Source: Syntrophales bacterium (GTDB taxonomy: Bacteria; Desulfobacterota; Syntrophia; Syntrophales; UBA2210). Taken from it: a stretch of DNA of 64,000 bases. The stretch is taken from positions 2,176,001-2,240,000 of the forward strand of contig CAXXKT010000001.1 of the NCBI GenBank assembly GCA_963662405.2, read 5' to 3'. This document shows, piece after piece, positions 1-64,000 of this stretch; position 1 is the first letter of the stretch, and each line of letters opens with the position of its first letter. Both the position numbers and the translations under genes were made by a program. The notes beneath the pieces are model-generated. The model made no database searches. It saw only the letters and a list, made by a program, of their open reading frames with translations, and was not told the origin of the DNA.

Positions 1-1
1 C

Positions 2-1183
2 CGGGGGGGAGATGCCATGGGGCGACCCTTTGTCTTCCCCCGGCCTTTCCTGCACATCACGGAGGAATTCTTTCGCACGCCGGGTCACGAGGAGTTTCTG
101 GAGACCGTCTGCGGCGTCGCTGCCGAAAAGGGGAATCCCCACTTCATGTTCGATCGGGGTCCGCTCCTCAATCTGTCCGAGTGTCGCACCCTGGACATCA
201 ACAGTGAGGAAGAGCGGGCGGATGTTCGCGAACCCTGGAAGATGCGCTATTTCGGTATCCAGAGCGTGTCGATCAATCTCCCGCGCCTGGGCTACAAGAC
301 GGAAGGGGATGATTCCCGCCTCTTTTCGATGATCGACCATGCCATGGGGCTTGCGGCAAAGGCACACCTGCAAAAGCAGGCATGTATCGAACGGCTCCTG
401 TCACACGGCGAGGAGGGACCCTTGTCTCTCCTGACGTTGCGGTACGACGGGATGCCGTACCTGCGGATGAACCGGTGTGCCTACCTGATGGGGATGATCG
501 GTCTCAATGAACTGGTGTGGGCCCATACGGGACAGCAGCTCCATGAGTCGGAAGATGCCCGGGAGTGCGGGCGTCGCGTCGTCCGGCATATGAAGGATGT
601 TGTCGACACACTGACGGTGAAGCACGGTATTCGGTTCATTCTGAACCAGTCACCCGCTGAGAGTACCCCCTACCGCCTGGCACGCCTCGATCTGAAACAC
701 TTTTCGCCGACGGCGGGACACTTCGTACGAGGGGATATATCGAGAGGTGATCTCTACTATACCAATTCAACCCTGCTTTCGGAGTCATCCTCCACGGATC
801 CCTTTGAACGAGCGGCGTTTGAGGGTCGTCTCCATCCCCTCATCGAAGGGCATGCCGCTACCTGCGTCTGGCTCGGGGACAGGAAGCCGGCGTCGGAATC
901 ACTGGCCGCCTTTGTGACGAGGGTCTTCCGAGAGACCGAAAATCGCCAGGTGGTTTTCTCTCCGGAATTCACCTCCTGTCTCGATTGCGGCGAGACCTCT
1001 CGGGGAATGGCGAAGGTCTGCCCCTCGTGCGGTTCCGATCATGTGGAGGGGATTACCCGGGGGGCGGGGTATTTTTCCCGTGTATCGGATTGGAACCGGG
1101 GAAAACTGGCGGAACTGCGGGAGCGGAAAAAGCGGGGACGTGCCTTCGGTGATTTCGAAGGGACGGAAAAAATCGATACATGA
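2..1183 (+). CDS. nrdD: Anaerobic (class III) ribonucleoside-triphosphate reductase, 5'-truncated by the window edge
   Basis: SINLPR motif, QSPAEST and YYTNS motifs, CxxC...CxxC zinc ribbon, C-terminal glycyl-radical loop RxxGY (RGAGYF); frame is open to the window start. Confidence 0.85.
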   Translation, partial: RGGDAMGRPFVFPRPFLHITEEFFRTPGHEEFLETVCGVAAEKGNPHFMFDRGPLLNLSECRTLDINSEEERADVREPWKMRYFGIQSVSINLPRLGYKTEGDDSRLFSMIDHAMGLAAKAHLQKQACIERLLSHGEEGPLSLLTLRYDGMPYLRMNRCAYLMGMIGLNELVWAHTGQQLHESEDARECGRRVVRHMKDVVDTLTVKHGIRFILNQSPAESTPYRLARLDLKHFSPTAGHFVRGDISRGDLYYTNSTLLSESSSTDPFERAAFEGRLHPLIEGHAATCVWLGDRKPASESLAAFVTRVFRETENRQVVFSPEFTSCLDCGETSRGMAKVCPSCGSDHVEGITRGAGYFSRVSDWNRGKLAELRERKKRGRAFGDFEGTEKIDT

Positions 1184-1194
1184 CATAACTTTTC

Positions 1195-1223
1195 TTGACA
1201 GCTCTATCCTCCTGGTATATAAA
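1195..1223 (+). promoter_or_regulatory. sigma70 promoter of the ilv leader/operon
   Basis: TTGACA-17 nt-TATAAA. Confidence 0.7.
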
Positions 1224-1241
1224 GCTCGCATCAAGGAAGAA

Positions 1242-1343
1242 ATGATGGAAAAGATTAAAACCGTGGATATCCAGATCGTCGCTGTAATTATCGGCATCCT
1301 TATAATTATCCCCTCTACATACGGGGGCTGGGTGATGGTTTAA
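1242..1343 (+). CDS. ilv operon leader peptide (33 aa; 9 Ile, 5 Val, 1 Leu)
   Basis: MMEKIKTVDIQIVAVIIGILIIIPSTYGGWVMV lies between the promoter and a terminator upstream of ilvB. Confidence 0.75.
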   Translation: MMEKIKTVDIQIVAVIIGILIIIPSTYGGWVMV

Positions 1344-1366
1344 TCTTTTACATATGTCTGAAACTG

Positions 1367-1401
1367 AAAACCGTTGCCGGTCCCGGCAACGGTTTTTTTT
1401 T
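1367..1401 (+). terminator. Attenuator intrinsic terminator
   Basis: Stem CCGTTGCCG-GTCC-CGGCAACGG followed by 9 T, just upstream of the ilvB RBS. Confidence 0.85.
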
Positions 1402-1425
1402 ACTTTGATAAAAAGGAGGTGTGCG

Positions 1426-3129
1426 GTGGAACTGAGTGGAGCTGAAATATTGATACAATCATTGGTGGCGGAAGGGGTCGATACCATCTTCGGATATCCC
1501 GGTGGTTCCGTTCTCGATACCTATGACGAACTTTTTAAGTCATCGATCAAGCATATCCTAGTCCGGCACGAACAGGGCGCGGCCCACGCGGCGGACGGAT
1601 ATGCGCGATCATCGGGGAAGGTGGGGGTGTGTCTCGCAACCTCGGGTCCCGGCGCCACCAACACGGTCACGGGGATTGCCACGGCCTACATGGACTCGAT
1701 ACCGATGGTCATCCTGACGGGACAGGTCCAGACCCCCTTCATCGGCACCGACGCATTTCAAGAGGTTGACATCACGGGAATTACACGCCCCTGCACCAAA
1801 CACAACTTCCTGGTCAGGCGTGTCGACGAGCTGGCTAATACAATTCGGGAGGCATTTTACATCGCCCGTTCGGGACGTCCCGGTCCCGTTCTTGTCGACC
1901 TTCCGAAAGATGTCATGCAGGCCAAGACCGAGTATCGTGAACTGAAACCTCTGAGCACGGGAACTTCCGAGCCGGTCTATCTCCCCGACGCTGGGCAACT
2001 CGCCGAGACACTCGACCTGATCAGGAAGGCCCGGAAACCGGTTCTCCTTATCGGAGGAGGGATCCTTCACGGCCGGGCGACGGAAGAACTGACCGAATTC
2101 GCCCGCAAGGTCAACATACCCGTCACCTCGACCCTCATGGGGCTGGGGGCCTTTCCCGGTACCGATTCGCTCTGGATGGGGATGCTCGGGATGCACGGCA
2201 CCTATTACGCGAACATGGCCATCAGCCACTGCGATCTCCTCATCACGCTGGGGGTGCGTTTCTCCGATCGGGTGACCGGGAGGCTCGCCACCTTTGCATC
2301 GAACGCGACCATCGTCCAGATCGATATCGACGCCGCCTCGATCAACAAGAACGTCCTCGTTCACATTCCCATCGTGAGCGACTGCAAGTCCGCACTGGCC
2401 CAGCTGAACGCCATGCTGAACAAGAACGGCCTCGAACAGATCCGGGAAGGCCGTAAGGAATGGCTCGCAGAGATCGACGGGTGGAGGATCGAAGGACCGA
2501 TGGGATACTGTCAGGGGGATACGATCAAACCGCAGTGTGTCATCGAGACATTGTACAAGATGACCCAAGGGGACGCCATAGTGGCAACCGAGGTGGGGCA
2601 GAACCAGATGTGGACGGCCCAGTTTTTCCCCTTTGCCCGGCCGAATACGTTTCTCTCGTCAGGGGGACTCGGGACGATGGGGTACGGCTTCCCGGCAGCC
2701 ATCGGTGCCCAGGTCGCCTTTCCTGACAGGCTGGTCGTTGATATCGCCGGGGACGGGAGCATCCAGATGAATATCCAGGAGCTTGCCACGGCCGTCAACT
2801 ACAAGCTGCCCGTGAAGATCGTGATCCTCAACAACGGCTATCTCGGGATGGTGCGCCAGTGGCAGGAACTCTTTTATGGAAAGAGATACTCCCATACCGA
2901 TATCGGCGGCCAGGTCCCCGATTTTGTGAAGCTTGCCGAGGCGTACGGCGCCGTGGGTCTGCGAGCCACAAAACCGGAGGAGGTTGAGGCGGTTCTCGCC
3001 AAAGGGTTGGGACACCCCGGACCGGTTGTGATGGACTTCGTGGTCGAGGCGGAGGAGGGAGTCTATCCCATGGTGAACCCCGGCGCCTCGCTGTCGGATA
3101 TGAAGCTGAGCGGCGGGATCGGTATGTAA
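1426..3129 (+). CDS. ilvB: Acetolactate synthase large subunit
   Basis: FGYPGG, RHEQGA, TSGPGATN, GDGS...NN TPP motif, GMVRQWQ; GTG start after AGGAGG. Confidence 0.95.
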   Translation: MELSGAEILIQSLVAEGVDTIFGYPGGSVLDTYDELFKSSIKHILVRHEQGAAHAADGYARSSGKVGVCLATSGPGATNTVTGIATAYMDSIPMVILTGQVQTPFIGTDAFQEVDITGITRPCTKHNFLVRRVDELANTIREAFYIARSGRPGPVLVDLPKDVMQAKTEYRELKPLSTGTSEPVYLPDAGQLAETLDLIRKARKPVLLIGGGILHGRATEELTEFARKVNIPVTSTLMGLGAFPGTDSLWMGMLGMHGTYYANMAISHCDLLITLGVRFSDRVTGRLATFASNATIVQIDIDAASINKNVLVHIPIVSDCKSALAQLNAMLNKNGLEQIREGRKEWLAEIDGWRIEGPMGYCQGDTIKPQCVIETLYKMTQGDAIVATEVGQNQMWTAQFFPFARPNTFLSSGGLGTMGYGFPAAIGAQVAFPDRLVVDIAGDGSIQMNIQELATAVNYKLPVKIVILNNGYLGMVRQWQELFYGKRYSHTDIGGQVPDFVKLAEAYGAVGLRATKPEEVEAVLAKGLGHPGPVVMDFVVEAEEGVYPMVNPGASLSDMKLSGGIGM

Positions 3130-3146
3130 GAGAAGAGGGGGCTGTG

Positions 3147-3160
3147 CCCCCCCCCCCCCC
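3147..3160. repeat. Poly-C14 homopolymer in the ilvB-ilvN spacer
   Basis: Run of 14 C after GGGGGCTGTG. Confidence 0.8.
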
Positions 3161-3192
3161 GATACGATAACAGGAGAAAGGAATGAGATGTC

Positions 3193-3657
3193 ATGGAGGT
3201 ACGGGAACACACAATTTCACTACTGGTTCACAATAAACCGGATGTCCTCGCCCGAATCGCGGGGACGTTCAGCGGCCGCGGGTACAATATCGAGAACATC
3301 AGCGCCAACGTGACGATGGACCCTGCGATCACGAAAATCACGATCGTTACGAAAGGGAATTCGGCAACCGTTGTCCAGATCGAGAAACAGATCTCCAAGC
3401 TGGTGGATGTCATAAAGGCATTCCACGTGAAGAGCCGGGCGGCGATACAGAGGGAGATGGCCCTTGCCCGTCTGGAAGGAGACCGGGGGGGGATTATGCA
3501 GGCCGCCGAGACACTCGGCTGCAGGGTCCTGAAGGAAGAAGACGATCATGTCATTCTCGAAGTGACGGGGACCAAGAAAGAGGTCGATCAGGCGTTGACC
3601 TCCCTTGAAACCCTTGGTATGAAAGACGTGAGTAGATCGGGCATTGTTGCCTTATAA
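3193..3657 (+). CDS. ilvN: Acetolactate synthase small (regulatory, ACT) subunit
   Basis: NKPDVLARIAGTFSGRGYNI ACT motif; position after ilvB. Confidence 0.92.
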   Translation: MEVREHTISLLVHNKPDVLARIAGTFSGRGYNIENISANVTMDPAITKITIVTKGNSATVVQIEKQISKLVDVIKAFHVKSRAAIQREMALARLEGDRGGIMQAAETLGCRVLKEEDDHVILEVTGTKKEVDQALTSLETLGMKDVSRSGIVAL

Positions 3658-3684
3658 CTTGAACATAATAGAAGGAGAAAAGAA

Positions 3685-4743
3685 ATGGCAAAAATGAAAG
3701 TTGGCGATGTTGTAGAAGAGGTGATCACGGATGAAGAATTTTCCCTGGAGAAGGCTCGTGAGGTCCTGAAGGATGAGACGATCGCGATCCTCGGGTACGG
3801 CGTGCAGGGGCCGGGACAGGGCCTCAACATGGTTGACAACGGCTTCAAGGTAATTGTTGGTCAGCGTGAGAGCGAAAAAGAGTACTGGGACAAGGCCGTC
3901 GCCGACGGATTCGTCCCCGGTGAGAGCCTCTTCTCGATCGAAGAGGCGACGAAGCGCGGAACGATCGTCATGATGCTCCTCTCCGATGCCGGACAGAAGG
4001 CGGTATGGCCCACGATCAAGCCGCACATGACCGAAGGAAAGGCGCTCTACTTCTCTCACGGATTTTCCATTGTGTACAAGGAACAGACCGGTATTGTCCC
4101 GCCCGAGAATATCGACGTTATCCTGGTTGCCCCGAAGGGATCGGGACTGACGGTCCGGAGAAACTTTCTCGACGGGAGCGGGATCAATTCCAGCATGGCC
4201 GTCTTCCAGGATGCGACAGGGCGTGCCTTTGATCGAACCTGTGCGATCGGCATCGCCGTTGGGTCAGGATATCTTTTCCCCACGACCTTCGAAAAAGAGG
4301 TCTACAGCGACCTGACCGGGGAGCGGGGGGTCCTCATGGGATGTCTGGCGGGTGTCATGGAGGCCCAGTACAATTGTCTCCGGAAAAACGGCCACGACCC
4401 CAGCGAGGCCTTCAACGAGACAGTGGAGGAATTGACCCAGAGCCTGATCCGCCTGGTCGCGGAGAACGGAATGGACTGGATGTACGTGAACTGCAGCACC
4501 ACGGCGCAGCGCGGCGCCCTCGACTGGAAAGGCCGGTTCCGCGACGCCGTCGTCCCTCTCTTCGACGAGTTATATGAAAGTGTCACGTCCGGTAAAGAGA
4601 CGGCGATTGTCCTCGAGGCAAACAGTGCTCCCGATTATTACGTAAAGCTCCAGAAGGAGCTGGACGAGATCAAGAATATGGAGATGTGGCGAGCAGGCGC
4701 GGTACTCCGTGAACTCAGGCCCGAGCGGCGAAAGAAGAAATAG
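3685..4743 (+). CDS. ilvC: Ketol-acid reductoisomerase
   Basis: GYGVQG, FSHG, VAPKG, SDLTGERGVLMG, CSTTAQRG motifs. Confidence 0.95.
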   Translation: MAKMKVGDVVEEVITDEEFSLEKAREVLKDETIAILGYGVQGPGQGLNMVDNGFKVIVGQRESEKEYWDKAVADGFVPGESLFSIEEATKRGTIVMMLLSDAGQKAVWPTIKPHMTEGKALYFSHGFSIVYKEQTGIVPPENIDVILVAPKGSGLTVRRNFLDGSGINSSMAVFQDATGRAFDRTCAIGIAVGSGYLFPTTFEKEVYSDLTGERGVLMGCLAGVMEAQYNCLRKNGHDPSEAFNETVEELTQSLIRLVAENGMDWMYVNCSTTAQRGALDWKGRFRDAVVPLFDELYESVTSGKETAIVLEANSAPDYYVKLQKELDEIKNMEMWRAGAVLRELRPERRKKK

Positions 4744-4769
4744 CGGTGTGAACGGGAAAGGGGAATTCT

Positions 4770-6431
4770 ATGCGAAGCGACTTGATGACCAAGGGGCTGG
4801 AACGCGCGCCCCATAGATCATTGTACAAAGCGATGGGATACACGGACGAGGAACTCGCCCGCCCGATGATCGGCGTGGTGAATTCGGCCAACGAGATTAT
4901 CCCCGGCCACGTCCATCTCGATACCATCACGGAGGATGTCAAGGCGGGAATTCGGATGGCGGGGGGTACCCCCGTCACCTTTCCCACGATCGGCGTCTGC
5001 GACGGGATCGCCATGGGACACCCGGGGATGAAATACTCGCTGGCGAGCCGGGAGCTGATCGCCGATTCGATCGAAATCATGGCGACGGCCCACCCCTTCG
5101 ACGGACTCGTCCTCGTCACCAACTGCGATAAGATCGTGCCGGGGATGCTGATGGCGGCCCTTCGCATCAATATCCCCGCCGTCGTTATCAGCGGCGGACC
5201 CATGATGGCCGGGATCCATGACGGGCAGAGCGTCGACCTGATCAACGTCTTCGAGGGGGTGGGACGGGTCAAATCGGGGACGATGACGCAGCAGGAGTTG
5301 GATGAACTGGAAAACTGTGCCTGTCCCGGCTGCGGGTCCTGCGCGGGTATGTTCACCGCCAATTCGATGAACTGTGTGACGGAGGCGCTGGGGCTCGGTC
5401 TCCCCGGAAACGGGACCATCCCCGCGGTAAGCGCCGCGCGGAGACGCCTCGCCAAAGAGGCGGGGATGCAGGTCATGGCGCTGGTGAAAAAGGATATCAA
5501 GCCCCGCGACATCGCGACGCTCGAAGCCTTCGAGAACGCCATCGCCGTCGATATGGCCCTGGGATGCTCGACCAACACGGTCCTCCACATCCCGGCGGTC
5601 GCCCACGAGGCGGGGATTATACTCGATCTCGATCTCTTCAACGCCATCAGTAAGAAGACGGCAAACATCTGTTACCTGAGCCCCGCCGGTCCTCACCATA
5701 TTCAGGACCTCAATGAAGCTGGTGGGATCCAGGCGGTGATGAAGGAGATCGGCAAACTGGGGGTTATCAATGACGACTGCATGACCGTGACAGGGAAGAC
5801 GGTGAAGGAGAATCTCACTGTGGCTTCCGTCAAGGACAGGGATGTTATCAAATCGGTGGAAGCCCCGTACAATAAGGAGGGTGGGATCGCCATCCTCCGC
5901 GGGAATCTGGCTCCCGACGGCGGTGTGGTCAAACAGTCCGCCGTCGCCCCCGACATGATGGTCAACGAGGGACGAGCCCGCGTCTTCGATTCGGAGGATG
6001 ACGCGATTGAAGCGATCCTCGGGGGAAAAATCAAAGGCGGTGATGTCGTCGTGATCCGGTACGAAGGTCCCAAGGGAGGTCCGGGAATGCGTGAGATGCT
6101 TGCACCCACTTCCGCCATCGTTGGGATGGGGCTCGACAAGTCCGTCGCCCTCCTGACGGACGGACGGTTCAGCGGCGGGACACGCGGTGCCGCCATCGGA
6201 CACATCTCCCCCGAAGCGGCCGAAGGAGGACCCATCGGCCTCATCAACGAAGGGGATACCATTGTTATCGATATCCCGAACAAACGGATCGAACTGAAGG
6301 TCGACGAGCAGGAACTGGCGGAGCGCAAAAAGGTCTTTGTGCCGAAGGAACCCCTCATTAAGACGGGATACCTCGGGCGGTACGCGCGGATGGTCACGTC
6401 GGCCAGCACGGGTGCGATTTTCAAAGACTGA
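4770..6431 (+). CDS. ilvD: Dihydroxy-acid dehydratase
   Basis: [44 protein letters not shown]. Confidence 0.97.
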
Positions 6432-6459
6432 CACGTCGCCACACGGGCATACCATTTTC

Positions 6460-6493
6460 AGAGAGCCTTCCCCGCGGGGAAGACTCTCTTTTT
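6460..6493 (+). terminator. Putative ilv operon terminator
   Basis: AGAG-CCTTCCCC-GC-GGGGAAG-ACTCT hairpin followed by a T-rich tail. Confidence 0.6.
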
Positions 6494-6512
6494 ATTTTCA
6501 TTATTTCCCTCC

Positions 6513-6563
6513 TGTCAAGATATGGTATTGATTCTTGACAATAACCACAAGATGTTGTATGAA
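6513..6563 (+). promoter_or_regulatory. sigma70 promoter overlapped by two NrdR-box-like operators
   Basis: TTGACA-17-TATGAA (6535-6563); CAAGATATGG and CAAGATGTTG cores 32 bp apart. Confidence 0.4.
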
Positions 6564-6683
6564 TTCGCAAATTGTTCCTTGATTTGGTTCGATTTTTCTC
6601 AGAGGGATGCGTTACATGTCGCTGGTTGTTTCGTTAATTATTGATAGAACCGTCTGATATCGTTGTGAAAATGAGAACGAGGC

Positions 6684-7481
6684 ATGAACAGAAGAGACTT
6701 CTTGTGTAAGAGCGCCTCCGTGATTGCGGGAAGCCTGTTCGGTATAACCGGGGTTTCGACGGCATGTGCCTTTACGGGAGAAGAAACGTGTCCCCTCCTT
6801 CGTCTCAGGGTGGTCTCCCGGCCGCAGATAGCCCTCATCATCGACGATATCGGGTACAGTATTCCCTGCGCCCGGTGGTTCCTCGATCTGAATATCCCCA
6901 TCACCTTTTCCATCCTCCCGCGGGTTCCCTTCTCGCGGGAACTGGCGCATGAGATCGCCGATCACGGGCATGACATAATGCTGCACCAACCCATGGAGCC
7001 GTACAACTCTCGACTTGATCCGGGACCGGGCGCCCTATACGAGGGGGATGACCTATCCCGTATCAACGGCGTTATTGAAGATAACATCGCGAACATACCC
7101 GGTGCGATCGGGGTGAACAACCACATGGGTTCACGTTTTACCGAGTGTCAGCCTGAGATCCACGAAGCCCTGCGGGTCATCAAGCGAAATGACCTCTTCT
7201 TTGTCGACAGCAGAACGTCTCTTCGTTCCAAGGCATATAGGACCGCACGGAACCTGCATTTGACGGCCGATCGACGAAACGTCTTCCTCGATACCGTCCG
7301 GAGCGAATCGGCCATTCTCTGTCGACTCAATCAGCTGAAGCAATGCGCGTACCGATACGGACACGCAATCGGAATCGGCCATCCCTTTCCTGAGACGGCC
7401 CGGGCGATTGAATGTTTCCTTCGGGATCCAGCCGTATCCGATATTCCTTTTGTCCATATGTCGAAGATTATGTACACTTGA
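6684..7481 (+). CDS. Divergent polysaccharide deacetylase family protein with Tat signal
   Basis: MNRRDFL twin-arginine; IIDDIG, HQPMEP, NNHMGS, FVDSRT, IGIGHP motifs. Confidence 0.88.
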   Translation: MNRRDFLCKSASVIAGSLFGITGVSTACAFTGEETCPLLRLRVVSRPQIALIIDDIGYSIPCARWFLDLNIPITFSILPRVPFSRELAHEIADHGHDIMLHQPMEPYNSRLDPGPGALYEGDDLSRINGVIEDNIANIPGAIGVNNHMGSRFTECQPEIHEALRVIKRNDLFFVDSRTSLRSKAYRTARNLHLTADRRNVFLDTVRSESAILCRLNQLKQCAYRYGHAIGIGHPFPETARAIECFLRDPAVSDIPFVHMSKIMYT

Positions 7482-7891
7482 TTTCTATCGTCATTGTTGG
7501 ATTTGGTTGAGATTCCCAATTCCGTTTCCGAAAATATAGTCAGTCTCCCTCATATCAAAAACCAAGTGTAAGGTGCTGCGGCGTACGGTGACGCGTCAAA
7601 TCGGCGTCTTTCTGGAATTCCTGCGATCTCCCGAAGTGCGGAAGGTGTGGTACTGAAATCTTCCGTGCCATTTTGATGCCGTGATCCTGCGGTTGTTTCG
7701 CCGGCACTATTCATTGAGGGGCGGAGTCGATTTTCCTCCGTTTGCATGACTTTTGACACTTATCGATTATTCCTTCCACCAAGAAGCCATTCCAGACCTT
7801 CACGTAACAATCTATATTTAAAGCGTAAATCGGGTCGTTTTGTGAAATTGTCGTCTGCGAACACATTTTCACAATTCCGGCACATTTCCGC

Positions 7892-7927
7892 TTGACTTTT
7901 GTTTTCCATACTGTATATTGTCGACAA
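7892..7927 (+). promoter_or_regulatory. Promoter and palindromic GntR/FadR-type operator
   Basis: TTGACT-16-TATATT overlapped by the palindrome TTGTCGACAA (7918-7927), upstream of the GntR gene. Confidence 0.55.
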
Positions 7928-7952
7928 AAGACTAAAGATATGGAAAGGGCCT

Positions 7953-8657
7953 ATGGATAAACTGATGATAGAAGTAAAGGGTGTCACCAGAAGCGCGGTT
8001 GAGCATCTGAGGCTGCTCATCATTGAGGGAACGCTTGAACCGGGTCAAAAATTAAATGAAGTGGAGCTATCCACCCGTCTTGGCGTCAGCCGTTCTCCCT
8101 TACGAGAGGCATTTCGGATTCTGGAAGGCGAAAAGCTGATAAACAATATTCCGAGAAGAGGGTGCTATGTAAGTCGGTTGTCCATAGATGACTGTCGTCA
8201 GATCTATGCGGTCAGAGAATTAATTGAATGCAGTGCCATTGACCACCTCAAGGAACAAAATATTCGCGATGTGAGCATGCTGTCTGAGGCACTTGTCCTC
8301 ACCGATGCGCAGCAGAGTATACCCACTGATGATAGTAAGGTGGTTGAACTCGGGTCCCGGAACCCTTTCCCGTACTTTCATATCAAGCTGGTAGAATCAT
8401 CACGTAATGAGTGGTTGGTTCGTTATTATCAGACCATTGTTCCTACACTAGCCCGATATCAGTACGTTTGTTATGTCCCCGAAATCTTAGTAAAGGCTCA
8501 AGATGACCATAAACAGATCTGCCTCTCGATAGAAGCAGGCGACCATGATGCGGCTAAGCAAATCTTGAAAACTCACCTGGCATGGTATGTGGCGTTTCTC
8601 AAACAGACGTTGGAAGCGGAAGAATCCAAATGGAATCCCGACCTACTGTCTGATTAA
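7953..8657 (+). CDS. GntR (FadR/FCD) family transcriptional regulator
   Basis: wHTH GVSRSPLREA; FCD-like C-terminus. Confidence 0.9.
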   Translation: MDKLMIEVKGVTRSAVEHLRLLIIEGTLEPGQKLNEVELSTRLGVSRSPLREAFRILEGEKLINNIPRRGCYVSRLSIDDCRQIYAVRELIECSAIDHLKEQNIRDVSMLSEALVLTDAQQSIPTDDSKVVELGSRNPFPYFHIKLVESSRNEWLVRYYQTIVPTLARYQYVCYVPEILVKAQDDHKQICLSIEAGDHDAAKQILKTHLAWYVAFLKQTLEAEESKWNPDLLSD

Positions 8658-8722
8658 TATGTCACAGCATAATTTTATGTTGGATTTACAAGAAAATATC
8701 TCGAAAGGGAGGCACAAGTAGA

Positions 8723-10138
8723 ATGAGTGTAAATATAGAAGAGTTGGTTCAGAATTTAGAGCAAATCGTCGGTGCCGAGTATGTGCATGCGGATCTATTC
8801 GAACGAACAAATTACGCGGATACATCGCTGCCTTATGAAGTGGAGAAAAGTGACCTTCCCGATGTTGTTGTGCATCCTGCTGATACCCTCGAAGTTTCAA
8901 AGGTTCTTACATATGCGAATGAGCACAAAATCCCCGTTACCACTTACGGTTCCGGGACATCGCTCATATTCAGCACCAAGCCCAAGCACAATGGTATTAC
9001 CCTGAGTACGGAACGACTAACATCATTGGAAATTAATGAAGATGATCAGTGGCTCGAGTGCGGGCCGGGAATCAAGACTGGTCAGGTCATCGCTGCTTTA
9101 GGGAAATTGGGGTATTTCTTCCCGATTCAAACCCAGATCGGATCAAGCGTGGGTGGCGCCATTACCGTTAACACGCTCGGGCATTTGACGGACAATGTGT
9201 TCGGGGGAAGACTGATCAGTCATGTCCTCGGGATAGAGGTTGTCCTGCCCACGGGGGAAATACTGGAAACGGGTGCCAAGTGCCTGCGGCGTTGTGCAGG
9301 ATGGGATTTGGGGCGTATGTTCATAGGTTCGGAAGGGATATTGGGAGTTATTACAAAGATACGGATGGTACTCACCCCCATGCCGGAAACGATCGATGCT
9401 GTTGGGTTTTTCAAGACTGTCGAGGAAATCGGTTATGCCGTACAAAAAATGTACAAAGAGAAATTCCCACTCCCCATGGATGGGGAACTGGTAGGGGAAA
9501 AGGCATGTAAGGTGGGATATGAGGCTTTGGAGTTAGATTTTCCCGAAGGTGCCATAGCGGTGACTCGATCCATGGGAAGAGACAAAGACGAAGCACGGAA
9601 GAATGCGCAAGAAATGGTCAGACTGTTTGAGGAAGCGGGAGCCACACAGGCCTTCATTCTGGATGATCCTGAGGTTGCAGAAAAAGTCTGGAGAGTGCGG
9701 GAAAACGCGATGCGTTGGGGTCAGGAGAAGGGACTGAAAGGATATCAGGCTATAGAACTCAACCCGACACTGTCCCGGCTTCCGGAGGCAATGACCGAGC
9801 TCAGTCATATTACCGAGGGCAGGAACGATATCATCGGTGAAACAGAGGCGTATCTCTATGGTCATGTCGGGTCTGATTCGCTTCATTGTCTTTTTGCGTT
9901 CCCTTATGAGTGGTCAACGGAAAAGATGAAGACGGTGGTTGAGCAGATATGGAATCTGGAGAAAGAATTGCAGTTGAAATACGATGGGTTAGGCGGAGAT
10001 TGGGGATGGCTTCCTTACCGTGTTCCATTTTTTAAAGAAAAGTACGGTGATGTGGCGTACGGACTTATTAAACAGATGAAACACATATTTGACCCCAATA
10101 ACATTCTAAACCGTGGCAATTTAGAAGGAGAAGCATAA
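8723..10138 (+). CDS. FAD-linked oxidoreductase (GlcD/D-2-hydroxyacid dehydrogenase family)
   Basis: PDVVVHP, GSGTS, GSEGILGVIT, FDPNNILN. Confidence 0.85.
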   Translation: MSVNIEELVQNLEQIVGAEYVHADLFERTNYADTSLPYEVEKSDLPDVVVHPADTLEVSKVLTYANEHKIPVTTYGSGTSLIFSTKPKHNGITLSTERLTSLEINEDDQWLECGPGIKTGQVIAALGKLGYFFPIQTQIGSSVGGAITVNTLGHLTDNVFGGRLISHVLGIEVVLPTGEILETGAKCLRRCAGWDLGRMFIGSEGILGVITKIRMVLTPMPETIDAVGFFKTVEEIGYAVQKMYKEKFPLPMDGELVGEKACKVGYEALELDFPEGAIAVTRSMGRDKDEARKNAQEMVRLFEEAGATQAFILDDPEVAEKVWRVRENAMRWGQEKGLKGYQAIELNPTLSRLPEAMTELSHITEGRNDIIGETEAYLYGHVGSDSLHCLFAFPYEWSTEKMKTVVEQIWNLEKELQLKYDGLGGDWGWLPYRVPFFKEKYGDVAYGLIKQMKHIFDPNNILNRGNLEGEA

Positions 10139-11319
10139 TGAACGAGACGCAACATGAAGAAAACGCAATAGTCAATGAAATTATGGAGGCATTGATATCA
10201 TGTGAGAAATGCCATTTCTGCAATACCGTGTGTCCCATTCTTGATTGTCGCATTACGCAGGGATCTTTCGGTATCAATCGCTCGATATATTATGGTCTGA
10301 AATGGGACGAACTGGATACCAAGCTGCGGGATTTGGTGTATTCCTGTACCACGTGTGGAAAATGCGTGGAGATGTGTAAAAAGGTATCACGGGCACTTCC
10401 GCTGGTGGATGTTTTCGAGAAGATGCGGGAGTATCTTTTGATTGAAAAAATGATGGGTCCCATGCCCGAACAGGTCAATGTGTTGAAGAATATGCATATT
10501 CAGGGAAACCCATGGGGCAATCCTTCGCATGAAAGAACGAAATGGGACGGACGGCATGACGTTCCCTTCGCTTCAGAAGCAAACCCGGTGGATGTGCTGT
10601 ATTTTGTCGGGTGTGCTTCTTCTTACGATCCCCAGGCGCAGAAGATAGCGAAGAACCTCAGTACAATCCTTAAAACGGCGAACATCAATTTTGGCATTCT
10701 TGAGGGCGAGACGTGCAGCGGACATGAGGCTAAGAGGATGGGCGAAACAGGACTCTTTGCCTATCTTGCCGAAGCTAATATGAACATGTTCATGGAAACG
10801 AAGGCCTCCCGTATCGTGACCGGTGATCCTCATGGTTTCTATAGTTTCACCCATGAATATCCGGAACAGATGAAATCCTTTCATGTCCAGCATTACAGCC
10901 AGTTCCTTAATGAATTGCTGGATGAAGGGAAACTGAATCTGACAAAAAAGCAGAACAAGACGATCACCTATCACGATCCCTGCTATCTGGGCCGGAGGAG
11001 TGGCATTTATGAGGATCCTAGAAATCTCATAAAAAAGGTGCCGGGTGTTACGCTGGTGGAGATGGAGAATACACGGGCGGAGAGTAACTGCTGTGGCATG
11101 GGCGGAGGACGCATGTGGACGGAGCTTCCTCACGATCTGCTTCCCTCTCAGACACTGGGCGAAAAGCGGGTTCTTGAAGCGATAGCGACCGATGCCGATA
11201 TTCTGGTCACGGCGTGTCCCTTCTGTAACATAACTCTCAATGACGCGGTGAAATCATTAGGACAAGAAGACACTATCGAGGTAATCGATATCACGGAACT
11301 TGTAATTCGATCATTGTAA
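10138..11319 (+). CDS. Fe-S oxidoreductase with CCG domains (GlcF/HdrD family)
   Basis: Two CxxCxxCxxxC ferredoxin motifs; YHDPCYLGR, CCGMGGG, ACPFC. Confidence 0.88.
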   Translation: MNETQHEENAIVNEIMEALISCEKCHFCNTVCPILDCRITQGSFGINRSIYYGLKWDELDTKLRDLVYSCTTCGKCVEMCKKVSRALPLVDVFEKMREYLLIEKMMGPMPEQVNVLKNMHIQGNPWGNPSHERTKWDGRHDVPFASEANPVDVLYFVGCASSYDPQAQKIAKNLSTILKTANINFGILEGETCSGHEAKRMGETGLFAYLAEANMNMFMETKASRIVTGDPHGFYSFTHEYPEQMKSFHVQHYSQFLNELLDEGKLNLTKKQNKTITYHDPCYLGRRSGIYEDPRNLIKKVPGVTLVEMENTRAESNCCGMGGGRMWTELPHDLLPSQTLGEKRVLEAIATDADILVTACPFCNITLNDAVKSLGQEDTIEVIDITELVIRSL

Positions 11320-11358
11320 AATCAGGTTTACACTAAATGCTTTAGGAGGACAATATAA

Positions 11359-12612
11359 ATGAGTAGCAACAAAGTAAAGAACGGAGCAGAAATCGGAGGC
11401 CCTTGGAAAACACCGAATTGGCATGTAAGTCCTTGGAATTTTCTGCCGGAAGTGACCAAGGATTTTGCACCCCCCAAGCAGGTAAAGATTCATGATATTA
11501 CCCTGCGGGATGGTGAACAGCAGGCCAAGGTTATTTTTACTAAAGACGATAAGATCAGGATAGCCGAGAAACTTGCCGAGATCGGTGTCCACCGTATTGA
11601 AACCGGTATGCCGGCCGTATCCCCGAATGATGAAGCAGCGATACGAGAGATTGTAAAACGAAATCTGCCGTCGGAGATCTTTTGTTTCTGTCGCTGTATG
11701 GCTCAAGACGTCAGACTCGCGGCTGACTGTGGTGTAAAAGGAATCGTTATTGAAATTCCTTCGAGTAAGCACCTTATCGAGCAAGGGTACAAATGGTCTA
11801 TGGAAAAGGCCATCGAACTTTCCGTTAAGGCGACGGCGGCGGCAAAAGAAGAAGGGCTCTACACCGTCTTTTTCACTATTGATGCCACCCGCTCCGATCT
11901 TGCGTGGCTTTTGAATCTGGTCGATCAGGTAGCTACTGAAGGCCACATGGATGCTTTTACGTTGGTGGATACCTTCGGCGTACTCTCCCCCCAGGCTGCG
12001 ACCTACTTTACCAAAAAGGTGAAAGAGAGAATCAACAAACCCCTTGAGGTTCACTTTCACCCGGATTTTGGCCTGGGTGTTGCCAATACCATTAACGCAG
12101 TCCTTGCGGGCGGGGAAGTCATTCATACAACGGTGACCGGAATAGGGGAGCGAGCGGGGAACACCCCCATGGAAGAGACTGTGCTGGCCCTGTTAGCTTT
12201 ATATGGAATCGATACGGGTATTGACTATAAGAAGCTTAATGAGACCGCGGCGCTTGTTCAGAGACTCTCAGGCGTGGAGGTTACCAGCAACCGGCCATTC
12301 ATCGGGGATGATGCCTACACCATTGAGTCTGGAATCGTCACAGGTTGGTTCAAGAATGTCTTTGAGAAGAACCCGACGACCGTGTTCCCCGTACATCCCG
12401 ATTTTGTGGGTCATGAGACGCCGAAGATTGTGATGGGCAAAAAAAGTGGTCTCGATAATCTTGAGATTTGGTGCCGTAAGCTTGGTCTTAATCTGGATGA
12501 AGAGAAAGCCATGGATGTTCTCATGGAAGTAAAACTGCGATCACATGATCTCAAACGGGTGCTGACTGAGGATGAATTTGCAAGCATTGTCGAAAAGACA
12601 CAGGGATCTTGA
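11359..12612 (+). CDS. DRE-TIM metallolyase (HMGL-like; homocitrate/isopropylmalate synthase-like, no regulatory domain)
   Basis: DITLRDGEQ, HFHPDFG, GIGERAGN, GKKSG. Confidence 0.82.
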   Translation: MSSNKVKNGAEIGGPWKTPNWHVSPWNFLPEVTKDFAPPKQVKIHDITLRDGEQQAKVIFTKDDKIRIAEKLAEIGVHRIETGMPAVSPNDEAAIREIVKRNLPSEIFCFCRCMAQDVRLAADCGVKGIVIEIPSSKHLIEQGYKWSMEKAIELSVKATAAAKEEGLYTVFFTIDATRSDLAWLLNLVDQVATEGHMDAFTLVDTFGVLSPQAATYFTKKVKERINKPLEVHFHPDFGLGVANTINAVLAGGEVIHTTVTGIGERAGNTPMEETVLALLALYGIDTGIDYKKLNETAALVQRLSGVEVTSNRPFIGDDAYTIESGIVTGWFKNVFEKNPTTVFPVHPDFVGHETPKIVMGKKSGLDNLEIWCRKLGLNLDEEKAMDVLMEVKLRSHDLKRVLTEDEFASIVEKTQGS

Positions 12613-12798
12613 TCTATGATGGAACCATAAAGAGGGGTCTTTGCCCACTGTTGTAAAAAGAGAGATGGTTCTCGGTCTGAATTAACCAATCTCGAAGTGA
12701 AAAAGTGAGGAAGATGCCCTTTAGTTTTTGGAAAACGTGGTTAGGCGGAAAGCGGAATCAGAGGTAGTAAAAACCAAAACGAAAGAGGAGGAAATGAG

Positions 12799-13917
12799 AT
12801 GTTGAGAATGGTGAGATCGAGTGCAGCAGTCATTGCCGCAGCAGTTGTTCTTGGTATTGCGTTTTTGTTGCCGACGCCACAGGTACAGGCTGCCGAGAAA
12901 GACAAAAGCATGAAATGGGTAGGCCAGGCGTTTTGCGGTCGTTCTATTCGAATTTTTGATGGGATAGATCAAATGGCGTATATGATAGAAAAATACACAG
13001 ATGGACGGCTGAAAGTAGAGTGCAAGCAGGCCGGTGAAATAGTCCCCGCAGGACAGGTCTTTGACGCCGCGGGCCAGGGGATTATTGATTTTGGGCATGC
13101 ATGCACCTGCATGGCTCGGGCCAAGTCAGAGGCGCTTCAGTGGTATTGTGATGCACCCGGGAGCCAAAGCCCGATAGAAGAGCTGATCTGGTATTACAAC
13201 GGCGGCGGCAAGGAGATATTGGAAGACATCTTCGAGAAGAAGTATCATGTTCATCCGCTTGCCTGTATACAGCATACCGCTGAAATCTGGCTGTTTTCCA
13301 ATAAAAAGATCGAAAAGGTAGACGATTTAGTTGGGTTGAAGGTGCGGTCCGCCGGCGTGAGGGCTGAAGTTATGAAGAAGTTGGGCGTGTCAGTTGTGAT
13401 CCTGCCGGGTGATGAAATCGTTCCTGCTATGGAGAGAGGGGTTATAGACGCTATGGAGTACGGTGGTCTTTACCTCACCTACGATGTTGGTTTTAACGAT
13501 GTCACTAAGTATCTCTATTATCACCCCAAGAAATCTACCTCTCCCTTCAATATCTGGGCTGTCAATCTGGACAAGTGGAATGCCCTTCCTGATGATATGA
13601 AAAAGGCAGTGGAACGGGCAAGCAGAGATGCCGTCCTTCATTCTCTATCCTATTCAATCGAACAGGATTTTCTCGATATGAAAAAGGCTGTGGAGTTGAA
13701 GAAGAATATTATTCTGACTTTGCCTGAAGAGGTGACAGATGCCGTGGATGCGGCTTCAGCGGATTATTACTATGAAAAAGCAAAAACGGATAAAGATCTG
13801 GCGCGCATTCTGGAATCGTGGGCCAAGTTCAAGAAAGAATACGGTCCCTATGGAAAATGGATAGATTACATAAATATGACAGGCGATCACCTGGGACTGG
13901 TAAAAGGCGATTCGTAA
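12799..13917 (+). CDS. dctP: TRAP transporter substrate-binding protein
   Basis: Signal peptide; AGEIVP, GLKVR, AMERGVIDA. Confidence 0.88.
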   Translation: MLRMVRSSAAVIAAAVVLGIAFLLPTPQVQAAEKDKSMKWVGQAFCGRSIRIFDGIDQMAYMIEKYTDGRLKVECKQAGEIVPAGQVFDAAGQGIIDFGHACTCMARAKSEALQWYCDAPGSQSPIEELIWYYNGGGKEILEDIFEKKYHVHPLACIQHTAEIWLFSNKKIEKVDDLVGLKVRSAGVRAEVMKKLGVSVVILPGDEIVPAMERGVIDAMEYGGLYLTYDVGFNDVTKYLYYHPKKSTSPFNIWAVNLDKWNALPDDMKKAVERASRDAVLHSLSYSIEQDFLDMKKAVELKKNIILTLPEEVTDAVDAASADYYYEKAKTDKDLARILESWAKFKKEYGPYGKWIDYINMTGDHLGLVKGDS

Positions 13918-13950
13918 GCAGGCCTTTTGAAAATAACAGGTGACCGGAAA

Positions 13951-13995
13951 CCCGGCGGCGGTAAGCGCGAATTGACTCTACTTCCCGCCGCCGGG
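13951..13995 (+). other. GC-rich stem-loop after dctP (terminator or mRNA stabiliser)
   Basis: CCCGGCGGCGG...CCGCCGCCGGG inverted repeat. Confidence 0.5.
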
Positions 13996-14595
13996 ACTCA
14001 AAACAGGCTCTTGAAAATACAATCAGTGCTGAACCTGTATGAGCGCATTACATACTGGTTTTGATGTTCTTTTATGATTTTTAGGGGGTGTTCTTTTGAG
14101 CATTGTCCGGCGGGTTGATCACTGTAGGAGAGAAAAAAGTTGGAAGGGTGGATAATGTATTCAACTCAGAAGTAGGCTTAGCCATCGAGGAAATGGAATC
14201 CGTATTTCCGCGTGAGACCTATTATCCCTTCTCATACAGTTATCACGAACATAAAACTGTGCATTTCAAATCAATGGATGGTGAGCTGAGTATCCGTGTG
14301 ATGAACCTGGTTGTCTGGTATGTGTTAAGAAACGAGGGAGCAATGAGTTGATGGTGTTTGAAATATTTAAAATCTGTTTGATCACAAAACCTGGATAAAC
14401 AAACCGGGTAGGTTATCATTGCCATGAGGAATCACTGTGTTGGGGTTGGGGGTCATGAGCACGCAAAGTGTGTTGTGTGTCGTGAAAAACAATGATGAGG
14501 CGTGGATCGCCACCCCTAGCTTTGCTATCTGTTCCTCCATTGTTTCCCTTGGATAGGAAAAGGGCAATGCAATAAATGTAAAGGGGGCTCTCAAA

Positions 14596-15102
14596 ATGGA
14601 TCTTCTCAAGTGGATCGATAATATCAGTATCTATACCGGCAAGATATTTCGATGGGCAGGGCTGCTACTCTCCCTTGTTGTCCTGTACGAAGTCGCGGCT
14701 CGATATCTCTTTAATAGACCCACTATGTGGGTTTTTGACACATCACTCATCTTATATTCCATGCTTTTCATCTTTGGCGCAACATATGTTCTGTGGGAGC
14801 AGAAACATATCAAAGTTGATGTCCTTTACAATAGATGGTCACCGCGTACCCAAAGGGTTATTGACGCGATTTTTTATCTCGTGTTCTTTTTCCCCTTCGT
14901 GTGCGTGATGATATGGTTCGGAAGTAAGATGGCGTATATATCAACTGTTGCAGGTGAGATAAGCAATTCAAGTACCTGGGGCGAGCCGATTTATTTGTGG
15001 AAATGGATGATCCCCGTCGGGTTTTCCCTTTTGTTACTGCAAGGAATCGCGGAATTTGTGCGCACTATACAGAAGTTGAGGAGGACGGAGTATGACTCTT
15101 GA
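14596..15102 (+). CDS. dctQ: TRAP transporter small permease
   Basis: Four TM segments; ARYLFNRPT, HIKVD. Confidence 0.88.
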   Translation: MDLLKWIDNISIYTGKIFRWAGLLLSLVVLYEVAARYLFNRPTMWVFDTSLILYSMLFIFGATYVLWEQKHIKVDVLYNRWSPRTQRVIDAIFYLVFFFPFVCVMIWFGSKMAYISTVAGEISNSSTWGEPIYLWKWMIPVGFSLLLLQGIAEFVRTIQKLRRTEYDS

Positions 15103-16408
15103 AATCTTGGCATTCGTGCTATTGGGTCTTATTGTTGTTTCGATTTTAGCCGGAATCCCCGTTGCTTTTGCGCTCTCTTCGTTGCCACTGATCTTCGGGT
15201 TTGTTTTCCTCGGAGACAGAATCCTACCGATGTACCCGATGCAATGTTTCGGGGTAATGCTGACGTATCCCTTTCTTGCTTGCCCGCTCTTTATTCTCAT
15301 GGGTTCGCTTATGGAAAAATCGGGTATAGCCGATCAATTGTATAACAGCTTTTACCAACTTCTCGGCACCGTTCGGGGTGGCCTCGCCATCGCAACCGTT
15401 GCAATGGCCACAATTTTTGGTGCGTGTACGGGAAATGTTGGTGCCGGCGTTATAACGATAGGCCTGCTCGCCCTCCCGCCGATGTTGGCGAGAGGATATG
15501 ACAAGGCCCTGGCTACGGGGTGTATTATGGTAGGCGGAGGATTGGGGGTTACCATACCTCCCAGTCTTATGTTGATCTTATATGGTGCTTCATCGGGAGT
15601 TTCTATCTCTGCACTGTTCGTTGCGGCCCTTATTCCAGGAATTCTCATGGGCTTTGTCTATATGGTCTACATCTATGTAAAGGCATCGCTTAAACCTGAG
15701 GTTGCGCCCCCTATTAAAGAAACAGATAAGATCAGAGGGCTTCCCTTGGTCCGCATGGTCTTTACCTCCTTGATACCCCCCATATTTCTTATTTTGGCTG
15801 TCCTGGGATCGATCTTTTTCGGAGTCGTGTCGCCTTCAGAAGCAGGGGCAATGGGTGTGCTCGGGGCAGGAATCCTTACGGTGGTATATGGGAAATTTTC
15901 GAAGAAGATGCTGACGGAGTGTATTACCTATACGTTGAGAATCACTTCAGCCATCGTCTTTATTTGCTTTGGCGGAAAATTATTTACAAGTATTTTCATC
16001 GGTATGGGTGGGGACCGGGGGCTTGTGAACTTCATGGAGTTATTTAATTTGGGGACCACCGGTATGATCTTCATGATGTTGTTCATCGTCTTCCTGATGG
16101 GGATGATTATGGACTGGATTGCCCTGATCTTCATCCTGGTTCCTATCTATGGCCCCATATTGAAGACTCTGGGTGTCGATCCTCTCTATTTCGGGATTAT
16201 GTTTTGTTTGGTCCTCCAAGTCTCCAATATCACTCCACCGTTTGCCTATTCTGTATTTTATTTGAAAACAATTACACCGAAAGAAGTCACGATCGGGGAC
16301 ATGTATAGGGGGTGTATCCCCTTTGCCTGTGTGACCTTAATTGTTCCGCTTCTCGTGTTCTTGTTCCCGAAGCTTGCTTTGTGGCTGCCGGCACTGATGC
16401 AAAACTGA
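15092..16408 (+). CDS. dctM: TRAP transporter large permease
   Basis: GIPVAF, PLFILMG, IPPS, TPPF motifs; about 12 TM segments. Confidence 0.92.
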   Translation: MTLEILAFVLLGLIVVSILAGIPVAFALSSLPLIFGFVFLGDRILPMYPMQCFGVMLTYPFLACPLFILMGSLMEKSGIADQLYNSFYQLLGTVRGGLAIATVAMATIFGACTGNVGAGVITIGLLALPPMLARGYDKALATGCIMVGGGLGVTIPPSLMLILYGASSGVSISALFVAALIPGILMGFVYMVYIYVKASLKPEVAPPIKETDKIRGLPLVRMVFTSLIPPIFLILAVLGSIFFGVVSPSEAGAMGVLGAGILTVVYGKFSKKMLTECITYTLRITSAIVFICFGGKLFTSIFIGMGGDRGLVNFMELFNLGTTGMIFMMLFIVFLMGMIMDWIALIFILVPIYGPILKTLGVDPLYFGIMFCLVLQVSNITPPFAYSVFYLKTITPKEVTIGDMYRGCIPFACVTLIVPLLVFLFPKLALWLPALMQN

Positions 16409-16605
16409 TCGGAATTTCGCGTAGAGCTGGAGGAAATGAAAAGATCAATGGAGATTGAAGCATCTTTCAACTGGGGGACGTTTCGCTTTTGATCAGAGGG
16501 CAAGTTTCTGCCCGAGTTTGTTCGCAGTCTCTTTGTCGCTCGATTGATGATGTGGTGGTCGGTTCGGTACAAGATAAAGAATCATAATTGCCTGTGAGAT
16601 AAAGA

Positions 16606-17136
16606 ATGGTAATGGGACAGACAGAACAAAAGCTTTTGCGGAAGGCATATGATTTGGGGTTCGAGTACGAAAAAACATATCGGGGTTGTTCGCAGTGTGT
16701 GATAGCGGCGATACACGATACCCTGCATATAAGGGATGACAGCGTGTTCAAGGCGGGTACCGGTCTCGCAGGTGGCGGAGGCTTAACCGGAATCGGGGTG
16801 TGTGGCGGTTATGTGGGCGGTGTCATGGTCATCAGCCAATTGCTCGGTCGTGAGCGCTCCAATTTTGAGGATCCTGAAGGGATCAGATTCAAATGTTCAG
16901 AAGTGATACGGAGATTCATCCGGCAGTACACCAGGGAATTGGGTTCCATTATCTGCAGGGACATTCAATTTATCAGATTCGGCCGTCCCTATTATATCGC
17001 TGATACGGATGATTTTGAAAAGTTCGAAAAGGCGGGTGGACATATTGATAAATGCCCCGATGTGGTAGGGAAGGCTTCTCAACTGGCGGTAAAATTGATT
17101 TTAGATGAGGGCTTAGTCGCGTTACCGAGACAATGA
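16606..17136 (+). CDS. C-GCAxxG-C-C family putative redox protein
   Basis: GCSQ, GLAGGGG...VCGG, ICRDI, KCP. Confidence 0.8.
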   Translation: MVMGQTEQKLLRKAYDLGFEYEKTYRGCSQCVIAAIHDTLHIRDDSVFKAGTGLAGGGGLTGIGVCGGYVGGVMVISQLLGRERSNFEDPEGIRFKCSEVIRRFIRQYTRELGSIICRDIQFIRFGRPYYIADTDDFEKFEKAGGHIDKCPDVVGKASQLAVKLILDEGLVALPRQ

Positions 17137-17413
17137 ATTTTGAATGTCAACAAACAGGTACGTAATTTATCACATCGAATACTGCTGTCAACAAAAGCAA
17201 TTGAGTGAGTTTTAACCATACTGCTATTGAACCCCACCGGGAATTCTCCACCCGTAAGGGTGTGGAGATTTAGGAGTTACCGCCTAACGTGATGCCCCGC
17301 AAAGGTATTTGTTACAACTGCATCCTCGAGGTGATGAATTTTTGCCGGTATTACTTTCATTTTAGAAAACAAACAAAGGGGTAATACGCGGTGAGACGGA
17401 AAGGAGATACAGT

Positions 17414-18793
17414 ATGAGCTATACTGAAAAGTTGGTTGATTTAATAGTGGAATTTAAAAAGGATGCCGTTCCGGAAGATGTGATAGAACACACAAAACTA
17501 TATGTTTTAGATAATATCGGATGTGCAGTTGGCGGATATGCAACAAAGCAGGGTCGCGAAATAGTCGAGCAAGCGAAAGACCTCGGTGGTGGAGGCAGCT
17601 CGACGATTTTTGTTGATGGAGGCAAGATTTCAGCGCCGTTTGCATGCTGGGCCAATTCAAGCTTATCCAATGTATTGGATATGGATGATGTCTTTGCAGG
17701 TACGGCACATCAAGGCAATTGCCTCATTCCCACCGCGTTTGGGCTCGGCGAAATGAAAGGCGCATCCGGATTGGATGTTATTCACGCCATTATTTTAGGA
17801 TTTGAGGTAGGGTCCCGCATCATGATGTACTCTTGGCCCTCCCCGGCTATGGAAGGGCAGTATTTTCCCTCAACGTGGCAGGTGTTTGATGCTGTTACTG
17901 TAACGGCCAATCTACTCCGGATGGAGAGGAAAGAAATTTATCATGCCTTTGGGTTGGCCGGAACAGTTCCTCCTGTCCCCATTGATATGAGCAAATTTGT
18001 GGAGAAGCCCATGGGATTTGCCAAAAATCCTTTCGGGTGGACCACCTTTACCGGTGTTTTCTGGACATTAATGGCTCAGAAGGGAACCGAAGGGGTACCG
18101 AACATATTTGATGGCGATTCAGGGTTTTGGAAGATAATGGGTTCGGACTATCGAGACTTTGATAAACTGTTGGAAGGCTTCGGCGAAAAGTACAACATTA
18201 CTGAAACCAAATATAAGCCATATCCATTGTGCACGTGGGGACATACGAGTGTCGATACGGTCAAGAAAGTTTTCTCGGAAAATAATATCGAACCGGATGC
18301 GATTCAAGAGATCAAAGTGAAAACCATCAACCGGGCAACCGAATTTCTGTCGGGTATAGATCTCGAGTCCATATACGACGCACAGTTTAGCTTGCCTCAC
18401 GCAATCGCCATGATGATACTGGGGAAAGCGCCGGGACCGGAATGGATGACAGAGGAAAACTTATTTGGGAATGAGAAAGCCAGGGAATTGGCTAAGAAAG
18501 TGAGAATAGTAACGGATCCGTGGGCAGAGAAGATAGCCGATGAGGAAAAGGGAGTGGCGATTCCATCATCTGTTGAAGTAACGATGTATGATGGAACGAT
18601 GTTCAGCGATAGCTTGAAATATTCGAAGGGGACAACAGAGAATCCCTTTACGGCCGACGAGCTTAAACAAAAATTTTTAGGGCTTGCTTCATCGGTATAT
18701 AGCAGGGAGAAAGTCTTGCAAATACTCGAAACGATAGAAAATCTCGATAAAGTAGACAAGATCTCTCAGTTGACAACTCTCTTGGTCCCTTGA
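17414..18793 (+). CDS. MmgE/PrpD family protein
   Basis: LDMDD...H motif, KPYPLC, AQFSLP, KGTTENP. Confidence 0.88.
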   Translation: MSYTEKLVDLIVEFKKDAVPEDVIEHTKLYVLDNIGCAVGGYATKQGREIVEQAKDLGGGGSSTIFVDGGKISAPFACWANSSLSNVLDMDDVFAGTAHQGNCLIPTAFGLGEMKGASGLDVIHAIILGFEVGSRIMMYSWPSPAMEGQYFPSTWQVFDAVTVTANLLRMERKEIYHAFGLAGTVPPVPIDMSKFVEKPMGFAKNPFGWTTFTGVFWTLMAQKGTEGVPNIFDGDSGFWKIMGSDYRDFDKLLEGFGEKYNITETKYKPYPLCTWGHTSVDTVKKVFSENNIEPDAIQEIKVKTINRATEFLSGIDLESIYDAQFSLPHAIAMMILGKAPGPEWMTEENLFGNEKARELAKKVRIVTDPWAEKIADEEKGVAIPSSVEVTMYDGTMFSDSLKYSKGTTENPFTADELKQKFLGLASSVYSREKVLQILETIENLDKVDKISQLTTLLVP

Positions 18794-19035
18794 ACGGGCG
18801 ATCATCGGCTTGTGCTCCATGAGATTCAACTGGTTCAGCCCGCCGGTAAGGGGATGCCTGTATCTGCGAAATCCGTGATATGTATCAAGCCGGATTTCGA
18901 GATCAAAGGGATCTGCTGTGGGGTTTCTCGGGGGTGGCCAAGGAGGAACTCCCCGGCGTGGACGGTCATATTTGATGGTATTTTCAGATACTGCCATATT
19001 GGTCGCAGAAATTATTGATAAAGGAGGAAAGTAAC

Positions 19036-19497
19036 ATGATACCGAAGATCAAGCGAATTCTTCACGCAACGGATCTCTCCACGAACGCCGTGTATTCTTT
19101 TCAATATGCCGTAGACACAGCGGAAAAGTACGATGCTGAAATAATTATATTGCATGTCATTGAGGAGGAACCTGCAGCCGTTCGAGTATACAACATCCAA
19201 GAGAGAGATGTTGCGGCTCTGAAAGAGAAGGCGTTAAAAGAACTGAACCGCTATATCGGTGAGGTTTTCCAGAACGAATCTCAGGGAAGAGCAGATTGCA
19301 TAAAGGGAATAGACGTCAAGGAAGGATATCCCGCAGAAGAGATACTCAAAACAGTTGACGAACAAAACTGTGATATGATCGTCATGGGCGATCACGGAAA
19401 AGGATTTCTGACCCACGCTTTTCTCGGAAGTGTTGCCGAGCGAGTCCTAAGGAGTTCACGTAAACCGGTCCTTATCATTCCTCTTCCGGAACAATAA
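19036..19497 (+). CDS. Universal stress protein
   Basis: ILHATDLS, IVMGDHG, LGSVAERV. Confidence 0.9.
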   Translation: MIPKIKRILHATDLSTNAVYSFQYAVDTAEKYDAEIIILHVIEEEPAAVRVYNIQERDVAALKEKALKELNRYIGEVFQNESQGRADCIKGIDVKEGYPAEEILKTVDEQNCDMIVMGDHGKGFLTHAFLGSVAERVLRSSRKPVLIIPLPEQ

Positions 19498-19927
19498 AAA
19501 ACCCGACATAGAGCATCGCCAGATACGGTGATAAGGTGGGTTGTTGTGATGGGATTGGGAGTGGAAAAGGTTTGGGAGCAATGCGTATTGTTAACTCGAT
19601 CACTTTGACTATAAGTGGTCCGTATTACTGAGTTAAGCTTTCTTCGAACATCATAGGGAGCTCTCTTGGCGTGGCAGAAGCTCTGTTATGCATTCAGCAA
19701 AGGACAACGCCACCATGATAGCATCGTTGAATCTTTGGTTGCCCAACCATATGGTATCGTTTGAAAAACCTGCGGTGGACGTGGATACTTCAATCCAAAA
19801 TCAGATTATGGAGCTACCTGAAAGGTTTCTGAAACGAAGAAGAACCGATCGAGAAGTTGCATTTTTTTGCGTGAGCAGGCCATATCTGTTTCAACAATCA
19901 ATGGAGACAAAGGAGAAAGATTGACAA

Positions 19928-20755
19928 ATGGGCATCGAAATTTCGTTGAAAGATAAAGTGGCACTTATTACGGGTTCAAGGAGGGGGCTCGGTAGGGCCA
20001 TGGCGTTGCGTTTTGCGGAGGCGGGGGCGGATGTTGTCGTTAATGATGTTGTCGCCGAGGATGGACAATTAAGTGACACCGCTGCGGAAATCCGGAGATT
20101 GGGGCGACGTTCGACTGCCGTTAAGGCCGATGTAAGTAATAAAAAAGATGTTGAAGGCATGATAGAACAAACGCTTACTGAGTTTGGAAGGATCGATATC
20201 CTTGTAAATAATGCGGTCATTGGTTTAAAAGATACCGTTGTTAATCTCCAGGAAAGCGATTGGGACAGGGCGGTAGGCATAGGTTTGAAGGGCCCTTTTT
20301 TGTGTTCTCAAGCAGCGGGGCGAAGAATGATGGAACAAAAAAACGGTTGCATCATCAATATTGCATCAATACGGGCGTTCCGGCCAAAAGCCGGTTTTTT
20401 TCCATACGGCCTCATAAAGGGGGGGATGGTTCTGCTCACCAAGCAACTGACGCGAGAAATGAGCGATTTTAATATACGGGCCAACGCCATTGCACCCGGC
20501 TACGTCAAAACCGAATTGACCCAGTACTACTGGCAGCTTCCGGATCAGGTGGAAGCAATACGGGGTGAAATCCCATTCGGTCATCAGCCGTGTGAACCGA
20601 TTGATATTGCGAATGCAGCTCTTTTCCTGGCATCAGACTTAGCCAGGTACATTACGGGACATACGCTTGTCGTCGATGGTGGTGTACTTTCCGGACATCC
20701 TGTAGTTCCGTACAGGTTAAGAGAAGAAGTTGGGGAAAAACAGACAGGTGCCTGA
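19928..20755 (+). CDS. Short-chain dehydrogenase/reductase
   Basis: TGSRRGLG, NNA, YxxxK (YGLIK), IAPG. Confidence 0.9.
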   Translation: MGIEISLKDKVALITGSRRGLGRAMALRFAEAGADVVVNDVVAEDGQLSDTAAEIRRLGRRSTAVKADVSNKKDVEGMIEQTLTEFGRIDILVNNAVIGLKDTVVNLQESDWDRAVGIGLKGPFLCSQAAGRRMMEQKNGCIINIASIRAFRPKAGFFPYGLIKGGMVLLTKQLTREMSDFNIRANAIAPGYVKTELTQYYWQLPDQVEAIRGEIPFGHQPCEPIDIANAALFLASDLARYITGHTLVVDGGVLSGHPVVPYRLREEVGEKQTGA

Positions 20756-20897
20756 GTGCTGAAATTACTTTATGCCGGAGAAGACGAGAAATTGAAGATA
20801 AGCAAAAGACCACGGAAGAGTCGAATATCGGCCTTCAAGGCGAAGATACTATTGAAAATGTTAATAAATAACCGGAAAATAGTTGAGTTTTTCTATT

Positions 20898-21055
20898 GAT
20901 ATCAGTTGCATCCCAACCGAATCGCCGCCGGGACGAGTTTCGATAGTGATTTTATCCTGGGGATGGCGAAGACGGAGGGTTCGGTGAAGATCCTCCTCGA
21001 CATCGACCGGATCCTGAGCCAGGACGAGGTGGCACTCTTGGACGAGGTGGCATAG
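20898..21055 (+). pseudogene. cheW: C-terminal remnant of a cheW gene
   Basis: Translates to ...DFILGMAKTEGSVKILLDIDRILSQDE...; no start codon or N-terminal part. Confidence 0.65.
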
Positions 21056-21366
21056 CTCACCATACAGTCAGACAACACTGCAGAGGAGGAATTCGGTTTT
21101 GTTCCGGCCCCTGCTACCTCCTGGCCCGCATCCTCCTCCTCCCCGATGCGGGCCATCATATAACGAAGAGGATCGGGCTTTCCATACCCGTATCTTTAAC
21201 GAGATCCCCGTTACATTACAAAGACCGGATGTTTCGTTTTCTGGTATTAAATGTGCTTACAAATCAACAGGTATGCATTGCCGAAATCTGCTGTACTTTT
21301 TAGCGTAAGAATGTGCTAAGCAGTCAAGCGAGGGTGTGATTGATTGAGGACTAATACTGAAGAAAA

Positions 21367-23895
21367 ATGGACACCGTTTCAAGAATTCTAATTGTTACAG
21401 GTAATCGCACAGCCGCCCTGGAGATCCAGAGTGTATTGGAGAAGAGGAGGTATGAAGTTTCTGTTGTCGTTTCTTCGGAAAAGCATGCTATAGAAAAGAT
21501 TGAAAAATTATCTCCCGATCTGGTCCTGATGGATACCGCTCTTGCGGGAGGAAACGGCGGTATCAAAGCGGCTGGTCATACTGACACCCGCTTCGACATC
21601 CCCGTCGTCTATATCACCGACGGTATCGATGAACCCACTCTCGAAGAGCTCAAACACTCGCAACCATTCGGTTGTATATTCAAACCATTCAAAGAGGAGG
21701 AACTGCAGGTTGCGATTGAGTTAGCCCTTCTCAAACACGCGGAAGAGAAACGCCTGCGTAGCAGTGAGAGGATGCTCCGCATGGTGGCAGACCATATGCA
21801 TGATATGGTCCGTCTGACCGATATGGAAGGGAATAACCTCTATTTCAGTCCATCGCACCAAGCGGTTCTGGGGTATACCGCGGAGGAGAGAATCGGCCGA
21901 TCCAACTTCGAACTGGTACACCCCGATGACCTTGAGATGGTATTGCAGGTTTTTACCGATGCACTTGCCAATGCGAGACCCGCAAGGGTTGAATACCGTG
22001 CCCGCCGAGCGGATGGACAGTACATCTGGGTGGAGACGATCGGTGATTTTGCATACGATGACAAGGGAAATGTGGCGGGGATAGTAATGAATACCCGCGA
22101 TGTTACCCAGCGCCGGGAAATGGAGGCGGCTCTCAGGGAGAGTGAGGAGCGGTACCGAACCATCATCGCGGAAATAGAAGACGGGTATTGGGAAGTCGAT
22201 CTCGCCGGCAGGTTCACCTTTCTCAATCAGGCGACCTGTGAAATGGCCGGTTTTTCGGGTGAAGAGCTGAGGGGGATGAGCAATCTCGACTATACGACCC
22301 CCGAGACCGCGAAGAGGTTGTATGAAACGTTTAACGAGGTGTATCGGACGGGTCAACCAGCTTCTCTTGGTGATTATGAGGTAATACGGAAAGATGGTAT
22401 TGGGAAGACCCTTGAGTTGAGTGTTTCCCTGATTAAGGACAAGACAGGTGATCCGGTCGGGTTTCGGGGCATCGCTCGCGATGTCACCGAGCGCCGGGCG
22501 ATGGAGAGAGCCCTACGGGAAAGCGAGGAAAGCTACCGGACCGTCCTCGAACTGTCTCCGGACGCAATCGTCATTGCCCGGCGGAAAGGATGGCGGTACG
22601 TGCAGGTCAATGAAGCCTTCTGCCGTCACACGGGGTACGCTGCCGAGGAAGCCATCGGTCGAACCGCCGAAGAATTGAATCTGTATGCCGACCTGGCGGA
22701 GGGAAACCGCCTCGTCGATATCATGATGCAAGAAGGGCGGGTGGATGGGTTTGAAATTCAGTTCCAAGCAAAAGACGGGACCATCCTGGATGACCTCGTA
22801 TCGGTGAGAACCGTCCGCTTTCGCGGCGAGACCTGTTTCCTGATAGTGGCCACGGTTGTCACCTCGCTCAAGGAGGCCCAGAAGGCACTCAGCCGGAGTG
22901 AGGAAAAATACCGGACCATTCTCGAGAGCATAGAGGATGGATACTGGGAAGTGGATGTTGCCGGGCGGTTTACCTTCTTCAACGACGCAGTACACCGCAT
23001 GGTAGGATATTCCCGGGAGGAACTCTCCGGGATGAGCAATCGTGATTATACCGATCCAAAGACGGCAAGAAGAATCTACACGATCTTCAACGAGGTGTAT
23101 CGGACCGGAAAACCCGCGAATATCGTCGATTATGAGGTAATCAAAAAAGACAAGAGCACAGCAGCACATGAAATGTCCGTTTCGCTGATGAGAGACAAAG
23201 AGGGCAACCCGGTCGGGTTCCGCGGCGTATCGAGGGATATTACCCCCCGCAAACGGGCGGAAGAGGAGATTCGGGCTCATCGTGAACACCTTGCCCTCAT
23301 CAACCAGATCCTCAGCCATGACCTCATGAACGATCTTTTAGCCGTCCACGGTAGTCTCACACTGTATGATCAGTCCCCTGAAAAAGATCTCTTGAAAGAC
23401 GCGTCGGACCGTGTAAAAAAGAGCATGGACCTCATCAGTCGAATGCGGGAACTTGAGGATTTTATCGCTTTCCATAAAGAGCTCAAGGTCTATCAGTTGC
23501 GGGATGTGGTCAACCGGGTTGCCGGAGGGTATCCTTCCCTTACATTTGTGATCAAGGGAAAGGCCCGGGTTATGGCCGATGACACGCTTTTCCCCCTTAT
23601 GAACAATATCGTCCATAATGCCGTGGTTCACGGAAACGCCGATCGAGTCGAGATTGGTATCAGGCGTGAAGGAAATCTCTGCGAGGTGCACATCGCCGAT
23701 AATGGATTGGGGGTTGCGGATGACATCAAGAAGGCGATCTTTGATAAGGGGTTCATGCACGGGACAAGCGGGCACACGGGTCTCGGCCTCAATATCGTCA
23801 AGAAGGCGATGGAGCGGTATGGCGGATATGTTTCCCTCGGGGACAACAAACCGCACGGGGCCGTCTTCACCCTTACCTTCAGGATGGTGGGATAA
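21367..23895 (+). CDS. Hybrid sensor histidine kinase (REC + 4 PAS/PAC + HisKA/HATPase)
   Basis: PDLVLMD receiver; repeated SEERYR PAS linkers; SHDL H-box; NAVVH, DNGLG, GLGL. Confidence 0.9.
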   Translation: MDTVSRILIVTGNRTAALEIQSVLEKRRYEVSVVVSSEKHAIEKIEKLSPDLVLMDTALAGGNGGIKAAGHTDTRFDIPVVYITDGIDEPTLEELKHSQPFGCIFKPFKEEELQVAIELALLKHAEEKRLRSSERMLRMVADHMHDMVRLTDMEGNNLYFSPSHQAVLGYTAEERIGRSNFELVHPDDLEMVLQVFTDALANARPARVEYRARRADGQYIWVETIGDFAYDDKGNVAGIVMNTRDVTQRREMEAALRESEERYRTIIAEIEDGYWEVDLAGRFTFLNQATCEMAGFSGEELRGMSNLDYTTPETAKRLYETFNEVYRTGQPASLGDYEVIRKDGIGKTLELSVSLIKDKTGDPVGFRGIARDVTERRAMERALRESEESYRTVLELSPDAIVIARRKGWRYVQVNEAFCRHTGYAAEEAIGRTAEELNLYADLAEGNRLVDIMMQEGRVDGFEIQFQAKDGTILDDLVSVRTVRFRGETCFLIVATVVTSLKEAQKALSRSEEKYRTILESIEDGYWEVDVAGRFTFFNDAVHRMVGYSREELSGMSNRDYTDPKTARRIYTIFNEVYRTGKPANIVDYEVIKKDKSTAAHEMSVSLMRDKEGNPVGFRGVSRDITPRKRAEEEIRAHREHLALINQILSHDLMNDLLAVHGSLTLYDQSPEKDLLKDASDRVKKSMDLISRMRELEDFIAFHKELKVYQLRDVVNRVAGGYPSLTFVIKGKARVMADDTLFPLMNNIVHNAVVHGNADRVEIGIRREGNLCEVHIADNGLGVADDIKKAIFDKGFMHGTSGHTGLGLNIVKKAMERYGGYVSLGDNKPHGAVFTLTFRMVG

Positions 23896-24035
23896 TAATG
23901 GGAACCGCACGGTACGGGTTTCCTCTCCGCAGGGAAGCATTTCCCGGGCGTGACCTTATTCCTTGACAAAAAATATCCTTTTTCTATATCTTGACGTGGA
24001 CGAGTTGGAATGGTTGATGGAAGAAGGGAGTGGGT

Positions 24036-25118
24036 ATGGCAAAGATAGACGCATTTTTTAAACTGATGAGCGAGCAGGGGGCATCTGACCTCCATCTTAT
24101 CTCCGGACAGCAGCCCGCCCTCAGGATCAGGGGCGAAATAGAACGGGTTAAATATTCCCCGCTGGAGAGCGACGCGCTCAAGGCGATGCTCTACGAGATA
24201 ACGCCGGAGCACAAGATCAAGCAGTTCGAAGAGACCGGTGATGTCGATTTCGCCTACGAGATCCCCACCCTCGCGCGATACCGTGCCAACTTCTTTCAGC
24301 AGAATGCGGGCGTTGCCGCCGTCTTTCGGGAGATCCCCAGCAGGATACTGACAACCACGCAGCTGGGCCTTCCCCCCGTGACCGCCAAACTTGCGTCACT
24401 TCCGCGCGGGCTTGTTCTTGTGACCGGTCCGACCGGCAGCGGCAAATCCACGACCCTGGCCGCCATTATCGATGAGGCGAACCGGATACGGAAGGACCAC
24501 ATCATCACCATCGAAGACCCCATAGAATTCGTTCACGAGAGCAAGGGGTGCATCGTCAACCAACGGGAGGTGGGGATGCACACCAAGTCATTCGCCGCCG
24601 CCCTCCGCGGTGCCCTCAGGGAAGACCCCGATATCATACTGGTGGGGGAACTGAGAGACCTGGAGACCATCTCCCTCGCCATCGAGGCGGCATCGACGGG
24701 GCATCTTGTTTTCGGGACCGTTCACACATCGAGCGCGCCGAAGACGATAGACCGTCTGATCGAGGTATTCCCCGCCAGCGAACAGATGCAGATACGGTCA
24801 ACCCTGGCCGACGGCATACGCGCGGTCCTCTCGCAGGTCCTCTTCAAGCGGGTCGATAAACCGGCCCGTTGCCCGGCCCTTGAAATCATGATCGCCACCC
24901 CGGCCGTGCGGAATCTGATCCGGGAATCCAAGACCTACCAGATCCCCTCCATGATTCAGACGGGCAGGAAATACGGGATGCAACTCCTCGACGATTCCAT
25001 CATGGAACTTCTCCAGAAGGGATGGATCGGGACCGAGGATGCCTATATCAAGGCAAACGACAAAACAAAATTCAGGGCCTTGCTCAAGACCTCTCCCGCC
25101 GACTTTACCGAGGTATAA
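24036..25118 (+). CDS. pilT: Type IV pilus retraction ATPase
   Basis: GASDLH, GPTGSGKST, TIEDPIE, ALREDPD, AVRNLIRE. Confidence 0.93.
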   Translation: MAKIDAFFKLMSEQGASDLHLISGQQPALRIRGEIERVKYSPLESDALKAMLYEITPEHKIKQFEETGDVDFAYEIPTLARYRANFFQQNAGVAAVFREIPSRILTTTQLGLPPVTAKLASLPRGLVLVTGPTGSGKSTTLAAIIDEANRIRKDHIITIEDPIEFVHESKGCIVNQREVGMHTKSFAAALRGALREDPDIILVGELRDLETISLAIEAASTGHLVFGTVHTSSAPKTIDRLIEVFPASEQMQIRSTLADGIRAVLSQVLFKRVDKPARCPALEIMIATPAVRNLIRESKTYQIPSMIQTGRKYGMQLLDDSIMELLQKGWIGTEDAYIKANDKTKFRALLKTSPADFTEV

Positions 25119-25181
25119 CAGGAAGAGGACCGGTGCCGTGAAAAGGATGAAAAACGTACCAACCGCACAAAGAGGGACGCC

Positions 25182-26363
25182 ATGAGAAAGCAGGAAATCG
25201 ATTATCTCCTCGCGCACATGCTCGACTCTCACGACGATATCTCCGATCTGAACATCACCGTGGGAAAACCGTTCCAGGTGGAGAGTTCCGGTGAGTTGAA
25301 GACCGTTTCCACTGGTTTCACCAAACAGGAGATCACCCCTTTTCAAGCCGAGATCTTTGCGCTGAATCTGATCAATCGTGATCGTGCCCTGGCCAGGGCG
25401 CTGATCGAAAACGGATATTGCGACACGTCTTACGAACTCCAGGGACGGGCGCGATTCAGGGTGAACGTCTTTTCACGGGGCGAAACCTATTCCACCGTTC
25501 TCCGGAAACTGGAAGACAGGATTCCCACCTGCGAAGAACTGGGATTGCCCGTGATCCTCTCCGACATTGCCCAGGAAAAAGAGGGATTCGTCCTCTTTAC
25601 CGGTGCCACGGGAACGGGGAAGACCACCTCCCTGGCCGCCATCCTGGGTGAGATCAACGAGGAGAAGCCCGTTCACGTGATCACCCTCGAAGACCCCGTA
25701 GAATATCGTCATACCCACAAGACCGCGACCTTCAACCAGCGCGAACTCGGTATCGACTTTACCACCTTTGCGGACGGCCTCCGCGCCGCGCTCAGGCAGG
25801 CCCCCAAGGTGATCCTGGTGGGAGAGATGCGGGACCGTGACACCATGGAAATCGGCATCAGCGCCGCCGAGACCGGCCACCTTGTCTTCAGTTCCCTCCA
25901 TACAATGAATGCGGGACAGACGATCAATCGTATCGTGGGTATGTTCCCCCGGGACGAGCAGATGCAGATCAGGGCGCGTCTGGCCGATACGGTGCGGTGG
26001 ATTATCTGTCAGCGGCTCCTCCCCCGGATCGGGGGAGGGCGAATCGCCGCGTTCGAGATCCTGAAAACCAATCTGCGGGTCAGGGATACCATCCTCCATG
26101 GGGAGAGCGAGGGGAAGACCTTCCAGGATATTATCGAGGCGGGACACGCCTTCGGGATGGTGACCTTCGACGAATATATCATCGGTCTGTACCGGGACGG
26201 GGTCATCACGGAGGAGACGGCCCTTTCGTATGCCACGACGCGCGGGGTCGTGGGACGCGGCATTGATTCCATCAAGAATGAAAAGGGCGAGGCAACGACG
26301 GAAATAGAAACCCTTGAGGTGGATTGGGGAAGGAGTAAGCATGGACCGGACAAAATCCGCTGA
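25182..26363 (+). CDS. pilU: PilT/PilU family retraction ATPase paralog
   Basis: GATGTGKT, TLEDPVE, ALRQAP, GEMRD; adjacent to pilT. Confidence 0.8.
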   Translation: MRKQEIDYLLAHMLDSHDDISDLNITVGKPFQVESSGELKTVSTGFTKQEITPFQAEIFALNLINRDRALARALIENGYCDTSYELQGRARFRVNVFSRGETYSTVLRKLEDRIPTCEELGLPVILSDIAQEKEGFVLFTGATGTGKTTSLAAILGEINEEKPVHVITLEDPVEYRHTHKTATFNQRELGIDFTTFADGLRAALRQAPKVILVGEMRDRDTMEIGISAAETGHLVFSSLHTMNAGQTINRIVGMFPRDEQMQIRARLADTVRWIICQRLLPRIGGGRIAAFEILKTNLRVRDTILHGESEGKTFQDIIEAGHAFGMVTFDEYIIGLYRDGVITEETALSYATTRGVVGRGIDSIKNEKGEATTEIETLEVDWGRSKHGPDKIR

Positions 26364-26829
26364 CACCATAGCGTACAACGCCGGCGATAAACCCTTCGAT
26401 TTTGTCGAAGAAGGAAGGAAAACGGCCCTCGTCTGCGAGTCCAATGATGTCGTGAGGGACAAACTGATCGCCGCCCTTGAGGGGATCGGATATTACGTAA
26501 CGAAGGGGACCGCCACTCCCAGCGCCCTGCGGCGTATACGGGTCCACGTCTATGACGTGATCATAGTGGGAGACAATTACGATGAGGGAGGGATCCTGGA
26601 ATATCTCCGGAACCTCGCCATGGGGGTCCGGAGAAACATCTTCGTGATCTTTCTGAGCGACACCATCCGGACGATGGACAACATGGCCGCCTTCGGGATG
26701 AGCGTCAATCTCGTCATCAATCGCGAGAATATCGACGACGCCGATGTAATCATCCAGAACGGTATCGCCGACAACGCCGCCTTTTACCGGCCCTTCAAAG
26801 AGGCCATGAAAGAGACGGGGCGGCGGTAG
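26341..26829 (+). CDS. Hypothetical protein, receiver-like
   Basis: Coupled to pilU; beta/alpha pattern (TALVCE...YDVIIVG). Confidence 0.6.
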   Translation: MDRTKSADTIAYNAGDKPFDFVEEGRKTALVCESNDVVRDKLIAALEGIGYYVTKGTATPSALRRIRVHVYDVIIVGDNYDEGGILEYLRNLAMGVRRNIFVIFLSDTIRTMDNMAAFGMSVNLVINRENIDDADVIIQNGIADNAAFYRPFKEAMKETGRR

Positions 26830-26835
26830 GGCCAA

Positions 26836-27453
26836 TCACTTTTTCGACGACGCCAGGTACCCCCGTGCCAGGGCGGTGTTGACGTGGATGACGCCGCGAT
26901 TCATGTCCTTCATCGGGTAGTCGTCCGTGACGGCGGGAAGTCTGTCCGCGTCCTCCTGGGTCTTGATCACCGAACCGGCGGGGACATACCGGCGGTCCGA
27001 GACGGTCACCCCCATGAGAATGCAGCCGGGTTCGATCACGCACCCCGTCCCCACCCGTGATTTGAATATCAGCGTTTTCATCCCCACAAAGGTATCGCCC
27101 ATGACCACGGCCGGGCCGTGGATCTGGGCCTGGTGGGCGAGGGAGACCCTCTTCCCCACGTAGACGGCATATGGTTTTCCGTCCACTTCGTACCGGTTGG
27201 TCGCGACCGGTCTTCCGTTCTCCTCCGTTTCCAAGGCGTGGATAATGACGCCGTCCTGGACGTTGGAGTCGTCTCCTATGAAGAGGGGTTGTCCCTCGTC
27301 GCCGCGGATGGAGGCCATGGGGGATACCATGATGTTCTTCCCGAGGATGACCCTTCCGATGACGGATGCCTGGGGGTGGACATAGGTGGAAGGGTCGATC
27401 CGCGGTCGCGACACCTCGTTGCAAAAGTCGGTCAGGACATTCTCTCCTATCAT
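26836..27453 (-). CDS. Gamma-class carbonic anhydrase
   Basis: Hexapeptide repeats; SIRGDEG, NVQDGVIIH, LAHQAQIHGP. Confidence 0.88.
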   Translation of the reverse strand: MIGENVLTDFCNEVSRPRIDPSTYVHPQASVIGRVILGKNIMVSPMASIRGDEGQPLFIGDDSNVQDGVIIHALETEENGRPVATNRYEVDGKPYAVYVGKRVSLAHQAQIHGPAVVMGDTFVGMKTLIFKSRVGTGCVIEPGCILMGVTVSDRRYVPAGSVIKTQEDADRLPAVTDDYPMKDMNRGVIHVNTALARGYLASSKK

Positions 27454-27457
27454 CGGT

Positions 27458-28069
27458 TTATATTCCCTTCTCTCTTGTGACAAGCTCTTGCCAGACTTCT
27501 TCGACGATTGCCTCCGTCTCCGCCAGGGTCCCTTCGTTTCTGATGACGAAATCGGCGTAGGGGATCTTGTCGGCCAGGGGCATCTGGGACCGGAGGCGAT
27601 CCTCGGCCTCCTCGGTGGTATAGCCGTTTCTCTCCATGATCCGTTCTATCTGCACTGCGGGGGATACGTAAACGAGGATCACGATGTCCATCCGTTCGTG
27701 CCAGCCGGTCTCTATCAGGAGGGGGATGTCCGATATGACGATGGCCTGAGCGTCTTTTCGGACGATTTCTTCAAAACGGCGGCACCACTCATCGAAAACG
27801 GCGGGGTGGACGATGCGGTTCAGCTCTTCCCGCTTCGCGCTGTCACGGAAGACGATGGCCCCCAGCGCCTCCCGGTCGATCGTTCCCTCCGGGGTCAGGA
27901 TGTCCTGCCCGAAGCGCTCGACGATCCCCTGCCAGGCGGCCCTGCCCGGTTCTTCCACTTCGTGGGCGATCCGATCGAGGTCGAGGATAGAGGCCCCCCT
28001 TTCCCTGAAAAGGTTGGAGACGGTCGATTTGCCGCTCCCGATTCCGCCTGTCAGTCCGATGTGTATCAT
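27458..28069 (-). CDS. coaE: Dephospho-CoA kinase
   Basis: GLTGGIGSGKST, IVHP, DIPLLIE. Confidence 0.95.
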   Translation of the reverse strand: MIHIGLTGGIGSGKSTVSNLFRERGASILDLDRIAHEVEEPGRAAWQGIVERFGQDILTPEGTIDREALGAIVFRDSAKREELNRIVHPAVFDEWCRRFEEIVRKDAQAIVISDIPLLIETGWHERMDIVILVYVSPAVQIERIMERNGYTTEEAEDRLRSQMPLADKIPYADFVIRNEGTLAETEAIVEEVWQELVTREKGI

Positions 28070-28169
28070 GGGATGCTTCTAGCACAGGGTCGCCCTTCCA
28101 TCAAACAGAAATTGGAGGCTTGACAAGATCAAAAGGAATCATTACTTATACAGGAAATCGGAGGAAGAT

Positions 28170-28508
28170 ATGACGGTAAAGAATTTGTTGAGACACGCCG
28201 AACGATTCGAGGTGGATACGTATAAGCCCCGCGACTTCAGGGAAAACCATGTCTCGTTCATGGGGGCCCCGGAGAAGCATCCCTACGCGGCCGATAAGAT
28301 TATCCTGATCCAGGATCCCTTCAGCACGAACATCTCGTACTATGAGTTCGCCGCCGCCGATGTCGTCGGCGTGGAAGAACTGCCCAGTCTCGTCTCCGCT
28401 GAGGGGACGTCCGTCAAGATGTGCCGTGTCTGGGTGAGAAAGGGAAGCATCGGGGTTCGTGCCACGCCCTTTGTTGTCGAGGACACTGCCCCGCTAGAGC
28501 GGGGATAG
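28170..28508 (+). CDS. Conserved hypothetical protein
   Basis: GGAGG RBS; upstream TTGACA; host-like codon usage. Confidence 0.7.
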   Translation: MTVKNLLRHAERFEVDTYKPRDFRENHVSFMGAPEKHPYAADKIILIQDPFSTNISYYEFAAADVVGVEELPSLVSAEGTSVKMCRVWVRKGSIGVRATPFVVEDTAPLERG

Positions 28509-28536
28509 GTCGCTTCTTCCGACTCAGTCTTTCCCG

Positions 28537-29595
28537 TTAGGCGCCGTACTGCTCCGATATCCAGGACTGGTACTCGTTGCTCTGGACGCGCCGCACCCAC
28601 TCGGGGTTTTCCAGGTACCAGGAGACCGTCTTCCTGATTCCCGATTCGAATGATTCCGATGGGCTCCACCCCAGTTCCCCGTGCAGTTTCGAGAAGTCGA
28701 TGGCGTAGCGGCGATCATGGCCGGGGCGGTCCTTGACGAAGGTGATCAGTTCCCGCCGGGGGGCGCCCGTATCGAGGAGGCCCTTTTCGTCGAGGATGTC
28801 GCAGATCATCTCCACGATCGTGATGTTCTCCATCTCCATATTGCCGCCGATGTTGTACGTCTCGCCCCTCCTCCCCGACCGCATGATGGTCCAGATGGCG
28901 TCGCAGTGATCTTCCACGTAGAGCCAGTCCCTGACATTCTTGCCGTCGCCGTAGACGGGGAGCTTCTTCCCCTCTGTGGCATTCAGGACGATCAACGGGA
29001 TCAGCTTTTCAGGGAACTGATAGGGGCCGTAGTTGTTGGAGCAGTTGGAGACGGTTACGGGAAGGCCGTAGGTCGTGCCGTAGGCCCGCACCAGGTGATC
29101 GGACGAGGCCTTCGCCGCGGAGTAGGGGCTGTTGGGACGATAGGGCATGGTCTCCGTGAAGAGGCCCTCGGGACCGAGGCTCCCGTACACCTCGTCGGTG
29201 CTGATATGGTGGAAGAGGGTGAAGGCTCCCTCGCGCGCACGGGCCGCCTCCAGGAGGTTGAAGGTGCCCACGATGTTCGTGTAGATGAAGGTGCCGGGGT
29301 CCTTGATCGAACGGTCCACGTGCGATTCGGCGGCAAAGTGGCAGACCGCGTCGATCCCGTGGCGGGAGAATATCTCGTTGATTCCTTCGCGGTCGCAGAT
29401 ATCGGCCCGCTCGAAGAGGTATCGTCCCGGATATTCGGCCTCTATTCCCGCGAGGTTGTCCGGATTCCCGGCATAGGTCAGTGTGTCCACGTTGATGATC
29501 TTTCCCGTGAAATCGTCTCTCCCCAGGAGATACCGTATGAAGTTGCTTCCGATAAATCCGCACCCGCCCGTGACCATGAGATTTTGAATGTTCAT
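28537..29595 (-). CDS. rmlB: dTDP-glucose 4,6-dehydratase
   Basis: [41 protein letters not shown]. Confidence 0.96.
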
Positions 29596-29805
29596 TCGTT
29601 TTGACCCGGCCCCTCTTGTTTTTTCGGTATGACTATCGCAAGTCCCGTCGGCTGTCAATCAAAATGCCCGAGCGCCCTGAGGCGGTTGTAAGAAATTTGG
29701 TATCCTTTATGGATTTACTTCTGATGCATCCTGGTGTAGTATTGCAAACATGCTTGTCTGGAACAAAATCATCTGAAAACATACAGAATATCCGAGGTGT
29801 CGCTT

Positions 29806-30657
29806 ATGAAAAAAACGGGGTGGGTCGTTCTTGCCGTTGTCGGAGTGGTTCTGGCTGCTTTTCTGATTTTTTTCTTTAAAGACTCCTTATTCCCGGGCGC
29901 GAAGACCACTGCGGTTAAAAAACAGACAGAGGCGGTTTCAGAACAATCCGAGCCCCCCCGCGATGAGATCGTCCGAAAAAAGATACCGGTTTCACCACGG
30001 GAGGAACCGGCATCCAGCCCACGAGCCGTGAAGGAAATTACCCGTGATATCCTGCAGGAACGCGTGGAAGGATTCTTTTCTTATCTCGATCGACAGGAAT
30101 ACATCCAGGCATACGGGCTTCCCGAGGGGACCTATCAGTACTTCCTGGATAGTACCGCTGACCTTGCTTCCCGTCCCCCCGTTGTATCGGGCGAGATGGA
30201 TGATCTCTCTCTCCTGAGGAGCAACATGGCTCATTTCTTCCGTGTCGTCGGAAGAAACGATATCCGGCTGGTCCTGGACGTCCTCTCCCACGAGAGGGAA
30301 GGGATCGAGGATGACATGGCGATCCTGTTCGAGTGGGGGATGAGGGAGGCGCAGAAGGAGGAAGGCGCAATCGAGGCCGATATGAATACGCTGTATGAGT
30401 ACTCGGTCTTTTTCCTCAATACGGTCGGAGGAAAGGCGTATCTCCTGAGGCGGGAATCACGGATCCGGATCCTTCTCACTTACTATGCCATCCTGATCCT
30501 TGACAGGGCGCATGAGCAGCACCTGAATCGTCATGGTGTTGATATCTCACCCCATCTCACCCTCCTGATGAATGATATCAAACGGTACAAGGGGTTGGAT
30601 CGCAAGGCGCGATACCTTGAGCAATTAAACGCGGTAGCGAGGCGGCATCAACGGTAA
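29806..30657 (+). CDS. Hypothetical membrane-anchored protein
   Basis: N-terminal TM helix; long ORF. Confidence 0.7.
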   Translation: MKKTGWVVLAVVGVVLAAFLIFFFKDSLFPGAKTTAVKKQTEAVSEQSEPPRDEIVRKKIPVSPREEPASSPRAVKEITRDILQERVEGFFSYLDRQEYIQAYGLPEGTYQYFLDSTADLASRPPVVSGEMDDLSLLRSNMAHFFRVVGRNDIRLVLDVLSHEREGIEDDMAILFEWGMREAQKEEGAIEADMNTLYEYSVFFLNTVGGKAYLLRRESRIRILLTYYAILILDRAHEQHLNRHGVDISPHLTLLMNDIKRYKGLDRKARYLEQLNAVARRHQR

Positions 30658-30702
30658 CAAGACGGGTCCGGGCTGACCATCAGCATGGATCTTCTCCCGT
30701 CC

Positions 30703-31878
30703 CTAGGAAAGAATCCCCTTGTGTCTCCGGTACCAGATATTGGGAAACATCCGGTACAGGATCTTGGAAGGGGTGCCGATATATTCCTTGTTCCGTTTGT
30801 CGAACTGGCATGCCTGTATGATCTGTTCCCGGATTTCATCCCGGCTGGTCACTTCGTGAAATACCTTGTAGGCGCAGTGAAACAGCGGGCTGTACATATT
30901 TTTCTTTTCCAGGTACCGGTGCACGTTCTTAATCGTGTTGGGCCCTTCCGGAGTCCCGTCGATTTTTTTCCTGGACCTGATATCCGTTTCGATGGGATTG
31001 CCGTCGAACAGCTCGTAAAAATAACCGCCATACCGGTAATTCTTGCTGGCCTCCGATGAGAGGGTGACGTACATGTCGCCGACCCCCGCCTGGCTGTGAA
31101 ATGACTGGAAACTTCCCCCCAGCAGTTTTGACAGGGAGCGGACCTCCACCCCTGATCGCGCGAAGATCGTGCCGGGGAAAGAGCTGCCCAGTTTCAACTG
31201 GTCGGATACCCCTTTGATGTTTGCGACGATATTCTTCAGGGCGCCGCACGATTCGATCCCCACCATGTCGAAGTTATAGTAAGAGGTCAGTTCCCGGCGA
31301 TTCAGCTTGAGGAAGTTGTCAATAAAGACCTGGGCTACATGTCGTTCCCCCGCCGTCGTCACGCAGACCGGCCTCCCGGCGGCGATGTCGATGTCGAAGA
31401 AGGGGCCGCCGATGCAGACGATATTAAATTTATGTTTCAGGCCGAAGAGGTGGTTTTTGATCATCTGCGAGGGGGTGATTAACGTGCTGGTCTTCTCATC
31501 GGATGACAGCCCCTTGATCGCCGATACGAGGCAGGTCCTCCCGTTCTTTTTCGCGATCAGCGGCTTGATGTGGCTCAGCAGTTCACCGAGCCGGTTCATG
31601 GTTATCGAAAGGATAATGTAGTCGTGTTCATCGATCACCTTTTCCAGATCATTCGTTGCAACAACACCCGTCAGCCGGGGGACGTTATCAATACCACCCA
31701 GCATCGTTGCCAGATCGTCTGTCAGATGGAGAGGATTGAGATGGGTCCGGTTGATTTCGGTGCAGATCTCGGCGTCGTGGTAATAGATGGTCACCCCTTT
31801 CCCGTCGCGTCTGAACTTGTAGGCAAAGGATGTCCCGAGTCTTCCGGGGCCGATGATCGCCACTTTTGATGTGTCCAT
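30703..31878 (-). CDS. NAD(P)H-dependent glycerol-3-phosphate dehydrogenase-like protein
   Basis: GPGRLG Rossmann motif, GALKNIVA, AGVGDM; divergent (SKN in place of SRN). Confidence 0.75.
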   Translation of the reverse strand: MDTSKVAIIGPGRLGTSFAYKFRRDGKGVTIYYHDAEICTEINRTHLNPLHLTDDLATMLGGIDNVPRLTGVVATNDLEKVIDEHDYIILSITMNRLGELLSHIKPLIAKKNGRTCLVSAIKGLSSDEKTSTLITPSQMIKNHLFGLKHKFNIVCIGGPFFDIDIAAGRPVCVTTAGERHVAQVFIDNFLKLNRRELTSYYNFDMVGIESCGALKNIVANIKGVSDQLKLGSSFPGTIFARSGVEVRSLSKLLGGSFQSFHSQAGVGDMYVTLSSEASKNYRYGGYFYELFDGNPIETDIRSRKKIDGTPEGPNTIKNVHRYLEKKNMYSPLFHCAYKVFHEVTSRDEIREQIIQACQFDKRNKEYIGTPSKILYRMFPNIWYRRHKGILS

Positions 31879-32105
31879 GTCCTCTCCTTTATCGCGAAGG
31901 GGTACGATTCCGTCCGTGCGTGGCCCGGCTTCGCGAACTCATAACCCTTATCCGAAAACACTGGAGGATAATAGGATAGCGATCGTTTGTCAACATCCGA
32001 ACGATATCATTTCCGGTTCCGGTCGTTTGTGCTGTATAATTCACTATTGACAATCCGGGCCTCAGGAAGTAAAAGCACAGATCATGTGTTAGGAGAGAAT
32101 TTCGG

Positions 32106-32834
<729 letters not shown>

Positions 32835-32899
32835 CATTTGCCGGCTCCCCCCTCAGGGGGAGCGTTTTTTTAGTTTACTTTAACAAGGGAGGTTGTCCG

Positions 32900-33745
32900 A
32901 TGCAAAAGAGAATATGGAGAGCGGTATTGGTGGTGGCTGTGGCCTTTTTGCTTGTGCCCTCGTTCTGCTTTGCGGGAGCTACGTATGACAAGGTTATGGA
33001 AACGGGTATCGTGAAGGCCGGCTTGATGTACAACAGTATCCCCGCGGCATATTTCAACGACAAAAATGAATGGGTTGGGTTTGACGTTGATATCGCGTCG
33101 GAGGTGATCAAGCGGATCGGCCAGTCCGTGGGGAAAGAACTCAAGATGGAGAAGATCAAGCTGAACAACAAGACGCGGATCTCCTTCCTGACCTCGGGGC
33201 GGATCGACATGAGTACCGCGAATATGACCCATAAGCGCGAACGGGACAAGACCATCGATTTTTCCATTACCTACTTCTTCGACGGGGAAAAGATCCTGGC
33301 GAAAAAGGGCAAGTTTAAGGGCCATCAGGACTTCGTGGGCAAGAAAATCGCCTCCATGCAGGGTACCACCAGCGAGAAGAACGCCATCAATCTTCTGAAA
33401 TCTCTGGGCGACACGGACCCGAAGGTTATCAGCTTCCAGGACGAGCCCTCTTGCTTCCTGGCCCTGCAGCAGGGCAAGGTTGCCGGCTGGGCGACCGACA
33501 GTACGATCCTGATCGGATACGCCGCCAAGGAACCGGGCAAGTATGAACTGGTCGGCGACTTCTTCAGCGACGAGCCGTACGGTATCGGACTCCCCGAGAA
33601 CGACAGCGACTGGCGTGACGCCGTCAACTTCGCGATCCAGGATATGTGGAAGGACGGGACCTATATGAAGATATACAACAAGTGGTATGGTGCCGATACC
33701 CCCTACTACTTCCCGATGACCGAGAAGATCGAGATGTGGCCCTAA
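32900..33745 (+). CDS. Polar amino-acid ABC transporter substrate-binding protein
   Basis: Signal peptide; GFDVD, IDFS, EPYGIG. Confidence 0.9.
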   Translation: MQKRIWRAVLVVAVAFLLVPSFCFAGATYDKVMETGIVKAGLMYNSIPAAYFNDKNEWVGFDVDIASEVIKRIGQSVGKELKMEKIKLNNKTRISFLTSGRIDMSTANMTHKRERDKTIDFSITYFFDGEKILAKKGKFKGHQDFVGKKIASMQGTTSEKNAINLLKSLGDTDPKVISFQDEPSCFLALQQGKVAGWATDSTILIGYAAKEPGKYELVGDFFSDEPYGIGLPENDSDWRDAVNFAIQDMWKDGTYMKIYNKWYGADTPYYFPMTEKIEMWP

Positions 33746-33834
33746 GGCATGATGATTTGAACAACAGGAACTGCGGCCCGGGTGAGATCAGCCCGGCCGC
33801 AGTTTTTGTGCGATGACCCTGGTAGAAAGCGGAT

Positions 33835-35640
33835 ATGATAATGACTGAATCGTGGAAACGTCCGGCGCAGCAGTTTGGGGTGGTGGCCGGACTTGCCCTC
33901 GTCATATACCTCTTCTTTGCGCACGTCGACTTCGGGTACCAGTTCCACTGGGCCGTCCTCTGGGAACTCAACCCCACGTACGAGGAGGTCTTTGGTATCT
34001 GGCTGTTGCGTGGCCTCCTGCTGACGATAGAGATCACCCTGATCAGCACCGTTGTATCCCTTCTGCTGGGGACCTTTTTCGGGATTGCCCGTCTTTCTTC
34101 GTTTAAACCGCTTTACTGGTTTGCCACGGTCTACGTGGAATTTTTTCGCAACACGCCGCTCCTGGTGCAGCTCTTCTTCTGGTACTTCGCGTTTCCCCTG
34201 GGATTGCCGGACGCGTTCCGCGAATTCCTGTACGACCACAACTACGAGCTGATAGCCGCCACCGGTGGCCTCAGCATCTATACCGCCGCCTTCATCGCGG
34301 AGATCGTCCGGGCGGGGATTCAGGCCATCCCGAAGGGACACCTGGAGGCCGCCGCGGCGTCCGGTCTGAGCCGGATCCAGGCCCTGCGCTTTGTCATCCT
34401 CCCCCAGGCCTTCCGTATCATCATGCCCCCCCTGGGGAGTGAGCTCTTGAACAACATGAAGAACTCCTCGCTTGCCATGACTATCGGCGTGGCGGACCTC
34501 TGCTGGCAGGCGCAACAGATCGAGTCCTTCACCTTCCGGGGATTCGAGGCGACCACGGCGGCGACGGTGATCTACCTCTCGCTCTCACTCATCATCAGCA
34601 TGCTGATGAACAGCGTCAATCATCACCTGGAGATCGGAAAGAAAAAGGACCTGGGTCTCCTGGACCGCGTGCTGGGTGCCGCCGTACAGCCGTTCTTCCT
34701 GCTGGTGAGGCTGTCTGTCACCGGCCTGCAGGGGGCGTGGAAGATCCTGGCGCCGGAGAGGAAAAAGCCTCTGGAGGTTGAGGCCACCTATATGTCCACG
34801 GGGACCGCGTGGCTGGAGCGTCTGATACGTATTTTCTCTGTGACGGGCAAAGGCCTGTTCCTCCTGATCCTGCTGGGTATTCTCGTCGCGGTCGGGTACG
34901 GACTGTACGGTTTCAACTGGGACGTCATATTCGGTAACTTCCGCGCGCTTCTGATCTGGACCTTCCCCAACGGATTGGGGGGCGAGATATTCTACGGTCT
35001 TGGCGGTCTGAGCCTCAGCATCGTTCTGGCCTTCATCGGCCTGACGGCCAGTTTTGCCATCGGCCTCGCGGCAGGGTTGGGGCGCCTGAGCAAAAACTCC
35101 CTGATCAGTACCCCGAGCATCCTATACATCGAACTGATACGCGGAAACCCGCTCATCATGGTGATCTTCTGGGTCTATTTCTTCTCTCCCATTATCACCG
35201 GGATGCAGATGGATGTCTTCTGGAGCGCCACGATCGCCTTCACCATCTTCTCCGGTGCTTACCTGGCGGAGATCGTGCGGGCCGGTGTGAAGGCCATCCC
35301 GCCGGGACAGATGGAGGCGGCGATGGCCTCCGGCCTGAACTACTTCAAGGCGATGCGCTTCGTCATCCTCCCGCAGGCCCTCAAGATGATGATCCCCGCC
35401 ATCGTGGGGCAGTTCATCGCCCTCTTCAAGGACACCTCGCTGGCGTATATCATCGGGGTCTTCGAGCTGACCACCGTGGCCCAGACCGTCAACAACCGAC
35501 TCATGATCTATCCCTTCGAGATCTACACGGCGATTGCTGTTCTCTACTTCATCTGCTGTTACAGCATGAGCATGTTTGCCCGCAGTCTCGAACGCAAGTA
35601 TACCCCCGAGGCCCGCATCGAGATGCCGGCCATGGCGTAG
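33835..35640 (+). CDS. Fused double amino-acid ABC permease
   Basis: Two permease modules (FRNTPLLVQ...AEIVRAGI and IRGNPL...AEIVRAGV). Confidence 0.88.
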   Translation: MIMTESWKRPAQQFGVVAGLALVIYLFFAHVDFGYQFHWAVLWELNPTYEEVFGIWLLRGLLLTIEITLISTVVSLLLGTFFGIARLSSFKPLYWFATVYVEFFRNTPLLVQLFFWYFAFPLGLPDAFREFLYDHNYELIAATGGLSIYTAAFIAEIVRAGIQAIPKGHLEAAAASGLSRIQALRFVILPQAFRIIMPPLGSELLNNMKNSSLAMTIGVADLCWQAQQIESFTFRGFEATTAATVIYLSLSLIISMLMNSVNHHLEIGKKKDLGLLDRVLGAAVQPFFLLVRLSVTGLQGAWKILAPERKKPLEVEATYMSTGTAWLERLIRIFSVTGKGLFLLILLGILVAVGYGLYGFNWDVIFGNFRALLIWTFPNGLGGEIFYGLGGLSLSIVLAFIGLTASFAIGLAAGLGRLSKNSLISTPSILYIELIRGNPLIMVIFWVYFFSPIITGMQMDVFWSATIAFTIFSGAYLAEIVRAGVKAIPPGQMEAAMASGLNYFKAMRFVILPQALKMMIPAIVGQFIALFKDTSLAYIIGVFELTTVAQTVNNRLMIYPFEIYTAIAVLYFICCYSMSMFARSLERKYTPEARIEMPAMA

Positions 35641-35684
35641 GAAGAGGGGGACTGCTTCCCCCCGTTCATTTTTCATGAAAAACC

Positions 35685-35831
35685 TTGACAAATTTTAAAA
35701 CATCTGTAGTATCCGAGCGTTATATTCTTTCAAACATCATCCGTAACCGGGTTGTGCTTTTTACAGAAAAAAAGAGGGCCCCTATGAACTAACGCAAAAC
35801 CCCCGCTTCACCTACCGAGGCGGGGTTTTTT
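35685..35831 (+). ncRNA. Candidate small transcript or leader upstream of intI
   Basis: TTGACA-16-TAGTAT promoter, then terminator CCCCGCTTC...GAGGCGGGG-T6; no substantial ORF. Confidence 0.3.
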
Positions 35832-35905
35832 CGTTTAATCACTTCCGACGCACGGGATTACCTCCTTAATGTTTTTCCCGTGAATTGAAACGTAAGGAAG
35901 TGAAA

Positions 35906-36937
35906 ATGGGAACAACCATAAAACAAGGCACAGGTTTCAGGAATTTCAAATCCGGACGATTTGCTGGCGAATCCGGTACGCAGCCGAAACTACTCGATCG
36001 CCTGCGTCTTGCCATGCGCTCGCGGCATTACAGCAGACGAACGGAGCAGACTTACAGCTATTGGGTTAAGAAGTACATATATTTCCATAATGTGAGACAT
36101 CCCGATGAGATGGGGGAGAAAGAGATCAATGCGTTTCTGACCCACCTGGCGGTAGAGGAAAGGGTGAATGCTTCCACACAGAATCAGGCCCTGTGCGCGC
36201 TTCTGTTCCTTTATCGTCACGTTATTGGCCGCGAGATTGGCGATCTCGGTGATGTCATTCGGGCGAAAAAACCGGTTCGCCTGCCCGTTGTCATGACACG
36301 CGATGAAGTAAAAGCGGTGTTGGAAAACCTGACGGGAGACAAATGGTTGATAGTATGTCTCATGTACGGTGCGGGGCTGAGATTGATGGAATGTCTTCGT
36401 CTGAGGGTGCAGGATATTGATTTTCATTCAAACCAAATTACGGTCCGTGATGGCAAAGGAAATAAAGATCGTGTTACGATGTTTCCAGCTTCGGTGAAAA
36501 AGCCTCTTGCCGAACACCTGAACAACATTAAAACAGTTCATGATTCAGATATTGCCAATGGTTTTGGCCGAGTTGTGATGCCCGATGCCCTAGCCCGTAA
36601 ATACCCGAATGCGTCGAAAGAATGGCGTTGGCAGTGGCTATTCCCTCAAGGCAATTTATGGCACAACCAGCAAACCGGAGAACGAGGCCGACATCATATT
36701 CATGAATCTATTGTTCAAAAAACAGTAAAAGATGCCGTTACAAAAGCAGGGCTGGTGAAAAGGGCGACATGCCATACGTTCAGACACTCATTTGCTACGC
36801 ACCTGCTTGAAGACGGTTATGATATACGGACGGTTCAGGAACTTCTTGGACACAAGGATTTGAAAACAACGATGATCTATACCCATGTGCTCAATAAAGG
36901 GCTCGCAGCGGTCAGAAGCCCTGCCGACAACCTTTAG
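35906..36937 (+). CDS. intI: Integron integrase
   Basis: [28 protein letters not shown], integron-specific ALARKYP insert, [10 protein letters not shown]...LGH...TMIYTH. Confidence 0.97.
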
Positions 36938-37037
36938 TATACCGGTTGGGATATTATATAGAGAGCTGGTCGGGCAAATTTGGACAGGTGCATAAGTGGG
37001 AAAGTTGCTCTATAGTGGACGTAAGGAGGAAAGAGAT

Positions 37038-37340
37038 ATGAGCAAGAGACCGCGGAGGAACCATGCACCGTCCTTCAAGGCGAAGGTGGCATTGGAGGCA
37101 CTGAAAGGGGACCAGACGATCGTTGAGCTTGCCGAGCGGTATCAGGTACACCCGAACCAGATCACCACATGGAAGAAGCAGTTGATGGATCACGCATCGG
37201 ACGTATTTGGCAAGGGTCATAAGGACAACCAGGGTCCGGATGTAAAAGAACTTCACGCCAAGATCGGACAGTTATCGATGGAGAATGATTTTTTATCACA
37301 TGCGCTCGGTCGCATCAACGGAACGAGCGCAAAGCGATGA
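37038..37340 (+). CDS. IS3 transposase OrfA (HTH)
   Basis: FKAKVALEA...VHPNQI..WK; T-run near the end is a possible frameshift site. Confidence 0.9.
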   Translation: MSKRPRRNHAPSFKAKVALEALKGDQTIVELAERYQVHPNQITTWKKQLMDHASDVFGKGHKDNQGPDVKELHAKIGQLSMENDFLSHALGRINGTSAKR

Positions 37341-38167
37341 TCAAGAGAGAAAAGAGTGTGCCCATAACCCGTCAATGCGAACTCTTGGAGCTGTCCCGAT
37401 CGAGTGTTTATTACTCTCCGGTTCCGGTCAGCGCGAAGGATCTGGAGCTGATGCGTCAGATTGATGAGATTCATCTTCAGTATCCCTTCTATGGGAGTCG
37501 GAAGATTCGCAATGAGCTGTGGCAGAGAGGGTATGATATCGGACGTGATAAGGTACGTCGGTTGATGCGTCGCATGGGGATCGAGGCGTTGTACATCAAG
37601 CCGAGATTATCGATAAAGCATCCCCAGCACCCGATATATCCGTATCTGTTACGGGGACTTGATATCATCCGTCCCAACCACGTATGGTCTGCCGATATCA
37701 CGTATATTCCCATGGAACGAGGGTTCTGTTATCTGGTAGCCGTTATGGACTGGGCGAGTCGGATGGTCCTCTCCTGGCGGTTGTCGAATACGTTGGACAG
37801 TGCGTTTTGTGTGGATGCGCTTGAAGAAGCACTCACCACGTATGGGCGCCCGGCTATCTTCAATACCGATCAGGGCAGTCAGTTTACCTCACAGGCATTC
37901 ATCGATGTCCTTCGCTCTCATGATATCTCTATCAGCATGGACGGTCAGGGGCGATGGATGGACAATGTCTTCATCGAACGGCTCTGGAAGAGCGTCAAGT
38001 ACGAAGATATCTATCTGAAGGCATACGGTTCAATGAAAGAGTTGAAGAAGGGGCTTACCGACTATTTTCAGTTCTACAACGAGAAACGGTGGCACAATAC
38101 TTTTGACAGAAAGACACCGGCTATGGTTTATTTTGAATCACTACCACAGGGACAGGCTGCGGCATGA
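37337..38167 (+). CDS. IS3 transposase OrfB (DDE)
   Basis: WSADITY, NTDQGSQF, DNVFIERLW. Confidence 0.92.
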   Translation: MIKREKSVPITRQCELLELSRSSVYYSPVPVSAKDLELMRQIDEIHLQYPFYGSRKIRNELWQRGYDIGRDKVRRLMRRMGIEALYIKPRLSIKHPQHPIYPYLLRGLDIIRPNHVWSADITYIPMERGFCYLVAVMDWASRMVLSWRLSNTLDSAFCVDALEEALTTYGRPAIFNTDQGSQFTSQAFIDVLRSHDISISMDGQGRWMDNVFIERLWKSVKYEDIYLKAYGSMKELKKGLTDYFQFYNEKRWHNTFDRKTPAMVYFESLPQGQAAA

Positions 38168-38286
38168 ACACAAACCCAGGGCAACTTCCCACTTATAAAT
38201 CCCTGTTACCTGTCCAAAGAAACCGGACCACCTCTTAGATCTGCATAACATCCCAACCGAGTGAAAGAAAAATGGGATGATAACGA

Positions 38287-38314
38287 TTGAATGTTCAGTG
38301 ACTATGTCTAAAAT
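38287..38314 (+). promoter_or_regulatory. Candidate cassette promoter Pc
   Basis: TTGAAT-16-TAAAAT about 77 bp upstream of the attI crossover. Confidence 0.4.
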
Positions 38315-38366
38315 GTAAGCTGTTTTCGAGGGGTGTTATGCCGCACTTTTTGCGGTGTTTGCGATA

Positions 38367-38397
38367 TTATACGAGATCCGTATAAACATTGTTCAGG
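38367..38397 (+). other. attI core site
   Basis: TTATACG-AGATC-CGTATAA, 5-bp spacer ACATT, then G|TT (38391); first cassette junction with no upstream attC. Confidence 0.7.
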
Positions 38398-38533
38398 GGG
38401 CGCTCCACGATAAGACCGCTCCACACCCCCTGAACATGCGGCGGCTGCCCTGAGCTGGTTCGCTCGGCGCGCAGCGCCTCCCGAACCAGCGGATGGACTT
38501 GTCCCCTGCGGGGCAGGTCATCCGCCGCATGTT
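38391..38533 (+). repeat. 140-bp gene-less mini-cassette, copy 1 (at attI)
   Basis: GTTCAGGGGG...CCCCCTGAACATGCGGCGG...CCGCCGCATG|TT. Confidence 0.95.
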
Positions 38534-38563
38534 GTGTGCCATATTAATATTTTGGAGTTTACT

Positions 38564-39562
38564 GTGGGGCAATTAGAAAATTATTCAGATTTACAAGAAA
38601 AAAATAAGCAATTTTCTCGTAAACAGGAATTTTCAATCATTGATACTATAGAAGAATTTGATAAGTGGTATAAAACTCTTAAGGAGAGTTCTTCGAAAGT
38701 ATCTTCAAAATCAAAAATCTCATCGGTAAATACAAATAAAATGTACAGAGGGATGAGTGAGTCAAAATACAAATTACTTACTTCTTCTCAAAGATTTTGG
38801 ATTTTAAATGAACTGGAACAATGGTGGCGACCCAAAAGATATTTAGAATTTATAGAAACTTTCGTTGATAACGCACGGAAAAAGTTATTATTCAATAAAG
38901 TGTTCGAATACTACAAACTGAAGCCCAACCAAAGAGATTTCCCAATATTAAGTATACTTCAGCATTATGGTGCACCGACTCCACTAATGGATTGGAGTTA
39001 TAATGTAGATGTAGCTCTGTATTTTGCCACTGAAGGGGTAAAGCCTTCTTCATCCAAAGATATAGAACTTTATTTTTCGATTTACGAAATAGATAAAAAC
39101 AAACAAATTAAGAATGAATTTAACAACTTATTAAATTGGCATAAGGGCAGCTTTCCAAAAATAAGTTCATTTTTTGGTTGGGAAGATAATCAAAATTCAA
39201 TTTTTTATATATCAGATTTTGAGGACAAACCTGAAAATCCACGGAGCTTTGTTGATGAAAGACCTATAACGACCTTCTATAATCAGAATATTATACCTCA
39301 AGAAGGGCTTTTTATTTTCAACCCTTTTCCTAAGAAGCCTTTAGAGAATTGTTTTAATACTGATCATGACGCAGATGGAAATAACTTGGATTTAATACCT
39401 TTTAGTTGTTTTAATATTAATAAAGACTTATCTGAATATATAAGACGAAAAATTAAACTCAAAGGTATTGATAACGCATTTATTTATCCTGATTTGAGAG
39501 TTTATTGTAATGGATTGATCGAAGAATTTTTAGACCAAGCAGCCGAGGCACACAACAAATAA
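38564..39562 (+). CDS. Cassette 1: FRG-domain protein
   Basis: YRG...LQHYGAPTPLMDWS...ALYFA; AT-rich; GTG start after GGAG. Confidence 0.85.
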   Translation: MGQLENYSDLQEKNKQFSRKQEFSIIDTIEEFDKWYKTLKESSSKVSSKSKISSVNTNKMYRGMSESKYKLLTSSQRFWILNELEQWWRPKRYLEFIETFVDNARKKLLFNKVFEYYKLKPNQRDFPILSILQHYGAPTPLMDWSYNVDVALYFATEGVKPSSSKDIELYFSIYEIDKNKQIKNEFNNLLNWHKGSFPKISSFFGWEDNQNSIFYISDFEDKPENPRSFVDERPITTFYNQNIIPQEGLFIFNPFPKKPLENCFNTDHDADGNNLDLIPFSCFNINKDLSEYIRRKIKLKGIDNAFIYPDLRVYCNGLIEEFLDQAAEAHNK

Positions 39563-39607
39563 ATGCAGGGGACGCAAAAAGCCGCGCCCCTGATTTTAGC
39601 GTTCGAT
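39550..39607 (+). other. attC 1
   Basis: ACACAAC-5-AATGCAGG...CCTGATT-5-GTTCGAT; R'' complements the cassette start GTTGTGT. Confidence 0.9.
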
Positions 39608-39631
39608 GTATGATGATTATGGGGGCTGATC

Positions 39632-40393
39632 ATGGGTTTTGACAAATCCGAAATAGCACAACTTCTTGCAGATTGTGGCCGAAGGTGTTGCATCTGCGGC
39701 AGATTGCACAAAGTCCAGGTTCATCACATTGTCCCGGGCGATGATGATATAAGCAATGGTATTCCTCTTTGCCCAAATTGTCATGATGAGGCCCACACTG
39801 AGTACTCTACAGGTAGAACAACTCGAACATATACGCATGAAGAATTGAAGCTTCATCGCAAGAGAACAATTGAACAAGTGAAGCGAGAAGCAAAGTGGAA
39901 ACCAGGTGGTGCTGATTGGCGCAAAGACAAAAAGTTGGTAGCGTTTTTCGCACAATGTTTAGATCGACCTGCTTTCCGTACATACTTCCATCAGGAACTT
40001 AGTTTTTCTGCGTTCGATCAAGCAATGGAAGACACTATTGTAGCCCTAAACACGGGATATTGGAAAATGAGGGATGGCACTTTGATTAAAAGAGCAGAAG
40101 GAAAAGCTTGTGTCGTCAATCCATTGTGGCGTGGAAAGCTTGAACAAATTACTAATCTCATCGAAGATGTTCGGCGAAAGTTTGCAGACCTATTTGGATT
40201 TAACGAAATGCTTTTCCATTTGCGTGGGCCACGCCATTTACACAATCAAGAGTTGGAAGCTTATATGGAAGGTTTTCGAGGAAATAGAGACCTTGGTCAA
40301 TGGATGGATAAGAAACGTCAGGAAGCAATTGACGTCATGAACTCGATTCTTGAAGAGGTAGGAATGCAACCTCTCCGAGGGCTTCGAGAGTAA
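39632..40393 (+). CDS. Cassette 2: HNH endonuclease-domain protein
   Basis: N-terminal CCIC...HHIV...N..PLCPNCH. Confidence 0.8.
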   Translation: MGFDKSEIAQLLADCGRRCCICGRLHKVQVHHIVPGDDDISNGIPLCPNCHDEAHTEYSTGRTTRTYTHEELKLHRKRTIEQVKREAKWKPGGADWRKDKKLVAFFAQCLDRPAFRTYFHQELSFSAFDQAMEDTIVALNTGYWKMRDGTLIKRAEGKACVVNPLWRGKLEQITNLIEDVRRKFADLFGFNEMLFHLRGPRHLHNQELEAYMEGFRGNRDLGQWMDKKRQEAIDVMNSILEEVGMQPLRGLRE

Positions 40394-40398
40394 AAAAC

Positions 40399-40455
40399 AT
40401 CGAACAAATTAATCCAGCGGACGGCTTACAGCCGCCGCTGATCATTGCGTTCAGG
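40399..40455 (+). other. attC 2
   Basis: ATCGAAC...AATCCAGCGG...CCGCTGAT...GTTCAGG. Confidence 0.9.
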
Positions 40456-40591
40456 GGGCGCTCCGCGATAAGACCGCTCCACACCCCCTGAACATGCGGC
40501 GGCTGCCCTGAGCTGGTTCGCTCGGCGCGCAGCGCCTCCCGAACCAGCGGATGGACTTGTCCCCTGCGGGGGAGGTCATCCGCCGCATGTT
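40449..40591 (+). repeat. 140-bp gene-less mini-cassette, copy 2
   Basis: One difference from copy 3. Confidence 0.95.
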
Positions 40592-40629
40592 CGGCTACAA
40601 AAAGGAGGAATGATAAAAAGTCTTCATGA

Positions 40630-40800
40630 GCTGTGAATTGGGATACACTGTTTGAAACTTTATAGTTTTGGGCAGCAAGGCTACTGTTCGACATGTTTAC
40701 TGGTCTTCGAGACCGCAAAGGAGAATGAAGAGCTGTAGCCGCAACATTCAATGATCTTCGAGATCGAATAGGAGATTGGGACCAATTCACCTGACAGGCG
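40630..40800 (+). ncRNA. Candidate IS110 bridge/guide RNA
   Basis: Two parallel hairpin-containing loops carrying AAAGGAG (target-like) and CATTC/ATAGGAG (donor-junction match). Confidence 0.6.
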
Positions 40801-40826
40801 CTGTCCAAGATGTGAGGAGGCGTTCT

Positions 40827-41939
40827 ATGAAGATGAGTATCGGGGTTGACCTTCACAAGACGCAGTTTACCGTTTGTTGTTTGAGTGAAGATCGGAGTGT
40901 TCAGGAGTCGGGCATCTACCCGACGACTGATCGAGGTTACCGGGCATTTATCATGAAGGTGTCCAACTGGAATGAGGGCGGTTACGAGGTCACGGCAGCG
41001 GTGGAATCAACAGGGAACACCCGACACTTTCGCAACCGGTTTTTGAAGGCGGGGATTGAGGTCAAGATAGTGAACACCTTGAAATTCAAGGTTGTAAATG
41101 AGTCAGTAAAAAAGACTGACAAGCATGATTCCCGCACATTGGCTGAGTTTCTTGAGAAAGATATGCTTCCCGAGTCCATTCTTTGTTCGCAGGAAAGCGA
41201 GGACATTCGAAGGCTTCTCAAGTCACGTTCTGTTCTGGTGAAAGCTTTGGTATCCTTGAAAAACCAGATACACGGTTTATTGCTTGGATATGGGATAGAG
41301 AGTCGGCGGGGACAGCTGCAGAGCAAAAAAGAAAGGCAGCGAATCCTTGACGGTCTCGCGGACCATAGGAGTTACGGAAACGCTGCCCGAGCGGTAAAAC
41401 CGCTTCTTGGTACAATAGACCAAATTGCATCCGAGGTCAAAGGACTTGAGCGCGTATTATCTGATCTTGTTTCTGAAGACGAGGATGTTGCTCTGTTGCA
41501 AACGATTCCTGGCGTTGGAATAATAACAGCAGCGACGATTCGGGCTTATACCGATGACATCAACCGATATGAGAGCGCCAAGCAGTATGCTGCTCATGCC
41601 GGTTTGGTACCATGGGTTCAAAACTCCAACAAGACCATTCGCCATGGTCATATTACCAAGCGAGGCCCCGTGGAACTGAGGACGGCTTTTGTGCAAATGG
41701 TAATGGGGATGCTACGGCTTCGGAATAAAACCGATGGATATTGGCTTATGTACAAATACAAAGCCATGAAAGAGAACAAGGGAACCGGGAAGAGCGTAAT
41801 AGCGACGGCGCGAAAGATGAGCACTATTGTATATGCCATCTTGAAGAAGGGGGAGCCGTTTGATCCATCGAAAATGCTGCCAGACCCGAAATATGTAGAG
41901 ATGAGTAAGGTTGCGAGGTGTTATGCTTTGGCCGTTTAA
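40827..41939 (+). CDS. IS110-family DEDD recombinase/transposase
   Basis: IGVDLHK, VESTG, KTDKHDS, TIPGVG, GLVP...NSN, ARK. Confidence 0.93.
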   Translation: MKMSIGVDLHKTQFTVCCLSEDRSVQESGIYPTTDRGYRAFIMKVSNWNEGGYEVTAAVESTGNTRHFRNRFLKAGIEVKIVNTLKFKVVNESVKKTDKHDSRTLAEFLEKDMLPESILCSQESEDIRRLLKSRSVLVKALVSLKNQIHGLLLGYGIESRRGQLQSKKERQRILDGLADHRSYGNAARAVKPLLGTIDQIASEVKGLERVLSDLVSEDEDVALLQTIPGVGIITAATIRAYTDDINRYESAKQYAAHAGLVPWVQNSNKTIRHGHITKRGPVELRTAFVQMVMGMLRLRNKTDGYWLMYKYKAMKENKGTGKSVIATARKMSTIVYAILKKGEPFDPSKMLPDPKYVEMSKVARCYALAV

Positions 41940-42002
41940 ATTTTAACCATGGGCCTGTTTGACAGGCTCTCCATGAATTGACTTTTTATAGGAGTTAAAA
42001 AT

Positions 42003-42677
42003 ATGACAATAAGCGATGCACTAATGATAATAGCCGTTTTAGCTGCTCCTTTCCTAGCGGTTTTTGCACAAAGACAAATTGATTTATGGCGGGAACAAAG
42101 ACAAAGAAAATTATGGGTTTTTAAAACACTTATGGCCACACGTGGTCGAACTTTGTCTCCAGAGTATGTACAAGCTCTAAACATGATAGAACTTGAATTC
42201 CAAAAATCTTCTGAGAAACCTATCCGCGATGCATGGAAAGAGTACCATGATCATCTAAACTCTTATCCTCGTGAAGGTGAAAATCAGAAGGAGAGAGCTG
42301 CTGTGTGGGATGAAGCGTTGGCAAAACTGCTTGCTAATCTTCTTATTAAGATGAGTAAGGCTTTCTCATATGAGTTTGACGTAGTACAAATAAAGAAAGG
42401 GGCTTATTCACCTAAAGGTCATGCAACCACAGAAATCGAACTTCAGTTACTTAGGCGTTTTGCACTAGAATGGCTTGCTGGTGAAAGGAAGGTGTCTGTT
42501 TCAATAGTGCCTAAAGACGATGAGTCCGCTAAACAAGGTCAAGTATTTATGGCTGGTTTATCGGGCATTATCGAAGGCCAAAAACAAATAAAAGTTGAAT
42601 TGGTTTCTCAAATGGATGGTGATGACAAGCCGAACAATACTAATTCAGCCGACGCAAAAAGCCGCGCGGCTGATTAG
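42003..42677 (+). CDS. Cassette 3: N-terminal TM protein (DUF6680-like)
   Basis: TM helix followed by FKTLMATR...ALNMIELEF; reads through into attC. Confidence 0.7.
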   Translation: MTISDALMIIAVLAAPFLAVFAQRQIDLWREQRQRKLWVFKTLMATRGRTLSPEYVQALNMIELEFQKSSEKPIRDAWKEYHDHLNSYPREGENQKERAAVWDEALAKLLANLLIKMSKAFSYEFDVVQIKKGAYSPKGHATTEIELQLLRRFALEWLAGERKVSVSIVPKDDESAKQGQVFMAGLSGIIEGQKQIKVELVSQMDGDDKPNNTNSADAKSRAAD

Positions 42678-42688
42678 TGCCGTTCAGG
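42629..42688 (+). other. attC 3
   Basis: GCCGAAC (complements GTTCGGC at 40589)...TCAGCC...GGCTGA...GTTCAGG. Confidence 0.9.
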
Positions 42689-42824
42689 GGGCGCTCCGCG
42701 ATAAGACCGCTCCACACCCCCTGAACATGCGGCGGCTGCCCTGAGCTGGTTCGCTCGGCGCGCAGCGCCTCCCGAACCAGCGGATGGACTTGTCCCCTGC
42801 GGGGCAGGTCATCCGCCGCATGTT
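42682..42824 (+). repeat. 140-bp gene-less mini-cassette, copy 3
   Basis: Consensus-like copy. Confidence 0.95.
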
Positions 42825-42846
42825 ATAGCAATTTAATGATAAAAAT

Positions 42847-43998
42847 ATGGTAGATACGCAAAAATTAAATAGGTCATTAGATTTAATATTGAAAGATTTT
42901 ATTCCTGATGATGAAGCCAATCAACACTGGAGAGATCCGAATGCCGGTCACCTAGCAAATATCAAATTTGAAGATAAGCCTCCTCCGTATATTGTTTTTA
43001 TTATATTTGTATACTTAAAAAAGTACTCATTTGGAGGCCAATGGGAAAAAGTTAATTGGGAAATACCAATTAAGTATAAAAATGTACCCATGATGTTAGC
43101 ACATAAAAAATTTGGGTTCCAAATTCTAACATATTCTGGCGTACCTAAGGATAATCAAATAGCTATTGAAGCACTAAATAAAATAAAAAAAGCAATCCCA
43201 ATAGCAGAAAAACTAATTCAACCGACTATAAAAAGTCTCGTAGATTCTGGAAAAATCACTATTTCAAACGATTATTATCAGCTTCGATCACGCTATGAAT
43301 ATTTTAGAAATGAAGCCGAGTCTCATTTATTAAACAATGAAAAAGAAGACTTTGATTTCAGTTCCTTTCAAGACCACTTAACCGCACTTAATTCTTGGTT
43401 ACAGCAAAAAAATAAAGGCGCCAATTATGCTTTTGCCATGATTGATTCATACTTTAGTCTGCTTGAGCACGTATTAGTATTGATAAAACCTTTCATCACG
43501 ATTTCTGAAACTGAAACTGAATTATCAAAATTTGTAGGACAATACTGGGGTGATAAATATAAAAAACTCTTTGATATAACAAAGGGTGGTCTTCCAAAAG
43601 TTCATTATGATGCGCTTTACGAAGTAAAAGAACGTTATCGGAACATCGCATCACATGGTAATTTTGAAAAAGGTGGTGGTTCGTTTTTAGTCCATATGCC
43701 ACACATAGGTGCGATTCCAATGTCACTAACCCAAAATAAATCACATTTTACTTTTTCAACGCCAAATGAACTTGAATTTGCAGCAATATGTAGTGTTTTT
43801 GATAGTTTTGATAACTTTCTTGATAGTGCCAGTATGACAAAATATGGGATGTTGTATATTAAGAGTGGCAATCATGTCATATTTGATGATGATACAAAAA
43901 GCACCTATTTAAATGCGATGAAATCTGAAAAAGATTTCAATGAATTTATTGAGTATATGGAGCAGCAATTTAATGATGCTTTAAATATGGATTGGTAA
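42847..43998 (+). CDS. Cassette 4: hypothetical protein with HEPN-like RxxxxH motif
   Basis: 383-aa AT-rich ORF; RNIASH in a helical region. Confidence 0.6.
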   Translation: MVDTQKLNRSLDLILKDFIPDDEANQHWRDPNAGHLANIKFEDKPPPYIVFIIFVYLKKYSFGGQWEKVNWEIPIKYKNVPMMLAHKKFGFQILTYSGVPKDNQIAIEALNKIKKAIPIAEKLIQPTIKSLVDSGKITISNDYYQLRSRYEYFRNEAESHLLNNEKEDFDFSSFQDHLTALNSWLQQKNKGANYAFAMIDSYFSLLEHVLVLIKPFITISETETELSKFVGQYWGDKYKKLFDITKGGLPKVHYDALYEVKERYRNIASHGNFEKGGGSFLVHMPHIGAIPMSLTQNKSHFTFSTPNELEFAAICSVFDSFDNFLDSASMTKYGMLYIKSGNHVIFDDDTKSTYLNAMKSEKDFNEFIEYMEQQFNDALNMDW

Positions 43999-44000
43999 AG

Positions 44001-44078
44001 CTATAACAAATAATTCAACTCGGAATGTCTAAAAGCGCTTTCGCGCTTCTAGACATCCGGTTAATTATGCTGTTAGCA
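44001..44078 (+). other. attC 4
   Basis: CTATAAC...ATTCAAC...GTTAAT...GTTAGCA. Confidence 0.9.
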
Positions 44079-44157
44079 ATGAAAAAGCAGAGTATTTTGA
44101 GGTTGTTTTTGCATAATAATAGTTTAACAGATTAATTCCATTTTTTCGGAGAGTTAA

Positions 44158-44487
44158 ATGAAGTGGATACTTTTATCAATTGCTATATTGTCAGAACTTG
44201 GTGGTTCAACATGTATGAAGTTATCAAATGGATTCACCAATATTCCAGCTTCAATTATGACATTTGTCTTTTGGGCTATCTCATTTAGTATTTTCATATT
44301 TGCGCTTAAACACTTTGACTTAAGCTTTATTTATGCTCTTTGGGCCGGCGTTGGAATTTTATTGGTATCAGTAATTGGTATGACCTATTTCAAAGAACCA
44401 GTAAACGTAATGAAGGTTATTTCAATTCTTATCATTGTTGTAGGTGTTGTGATGCTCAACTTGAGCGAAATTTTAACAAATCAATAG
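44158..44487 (+). CDS. Cassette 5: SMR family small multidrug efflux protein
   Basis: W..L..AI..E, MKLSNGF, YALWAGVG, FKE. Confidence 0.9.
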   Translation: MKWILLSIAILSELGGSTCMKLSNGFTNIPASIMTFVFWAISFSIFIFALKHFDLSFIYALWAGVGILLVSVIGMTYFKEPVNVMKVISILIIVVGVVMLNLSEILTNQ

Positions 44488-44497
44488 ATTAAAAGAT

Positions 44498-44617
44498 TGC
44501 TAACAAAGCCATTAAGGCGGACCGCAATCGCACTCGGTACGGGCAAGTACACCTTTCATGGCAAACAAGTTGTTAACTCAAAATAGGTGCAGCGGCTGCT
44601 TATGGCCAGAGTTAGCG
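44498..44617 (+). other. attC 5 (long)
   Basis: TGCTAAC...CATTAAGGC...GCTTATG...GTTAGCG. Confidence 0.8.
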
Positions 44618-44624
44618 ATGAAAT

Positions 44625-45164
44625 ATGAAATATGTTAATTCAAAGATGGTTGATATTTCAGAAGTAGTAATTCGGGAGTTAAAAAATGAAGAATTTTGGA
44701 TTCTTGAAGAATTACTATATGAGGCGATCTTTCAACCTGATATTCCGAATCCAATTCCACGCGGTATAATTGATACCCCAGAAGTTAGAGTATATATTAA
44801 GGATTTTGGACAAAAAGAAGATGATTATTGTCTAGTAGCTGGTATAAATGAACAAATTTTGGGAGGTGTTTGGGTTCGAGTATTAGCTGGTGACATCAAA
44901 GGATTTGGTAACATAGATAGTGAAACTCCTGAATTCGCGATATCAGTTTTCAAAGAATTTCAAAATCAAGGAATTGGCAAGCTTCTCATGCGGGAGATGA
45001 TCTACTACTTGATTAATAAAAAATACAGTCAAGCGTCTCTGAGTGTTCAAAAAGAGAATTATGCGGTCAAGATGTACAAAGAGTTTGGATTTAAGATATT
45101 AACTGAAAAAGGTGAAGATTATTTAATGATACTGAAATTAGTAAACAATCCAAGGAATAAATAA
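44625..45164 (+). CDS. Cassette 6: GNAT acetyltransferase
   Basis: FQNQGIG motif A; N..A..MY..FGF. Confidence 0.88.
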   Translation: MKYVNSKMVDISEVVIRELKNEEFWILEELLYEAIFQPDIPNPIPRGIIDTPEVRVYIKDFGQKEDDYCLVAGINEQILGGVWVRVLAGDIKGFGNIDSETPEFAISVFKEFQNQGIGKLLMREMIYYLINKKYSQASLSVQKENYAVKMYKEFGFKILTEKGEDYLMILKLVNNPRNK

Positions 45165-45169
45165 GAATC

Positions 45170-45243
45170 CGCTAACAAAAGGCTGAAGTCCGACCATGCC
45201 CGCCAAAAAGCAGCGACCATGGCGGCTTAGCCACGTGTTGGGC
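45170..45243 (+). other. attC 6
   Basis: CGCTAAC...GCTGAAGTC...GGCTTAGC...GTTGGGC. Confidence 0.85.
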
Positions 45244-45260
45244 TACAAAAAGGAAATAAT

Positions 45261-45977
45261 ATGAAAACCATTTTTTCAGCAATCGTGCTTGTCTTGCTTG
45301 TCTCTATACCAGCATTGGCAACTGATATTAAATTGCCACACATAGTTGTATATGGAACAGCAGTATTGGAAATCACCCCCGATGAAATGCTTTGGGCCCT
45401 TAATGTTACAAATAAGGCTTCTAACGTAGAAGAGGTGGCAGAGCAGCATTCTGAAATAGTACAATCTGTTATCATTTTTCTTGGCAAGGCCAATATTGAC
45501 ATTGATGATATTCAAACTTCCAGAATGCAGTTCGGTGAAAATTGGGGATACAAGAACAACTCAAGGGTAAGAGAAGGCTATTTTGCTTCTACCCAAATCT
45601 CTTTCAAGTTAACCGTCTTTGACAAATATAAAAGTCTTTGGTCAGGCTTAGCAAATATAAAAAATGTATCTATCCAAAATGTGGATTATGACCACTCCAA
45701 ACGAATTGAATTCCAAAATAAAACAAGGCTCAAAGCCTTATTAGCCGCGAAAGAAAAAGCAATCACGATGGCAAATACTTTGAACACTTCCATTGCAGAG
45801 CCATTGTTAATCGAAGAAGATTTATCATTCGATAAAAACCCTATGAACCAGAATATTCTAATGGTTAATAAAGCAAGTTCAAGGGCTGAACCGCAAAGTC
45901 TCGGAGGTTCATTTGCTCTTGGTAAAATACCAATTCGAGCAAGAGTTAAAGTTGCCTATCGGCTAATTAATCAATGA
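45261..45977 (+). CDS. Cassette 7: SIMPL (DUF541) domain exported protein
   Basis: Signal peptide; V.G.A.....PD; A...AKEKA..MA. Confidence 0.82.
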   Translation: MKTIFSAIVLVLLVSIPALATDIKLPHIVVYGTAVLEITPDEMLWALNVTNKASNVEEVAEQHSEIVQSVIIFLGKANIDIDDIQTSRMQFGENWGYKNNSRVREGYFASTQISFKLTVFDKYKSLWSGLANIKNVSIQNVDYDHSKRIEFQNKTRLKALLAAKEKAITMANTLNTSIAEPLLIEEDLSFDKNPMNQNILMVNKASSRAEPQSLGGSFALGKIPIRARVKVAYRLINQ

Positions 45978-45982
45978 TAAAA

Positions 45983-46061
45983 GCCCAACAAAATTTTCAA
46001 CCCGCCTTTCCCCGCAGCTCGTTCCTCGCTCTGGGAAAAGCGGGTTAAACAGGCGTTCAGG
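45983..46061 (+). other. attC 7
   Basis: GCCCAAC...TTTCAACCCGC...GCGGGTTAAA...GTTCAGG. Confidence 0.88.
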
Positions 46062-46197
46062 GGACGCTCCGCGATGAGATCGCTCCACGCCCCCTGAACA
46101 TGCGGCGGCTGCCCTGAGCTGGTTCGCTCGGCGCACAGCGCCTCCCGAACCAGCGGATGGACTTGTCCCCTGCGGGGCAGGTCATCCGCCGCATGTT
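46055..46197 (+). repeat. 140-bp gene-less mini-cassette, copy 4
   Basis: About 5 substitutions versus copy 3. Confidence 0.95.
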
Positions 46198-46913
46198 AGG
46201 GCTTAAGAAAAAATGTCACAATTATCCTACGCACGAATAATGCTGGAGCAAATGGGGATACCATTTGAGGATATTCCAACATCAGATGAAAAAATGAAAA
46301 AGGAGGCGGATTTTCTAGCAAGTTTTGGTGATTCCAGAGTGCTTATCGAAGAAAAACTAAAAGAGGACGATCTGAGCTATCTTTCAGTTAGAGGACAGGA
46401 ATTAGAGGCTGGAGGAATCCATGAGCATTCTGTTCCACTGACACGAGATGAGACTATTTCGGGCATAATAAGGCATGCTGCGAAACAACTCAAGTCCTCA
46501 TCAGACAAGCCACATGATTTTCGATTATTGTGGTTTACTGCAACCGGCGTAGCAGCCGAGGCCAAAAGTGAACAGTTCATGGCAACACTTTATGGCCGAA
46601 CAAATATCATAGAGCGCGGCGCTAATGGCTACAAAAGGTGTTACTATTTCCGATATAGTGACTTTTATCGACGTTCAGCAATAATAGATGGTGCAGTAGC
46701 TGCATTCGTGGAGGATGCTTCCATTACTTTGAAACTCTGCTTGAATTCTTTATCCCCGAGATATTTAAACTTAAAACACTCAAGTGTTGTTAAACCTTTC
46801 AGGACTGCTGTTGAAGATCCCTTGGAACTTGAAACCAGAGGGAGTGCTTTTATATTAGATAACGATATTGATCGAAAAGACGAACAGAAACTGCTTGAGT
46901 ATCTAAAAAATAA

Positions 46914-47649
46914 GGGTCTTGACTAGAACAGCACACGGAAATATGTTAAGAGTCTAGTCATGTCAATAAGTAACAAGTATGTAAAAAATTCCAAAATTTC
47001 AGAGGCAAAATTTAGAGAGATCGTGAAGTATTTTGCCTTCGATTTGGATGCTCAAACCATCGCTCTTTTAACAAAACTCAATAGAAATACGGTGAATCGA
47101 TATCTGTCTTTGATTCGTCAACGTATAGCTGATCTGTGCGAAGAAGAATCACCATTTCAGGGTGAAATCGAGGTTGACGAATCATATTTCGGTGCAAAAC
47201 GTATCAAAGGGAAACGAGGCCGTGGGGCCGGGAGAAAAACCCCTGTATTCGGTATCCTGCAACGAAAAGGCAGTGTCTATACCGAAATCGTTCCCGATTG
47301 CGCCAGGAAGACTCTCCAGGCCATTATCAGGGGCAAAGTTGAACCGAATAGTGTCATACATTCAGATAGTTGGAGAGGCTATGATGGTTTGGTTGACTTG
47401 GGATACAAAAAGCATTACCGTGTTCATCACGGAGCCAATGAATTTGCCAGGGGGAAAAGCCACATCAATGGCATTGAATCCTTCTGGTCATTCGCAAAAC
47501 GGAGGCTGATGAAGTTCCATGGTATTCCACAATCAACCTTTTACCTGCATCTCAAGGAATGTGAGTTCCGGTTCAACAACCGTAACACCGATATCTATAA
47601 ATTGTTGTTAAAGAACTTCAAAAATAAACCGCTGTTCTAGTCAAGACCC
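46914..47649 (+). mobile_element. IS1595-family (IS1016-like) element
   Basis: Perfect 19-bp IRs GGGTCTTGACTAGAACAGC; 8-bp TSD AAAAATAA. Confidence 0.93.
46960..47640 (+). CDS. IS1595-family DDE transposase
   Basis: EVDESYFG, HSD, HINGIESFW, ECEFRFN. Confidence 0.93.
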   Translation: MSISNKYVKNSKISEAKFREIVKYFAFDLDAQTIALLTKLNRNTVNRYLSLIRQRIADLCEEESPFQGEIEVDESYFGAKRIKGKRGRGAGRKTPVFGILQRKGSVYTEIVPDCARKTLQAIIRGKVEPNSVIHSDSWRGYDGLVDLGYKKHYRVHHGANEFARGKSHINGIESFWSFAKRRLMKFHGIPQSTFYLHLKECEFRFNNRNTDIYKLLLKNFKNKPLF

Positions 47650-47730
47650 AAAAATAAATATAAAACTGAGCCCTTAATGACAATTGACCTCGGCTACACG
47701 AGTGCTTCAATACTATTGCCGGAGGGTGAG

Positions 47731-47797
47731 CCCTAACCTTTTGCTTCACCGGATTCGGGCCAAAAAGCGGGCCTCTACGGTGAGCAATGCGTTATAA
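47731..47797 (+). other. attC 8
   Basis: CCCTAAC...GCTTCACC...GGTGAGC...GTTATAA. Confidence 0.88.
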
Positions 47798-47818
47798 CTA
47801 TGAGATGCGAGAAGTGAA

Positions 47819-48085
47819 CTACGATAGATTTCTGTAAATATCTTTTCGGTGGCCAATTTTGACGACCAAAATGACAAGGATATCATCTTGGATTTCATAA
47901 ACGATCCGATAATCTCCAACCCGAACTTTATGAAAAGGGTTGTTTCCCTTCATTTTTGTCGTTTCGGGGCTTGGAAGATTTTCTGCAAAGCTATCAATCT
48001 TCTCAACTATTCGCACTCTGTCAACTTTTGGAATCTTCTTAAGGGTTTTCGCAGCGGAATTCTTAATCTCAATTCGGTAGCTCAA
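47819..48085 (-). CDS. Cassette 9: RelE/ParE family toxin
   Basis: A.K.LKK.P...RVGDYRIVY...GHRKDIY. Confidence 0.9.
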   Translation of the reverse strand: MSYRIEIKNSAAKTLKKIPKVDRVRIVEKIDSFAENLPSPETTKMKGNNPFHKVRVGDYRIVYEIQDDILVILVVKIGHRKDIYRNLS

Positions 48086-48333
48086 AGTTCAAGCTCCTTT
48101 TTAAACTCCTCCCAAGGTATTGGGTCGCCGGGTTCATTTTTGGCTTTCCAGGTATCTTCAATATCAATCTGTTCTTCTAACTCTTGTAACAATTTGAGTT
48201 CTTTTATTGATACTATTGCAGCTAATGGTTCGCCACGGCGTGTCAGAACAAATGATTCATTTCCAAAGGCTACTCGATTTAAAATATTAGAGAATTTTTT
48301 TCTGGCATCTGCGGTCGTTATTTTGTTAAGCAT
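48082..48333 (-). CDS. Cassette 9: Phd/YefM family antitoxin
   Basis: DARKKFSNILNRV...LTRRGEPLAAIV; own minus-strand promoter TTGACA...TACCAT (48373-48400). Confidence 0.88.
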   Translation of the reverse strand: MLNKITTADARKKFSNILNRVAFGNESFVLTRRGEPLAAIVSIKELKLLQELEEQIDIEDTWKAKNEPGDPIPWEEFKKELEL

Positions 48334-48429
48334 AACTTTGCTCCAATTGTTTGTTTTGTACACCAAGTACAGATGGTACCACATTCGATCGGTTTGTCAA
48401 CAAATTCTATTTAATATAATAATAATCGG

Positions 48430-48554
48430 TTATAACATCACCATTCACAAAGGACTCGCAGGGGCGGACCGCCTTAGTTTTAGCATATTTTAGTGTTGAA
48501 CTCTCATTTGCGAAGTCCGATAACCCTGCTCGCCTGTGATGGTGGGCGTTAAAT
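48430..48554 (+). other. attC 9 (long)
   Basis: TTATAAC...CATTCACA...TGTGATG...GTTAAAT. Confidence 0.82.
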
Positions 48555-49011
48555 GGAAAAAATGATAGAATTTAACGAAATCTCTCCAGACTTGGTTCCT
48601 CAAAAACTGTTACTAGAAGCGGATCCATCAATTGAACGAGTAAATCAATATTTGGAAGGCTCATTATGTTATGCGGCTGTAATTCAGAAAGAAATAGTTG
48701 GAGTCTGTGTTTTAAATTCCATAGACAAAAACAGAATTGAGTTATTCAATATCGCTGTCTTACCGGAAAACCAGAAATCAGGTATTGGGTCACAATTACT
48801 CCAATTTGTTCTGGACAGTGTTAGAGAGAAAAATTTTGAATCAGTGGAATTAGGGACTGGTACGTTTGGTTATCAATTGACATTTTATCAACGTTTTGGA
48901 TTTCGAGCGGACTCAATACTCAAAGACCATTTCATCAACAATTATGATGAACCAATTTTTGAAAATGGTATCCAGCTTAAAGACATGTTACGACTTATTT
49001 TGAAGCTGTGA
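48553..49011 (+). CDS. Cassette 10: GNAT acetyltransferase
   Basis: LLLEADPS, NIAV, QKSGIG, FYQRFGF. Confidence 0.88.
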   Translation: MEKMIEFNEISPDLVPQKLLLEADPSIERVNQYLEGSLCYAAVIQKEIVGVCVLNSIDKNRIELFNIAVLPENQKSGIGSQLLQFVLDSVREKNFESVELGTGTFGYQLTFYQRFGFRADSILKDHFINNYDEPIFENGIQLKDMLRLILKL

Positions 49012-49019
49012 TAAGAACC

Positions 49020-49079
49020 ATTTAACAAATGCGCTTTCAGCCGACGCAAAAACCTCGCGGCTGAAACGGGACGTTCAGG
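49020..49079 (+). other. attC 10
   Basis: ATTTAAC...TTCAGCC...GGCTGAA...GTTCAGG. Confidence 0.88.
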
Positions 49080-49214
49080 GGACGCTCCGCGATAAGACCG
49101 TTCACGCCCCCTGAACATGCGGCGGCTGCCCTGAGCTGGTTCGGTTGGCGCGTAGCGCCTCCCGAACCAGCGGATTGACTTGTTCCTTTTGGGGTAGGTC
49201 ATCCGCCGCATGTT
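49073..49214 (+). repeat. Gene-less mini-cassette, copy 5 (139 bp)
   Basis: About 13 differences versus copy 3, many in loops or giving G-T pairs. Confidence 0.93.
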
Positions 49215-49235
49215 CAGGGTTACAAGGAGAGAATA

Positions 49236-49676
49236 ATGAAAATTTCAAGAGTTACAATACTAACGCTTGGCGTAGCCGATTTGGGTAAAGCGACAGAATT
49301 TTATGAGGCTGTACTTGGCATCCCTCCAAACAAATCTTTTGATGGAATCACTTTCATTGAGCTTCCAGGAACATGGATTGCTCTTTATCCTCTTGAAAAA
49401 CTTGCAGAAGATATTTCACCTGATGTTTCTGTTACTCGCAATGGGTTTAGTGGAGTTACGCTTGCCCACAACGCCGGAAGCAAGGAGGAGGTTTTAGAAA
49501 TTGTGCGGCGCGCGGAGTCAGCAGGTGCTAGGATTGTTAAGGAGCCTAAAGATACTGGATGGGGTGGTTTCAGTGGATACTTTGCCGACATTGATGGCTA
49601 TTACTGGGAGGTAGCTTGGGGACCAATGTTTGAGTTCACAGAAAATGGCGAAATGACATTTAAAAGAAAACCATAA
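49236..49676 (+). CDS. Cassette 11: VOC/glyoxalase family protein
   Basis: TLGVADL...FYE; WGGFSGYFADIDGYYWEV. Confidence 0.9.
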   Translation: MKISRVTILTLGVADLGKATEFYEAVLGIPPNKSFDGITFIELPGTWIALYPLEKLAEDISPDVSVTRNGFSGVTLAHNAGSKEEVLEIVRRAESAGARIVKEPKDTGWGGFSGYFADIDGYYWEVAWGPMFEFTENGEMTFKRKP

Positions 49677-49749
49677 CAACTGGCTCAACAGCGGACTTGC
49701 CCAAAACGCTTGCGCGTTTTCAGCCAGCCGGTTAGGCGGAGCGTTGGGT
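49671..49749 (+). other. attC 11
   Basis: CCATAAC...GCTCAAC...GTTAG...GTTGGGT. Confidence 0.8.
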
Positions 49750-49771
49750 CCAGAAGAAGAGGAATACAGAC

Positions 49772-50908
49772 ATGCGCACATTTCTCCAATCACTTGTCGT
49801 TGTTTTGCTGCTTTCAACATCCGCCTGTGCCATGGAGCCTGCCACACCGGAACTGGACAAGACGTTTGATGGCCAGTCCAGTGACCTTGAATCAACAGCT
49901 ATTGTGCCGACTCTCGATGCGGAGATTGCCGATGGACAGAATGCCGTGTGGTGTTCGTCATTCCTCACTGCATGGAAATCACTAGCCACAAACATTGTGA
50001 GAGCTGATATCTCCCTTGAAGGTTCGCCGCAGACAGCGGTCGCCCTAAACAATGCAGATGACCCGACACCTCACAATCCAGAAGGATCAACATATGTCGC
50101 GACCGGTTGGAACAACAAAGGCGTACTTGAGAAGATCCGAAAGGAACTCAAGGTTGCCTTCCCAGGCAAACCAGCTCCCACTTTCCCGGATATCATGCCT
50201 GACTCCTTCGTCGCATACTCATACCTTGAAGCGAACGTGAAGTTCGACCTTCCTTACTTCCAGAACCGCAAGCCTCTGGAGTTCACCGATTCGCAAGGAG
50301 AAAAGACGAAGCTCACATCGTTCGGCATCCGGCCGGAGGATGACTACGCTTACTATAAGCTTCGGAGTCAACCACGTATTCTGTTTCGCAAGGGTGGTCC
50401 AGGTGAAGAAGTTGAGTTGGAGTTCGCGATAGACCTTTGTGCCGCATCCTCGCCGAGCCAGGTAGTAGTTGCGCGGATCAAACGAGAACCCACCCTAGCC
50501 AAGGCGCTTGACCGAATTAGAAAGGAACTGAAGGGATTCGAGAAACTGAAACAGAAGAATCCAGACTATACGAAGTATCTGGAGAATATCGGGCCCAATG
50601 ATGTCCTCTTGGTTCCTGATCTCTTCTGGGAGATTTCCCATCATTTGTCCAACCTTGAAGGCAAGCAATTCCTGAACGATCCTCTGAAGGGACAGCGTCT
50701 CGATGTAGCTCAGCAAGACATCCTCTTCCGTCTGGATCGCAGTGGAGCAGAGCTGAAATCTGAATCGAAGATGTTCTGTGCCCCCATCCCTACATACTTC
50801 GTGCTCGATCGTCCTTTCCTAATCTACATGAAGAACCGGAATGCAGAAGAGCCGTACTTTACCATGTGGGTCGATAACGCAGAATTACTAACGCCATGGA
50901 CGAAGTGA
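49772..50908 (+). CDS. Cassette 12: lipoprotein with serpin-like C-terminal signature
   Basis: Lipobox TSAC; LDRSGAE hinge-like motif and FVLDRPFLIYM...F...V.N. Confidence 0.6.
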   Translation: MRTFLQSLVVVLLLSTSACAMEPATPELDKTFDGQSSDLESTAIVPTLDAEIADGQNAVWCSSFLTAWKSLATNIVRADISLEGSPQTAVALNNADDPTPHNPEGSTYVATGWNNKGVLEKIRKELKVAFPGKPAPTFPDIMPDSFVAYSYLEANVKFDLPYFQNRKPLEFTDSQGEKTKLTSFGIRPEDDYAYYKLRSQPRILFRKGGPGEEVELEFAIDLCAASSPSQVVVARIKREPTLAKALDRIRKELKGFEKLKQKNPDYTKYLENIGPNDVLLVPDLFWEISHHLSNLEGKQFLNDPLKGQRLDVAQQDILFRLDRSGAELKSESKMFCAPIPTYFVLDRPFLIYMKNRNAEEPYFTMWVDNAELLTPWTK

Positions 50909-50917
50909 GAAGACAGG

Positions 50918-50982
50918 ATCCAACCAGAAAATGCAGAGTATTGTCGCGTCGCCGCGCCAAACCCTGGTTTTGATCGTTCGAT
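50918..50982 (+). other. attC 12
   Basis: ATCCAAC...AATGCAG...CTGGTT...GTTCGAT. Confidence 0.78.
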
Positions 50983-50994
50983 TTTCAGAGATAC

Positions 50995-51054
50995 TTGTAC
51001 AACTTACTGTACAATTTACTGGACAAATCATTTTTTACTCTCTATACTTGTACG
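50995..51054 (+). promoter_or_regulatory. yefM-yoeB promoter/operator
   Basis: TGTACA repeats (50996, 51008) and TGGACA-17-TATACT. Confidence 0.7.
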
Positions 51055-51082
51055 GTAAACAGAACAACTGTGGAGGATAAAA

Positions 51083-51337
51083 ATGAGAGTCATAAATTTT
51101 AGTGAAGCAAGAAATAAACTGAAAGCAATATTAGATCAAGTTAACGATGATGCTGACTACACCGTAATTACGCGAAGAGACGCTGAAGACGCAGTAGTAA
51201 TGTCCTTGGATACTTTCAACAGTTATCTTGAAACATTTCATCTTTTAAAATCTCCTGCCAACGCTGAGCATCTTGCGAAATCTATCGCTCAATATAAAAA
51301 TGGTGAAGCAACTGAAAGAGAAATGATCAATGAATAA
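51083..51337 (+). CDS. yefM: Cassette 13: YefM antitoxin
   Basis: FSEARNKL...ITRR...ETFHLLKSPANAEHL. Confidence 0.92.
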   Translation: MRVINFSEARNKLKAILDQVNDDADYTVITRRDAEDAVVMSLDTFNSYLETFHLLKSPANAEHLAKSIAQYKNGEATEREMINE

Positions 51338-51593
51338 AGGACTCGCGTGGACTGATGAAGCCTGGAAAGACTACATCTATTGGCAAACTCAAGACAAAAA
51401 AACATTCACGCGTATCAATAGGCTCCTTGATGACATTAAACGAAATAACCCATTTAAAGGTATCGGAAAACCGGAACCTCTAAAAGAAAACCTGAGCGGA
51501 TTGTGGTCCAGAAGGATTGATGATACAAATCGTTTAGTCTCTGCAGTCGATGAAGTATATATTACCGTTATTTCTTGTAGATATCATTATTAA
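51330..51593 (+). CDS. yoeB: Cassette 13: YoeB/Txe toxin
   Basis: AWKDY.YW, GIGKPEPL, WSRRI, CRYHY. Confidence 0.93.
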   Translation: MNKGLAWTDEAWKDYIYWQTQDKKTFTRINRLLDDIKRNNPFKGIGKPEPLKENLSGLWSRRIDDTNRLVSAVDEVYITVISCRYHY

Positions 51594-51594
51594 A

Positions 51595-51657
51595 ATCGAA
51601 CAATTTGCTACAGGCGACAGCGTAAAAACCACGCTGCCTCTGAGCAACACGTTTGGC
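51595..51657 (+). other. attC 13
   Basis: ATCGAAC...GCTACAGG...CTGAGC...GTTTGGC. Confidence 0.8.
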
Positions 51658-51668
51658 AGTAAGATTAT

Positions 51669-52214
51669 ATGAAGATAAGAAATGCATCCGATATTGATAA
51701 GCGAGATATCTCAAGATTGCATATTTTATCAATCAAGAGACTGTGTAGCAAACACTATACCCTTGAGCAGTTGAACGCCTGGACAAGTATTCTTACTCCT
51801 TCTGTTTATGATCAGGCACTCGAAGAAAAGATATTTTTAGTTGCCCATGATTCAAACCAGGATTTAATGGGCTTGGGCATTCTTGATATCCAAAATTCTG
51901 AAATCAGCGCAATCTATATCCACCCAGATGCTGCGGGAAATGGAATTGGGACAGAAATTCTTTGCAAACTTGAAGCAATAGCTCGAAATCATAATGCCGT
52001 TCAAATTACCGTTCATTCCACATTAAATGCAAAAGGCTTTTATCAGAGGCATGGCTATTTCGATCATGGTTTGACCTTTCACCGTTTGCCGAACGGATCA
52101 AAGCTTGAGTGTGTACGAATGTTTAAAGATTTACAAACGGATGTCGAACAACGGGAAAAAGCAGCCGCGCCTCATGCCTGGCGTTCTGCGGCGACGGACA
52201 AGTCGGAGGAATAA
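51669..52214 (+). CDS. Cassette 14: GNAT acetyltransferase
   Basis: AIYIHP..AGNGIG, STLNAKGFYQRHGY; C-terminus runs through a decayed attC. Confidence 0.85.
   Translation: MKIRNASDIDKRDISRLHILSIKRLCSKHYTLEQLNAWTSILTPSVYDQALEEKIFLVAHDSNQDLMGLGILDIQNSEISAIYIHPDAAGNGIGTEILCKLEAIARNHNAVQITVHSTLNAKGFYQRHGYFDHGLTFHRLPNGSKLECVRMFKDLQTDVEQREKAAAPHAWRSAATDKSEE
52143..52189 (+). other. attC 14, internally deleted
   Basis: GTCGAAC...GTTCTGC, only 47 bp with no clear L''/L' pair; GTTCTGCGG nearly complements cassette 15 R'' CCGCATAAC. Confidence 0.55.
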
Positions 52215-52220
52215 GCTCTT

Positions 52221-52811
52221 ATGGATGAATCAAATGCGTTGAAGATATATACAGACCGGCTTGAATTAGTGGCGGCGACCCTCGACCATGTTCGGGCCGA
52301 ACTGGAATCACCGGAAAGTCTGGCTGCCCAATTGAATGCTGACGTCGGACCCGACTGGCCGCCAGGTGAATACGATCGAGATGCTCAAGAGTTCTTCCGT
52401 GACTGTCTTCAAAAGGGTGGTTCAGCGGTTGTTGGGTGGTACTGCTGGTATGCAATTCGCAATGATGAGCATTCTGTGTTGATTGGATCGGGCGGGTATC
52501 TTGGTCTGCCGTGTGAGAATGGTGAAGTTGAGATAGGTTTTTCAATTGTAAAGAATTGGCAACGTGCTGGTTACGCAACCGAAATGGCCGGAGCCCTTGT
52601 CGCCAATGCACTCGCTGATTCCCGAGTTCAAAAGATCATTGCTCATTCAACACCCCGGAATTTGGCATCGTGCAAGGTGCTTGAAAAGGTCGGATTCAAA
52701 GTCGTTGGCACCGACGAGAAAACGGGGAATATTCGTTTTGAAATTCATCGAAATGGTCTGCCGCATAACAAAACTCATTCAGCCAACGCAAAAGACAGCA
52801 CGGCTGATTAG
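52221..52811 (+). CDS. Cassette 15: RimJ/RimL-type GNAT
   Basis: TDRLEL, EIGFSI, GYATE, N.AS..VLEKVGF. Confidence 0.87.
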   Translation: MDESNALKIYTDRLELVAATLDHVRAELESPESLAAQLNADVGPDWPPGEYDRDAQEFFRDCLQKGGSAVVGWYCWYAIRNDEHSVLIGSGGYLGLPCENGEVEIGFSIVKNWQRAGYATEMAGALVANALADSRVQKIIAHSTPRNLASCKVLEKVGFKVVGTDEKTGNIRFEIHRNGLPHNKTHSANAKDSTAD

Positions 52812-52825
52812 CGTCGGTGGGTGTT
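52763..52825 (+). other. attC 15 with degenerate R'
   Basis: GCATAAC...TCAGCC...GGCTGAT, same family as attC 3, but the expected GTT reads GGT. Confidence 0.6.
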
Positions 52826-52889
52826 CACGTCGGCGATAAAAATATGCCAAACAGGAATTTATTGAAAGAAACATCGAAGATGAAGTCAA

Positions 52890-53651
52890 ATGAATAATTG
52901 GTTTACAATAGATCAAATTGACAGAGACACTTTTATCATAAGCGAATATCGCCACTGGGAAGAAACACATTGTTATCTTTTAAATGGCTCTGAAAGCAGT
53001 TTGCTGATTGATACTGGGCTTGGAATCTGTAACATCTATGATGAGGTTATCAGGCTCACTGACAAGCCGGTCACTGCCGTAGCTACTCACATTCACTGGG
53101 ACCATATTGGCGGACATGGATTTTTCCCGGACTTTTACGCGCATGTGGCTGAACTGAACTGGCTTAACGGAGAATTTCCACTGACGATGGAGGAGATTAA
53201 AGGCATGGTCGTTGACCGTTGCGACTTGCCGGAAGGTTATGACGTAGGCAAATATGAGTTCTTTCAGGGTAATCCGACAAGAGTGCTGAAGGATGATGAT
53301 GTAATTGATATAGGGGACCGCCTTGTTCAGATAGTCCATACGCCCGGCCATTCGCCAGGACATATGTGTTTTTGGGAAAGGGAGCGCGGGTATCTTTTTA
53401 CCGGCGACTTGGTTTATAAACACACGCTGTTTGCCTTCTTTCCGTCCACTGACCCGGAGGCGTACCTCAATTCCTTGAAACGGGTATCGGCGTTACCGGT
53501 CAAGCATCTGTTTCCTGCACATCACACGCTGGATATTCAGCCTGAGATTCTGGGCAGAATGCGTGATGCCTTTTGGCAGTTGAAGGCTGAGGATAAATTG
53601 CACCATGGCACTGGCAGGTTTGACTATGGCGACTGGGCAGTATGGCTATAA
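52890..53651 (+). CDS. Cassette 16: metallo-beta-lactamase-fold hydrolase
   Basis: IDTG, THIHWDHIGG, HTPGHSPG, FTGD, PAH. Confidence 0.9.
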   Translation: MNNWFTIDQIDRDTFIISEYRHWEETHCYLLNGSESSLLIDTGLGICNIYDEVIRLTDKPVTAVATHIHWDHIGGHGFFPDFYAHVAELNWLNGEFPLTMEEIKGMVVDRCDLPEGYDVGKYEFFQGNPTRVLKDDDVIDIGDRLVQIVHTPGHSPGHMCFWERERGYLFTGDLVYKHTLFAFFPSTDPEAYLNSLKRVSALPVKHLFPAHHTLDIQPEILGRMRDAFWQLKAEDKLHHGTGRFDYGDWAVWL

Positions 53652-53791
53652 AAGGAAAGACACCTACGCTAAGCCCGCCGCAAGCAGCGAGGAATGCGCT
53701 CGCTGTTCAATGCACAGCCGAAAGGAAGCATGTATGCGCCCCTATCGATAGAGGAACAATTCGGACCAGATCCGAGCACGGTAGAGCGCAC

Positions 53792-53881
53792 TTCTAACCA
53801 ATCAATTCAGGTGACGGGAAGGGGCTGCGGGGCTCTAATGAGGGAAACACATTGATCCGCGCCTGATATCAGACGTTCGCT
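53792..53881 (+). other. attC 16
   Basis: TTCTAAC...ATTCAGG...CCTGAT...GTTCGCT. Confidence 0.78.
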
Positions 53882-53949
53882 ATAAAAACATTCTTTGACG
53901 CTGTGATGTTATAGTGCTATAGTCACACAACGTCAGGGGAGGTGATATT

Positions 53950-54183
53950 ATGGGAACAGCGGCAATGCGCGCAACAGTGTACTTAGATCCGGAATTGCAC
54001 AAAGCATTACGGTTGAAAGCGTTAGAAACCACGCAGTCAATCTCGAAACTTGTGAATGATGCCATTAAAAAATCCCTTGCCGAGGACGCTGAAGATATTG
54101 AGGCGTTTGAAGCAAGAGCAAAAGAGCCACTAATCAGCTATGAAGCTATGATCAAGAGGCTTAAAAAAGATGGGCGAATATAA
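53950..54183 (+). CDS. Cassette 17: CopG/RHH antitoxin
   Basis: RATVYLDPELHKALR...SISKLVNDA; own promoter TTGACG-17-TATAGT (53895-53923). Confidence 0.85.
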   Translation: MGTAAMRATVYLDPELHKALRLKALETTQSISKLVNDAIKKSLAEDAEDIEAFEARAKEPLISYEAMIKRLKKDGRI

Positions 54184-54427
54184 AATCTTCTTTAAAAAAT
54201 CTGTTGAAAAAGACTTTCACTCCATCCCCAAAAAAGATTTAAAGAAGATTCTCTTACGTATTGAAACACTGGCGAAAGATCCGAGGCCACCGGGCCACGA
54301 GAAGCTATCCGCCCAAGAGAGATATCGTATTCGCCAAGGCACGTACAGAATTATATATTCCATTCAAGATCAAGAGCTTTTGGTATGGGTGGTTAAAGTT
54401 GGGCATCGCAAAGATGTTTATCGCTGA
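54170..54427 (+). CDS. Cassette 17: RelE/ParE family toxin
   Basis: PRPPG.EKL...YRIRQG.YRIIY...GHRKDVY. Confidence 0.9.
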   Translation: MGEYKIFFKKSVEKDFHSIPKKDLKKILLRIETLAKDPRPPGHEKLSAQERYRIRQGTYRIIYSIQDQELLVWVVKVGHRKDVYR

Positions 54428-54473
54428 AGCGAACCTGTCACAAGGGCCGCTCCGGCTCAGCTCGTCGTTCAGC
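54428..54473 (+). other. attC 17, internally deleted
   Basis: AGCGAAC complements GTTCGCT; only 46 bp. Confidence 0.6.
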
Positions 54474-54608
54474 GGACGCTCCGCGATAAGACCGCTCCAC
54501 GCCCCCTGAACATGCGGCGGCTGTCCTGAGCTGGTTCTCTCGGCGCGCAGCGCCTCCCGAACCAGCGGATGGACGTGTTCCCTGCGGGGTAAGGTCATCC
54601 GCCGCATG
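54467..54608 (+). repeat. Gene-less mini-cassette, copy 6 (141 bp, ends G|AA)
   Basis: About 9 differences versus copy 3; terminal GTT replaced by fusion to a higB fragment. Confidence 0.9.
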
Positions 54609-54701
54609 AAATCCTTCCAAGATAAAGAGGTTGAGAAAATATTCGGCAGGCAAATTTCAAAAAAGTTGCCGCAGGATATTCAGCGCAGGGCTCAAGGCTA
54701 A
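54606..54701 (+). pseudogene. Truncated HigB-like toxin (N-terminal 31 aa)
   Basis: MKSFQDKEVEKIFGRQISKKLPQDIQRRA then a stop; no higA. Confidence 0.7.
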
Positions 54702-54738
54702 TCGATAGAACGATGGTCTCGAAGGCCCAACGCTGAAT

Positions 54739-54804
54739 ACATTGTGCAGGGGGCGCTCCACGATAATCCTGCACCATTGCCCTGAACATGTAGCGGCTTT
54801 CCTG
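54739..54804 (+). repeat. Decayed copy of attI spacer plus the 5' part of the mini-cassette
   Basis: ACATTGTGCAGGGGGCGCTCCACGATAA versus ACATTGTTCAGGGGGCGCTCCACGATAA at 38386; then CCCTGAACATGTAGCGGCT. Confidence 0.75.
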
Positions 54805-54810
54805 CTCCGA

Positions 54811-55518
54811 TTATTCAGAGCCGAGTTGCCATTCGGCAATCTCCCGATAGAAGATGTCCAGGGTGTGTGCGGCACTTTCCCCATACAGAAAGCTTTTCGT
54901 GGTCCCGTAGGCGCGCCGGTCCAGTTTCAAGAGGTCTTGAGAAGCCTCCCGCGCCGCGTCGAGCACGTTTCCCCCGGCTTCAATGAGATCATCGACGATG
55001 CCCCGTTCGAAGGCTTCGCGCGGCGTATAGGCCCGGGAGTGGAGCAGGGCCTCTTTCCACCAGCGGGGAGGAATCGATGACCGGCAAATCAGGAGAATCC
55101 AGCTCGGGATAACCATCTTGTTGGCCACTTCGTTGATCTGGATCTTGTAAGGACCGTCGAGGATCATATATCGGTCACAGGCATACGAGAGGATCGCGCC
55201 ACCCGCAACGGCATGCCCTTCATAGGCAGCGACAGTCGGAATGGGAAACTGGAGGACCCGTAACATCGTTGTAGCGAAGGTCTTTTGAAATCTCACCACC
55301 TCCTCGAAAGACTGTGTGGGGAGGAGCTTCAGATCGAGGCCGGCCGAAAAAACACCGGGTCTGCAGGTAAAGATCAGGACACCGGCTTTGTCTGCCAGCG
55401 CACGATCGAGGGATTCGTTCAATTCACTGAAGAATTCCCAATTCATTGCATTCATCTTGCCGTCGTCGAGGGTGATTTGTGCGATTCCGTCTTCAACCGA
55501 GTAGTGCATCTTTTTCAT
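54811..55518 (-). CDS. Enoyl-CoA hydratase/isomerase (crotonase) family protein
   Basis: DDGKMNA, FSAGLDL, GHAVAGGA, NEV. Confidence 0.9.
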   Translation of the reverse strand: MKKMHYSVEDGIAQITLDDGKMNAMNWEFFSELNESLDRALADKAGVLIFTCRPGVFSAGLDLKLLPTQSFEEVVRFQKTFATTMLRVLQFPIPTVAAYEGHAVAGGAILSYACDRYMILDGPYKIQINEVANKMVIPSWILLICRSSIPPRWWKEALLHSRAYTPREAFERGIVDDLIEAGGNVLDAAREASQDLLKLDRRAYGTTKSFLYGESAAHTLDIFYREIAEWQLGSE

Positions 55519-55940
55519 GATCTCTCCTCATGCGTATAGAATTTATAGTTTTGTATCATCCACACTGCCTCAAGAAAGGTGCCATCGCGTGTTCGGTGCG
55601 GCTTCACCTGATCACTGCCGGGTCAGGGTAAAAACCTCAGTTTCGAAATAAACCATAATCGGGGTCCTTATGTCAAAGTTTTGGTGCTGTCGCTGTTTGT
55701 TAAGGGGGATGAGATATGATCAAGTCTGTTTATAGCTCCACCGCCGGATCATATCCCTTCTTCTCATGAAAATTATGTTTCGCGATTTAACCTACTGATA
55801 TTACGACTAATTTCTTAACATGCCCACACTGTTGGCTCTTTGTCAAGGATAATGATGAAATAACTGTTTATTTTTATGCATTATTTGCCCATTCGATGTA
55901 CTATCTCCTGCTCGGAAATTACTGACTTTGATCTGATCTC

Positions 55941-57626
55941 TCATTTTAATTGAATCAACCCTTTTTTAATCTTCCTGTATATTGTAGATGGGTTGATGTG
56001 AAGGAGTTCAGCGGTCTTTTCGATGTTACCCGATTCCTGATAAGCTCGTTTGATTAGGATTTCTTCGACTTTGTCCACAGCTTGCCTTAGGGGCATCATG
56101 GTGCTGATGCGAATACAATCTTCCTCTTCCGCAGATGATTTCAATCCCAGTTCATTGACCAGATCGTATTCCGGATCACCAACCTCTTCAGAGCCTGCGA
56201 CGACGAGCAATCTTTCGATGACATTTTTCAACTCCCGCACATTGCCGGGCCAGTCGTAATGATAGAGGCGGGGAATCAAGGAATTGGCAATCCTGACGTT
56301 CGTATCGTACTTCAGGTTAAGCGTTTTCAGAAAGAAGCGGATGAGGGGCAGAATATCATCGCGCCTTTCACGCAGGGGCGGAATATGGATCGGGATGACA
56401 CTTAAACGGTAGAAGAGGTCCCGTCTGAATCTCGTCTCATCGGTGAGCTTTTCACGGGAAAGATTGGTTGAGGCAATGATCCTGACATTGGCGGTTATGG
56501 TTTTATTAGAGCCCACCCGCATATATTCATTCTCTTGAATGACACGCAGGAGTTTACTCTGCATGGCAAGGGGGAGTTCGCTGATTTCATCCAGAAAGAG
56601 AGTTCCCCCTTCCGATTTATCAAACAGGCCTTTTCGCCCACCTTTTTTTGATCCCGTGAAAGCCCCCTCCTCGTAACCGAAAAATTCCGACTCCAGAAGT
56701 TCAGAAGGAATGGCCGAACAGTTGACACCGACAAAAGGCCCGGAACTGCGGTTTCCCGACTGGTGGATCGCCTTCGCGACCATCTCCTTCCCCACCCCCG
56801 ACTCTCCCCAGATGAAGGCTGGAGAATCGAATTTGCCTGCCTTGACGGCAATTTGTAGCACCTGCCCCATTTGCTTGCTGGAATAGATTATTCGGTCCCG
56901 CCCGAGCAGAACCTCCAGTGTGTTTAATTGTTTATAATACTGGTTCTTCAACGTCTCTGAACTTGTCAGATCGCTCTCAAGTTGAACCATCCGAGTCACA
57001 TCCCTTCCTGTGTTGATCACCTTCTGGATCTTCCCATGGAGATCGAAAAAGGGAATGCTCTGCCACTGGAGCGTCGTACCCGTATTATAGGTGACTTTCG
57101 TGTTCGTCGACGTTTTCGCCTTCAGGGCATTGAGGGAAGCCGAGTTCGTCAGAGCATGCTCATCAACAAGATCATGAATATTCCTGCCGACCCATTCTTT
57201 GATGTCGACGCCGATGAATTTGGAAAGGATTTTATTAAGCTGCTCCAATACGCCGTCCTGACCCGTAACGGCGATCCCGACATCGATGCAATCCAGAAAG
57301 TTCTCGAATTCCATAATTTTAAGAATATCAGCCGTATCGAACAGGTAGAGATGGCCGTTGTCTCTCTCGTCAAACCCAACGGGAAAGACCGTGATCCGGC
57401 GGGACACATTCCCGATCGGGATGCTTCGAGGTCCCCGAAAGGACTGTTCTGAATCCTGCTTCCCAAACAGAGGATCGATTTCGGAAACAGCACAAATAGA
57501 ATCAAAGCCCGCAAAGCGGAACATTGATGCCGCCACCTCGTTCATCATGAAAATGTGTCCCTGTTCGTCTGTGAGAAGCAACGGGTTGACCAGTCCTTTT
57601 AGAAAATCATTTTCTAGCGTGATCAT
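55941..57626 (-). CDS. PAS-containing sigma54-dependent transcriptional activator
   Basis: GESGVGKE, ESEFFG..GAFTGS, LFLDEI, WPGNVREL, C-terminal HTH. Confidence 0.93.
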   Translation of the reverse strand: MITLENDFLKGLVNPLLLTDEQGHIFMMNEVAASMFRFAGFDSICAVSEIDPLFGKQDSEQSFRGPRSIPIGNVSRRITVFPVGFDERDNGHLYLFDTADILKIMEFENFLDCIDVGIAVTGQDGVLEQLNKILSKFIGVDIKEWVGRNIHDLVDEHALTNSASLNALKAKTSTNTKVTYNTGTTLQWQSIPFFDLHGKIQKVINTGRDVTRMVQLESDLTSSETLKNQYYKQLNTLEVLLGRDRIIYSSKQMGQVLQIAVKAGKFDSPAFIWGESGVGKEMVAKAIHQSGNRSSGPFVGVNCSAIPSELLESEFFGYEEGAFTGSKKGGRKGLFDKSEGGTLFLDEISELPLAMQSKLLRVIQENEYMRVGSNKTITANVRIIASTNLSREKLTDETRFRRDLFYRLSVIPIHIPPLRERRDDILPLIRFFLKTLNLKYDTNVRIANSLIPRLYHYDWPGNVRELKNVIERLLVVAGSEEVGDPEYDLVNELGLKSSAEEEDCIRISTMMPLRQAVDKVEEILIKRAYQESGNIEKTAELLHINPSTIYRKIKKGLIQLK

Positions 57627-57671
57627 GTACTCCCCTCCGGTTGGATATATAATCCTTCAAAATGTCTGTTT

Positions 57672-57704
57672 TTGCAATATGCAAGACATCCTTGCATATT
57701 GCAA
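57672..57704. promoter_or_regulatory. Putative enhancer (UAS) for the sigma54 activator
   Basis: TTGCAATATGCAA-7-TTGCATATTGCAA perfect inverted repeat. Confidence 0.7.
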
Positions 57705-57769
57705 GTGATTTATCGGTCCTTCAGCGCGGTGAGTTACATAAATACAATAGAATCAACATATTAAATAAA

Positions 57770-57785
57770 TGGCATAGCAAATGCA
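57770..57785 (+). promoter_or_regulatory. sigma54 -24/-12 promoter
   Basis: TGGCATAGCAAATGCA (GG-N10-GC). Confidence 0.75.
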
Positions 57786-57835
57786 AATGCAAATGCGAGA
57801 AACAAGATCAACTATATAATGCTAAGGAGAATAAA

Positions 57836-58732
57836 ATGACAATCCGTTTTGATCAACGCGTGGCAATTGTGACTGGCGCAGGAGCGGGACTGGGCAAGAC
57901 CTATGCCTTGGAACTTGCTTCCCGCGGAGCCAAGGTGGTGGTGAACGACCCCGGTCTTCTAACCGACGGGTCTTCGCGCGCGATGAAGGTGGCGGAAGAG
58001 ATCTGTCGACAGGGAGGTCATGCCGTTTCCAACTGCGACAGTGTGGCTGACCGTAAAGCCGCAGAAAAGATCGTCGCCGCAGCCATGGACAACTTCGGTC
58101 GCCTGGACATTCTCATTAACAATGCCGGAATTCTCAGGGACAAGAGTTTTGTTAAAATGCCTCTCGACGATTTCGAAGAAGTGTTGCAGGTCCATCTTCT
58201 CGGAACCGTCTATCTCACAAAAGCGGCTTTACCGTTCATGCAGAATGCAAATTATGGAAAAATCCTTCTCACCACTTCTACGGCCGGTCTTTACGGTAAT
58301 TTCGGGCAGACCAATTACGCCGCGGCAAAACTCGGCCTCGTCGGATTTATGAATGCCCTGAAACTCGAGTGCGCAAAATACAACATCACCGTAAACACCA
58401 TTGCCCCGATCGCCGCAACCGGTATGGCGGGCGGGACTTTCCCGGAGGAAATTTCCGAAAGAATCAAGCCCGAATGGGTTGCGGCCATGGCCCTCTATCT
58501 CGCAAGCGACCAATGTCAGGCCAACGGGAGAATCCTATCCGCCGGGGGAGGATATTATTCGTGCGTGCAAATGAACGAGGGCGGCGGCGTGCGTTTTAAC
58601 GCCGATGCACCCATTACAGCCGAGCAGATTGCCGAGCGGTTCCCCGAAATCATCGACATGGCGGATGCGCGTTATTATGAAAATGCAACTGAAAACGTCC
58701 TGAATATCCTGTCTTCACTGATTGAAAAATGA
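57836..58732 (+). CDS. SDR, MFE-2-type 3-hydroxyacyl-CoA dehydrogenase-like
   Basis: TGAGAGLG, NNAGILRD, GNFGQTNYAAAK. Confidence 0.88.
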   Translation: MTIRFDQRVAIVTGAGAGLGKTYALELASRGAKVVVNDPGLLTDGSSRAMKVAEEICRQGGHAVSNCDSVADRKAAEKIVAAAMDNFGRLDILINNAGILRDKSFVKMPLDDFEEVLQVHLLGTVYLTKAALPFMQNANYGKILLTTSTAGLYGNFGQTNYAAAKLGLVGFMNALKLECAKYNITVNTIAPIAATGMAGGTFPEEISERIKPEWVAAMALYLASDQCQANGRILSAGGGYYSCVQMNEGGGVRFNADAPITAEQIAERFPEIIDMADARYYENATENVLNILSSLIEK

Positions 58733-58783
58733 CGGGACAGCAGGAGCAATTATCATCATCATAAAACAATATCAGGAGGATTT

Positions 58784-60079
58784 ATGAAAGATCGAGTCTA
58801 TATCATCGGCGCCGGCATGACCCCCATCGTTAAACAGGACGGCGGCTCCTTTGAAGACCTCTGCAACATCGCCATTTCCGAAGCCATGGAAGATGCCGGG
58901 TTGAATTATGAGGGCGACAAGGCCGCCATCGGCGGCATCTGGTATGGTAACTGTGCCCAGGGCATGATGACCGGCCAGCACTGTGTCCGCGGTCAGGTAA
59001 TTCTGCGGCGGCTCGGATTTGAATGCATACCCGTTGTCAACGTGGAGAACGCCTGCGCTACGGCCTCCACGGCCCTGAATCAGGCAATTCATTATGTAAT
59101 GACGGGAGCTACCGACCTGGCGCTGGCCCTCGGCATCGAAAAGACGCTTCCCGATCTTAACGCCTTGGATGACCTTCCGGAAATCGTGGCCGCTCTCCCT
59201 TACATGACGCTTTCCTCTTTCTGGATGGGCTCGGAGCAGGACAGGAAAAAACACTATATCGAAAAATGGCGACGGGAGAAATCGGAAGTGCTTGGCATTC
59301 CCTATGAGGAAACGGATGTCGGCAAAGGGCGCAGCCCCTTTATGGACTACTACGCCGTGAAGGCTATGAAGGTCATGAAAAAATATGGCTACACCCAGAA
59401 GCAACTGGCCAAAGTCTGCTCTAAAACCCACCATCACAGCACTATGAACCCCAAAGCCCAGTATCGGAAGGAGATCACCTGGGAAGCCGTCATGGGTGAC
59501 AAACCCATTACGTATCCCCTGACCCGTTCCATGTGTGCCCCCCCGGGAGAAGGGTGTGCCGCGGCCATCATCTGTTCCGAAAAATATCTCAAGGAACACA
59601 AAGGCATCAAGAATCCGATCCAGGTCATGGCTTCGGTCTTGGTCTCCGGCCGTGCAAGGGGGGACTACGATCAGGACATTTCAGGAAGAGGAGCGGAGAT
59701 TGCATTCCGTCTGGCTGGTCTTGAACGCAAAGATATTGACATTCTGGAATTGCATGATGCGACATCCTTCGGTGAAATCTTCCAGACGGCCCAGGCTGGT
59801 TTTTGCACAGCTGAAGCAGCCGGGGACTACTGTTCCTCCGGGGAGACGGCTTTAGGTGGACAGCTGCCGACAAATGTCAGCGGTGGTCTGATATCGAGAG
59901 GCCATCCTGTAGGTTGCACTGGTCTTGCTCAGGCTTACGAACTGGTGACCCAGTTGCGGGGACGCGCCGGTGAGCGGCAGGTAAAAGGAGCGAAGATCGG
60001 CATGCAGATCAATGGCGGTGGTGTGATCGGCGTCGAGGAGGCAGCTCTGGGAGTTCACATTTACCGCAGTGCGGAATGA
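58784..60079 (+). CDS. Thiolase (SCP2/type-2 family)
   Basis: VENACA, ELHDA, NVSGGL..GHPVG.TG. Confidence 0.9.
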   Translation: MKDRVYIIGAGMTPIVKQDGGSFEDLCNIAISEAMEDAGLNYEGDKAAIGGIWYGNCAQGMMTGQHCVRGQVILRRLGFECIPVVNVENACATASTALNQAIHYVMTGATDLALALGIEKTLPDLNALDDLPEIVAALPYMTLSSFWMGSEQDRKKHYIEKWRREKSEVLGIPYEETDVGKGRSPFMDYYAVKAMKVMKKYGYTQKQLAKVCSKTHHHSTMNPKAQYRKEITWEAVMGDKPITYPLTRSMCAPPGEGCAAAIICSEKYLKEHKGIKNPIQVMASVLVSGRARGDYDQDISGRGAEIAFRLAGLERKDIDILELHDATSFGEIFQTAQAGFCTAEAAGDYCSSGETALGGQLPTNVSGGLISRGHPVGCTGLAQAYELVTQLRGRAGERQVKGAKIGMQINGGGVIGVEEAALGVHIYRSAE

Positions 60080-60104
60080 AAATGAACCATAGAAGGAGAA
60101 AACC

Positions 60105-60215
60105 ATGGACATAAAAAATCACACGGCAATCGCTACCGAAGGCGCTTCCGGTCTGGGAGCGGTGGCGGTGAGATGAATTATAAAAGACGGAGCGTTGCGC
60201 ATGGCGCCCCAATAA
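60105..60215 (+). pseudogene. Internally deleted HSD10-type 3-hydroxyacyl-CoA dehydrogenase remnant
   Basis: AGGAG RBS; MDIKNHTAIATEGASGLG...* joined in frame to ...DGALRMAPQ*. Confidence 0.72.
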
Positions 60216-60495
60216 TCTTCTGTTCCCGCTGGAAGTTTCCTGCCGCATGCGGGGGCTGCATATACCATTTTGCCGTTGCAAGATATTTCCCGGTCTCGAA
60301 AGCGATCTCATTGGTCGCTGACCGGTTAGGTTGCACCCGTCGGTGTGTGCCTTTGTGATGTCAAAGAAAAAAGTCCACGAAAACAAGGGAATATTCCGAT
60401 TGCGGCAAACAAAATAAAGGGAAAACCGGAAGAGTGCAGAATACTTCCATTGAACAAAACAAAATGAAACATCTTACATCAGAAGGAGGAAAATT

Positions 60496-61731
60496 ATGAC
60501 GAGTACATTACCATTACAGGGAGTCAGGGTTCTGGACTTCAGCACATATGCTGCCGCGCCGATCTGCTCCATGACACTGGCGGACTGGGGCGCAGATGTC
60601 GTCAAAATTGAATCGCTTGCGGGCGACATGTTTCGCTTTTTTGGTCTGATCATGATGTGTCCGGTTCAGGAGGACGACAACATTCAGTTTGAAATGGATA
60701 ATCGTAATAAACGGGGACTCTCCCTCAATCTGAAAAAGGATGAAGGAAAAGAAATTATCCAGAGGCTGCTTCAGACGGCGGATGTTATCGTCACGAATTA
60801 CCGCCCCAAGGCACTTCAGAGCCTTGGACTGGACTACGAAACGTTGTCCGGGAAGTATCCTCGCCTGATCTATGCTTATCTGAACGGATACGGGGATGAA
60901 GGACCCGACAAAGACAAACCTGGATTCGATTTATCCGCTTATTTCGCCCGGTCCGGCATTCTGATTGAGATGCCGGAGCCGGGTGATCCACCGCTGTCGG
61001 CTCTGGCGGGATTCGGGGACCACCCGACAGGCACCATCCTGGCCGGAGGCGTCAGCGCCGCCCTCCTGCAGAGAGAAAAAACCGGCAAAGGCTGTAAGGT
61101 GCAATCTTCACTCATCAATACCGCTCTGTGGAATCTGCAACTGAACATCGCCTCAGCCAACAACAACGCCCATCTTTCTGACGAGGAATACAACAAGAGT
61201 AAACCCTCACGGAAGAGACCCCGTTCGGCCCTGATGAATACCTATCAGGCAAAGGACGGCCGGTGGATCACGGTCATGGCCCTGGAACATGATCGCTACT
61301 GGAAGTCCTTTGCTGAAACGGTGCTGCTTCGCTCGGACTTGGTTGATGATCCTCGCTTTAATACCCAGGCGGCGGGATTTCAAAATGCCCAATTATTGGC
61401 GTCCATCATCGAAATCGAGTTCAGAAAATATACCGGGGATGAAATTCTACGGCGGTTGAATGCGGCGGACATCGCTCATGAAATCAATCTCCGCTGGAAA
61501 GAATTAAAAAATGACGCGCAGTGTCTGGAAAATGGTTTCATCATTGAACACCAAATGCCAAGCGGACGCACCGACTGGATCATGGGAAACCCCGTCAGGT
61601 TCAATGGCGAGAAGACATCAATCCGCCGGCAAGCGCCGCGCCTGGGCGAGCACAATGACGAGATCCTCACCGAGCTGGGTTACAGCTCCGAACAGATTAC
61701 AGCCTGGCGAGCCGGCATGATCGTCAAATAA
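60496..61731 (+). CDS. CaiB/BaiF family III CoA-transferase
   Basis: GVRVLD, GADVVKIE, NRNKR, NYRP, GFD, APRLGEH. Confidence 0.92.
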   Translation: MTSTLPLQGVRVLDFSTYAAAPICSMTLADWGADVVKIESLAGDMFRFFGLIMMCPVQEDDNIQFEMDNRNKRGLSLNLKKDEGKEIIQRLLQTADVIVTNYRPKALQSLGLDYETLSGKYPRLIYAYLNGYGDEGPDKDKPGFDLSAYFARSGILIEMPEPGDPPLSALAGFGDHPTGTILAGGVSAALLQREKTGKGCKVQSSLINTALWNLQLNIASANNNAHLSDEEYNKSKPSRKRPRSALMNTYQAKDGRWITVMALEHDRYWKSFAETVLLRSDLVDDPRFNTQAAGFQNAQLLASIIEIEFRKYTGDEILRRLNAADIAHEINLRWKELKNDAQCLENGFIIEHQMPSGRTDWIMGNPVRFNGEKTSIRRQAPRLGEHNDEILTELGYSSEQITAWRAGMIVK

Positions 61732-61964
61732 ACTCTGAAACAAGATCGTACGTTCCACGGGAGCCCTGCATTACGTGAGGCCGGATGGAGCCCCCTGCCC
61801 TTAACAGAAAAGGGGGAATCGCTTGATGAACGCAGCCTCATTATTAGTTTCGCTAAAGTATATTCGGAACAGACAAAAGACATAGATGCATAATGATGAA
61901 AGAATAACACATGCAAACCGTCGGGGGGGTCCGGACCAACCAAACCAAATATTAAGGAGAGATT

Positions 61965-63239
61965 ATGATGAGAGACAACAAGCGATGGACGATTGTATCC
62001 TGGATATTCATTATCAACATGATTGCATACATGGATCGTATCAATCTGGCAGTGGCGGCGCCTGCGGTGATGACCGATTTGGGGATCACGCCATCCCAAA
62101 TGGGAGTTATCATGAGTGCCTTTCTTATCGGGTATGCGGTTTTGAACTTTCTCGGAGGCATTATCGCCGACCGTTTCTCTCCGGCGAAAATGCTGGCCAT
62201 TGTCACTATCTTCTGGTCTCTGATGACGTTTATGACTGGAATCGCCTGGTCTTTCTTCAGCTTTATGATCATCCGGATCATTTTCGGCATGTGTGAAGGG
62301 CCGCTGCCTACCGTCAATACAAAACTGGTCAATAACTGGGTCCTGCCCAATGAGAGGGGCACCGCGTCCAGCCTGTGGCTGGCGGCCATGATGCTGGGAA
62401 CATTTATCGGGGCTCCTTTAAGCAGTGTAATCATATCCAAGTGGGGCTGGCAGTATGTCTTTTACATTTTCTCGGCAGTGGGCCTGATCCTCGGTGTACT
62501 GGCCTTGCGGTTTGTAAAATCCAAGCCGGATGACCATAAGACTATCTCAGATACTGAGCGAAAATTGATTAATGATTCGATCAGCAAGCATCAGGAGAGC
62601 CAGTTGATGGCAAATATAAAACCACAGGGATTGGTTGCAGTATTACGGAACCCGTGGTCCTGGGTCCTGGCGATAGCCTATTCGGCAAGTGCGTTCCTGT
62701 TCTGGGCCAATTTGACTTGGCTTCCGACTTACTTTGTTGAAGCCAGAGGTACTTCTTTGCTCAAGGCCGGTATCTATTCCGGGTTACCCTATTTGCTGGG
62801 CATCTTAGGTCCCATGCTGTTCGGCTATCTTTCGGATAAGCTCAGCGGGGGGTGGCGCGCTCCTTGGAACATCGTAGGTCTGATCATCATCGTGCCGGCC
62901 ACCATTCTGGCGCTCAACGCACCAACCGTCGAGCTTTGCCTCTTGGGATTCTGCATTGCTATTTTTCTTCAGTGGGCCACCATTCCTCTGACGTTTGCCA
63001 TAATCATGGATCTCTTTCCCGCCAATGCCGTGGCTTCCGTAAGCGGTTTGATGGTTATGTGTTCTTCAGTGGCGGGCATCATTGCGCCCATCGTCGTGGG
63101 ATACATATACGAGGCGACGGGTTCTTTCAACATGCCCTATTATTATTTTTTAATCGGTATTGTTATCTCCCTCATCTTAACGATCGCCATGTTTTTCAAG
63201 GAAAGAAATGTGAGGAGAGCAAAAGTAATCGCCAATTAA
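61965..63239 (+). CDS. MFS transporter (anion:cation symporter-like)
   Basis: YMDRINL, G.IADRF, ERG; about 12 TM segments. Confidence 0.92.
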   Translation: MMRDNKRWTIVSWIFIINMIAYMDRINLAVAAPAVMTDLGITPSQMGVIMSAFLIGYAVLNFLGGIIADRFSPAKMLAIVTIFWSLMTFMTGIAWSFFSFMIIRIIFGMCEGPLPTVNTKLVNNWVLPNERGTASSLWLAAMMLGTFIGAPLSSVIISKWGWQYVFYIFSAVGLILGVLALRFVKSKPDDHKTISDTERKLINDSISKHQESQLMANIKPQGLVAVLRNPWSWVLAIAYSASAFLFWANLTWLPTYFVEARGTSLLKAGIYSGLPYLLGILGPMLFGYLSDKLSGGWRAPWNIVGLIIIVPATILALNAPTVELCLLGFCIAIFLQWATIPLTFAIIMDLFPANAVASVSGLMVMCSSVAGIIAPIVVGYIYEATGSFNMPYYYFLIGIVISLILTIAMFFKERNVRRAKVIAN

Positions 63240-63418
63240 GAGAGTTGGTAACGTCGACAAATGATTAAAATTATCCGGAAACGATGGATTCAACATTCCT
63301 TTTTTTAAGACCGGTATAAACGGATGAGGAAGAGGATCGACCATAAATCTTGTTAAGACGGGTATGACCGTGGGACGATCACGTTCGCGGTCATGCTTTC
63401 AACAATAAGACAAGGAGA

Positions 63419-63556
63419 ATGATCATGGACAAAGAATCGGGTGTTTTAATTTCCGGTTGTTCATCGGGAATCGGCCTGGCGCTGGCTCGTGAGCTCGCTT
63501 CGCGAGGTTGCCGGGTATTGGCCACCGCTAAAAAAGATTTTTTCATGTGGTCGTAG
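63419..63556 (+). pseudogene. N-terminal SDR remnant
   Basis: AGGAG RBS; VLISGCSSGIGLALARELASRGCRVLATA then an early stop. Confidence 0.7.
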
Positions 63557-63716
63557 ACAGAATGCCATGGATTTACTCGTAGATGAATGAGCCCGGCGGC
63601 GGTGCAATGCAAAGATGGTAAATCTCTACCCCCCCCATCAGTGTTTACCGTTTCTGCTGCTGTGGGAAGGCGATATCCACATGCCGCCGCCGGGTCCTGA
63701 ATCTTGGCATGTGTGG

Positions 63717-64000
63717 TTACCCGTAAGTTAATGCCTGGCTGTACCGCATCAGTTCCTCGATTCCGGCATGCCAGATGCCGCCATTGAAGGAGATTCCGAA
63801 GTTCCTGCAGGGACTTGGTCTCCGATCGTATATCGCACAGTGGACCGCCTGTCCGACTTCCCCTTCGAGGGCGATGCACTGGGAGTGGCTCCGGTTCGTC
63901 CTCTTCATACAGAGCCGCAGTTCCCTCAGGTGGTCCGTCAGTTCGGGGGGAACCACCCCGCCGCTCTCCTCGTCCCCCTCACGCCAGTAAAAAGAGCCCC
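63717..64000 (-). CDS. YkgJ/CxxCxxCC family cysteine-cluster protein, 5'-truncated by the window edge
   Basis: FYW.E...CM..TN....CIAL.GEVG..V.CAIY..RPSPCR.F. Confidence 0.72.
   Translation of the reverse strand, partial: GSFYWREGDEESGGVVPPELTDHLRELRLCMKRTNRSHSQCIALEGEVGQAVHCAIYDRRPSPCRNFGISFNGGIWHAGIEELMRYSQALTYG

Follow-up and report, generated by a model that had tools for sequence, protein, structure and literature searches.

The 140-base unit that recurs in this integron array consists of an intact inner attC site joined to an inverted, centre-collapsed copy of that site, with two attC-type hairpins as caps; it is a hairpin-capped duplex attC. Within the window, the whole 64,000-nucleotide stretch of DNA analysed, the array has 24 cassette slots, 6 of which are taken by copies of the unit and 18 by gene cassettes. 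The gene cassettes are mutually different (18/18); the unit alone is present in multiple copies, although its dominant predicted fold is of a kind that cripples attC in published assays.

The integron and its repeated cassette

The integrase gene has the same orientation as the cassettes, as in reverse-type integrons:

35885..36937, + strand: integron integrase gene (intI); Pfam Phage_integrase and SAM_4; TIGR02249 at 471 bits against a cut-off of 265; no internal stops
36996..38167, + strand: IS3-like transposase ORFs between intI and attI; HTH_Tnp_1 and rve domains
38378..38393, + strand: attI core, with its G|TT crossover at 38391

The host genome thus holds an intact, stop-free IntI together with attI. 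An attI-like motif occurs at seven places in this genome and is followed by the unit at two of them; the attI context also has homologous sequence upstream of two metagenome copies (L139, L152). IS110 and IS1595 copies sit within the array that carries the unit. The copies in the window are as follows:

38391..38530, + strand: copy 1, first array position, after the attI-like site
40449..40588, + strand: copy 2, after the attC of an HNH cassette
42682..42821, + strand: copy 3 (reference), after the attC of a DUF6680 cassette
46055..46194, + strand: copy 4, preceded by an attC hairpin
49073..49211, + strand: copy 5, the most diverged intact copy, preceded by an attC hairpin; 3' junction bridged by contigs
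54467..54607, + strand: copy 6, after an attC hairpin; right junction G|AA, next cassette truncated; both junctions bridged
54744..54804, + strand: seventh copy, eroded to its 5' half, at the end of the array adjoining an enoyl-CoA hydratase gene (78% identity over 59 nt, E 1e-5)

The six full copies share one strand, that of the array, and measure 139–141 bp, which confirms the preliminary description as to their positions and common orientation. Copies 1–3 differ at 1–2 positions, copy 4 at 5–6, copy 6 at 9–10, and copy 5 at 13–14. Divergence therefore rises with distance from attI, ending in the eroded half copy, with copies 5 and 6 out of order.

The exact G|TT junctions originally described are present at five of the six right ends, the exception being copy 6, which ends in G|AA beside a short truncated ORF. 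This ORF, possibly HigB-like, matched no Pfam family. The starting R' is complementary to the R'' of the unit's own attC at 7/7 positions in copies 1–5 and 6/7 in copy 6, and the inner R'' shows complementarity at 6/7. Most gene cassettes flanking the unit keep matching R'/R'' pairs, as had been claimed (8/10; 6 exactly, 2 by reading); the pairs do not match in the glyoxalase cassette that follows copy 5 or in the fragment downstream of copy 6.

As far as can be tested, the six copies are genuine. An assembly artefact is argued against by their private differences, their private flanks, and contigs from public runs. The contigs extend more than 31 letters to either side of three junctions, namely the 3' one of copy 5 and the two of copy 6, although these runs are one sample, possibly the source of the window, and so are not independent evidence. 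At copies 1–3 the contigs stop about 30 letters inside the unit, the usual behaviour at repeats. No circle junction or unit-skipping joint is listed in the public-run contigs.

Anatomy and predicted folding

In copy 3, the parts of the unit are arranged as follows:

42682..42726, + strand: H1, comprising R', an attC-type tip and the outer R''; the R-box cap in the circle
42727..42744, + strand: outer arm, comprising the inverted right spacer (8/8) and inverted L' (5/7); extrahelical base absent
42745..42781, + strand: H2, comprising the inverted inner R'' and left spacer with a second tip as cap; masks the inner R''
42771..42828, + strand: inner attC of 58 nt found by attC scan, R''-5 nt-L''-VTS-L'-8 nt-R', extrahelical base at L'' position 4

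The inverted copy covers both arms of the inner attC and lacks the extrahelical bases and the centre. The inner site itself has the canonical extrahelical base in L'' and L''/L' pairing; on its own in copy 3 it folds at -15.4 kcal/mol on the bottom strand (shuffle P 0.008). Its L'-R' spacer is 8 nt, against 5–7 in 44/51 ordinary sites. The internal GTT is intact in only 10/21 family sequences.

The whole unit is far more stable than expected by chance (z = -5.0 top strand, -6.2 bottom strand; none of 200 shuffles equally stable). H1, H2, and the 12-bp closure fold as first described, whereas the outer arm competes with H3, which is nearly absent from the predicted fold of copies 1–5 (P 0.00–0.01); these hairpins are now recast as the arms of one canonical inner attC and its inverted copy. 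Covariation, proposed earlier as a check, is minimal within the window family (1/40 pairs).

Fold prediction gives an outer R box paired at P >= 0.94 in 34/34 circles, and the unit's own right site is predicted to form at P 0.29–0.995 in copies 1–5. In the dominant predicted fold, the central spacer is paired at 8/8 positions, against the canonical unpaired 5–6 nt, and the full inner attC fold lies 16.5 kcal/mol above the minimum in copy 3 and 10.7–25.4 kcal/mol above it in 16/16 circles. A hybrid fold with the extrahelical-base arm is predicted to dominate in some families only and mostly has P 0.00–0.05 in the window family. The idea that the inner R'' is a working R box is weakened, as it pairs with the right GTT at P <= 0.001 in 33/33 linear contexts. 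A general model in which the unit locks itself in failed, the right site being lost in GAT-type families only.

Distribution of the window family

Family copies carry G|TT at both junctions in 26/28 cases, including GTT at both ends in all 18 metagenome copies, and they have 24 distinct flank pairs and no circular permutation. This supports the earlier reading of the unit as an independent gene-less cassette. The family occurs elsewhere in the host genome, where a copy identical to copy 3 lies at a second attI on a different contig, and 14 metagenome contexts also contain it. Its positions are junctions at attI or attC; upstream of the unit stands attI, attC, or another unit in 13 of the metagenome contexts and a contig end in one.

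Full-length copies are confined to integron sites, and no target duplication extends beyond the GTT crossover. Across the whole 3.8-Mb genome, the structure search returned only the five intact window copies. Two weak eroded matches lie away from obvious arrays (C1:1253389 and L159). One of the 28 copies is a short variant inverted inside the R'' of an attC. Deletion derivatives at microhomologies also occur (a 98-bp form and an H1-only form).

Beyond these contexts, a BLAST search of 60 relatives gave two weak chance matches and no family member. Among 339 genomes of the class, with only two candidates scored per genome, five weak matches were found, of which three were real on inspection (L155, L156, L159) and two were rejected. 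A species-genome scan with a 17-base word, which is weak evidence on absence from other species, gave 104 matches extending to at most 36 bases, consistent with chance. Viral pattern scans gave 12 chance matches in one case and none in the other, and plasmid and phage BLAST found nothing matching over 30% of the query.

The same plan in unrelated sequences

A sequence-independent structure search found the plan in 9/77 integrase neighbourhoods of the host order (11 units) and in 3/60 from other classes of the same phylum. It was found in none of 20 gammaproteobacterial neighbourhoods, despite 65 attC-like sites there; range beyond the phylum is judged from these 20 and 15 viral loci. An initial descriptor, which gave 27 hits but also 8 in a single shuffle, was tightened with an energy filter, after which three shuffles gave no units. 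Hits in L255, L314, and L033 and a reverse reading in L149 were discarded as false.

At least nine sequence families share the plan. They also share traits that the search did not ask for: an inner attC with position 4 of L'' bulged (11/15 with shuffle P <= 0.05), H2 formed in 32/34, and an inner R'' triplet that tracks R' (GAT with ATC, GTT with AAC). The bottom strand is the stabler in 28/29 unit sequences. Among readable representatives outside the window family, 9/11 have a broken internal triplet with the surrounding pairing kept, and in four families the H1 triplet is GAT/ATC, like L boxes. Unit length ranges from 121 to 199 bases and GC from 0.55 to 0.72. No frame is conserved and stops differ among frames, so that a conserved ORF is rejected, as the preliminary description had held.

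Single families occur across different host families and classes (L162/L229/L260; L184/L187/L259; L139/L300), and congeners bear different families. The L162 and L186 units occur twice per array. The unit comes first after attI in copy 1, C2:287957, L139, L149, L152, L186, L194, L229, L259, L260, and L300, an enrichment biased by the centring of sampled loci on intI.

Comparison with known elements

REPINs (inverted REP doublets) and MITEs are tiny, non-autonomous, hairpin-folding inverted doublets served by an enzyme in trans. In contrast to them, the unit is made from attC, lies at a site-specific crossover in integron arrays, and is not dispersed. The earlier check for a known MITE yielded neither dispersed copies with target duplication nor a link to a cognate transposase or RAYT. 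IS1111-attC elements and group IIC-attC introns likewise exploit integron sites, but they encode a transposase or an RT themselves, and their insertion disrupts the attC. The unit, by comparison, encodes nothing, restores both flanking crossovers, and lies inside R'' in only 1/28 copies. Rfam gave no match in the window at the gathering score and none at E <= 0.1 in six loci of six families; a group II intron remnant is rejected.

No matching element was found in the literature searched, but gene-less cassettes are already known as a kind. Like the gene-less promoter cassettes of Vibrionaceae (PMC11014356, in excerpt) and oral Treponema (PMC6557892, PMC4909258), the unit is ORF-free, bounded by G|TT, provided with its own attC, and found in first and inner positions; Treponema also shares the reverse-type integron. 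The Vibrio cassettes, as the excerpted source describes them, are AT-rich, partly decayed genes of 491–666 bp with one attC (PMC11014356), whereas the unit is shorter, GC-rich, and carries nothing beyond the inverted copy of its attC and a pair of hairpin caps. A scan of the cassette strand found no sigma-70 consensus within the unit. The recurring ‘empty’ cassette of Xanthomonas can likewise occur several times per array and is proposed to be a promoter; the available part of that report gives neither size nor structure, and the likeness is one of description (bioRxiv 10.1101/2025.06.18.660453). Canonical attC or 59-base elements, as excerpted, share R'', the 5-nt spacer, L'' with its extrahelical base at position 4, VTS, L', R', and a stabler bottom strand (PMC2727003, PMC5027507). 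The unit departs from them in its 8-nt L'-R' spacer, in the masking of both arms by the inverted copy, and in the paired spacer of the dominant fold.

Proposed mechanism and alternatives

On balance, and with confidence slightly better than even, the unit is best read as a non-autonomous gene-less cassette that exploits the host IntI to spread and is either selfish or near-neutral. This reading, in which mobility and active fold are inferred, draws on precise junctions, the multi-copy state, the outward divergence gradient, the class-wide plan, and families spanning host classes; the selfish ‘attC-only’ element first suggested is the best-supported reading. IntI would cut the bottom strand at the R box, and the excised single-stranded circle would snap shut as a closed dumbbell, paired over nearly its whole length and with the R box permanently formed, presumably durable for want of free ends. 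Replicative excision would keep one chromosomal copy while re-insertion at attI gives another, and copies would age outwards because excised units re-enter at attI. Since the inverted copy lacks the centre, the VTS/L arm has no partner and may form a pre-extruded extrahelical-base arm, a built-in cruciform nucleus that would also account for the strand bias. More speculatively, the duplex attC may have been hairpin-capped through L-box recombination or fold-back synthesis.

Excerpted reports indicate that replicative excision and re-insertion account for cassette duplication and that second-strand exchange yields covalently closed linear products (PMC3458562), and that short cassettes are excised more frequently in some settings (PMC5371416). 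Against this reading stand the dominant predicted fold with its fully paired spacer and the extrahelical base absent in the window family. In the VCR/IntI1 system, the cost is 27-fold when the spacer is paired and 8.5e4-fold when the extrahelical base is lost as well (PMC2727003, in excerpt); loss of the base alone is harmless at some sites (PMC5027507, in excerpt). The energy gap to the complete inner attC, the low share of the hybrid fold in the window family, the 8-nt spacer, the minimal covariation, and the lack of a listed circle junction also count against it.

A host-selected regulatory cassette is an unlikely explanation, though one to be reckoned with. It could damp recombination or expression (as an attI plug, an insulator, or through H1 taking the upstream attC R') or supply a promoter or small RNA. 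The unit is often first after attI, and when it is included, the R box of the upstream attC is predicted to pair less, going from 0.91 to 0.20 at copy 4, 0.99 to 0.00 at L200, and 0.93 to 0.02 at L144; the drop is slight or absent at copy 3 (0.62 to 0.44) and L186 (0.87 to 0.83), and the unit's right site is still predicted to form in copies 1–5. Promoter cassettes are documented (PMC11014356, in excerpt), as is a small-RNA cassette in Xanthomonas, but the former are long and AT-rich, and the unit is GC-rich with no internal sigma-70 match on the cassette strand. The conserved traits are those of a bottom-strand DNA recombination site, distal copies erode, and the family is missing in the 60 relatives searched. 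The functional structured RNA or DNA module of the preliminary description is little favoured, given no Rfam match, no sigma-70 match on the cassette strand, and the stabler bottom strand.

Slightly less probable again are recurrent neutral by-products, in which doublets arise at attC time after time, through aberrant IntI reactions or through replication templated by hairpins, and then drift as other small cassettes do, no trait being selected for spread. Nine families on different attC types, the L-box-like GAT/ATC triplet in four of them, the microhomology deletion derivatives, and the capacity of hairpin correction alone to maintain perfect arms all suit this account. It fits poorly with identical families persisting across host classes, with a plan too uniform for random debris (broken triplets with kept pairing), and with the finding of no units in the 20 gammaproteobacterial arrays searched. 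A MITE-like element moved by another attC- or hairpin-targeting enzyme (IS1111-attC/IS110 transposase, HUH/RAYT, or group IIC intron RT) is very improbable: its inverted repeats resemble terminal ones, IS110 and IS1595 share the array, and the inverted variant inside R'' and the two eroded outlying matches would suit it, but the junctions are the IntI crossover, including at attI, where a target hairpin is absent. Moreover, there is no extra target duplication, Rfam gave no match to group II domains V/VI, all families retain an internal attC with its extrahelical base, and only five intact window copies emerged from the genome-wide structure search.

Returning to the IntI passenger, a wider proposal, for which our confidence falls a little short of even, is that capped duplex attCs form a parasite class. 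Their excised circles would be pre-nucleated cruciforms or double-stranded attI mimics, integrated efficiently by IntI despite the unpaired-spacer rule. Long-lived families would move between host classes and squat at attI, preserving a fossil trace of attC copying and of IntI action at L boxes.

Significance

The usual view of integron cassettes is that they are adaptive cargo, or promoters where they lack genes. A quarter of the window array is instead a cargo-free attC doublet, and in the host order the same build appears in about one in eight of the sampled integrase neighbourhoods. The window family belongs to a wider class, whose members have unrelated sequences and are also present in other anaerobic bacteria. 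Standard attC finders are expected to miscount such units. As natural substrates of 120–200 bases, they pose the question of why the most duplicated cassette has a fold that is ‘nearly dead’ by laboratory rules, and they offer concrete intermediates of attC copying and capping, part of the unsolved problem of how cassettes arise. Such units probably act as tiny integrase parasites; if they are selfish, integrons possess MITE-like parasites of their own, which compete for attI.

The array in the window and its six copies

The six copies of the unit lie where they were first placed, all on one strand and 139-141 bp long. The integron is of the reverse type. Its integrase gene matches TIGR02249 at 471 bits (cut-off 265) and has no internal stop. 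The junction list gives 24 slots for the array: six are copies of the unit and 18 are gene cassettes, all different. The features are:

35885-36937, co-oriented with the cassettes: intI
Between intI and attI: IS3-like element
38391, 40449, 42682, 46055, 49073 and 54467: starts of copies 1 to 6
54606-54700: truncated short ORF, fused to the end of copy 6
54744, after copy 6: eroded 5' half of a unit

The preliminary description set every copy exactly at a G↓TT junction and gave most flanking gene cassettes matching R'/R'' pairs. The right end does read G↓TT in five copies, while copy 6 ends at G↓AA; matching pairs are kept in eight of ten cassettes and missing in two. The cassette start after copy 6 was probably lost by deletion. 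The ORF there has no Pfam family, and we take it to resemble the start of a HigB-type toxin. Differences between copies grow with distance from attI: copies 1-3 have 1-2 among themselves, copy 4 has 5-6, copy 6 has 9-10 and copy 5 has 13-14, with copies 5 and 6 breaching the age order. Public-run contigs, from one sample that may be the window's source, bridge three copy junctions and, at near-identical copies, stop about 30 letters inside the unit.

Other observations concern the cargo and the junctions. In the glyoxalase cassette after copy 5 (49212-49225), the first seven bases are those of the unit and mismatch its own R'', perhaps the trace of a tandem copy since lost, or of hairpin correction. 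A 10/12 sigma-70 match (38366-38395, minus strand) has its -35 box across the attI/unit junction and its -10 box in attI, and is directed back toward the 3' end of intI. One IS110-family element is common to both integrons of the genome (window 40612-41994; contig 1, G000 C1:25400-24260) and lies directly 3' of the AAAAGGAGG ribosome-binding motif in one cassette of each. One IS1595-family element occurs three times within cassettes of these two integrons (window 46935-47650; G000 C1:28215 and C1:19304). Ordinary cargo (44158-44487, 47793-48528, 51083-51593, 52890-53651, 53950-54427) comprises an SMR-family pump, three toxin-antitoxin cassettes (one reversed), four GNATs and a metallo-beta-lactamase-fold protein.

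Anatomy of the unit

The unit is strongly self-folding, as had been proposed, with folding z-scores of -5.0 and -6.2. An attC scan identifies a 58-nt site in its 3' part, ordered R'', 5 nt, L'', VTS, L', 8 nt, R', in which L'' has an extra base at position 4. Alone, this inner site folds as an attC, the bottom strand better. The right spacer (8/8) and L' (5/7) recur as their reverse complement in the arm that follows H1, and the inner R'' plus left spacer do so in the left arm of H2; together these two arms form an inverted attC copy without its middle. H1 and H2 are attC-type tips linking the inner attC and this mirror copy. Since the rest of the unit is a tip-joined mirror of the inner attC, the excised circle would amount to both strands of one attC; in this model it would carry hairpin caps at the two R boxes and a bubble where one strand's centre is lost.

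The same family in the genome and in metagenomes

The window's own genome holds two further full copies. One lies 3' of an attC in a second integron; the other equals copy 3 minus 2 bases at the right junction and follows an attI with no intI nearby. The genome also has two 98-bp deletion variants, one H1-only variant and one diverged relative. One 98-bp variant (locus L131 5639-5739; G000 C1:881638-881738) is reversed within the R'' of an attC that belongs to a lone GIY-YIG-like cassette, and is a case of natural top-strand attC use. Other attI-like sites, with no intact intI next to them, occur at G000 C1:236413, 1025538, 2673561 and 30443 and at C2:54191 and 287967.

The metagenome scan yielded 19 loci, with 18 units in 14 distinct contexts, GTT at both ends in all, and two loci with the 3' part alone. 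Because the search pattern was placed in the inner attC, that site's conservation among these matches is not evidence. Across genome and metagenomes, the expectation that matches sit at crossovers is borne out (G↓TT to G↓TT in 26 of 28 units), and none of the 28 is circularly permuted. The family was not found in the 60 relatives searched.

A structural class

A sequence-free descriptor, built on a G-T/A-T hairpin, a paired spacer and a crossover triplet with an energy filter, was run on 77 author-chosen integrase neighbourhoods. These came, with long contigs preferred, from the 137 genomes (among 339 of the taxonomic class) that have an integrase match. The descriptor returned 11 units in 9 neighbourhoods and none in three shuffles; a twelfth lies in one of three loci selected for earlier matches. 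In the phylum's other classes, 60 neighbourhoods gave three full units, one 78-bp minimal form and one match that proved false; two shuffles gave 1 match. The order containing a Geobacteraceae genome gave 1 unit in 30 short loci, and 20 gammaproteobacterial loci (65 attC-like sites) gave none. Matches at identical coordinates in the phylum and order sets place Geobacteraceae in the host phylum, which is then Desulfobacterota in GTDB usage. On the whole 3.8-Mb own genome, the descriptor recovers copies 1-5 and nothing else. These rates are rough, because many loci carry few cassettes: at least two attC-like sites occur in 27 of the 77 and 26 of the 60.

The 29 distinct unit sequences form nine BLAST clusters, three of which cross host families or classes, and the host integrons are both canonical and reverse. 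Several shared traits lie outside the search criteria. H2 is formed in 32 of 34, and 11 of 15 have an inner attC with bulge at shuffle P <= 0.05 (for the left spacer, only lengths of 5-6 were tried). The bottom strand is more stable in 28 of 29 units, and the inner R'' triplet corresponds in class to R' (ATC/GAT or AAC/GTT). Breaks in the internal crossover triplet of H2 affect 11 of 21 sequences in the window's family and, outside it, 9 of the 11 readable representatives. Selection against a second cut site would predict this.

Individual loci vary the plan. L274 (2100-2180) has a gene-less 78-bp minimal unit made of a single tip and a short site, 3' of an attI-like stretch, possibly a monomer of the class. 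L149 (1065-1357) has a tandem of two units from different families directly 3' of attI. At L187, L238, L259 and L300, A↓TT replaces G↓TT at the right junction and the outer R'' is altered to fit (AAT); on this sequence evidence, G would not be needed for crossover.

Recombination and the active fold

IntI is reported to cleave folded bottom strands at R', and extrahelical bases to set strand choice and prevent L-box attack (PMC5027507, PMC4792948). Cassette duplication is described as possible via replicative excision and re-insertion at attI, a second exchange giving covalently closed linear products (PMC3458562). The replicative route fits the junctions, orientation and age gradient of the copies. 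By GC skew, the bottom strand is the leading-strand template, described as the orientation of low excision, where extrusion of the sites from duplex DNA is required (PMC5371416).

In predicted folds, the outer R box forms in all 34 circles (P >= 0.94), the spacer being perfectly paired and the inner R'' masked. Families differ in the predicted L arm: some use the bulged inner one; others, the window's among them, use the unbulged outer one. Forcing the full inner attC would cost 10.7-25.4 kcal/mol. For VCR recombination, a paired spacer is reported to bring a 27-fold loss, which becomes 8.5e4-fold when extrahelical bases are absent as well (PMC2727003). The dominant paired-spacer fold conflicts with this rule, so IntI may capture a hybrid or locally nucleated fold, aided by the mirror copy's absent centre; the unit duplex might serve as an attI-like partner; or the integrase clade here might be more tolerant. 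We infer every step from excision onward.

Competing explanations

On balance, we favour the unit as a selfish or near-neutral passenger of IntI over three rivals. Several results count against it. No circle joint is listed in the public-run contigs of one sample. Covariation, proposed earlier as a check, appears in this family at only 1 of 40 pairs; in the cross-family search, spacer pairing was itself one of the criteria. Perfect arms can be maintained by hairpin correction, and the predicted locking of neighbour sites is inconsistent between cases. The out-of-order copies 5 and 6 weigh the same way, as do two weak, eroded, H1-like intergenic matches outside arrays (G000 C1:1253346-1253390, minus strand, and L159), which are either secondary-site insertions or chance. 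That the unit is instead a host regulatory module seems unlikely. We give slightly less credence to recurrent neutral debris, and movement by another mobiliser is improbable.

Relation to described cassettes

Gene-less cassettes are known as promoter cassettes of 491-666 bp in Vibrio (PMC11014356) and from Treponema (PMC4909258, PMC6557892), and have been reviewed (PMC8876359). Xanthomonas arrays are reported to contain an empty cassette repeated within the array (bioRxiv 10.1101/2025.06.18.660453), which may bear on the novelty of the unit. PMC13108822 contributes nothing further. In the literature searched, mostly outside subscription journals, no description of an attC doublet of this plan was found, and no Rfam family matches, in keeping with the initial failure to recognise a described family. 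The unit is real, a variant of the gene-less integron cassette and a member of an apparently undescribed, structurally conserved class.

Follow-up and report, generated by a model that had tools for sequence, protein, structure and literature searches.

An IS110-family insertion sequence that probably uses its own guide RNA to land between ribosome-binding sites and start codons

The locus described here raises the question of how an insertion sequence can find the few nucleotides that separate a ribosome-binding site from a start codon, and of what becomes of the gene that is hit. It lies in a window of 64,000 nucleotides from a Syntrophales bacterium (the whole stretch of DNA that was analysed). 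A preliminary description, made from the letters alone, had called it an IS110 element whose non-coding left end resembles a bridge RNA directed at Shine-Dalgarno sequences. Every string quoted in that description was found at its position, and removal of the element indeed restores a ribosome-binding site, which then sits 8 nt before the ATG at 42003. The overall reading that we consider very likely is that an active IS110-family element with its own guide RNA lands between the ribosome-binding site and the start codon and rebuilds the site from its right end. The features on which this reading is built are collected in Table 1.

Table 1. Features of the element and of its insertion site (positions in the window; SD, Shine-Dalgarno; guide and helix assignments are predicted)
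Feature	Position	Strand	Basis
Left target half-site plus core, AAAGGAG; original SD of the cassette gene, now left junction	40601..40607	+	Identical to target-loop guide 40717-23
Insertion sequence proper, 1387 bp	40606..41992	+	AG core counted once, at left end; 9 copies, 100% identity
Right donor segment GAATG, first 5 nt past core, putatively read by donor-loop guide CATTC	40608..40612	+	Covariation with alignment columns 172-176, 28 elements, P<1/5000
Left subterminal inverted repeat, 10 bp perfect (~19 bp with 2-nt indel)	40613..40622	+	Sequence comparison of ends
Outer helix P1, 5' strand, predicted to pair with 40782-40790	40633..40641	+	Same place, differing sequences, at least 22/28 relatives
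5' hairpin P2 (less certain)	40648..40675	+	Minimum-free-energy fold; position kept in alignment
Putative target-binding module: closing stem 40679-84/40735-40, inner stem 40686-89/40730-33, hairpin 40702-14	40679..40740	+	Compensatory changes in closing stem and hairpin
Candidate right target guide: CAT (40692-94) plus six variable U-rich nt (40695-40700)	40692..40700	+	Complementary to spacer plus ATG, top strand
Left target guide AAAGGAG, sense of target top strand, would pair bottom strand	40717..40723	+	-7 and -6 covary with left flank, two independent sets
Putative donor-binding module: CATTC 40745-49, hairpin 40753-65, ATAGGAG 40768-74	40741..40781	+	Hairpin covariation; CATTC covaries with left end
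Outer helix P1, 3' strand	40782..40790	+	Same basis as 5' strand of P1
Recombinase gene, 370 aa, own ribosome-binding site at 40814-20	40827..41939	+	PF01548, PF02371, NF033542
Right subterminal inverted repeat (41980-89) overlapping -35 hexamer TTGACT (41978-83)	41978..41989	+	Sequence
Right-junction AGGAG, left donor end plus core; regenerated SD 8 nt before ATG 42003	41990..41994	+	Sequence
Downstream integron-cassette ORF, 224 aa; its ribosome-binding site received the insertion	42003..42677	+	ORF call

The recombinase carries a RuvC-like DEDD domain followed by a Tnp domain (PF01548, E 8e-19; PF02371, E 3e-20), and it scored 228.9 bits with NCBIfam NF033542, whose cut-off is 140. Assuming a 2-residue offset of the PDB chain, D8, E60, D98, D101 and S267 align with D11, E60, D102, D105 and S241 of IS621, catalytic residues whose roles are treated in the available text of Hiraizumi 2024 (PMC11208158). 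Domains and residues together confirm the IS110 identity proposed at the outset. In line with this family, there are no inverted repeats at the tips, no target duplication, and insertion is site-specific. Identity to IS621 is in the mid-20s per cent, with a phmmer alignment mainly over the C-terminal domain, and the match reaches 69 bits, much like the score of IS4321. The tblastn match to IS4321 (27% identity) covers only residues 5-290, and similarity of the protein places the element in neither the IS1111 nor the IS110 group. The family is large, with 3696 related proteins at E up to 0.001 among 8000 scored, and one relative is present on a plasmid of the cultured strain Thiospirochaeta perfilievii, which makes the targeting rules testable.

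We found nine copies of the 1387-bp element in this genome, all 100% identical and with common limits. Considering that they share the same left ends and right ends without a single difference, the burst that produced them must be recent. Whether other genomic copies would lack AGGAG was a point that the preliminary description had raised; all nine insertion sites carry the motif in the left flank, preceded by A at -1 in 9/9 and at -2 in 8/9. In the window, AGGAG stands at both junctions (40603-40607 on the left and 41990-41994 on the right). Additional copies in five MAGs were three left-end fragments only, and one metagenome contig adds a right flank with an ATG 8 nt past AGGAG. No empty site or circle junction was found among the contigs of 4 DNA runs, and no usable empty site in 30 relatives searched on the basis of a single flanked copy, since their left-flank gene (72-75% identity) has a different neighbourhood.

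The element has two non-coding stretches, one of about 220 nt from the left end to the start codon and one of 53 nt from the stop codon to the right end. Assigning the core AG to the left end gives terminal extensions of AGGAATG on the left (7 bp) and AGG on the right (3 bp), and across 23 relatives the subterminal inverted repeats contain a perfect stretch of 6-11 bp. The left repeat includes a -10 hexamer, TAAAAA (40614-19), with TG at 40611-12. Joining the ends yields TTGACT, 17 nt and TAAAAA preceded by TG, so the promoter that circularisation had been predicted to create is present in the letters, and it is kept in 21/23 distinct relatives for which both ends are available.

The left end of about 220 nt appears to encode a two-loop bridge/seek RNA, with helices that covary in 28 relatives. 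The minimum-free-energy fold of the single sequence was not significant (z -1.6); the structure rests on covariation in the relatives, which also supports the two parallel modules recognised earlier in this end. The closing stem of the target module would be formed by GGCTAC (40679-84) and GTAGCC (40735-40). Inside it, CATGTTTACT at 40692-40701 is followed by the hairpin at 40702-14 and then by AAAGGAG at 40717-23. In both modules the order from 5' to 3' is the guide that complements the top strand, then the one for the bottom strand. The 3' strand of P2 has an alternative partner in the alifold consensus. A scan of 40300-42300 against Rfam 15, with E up to 10, gave no matching family and two chance matches only.

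Natural variation among the relatives bears directly on the guides. In shuffle tests, which treat the elements as unrelated and ignore kinship, the left target guide of the genome set matched its left flank at -7 with a frequency of 0.78 (0.35 shuffled) and at -6 with 0.96 (0.67 shuffled), values that 0/5000 shuffles reached in either case. The same comparison in an independent set of 19 metagenome elements gave 0.68 against 0.34 at -7 (P=0.0004) and 0.95 against 0.76 at -6 (P=0.007). The element L190 can be considered a natural retarget, having CACAGAG both as guide and as left flank. On the donor side, none of 5000 shuffles equalled the true complementarity between CATTC and the element's first 5 nt. 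The left donor guide ATAGGAG reproduces the final 7 nt of the right end and shows no variation among relatives, an agreement by identity only; since both this guide and CAT do not vary in AGGAG-type elements, covariation cannot test either of them. In the genome G001, 9/15 left flanks read TAT-AGGAG, closer to the donor guide than to the target guide TTT-AGGAG. The proposal that the left end is a bispecific guide RNA aimed at Shine-Dalgarno sequences is thus supported by covariation that nature has provided.

We also considered how much of the AGGAG shared by the two ends is exchanged. The preliminary description had allowed a core of up to 5 nt, and this part has to be given up. In L190, L065, L042 and L089, the copy at the left junction differs from AGGAG at -5 to -3 and the copy at the right junction stays AGGAG; the exchanged core is therefore limited to the last 2-3 nt, and a 5-nt core is rejected. 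As the two copies differ in these four elements, AGGAG at both ends reflects an identity of donor and target and not a duplication. The remainder of the motif outside the core is probably an identity that both guides specify.

The sites chosen are, for the most part, gene starts. In this genome 8/9 copies lie 5-9 nt before an ATG, and such an ATG accompanies 229/908 unoccupied AAAGGAG sites (25%; 42% counting sites outside long ORFs). Right flanks across 21 elements have an ATG 3-9 nt past AGGAG in 45/48 cases, and an unfiltered metagenome set has one 3-10 nt away in 52/75. In G001 an ATG was found in 15/15 right flanks, compared with 21/103 TAGGAG sites in an 800-kb sample of G001. There, spacing showed no preference beyond that of natural ribosome-binding sites, and the excess of TAGGAG followed by ATG over the control pattern is mostly present already at 6 nt. 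A clade at 34% protein identity behaves alike, with an ATG past 10/10 of the right junctions found and AAGGAG at 7/10 left junctions among those listed. The right end carries AGGAG in all copies, as the claim that it regenerates the ribosome-binding site had implied, and because it always supplies this motif the targeted gene keeps a ribosome-binding site.

A second segment of the target loop had been said to predict the spacer and the start codon and to match the real site only partly. Results of tests anchored on the ATG, together with the occurrence of CAT, are in agreement with this: the complementarity of CAT plus six nucleotides to spacer and ATG is weaker than that of the left guide but reproducible, and suggests a second guide. 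At eight used sites in this genome, the 6 nt upstream of the ATG form 3.25 Watson-Crick pairs with the six variable letters of the candidate guide, compared with 1.80 at 207 unused AAAGGAG-ATG sites (P=0.0008), and the true order of the six guide letters ranks 1st-2nd among 120 orderings. At least 6 of the 9 guide pairs are possible at 6/9 used sites and at 101/908 unused ones. Across 19 elements cognate pairing was 2.57 against 2.03 when shuffled, and the antiparallel position mapping came 1st of 720, a rank that persists when large groups are dropped; 14 independent elements gave 2.64 against 2.26 (P=0.049), and the combined test (n=33) P=0.0004. This is a modest effect: out of 6 pairs, some 2.6 compared with 2.1. 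CAT is found in 51/51 elements whose guide ends in AGGAG and in 0/3 of the naturally retargeted ones (Fisher P=4e-5), and the three that lack it keep AATGA, the possible alternative pairing partner of CAT. The length of the strand is fixed in 28/28 relatives while its letters vary. Across elements, no covariation of this guide with the flank was seen in core-anchored registers; the signal appears only when the ATG is the anchor. The distance from core to ATG is 3-9 nt, a variation not readily reconciled with the solved geometry of IS621. In G001, used sites scored 5.47 and unused sites resembling ribosome-binding sites with the same left motif 5.43, with only 7 controls. We regard it as an evenly balanced call that the target loop reads two signals of translation start at an elastic distance, using a strict guide of 7 nt for the Shine-Dalgarno and a loose, U-rich one for the start codon and the last few bases of the spacer.

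These data have to be weighed against other explanations. It could be that the guide reads the 7-nt left half-site only, that the strand of CAT plus six letters is a spacer or a structural part, and that the bias to gene starts comes from purifying selection, insertions inside genes being lost and those that rebuild a ribosome-binding site being harmless. The silence of the six letters in core-anchored registers and the small size of the ATG-anchored effect agree with such an explanation, as do the G001 results, where used sites are matched no better than unused sites with a tight motif and follow the natural spacing of ribosome-binding sites; moreover, an AUG in the 3' strand of this loop offers CAT a possible pairing partner. 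Nevertheless, we consider this explanation unlikely. A burst as recent as that of the nine identical copies already lies at gene starts far above the share of available sites, also when sites in long ORFs are left aside, and the used sites exceed even unused gene-start sites in guide match, with a letter order near the top of all orderings and a position mapping that ranks first. In addition, CAT was lost in all three elements retargeted from AGGAG even though AATGA was kept, and the strand keeps its length in every relative as its letters change.

Alternatively, the specificity for gene starts may be real and yet owe nothing to RNA-DNA pairing, the second gate being set by the recombinase itself or by the condition of the DNA, such as ease of melting, transcription or occupancy by a ribosome or polymerase. 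A second layer of this kind has been described for another IS110 element, ISPpu10, in the available text of its report (10.64898/2026.03.19.712850); the variable distance from core to ATG fits contiguous pairing poorly, and spacers at used sites are rich in A (46%, compared with 31% at unused sites). Composition alone, however, carried no signal, in contrast to the order of the six letters and their mapping on the flank, and CAT follows the AGGAG-type guides, so that we judge a gate of this sort quite improbable. It is hardly credible, finally, that the AGGAG segments of the left end are translational or regulatory signals, for example mimics controlling the recombinase, and that the protein recognises AGGAG. 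AGGAG is itself a ribosome-binding motif and short ATG-started frames follow both copies, but these ATGs stand 1 nt past AGGAG, too close for use. Furthermore, the two letters before AGGAG change together in RNA and flank in two independent sets, L190 carries its altered motif in both places, and CATTC in the donor loop changes with the first 5 nt of the element.

Returning to an element that carries its own guide, the steps may be as follows. A bridge/seek RNA of about 160-200 nt would be encoded in the left end. Upon excision as a circle, the abutted ends would form a promoter (TTGACT, 17 nt, TG-n-TAAAAA) firing into the left end. The covarying helices indicate that the transcript folds with an outer helix around the 5' hairpin, the target module and the donor module. 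In the target module, CAU plus six U-rich nucleotides may form a loose pairing with the gene's spacer and ATG, a step for which the support is weaker. Strand exchange would take place at the AG core, as the mechanism of the family and the limit of 2-3 nt found here suggest. The element would then enter between ribosome-binding site and start codon, in the orientation of the gene, and its right end would provide a new AGGAG at the same distance, leaving the gene with a ribosome-binding site. As no terminator is predicted in the right end, host transcription may run through the RNA and the recombinase gene and continue into the host gene.

If the target loop does read two signals, an RNA guide would be tuned to a functional class of sites, and the element would enter the 5' leaders of many genes, rely on their promoters for its transcription and repay them with a new ribosome-binding site. 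Insertion sequences could in this way colonise leader regions at little cost to the host. Programmable recombination tools are now being developed from bridge and seek RNAs, with rules that come from very few elements. To these the present family would add a layout that naturally combines IS110 and IS1111 features and a guide aimed at gene starts and not at one repeat, and possibly a split target with variable spacing.

IS900, IS901 and IS902 of Mycobacterium avium, also of the IS110 family, are reported to insert in the gap that separates a ribosome-binding site from its start codon, with a single orientation and at varying distances. Their transposase gene is opposite in direction to the targeted gene, whereas both have the same direction in our element. 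To our knowledge, no RNA logic is known for them. The available description of the hed frame of IS900 gives it neither a ribosome-binding site nor a start codon of its own. Our results may offer an explanation at the RNA level for the old observation that some IS110 relatives insert at this place. In the literature on IS110 elements and bridge RNAs, leaving apart the classic papers on IS900 targets, we found no paper with this RNA logic; the supplements of Durrant 2024 and Siddiquee 2024 may list the motif.

As far as the available text of the IS621 reports goes (PMC11208160, PMC11208158), our element shares with the IS621/IS110 type a DEDD/Ser recombinase with all five catalytic residues aligned, two modules with the target first and the donor second, and in each module one guide that reads as the top strand and one that is its complement. 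Common to both are also a short core of donor and target, with TAT...ATA directly flanking the programmable donor, a left-end location of the RNA, upstream of the gene, and a promoter at the circle junction (PMC11208160), the latter predicted from the letters in our case. The order of the guides within a module is reversed, the guide complementary to the top strand being 5' here and 3' in IS621 (PMC11208160, PMC11208158). Further differences from the IS621 described there are long inverted repeats (10 bp perfect, about 19 bp in all), a donor module placed in a multi-helix junction that the outer helix closes, a right guide without core pairing in most relatives, and a target that would be a functional class, Shine-Dalgarno plus start codon, and not one repeat. 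ISPpu10, with its "dual-match", likewise needs more than the main guide match to choose a site; in that element a DNA stem-loop adjoining the target provides the additional requirement, whereas here the candidate is a second, loose guide for the start codon (10.64898/2026.03.19.712850, in the text available).

The IS1111-type seekRNA elements ISEc11, ISKpn4 and ISPa11, in the available text of Siddiquee 2024 (PMC11187229), share with our element the subterminal inverted repeats (about 7-17 bp in that group), terminal extensions of 7 on the left and 3 on the right with AG as core, a guide for the top strand placed 5' of the one that complements the bottom strand, and the absence of a target duplication. 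In contrast, the long non-coding region and the RNA lie upstream of the gene here and downstream there, with few exceptions such as ISMtsp17 (PMC11187229). The combination of IS1111-like subterminal repeats with an upstream RNA, noticed in the preliminary description, is borne out by the 10-bp perfect repeats and the left end of about 220 nt when set beside Siddiquee 2024. The layout thus appears to be a hybrid, joining the inverted repeats and guide order of the IS1111 type to an upstream RNA. In conclusion, the mechanism is a known one; what is unusual is the layout, together with the class of target.

The genome (3.8 Mb in 3 contigs) carries nine copies of the element at 100% identity, and alignment of these copies placed their boundaries at identical bases in 9/9. 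On the left, the base adjoining AGGAG is A in all nine and the next base outward is A in 8/9, the flanks diverging beyond these two positions, while right flanks diverge from the first base past AGGAG and contain an ATG 5-9 nt in for 8/9 copies. The right side of the ninth copy (L008) meets the end of a convergent gene. AGGAG, with A outside it, was thus found at all nine sites, as the preliminary description had expected of other insertions. The window copy lies in an integron cassette, 12 nt past an attC-like repeat and 8 nt ahead of the ATG of a 224-aa ORF. Single ORFs separate successive repeats in the window, two further repeats lie elsewhere in the genome, and the series resembles, from its sequence, the cassette array of a chromosomal integron. 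In relatives, the ATG that opens an 8-codon frame at the left junction is kept together with its next bases, yet these fall on the promoter -10 and an inverted repeat.

Coordinates of the element and associated features (window positions, or locus positions where an L-number names a copy or relative)
Feature	Position	Remark
Element with AGGAG at either end	40603-41994	sequence inspection
Element, core counted once	40606-41992	1387 bp
attC-like repeat just left of element	40393-40596	about 200 bp
attC-like repeats, 3' ends	about 38502-38533, 40560-40594, 42793-42824, 46166-46200, 49191-49242	spacing 3-4 kb
8-codon frame	40611-40637	ATG 2 nt after old ribosome-binding site
Outer helix	40633-41 / 40782-90	
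Promoter-like site in left end	40638-40666 (+)	TTGGGA-17-TATAGT, 9 of 12, consensus scan
Terminator-like hairpin	40668-40691 (+)	immediately ahead of target module, consensus scan
Module 1, target-binding	40679-40740	
Module 2, donor-binding	40741-40781	
Recombinase, likely start ATG	40827	370 aa
Thiospirochaeta perfilievii copy	L139:400-2030	plasmid pSpe, NZ_CP035808.1
Relative L190	L190:1-220, 1440-1510	left target guide CACAGAG; left flank matches guide 7/7; motif again 27 nt downstream
Relative L156	L156:100-330, 1600-1660	left target guide CACGGAG; left flank matches guide at 4/7 only; right flank has 6-nt exact match to complement of its right strand, in register adjoining core
Relative L065	L065:1255-1500, 2620-2680	left target guide TTGAGAG

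The single long ORF, which has its own ribosome-binding site upstream, encodes a protein with both IS110-family transposase domains and passed the NCBIfam model 'IS110 family RNA-guided transposase' (228.9 bits, cut-off 140). D8, E60, D98, D101 and S267 align, on the solved IS621 chain, to the catalytic residues as named in the structure paper (PMC11208158). Compared with IS621, ISCro4 and IS4321, the protein reaches identities only in the mid-20s per cent.

We scanned genomes, one per species, and obtained 77 loci, mostly from Desulfobacterales and Spirochaetia (52-91% protein identity) plus a Lentisphaeria/Victivallales clade (31-37%); a search of metagenome contigs with the 17-nt right end added 80 loci. 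One Spirochaetia genome (G001) holds 15 full copies and a Marispirochaeta assembly 12, cut at contig ends. The cultured Thiospirochaeta perfilievii carries a copy with 75% protein identity; 6 nt past it is the ATG of a G-, P- and K-rich reading frame, about 40 codons long and unannotated. On a Lentisphaeria chromosome (CP091727, L073-L089), the left-end RNA is different, its guides likewise end in AGGAG, and the candidate right strand has no CAT.

Alignment of 28 distinct left ends, the basis of our consensus fold, showed two parallel modules made of invariant anchors and short variable segments of fixed length. Compensatory changes were found in the stem closing module 1 (for instance CG 12/UA 9 at one pair), in the hairpin of that module (GC 21/AU 5 and UA 20/CG 7) and in the hairpin of module 2 (GC 15/AU 13 and CG 15/UA 10). 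The outer helix recurs at the same location with quite unlike sequences in at least 22/28 relatives, which places the donor module in a multi-helix junction. Folded as a single sequence, the left end gave no significant structure, and no Rfam family matches this RNA. In the alifold consensus, the 3' strand of the 5' hairpin has an alternative partner available.

The 3' strand of module 1 reads NN-AGGAG, and NN matches the two left-flank letters preceding AGGAG far above the level of shuffled pairings. In the genome set, matches were 0.78 against 0.35 and 0.96 against 0.67, neither reached in any of 5000 shuffles, and 19 metagenome elements outside the first set gave 0.68 against 0.34 (P=0.0004) and 0.95 against 0.76 (P=0.007). 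The next letter outward did not covary with the left flank in the genome set (0.29 against 0.24). The feature is thus real, and the main reading in the preliminary description, an IS110 element whose guide RNA is aimed at Shine-Dalgarno sequences, was right and now rests on covariation of the guide letters with the flank. On the donor side, the 5' strand of module 2 (CATTC in the window copy) is complementary to the element's first 5 nt and covaries with them: starts GAATG, GCATG, GCACG, GTATG and GAGCG each come with a matching or wobble-matching guide (0/5000 shuffles reached the observed value). The module 2 3' strand reads ATAGGAG, as do the final 7 nt at the right end; both are invariant, which makes this an identity without covariation. 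Left flanks in G001 (L019-L034) read TAT-AGGAG at 9/15 copies and TTT-AGGAG, as in the target guide, at 3/15; the former is closer to the donor guide, and to the right end of the element itself, than to the target guide. A longer T-rich block is common to several of these flanks, and L024/L034 have an identical 14-nt left flank with unlike right flanks, as do L025/L031. This excess could reflect mismatch tolerance, donor-loop capture, a host motif or rearrangement between copies.

Natural variants bear on the extent of the core. L190 has CACAGAG in its guide and at its left junction while its right end is still ATAGGAG, and left junctions read TAGAG in L065, TGGAG in L042 and AAGAG in L089; positions -5 to -3 are therefore target-derived at the left junction and donor-derived at the right. 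A core of up to 5 nt had been proposed, and AGGAG is indeed common to donor and target, but these variants restrict it to 2-3 nt; strand exchange, judged from the junction sequences, must be confined to the last 2-3 nt of AGGAG. With AG as core, the ends obey the rule given for IS1111 in Siddiquee 2024 (PMC11187229), with 7 bases beyond the left inverted repeat and 3 beyond the right.

We also looked at how gene starts are chosen. An ATG lies 3-9 nt past AGGAG in 45/48 right flanks of the genome set, 3-10 nt past it in 52/75 of the unfiltered metagenome set, and shortly past it in 10/10 right junctions found in the Lentisphaeria clade (AAGGAG at 7/10 left junctions listed). In G001, 15/15 copies have an ATG so placed, against only 21/103 TAGGAG sites that look like gene starts in an 800-kb sample. 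Of the free AAAGGAG sites in the genome studied here, 229/908 (25%) are gene-start-like, a share of 82/194 (42%) once long ORFs are crudely masked. Such a preference is more than the 7-nt guide can account for by itself; selection against intragenic insertions surely contributes, and a second guide could account for a good part of it.

The candidate for the latter is the 5' strand of module 1, in which CAT, the complement of ATG, precedes six variable letters (T 82, A 43, G 30, C 13 in 28 elements); the length of this strand is unchanged in 28/28 relatives. Against a guide role, the six letters did not covary with the flank across elements in any core-fixed register, the AGGAG-to-ATG distance varies (6 nt in 25, 5 in 9, 7 in 5 and other in 9 of 48 flanks), and used sites in G001 were no better than 7 unused sites that lie at gene starts and share the left motif. 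In its favour, the six bases 5' of ATG in this genome form 3.25 Watson-Crick pairs with the six letters at 8 used gene-start sites against 1.80 at 207 unused AAAGGAG-ATG sites (P=0.0008), the true letter order ranking 2nd of 120 orderings, or 1st if wobble pairs count. At least 6 of 9 pairs form at 6/9 used and 101/908 unused sites, and 18/21 unused sites with 7 of 9 pairs are gene-start-like. Across 19 elements, ATG-anchored cognate pairing was 2.57 against 2.03, and the true antiparallel mapping of positions ranked 1st of 720, stable to removal of any large group. An independent metagenome set (n=14) went in the same direction (2.64 against 2.26, P=0.049, rank 72 of 720), the combined 33 elements giving P=0.0004 and rank 2 of 720, with the strongest signal beside the ATG. 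CAT might instead be kept to pair with AATGA; it is present in 51/51 elements whose left guide ends in AGGAG and in 0/3 with another guide (L065, L156, L190), all three of which retain AATGA and have no nearby ATG downstream. We lean towards the second target strand being a loose guide for the last spacer bases and the ATG.

The element always has the orientation of the hit gene, and since its right end invariably finishes in AGGAG, this gene retains a ribosome-binding site at the old distance, the rebuilding anticipated in the preliminary description. Abutted ends would form a circle-junction promoter, TTGACT-17-TAAAAA, kept with its TG in 21/23 relatives. Because no terminator-like site was predicted from the stop codon to the right end, host transcripts can presumably read through the element.

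Insertion between the ribosome-binding site and the start codon was described long ago for IS900 and related elements. Our literature search, outside which lay the supplements of two 2024 papers (PMC11208160, PMC11187229), did not find an RNA logic for such targets. The most interesting point is the candidate split, elastic recognition of the right-hand target. The mechanism is that of bridge/seek RNAs, a kind already known; the element resembles IS621 in its upstream RNA with the target module first, and IS1111-type elements in its long subterminal repeats, 7/3 extensions and top-strand guide placed 5'. Siddiquee 2024 (PMC11187229) notes, among IS1111-type elements, a few exceptions whose non-coding region is upstream, ISMtsp17 being one. 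What is new is that a hybrid IS110/IS1111 layout carries a guide RNA directed at translation starts.
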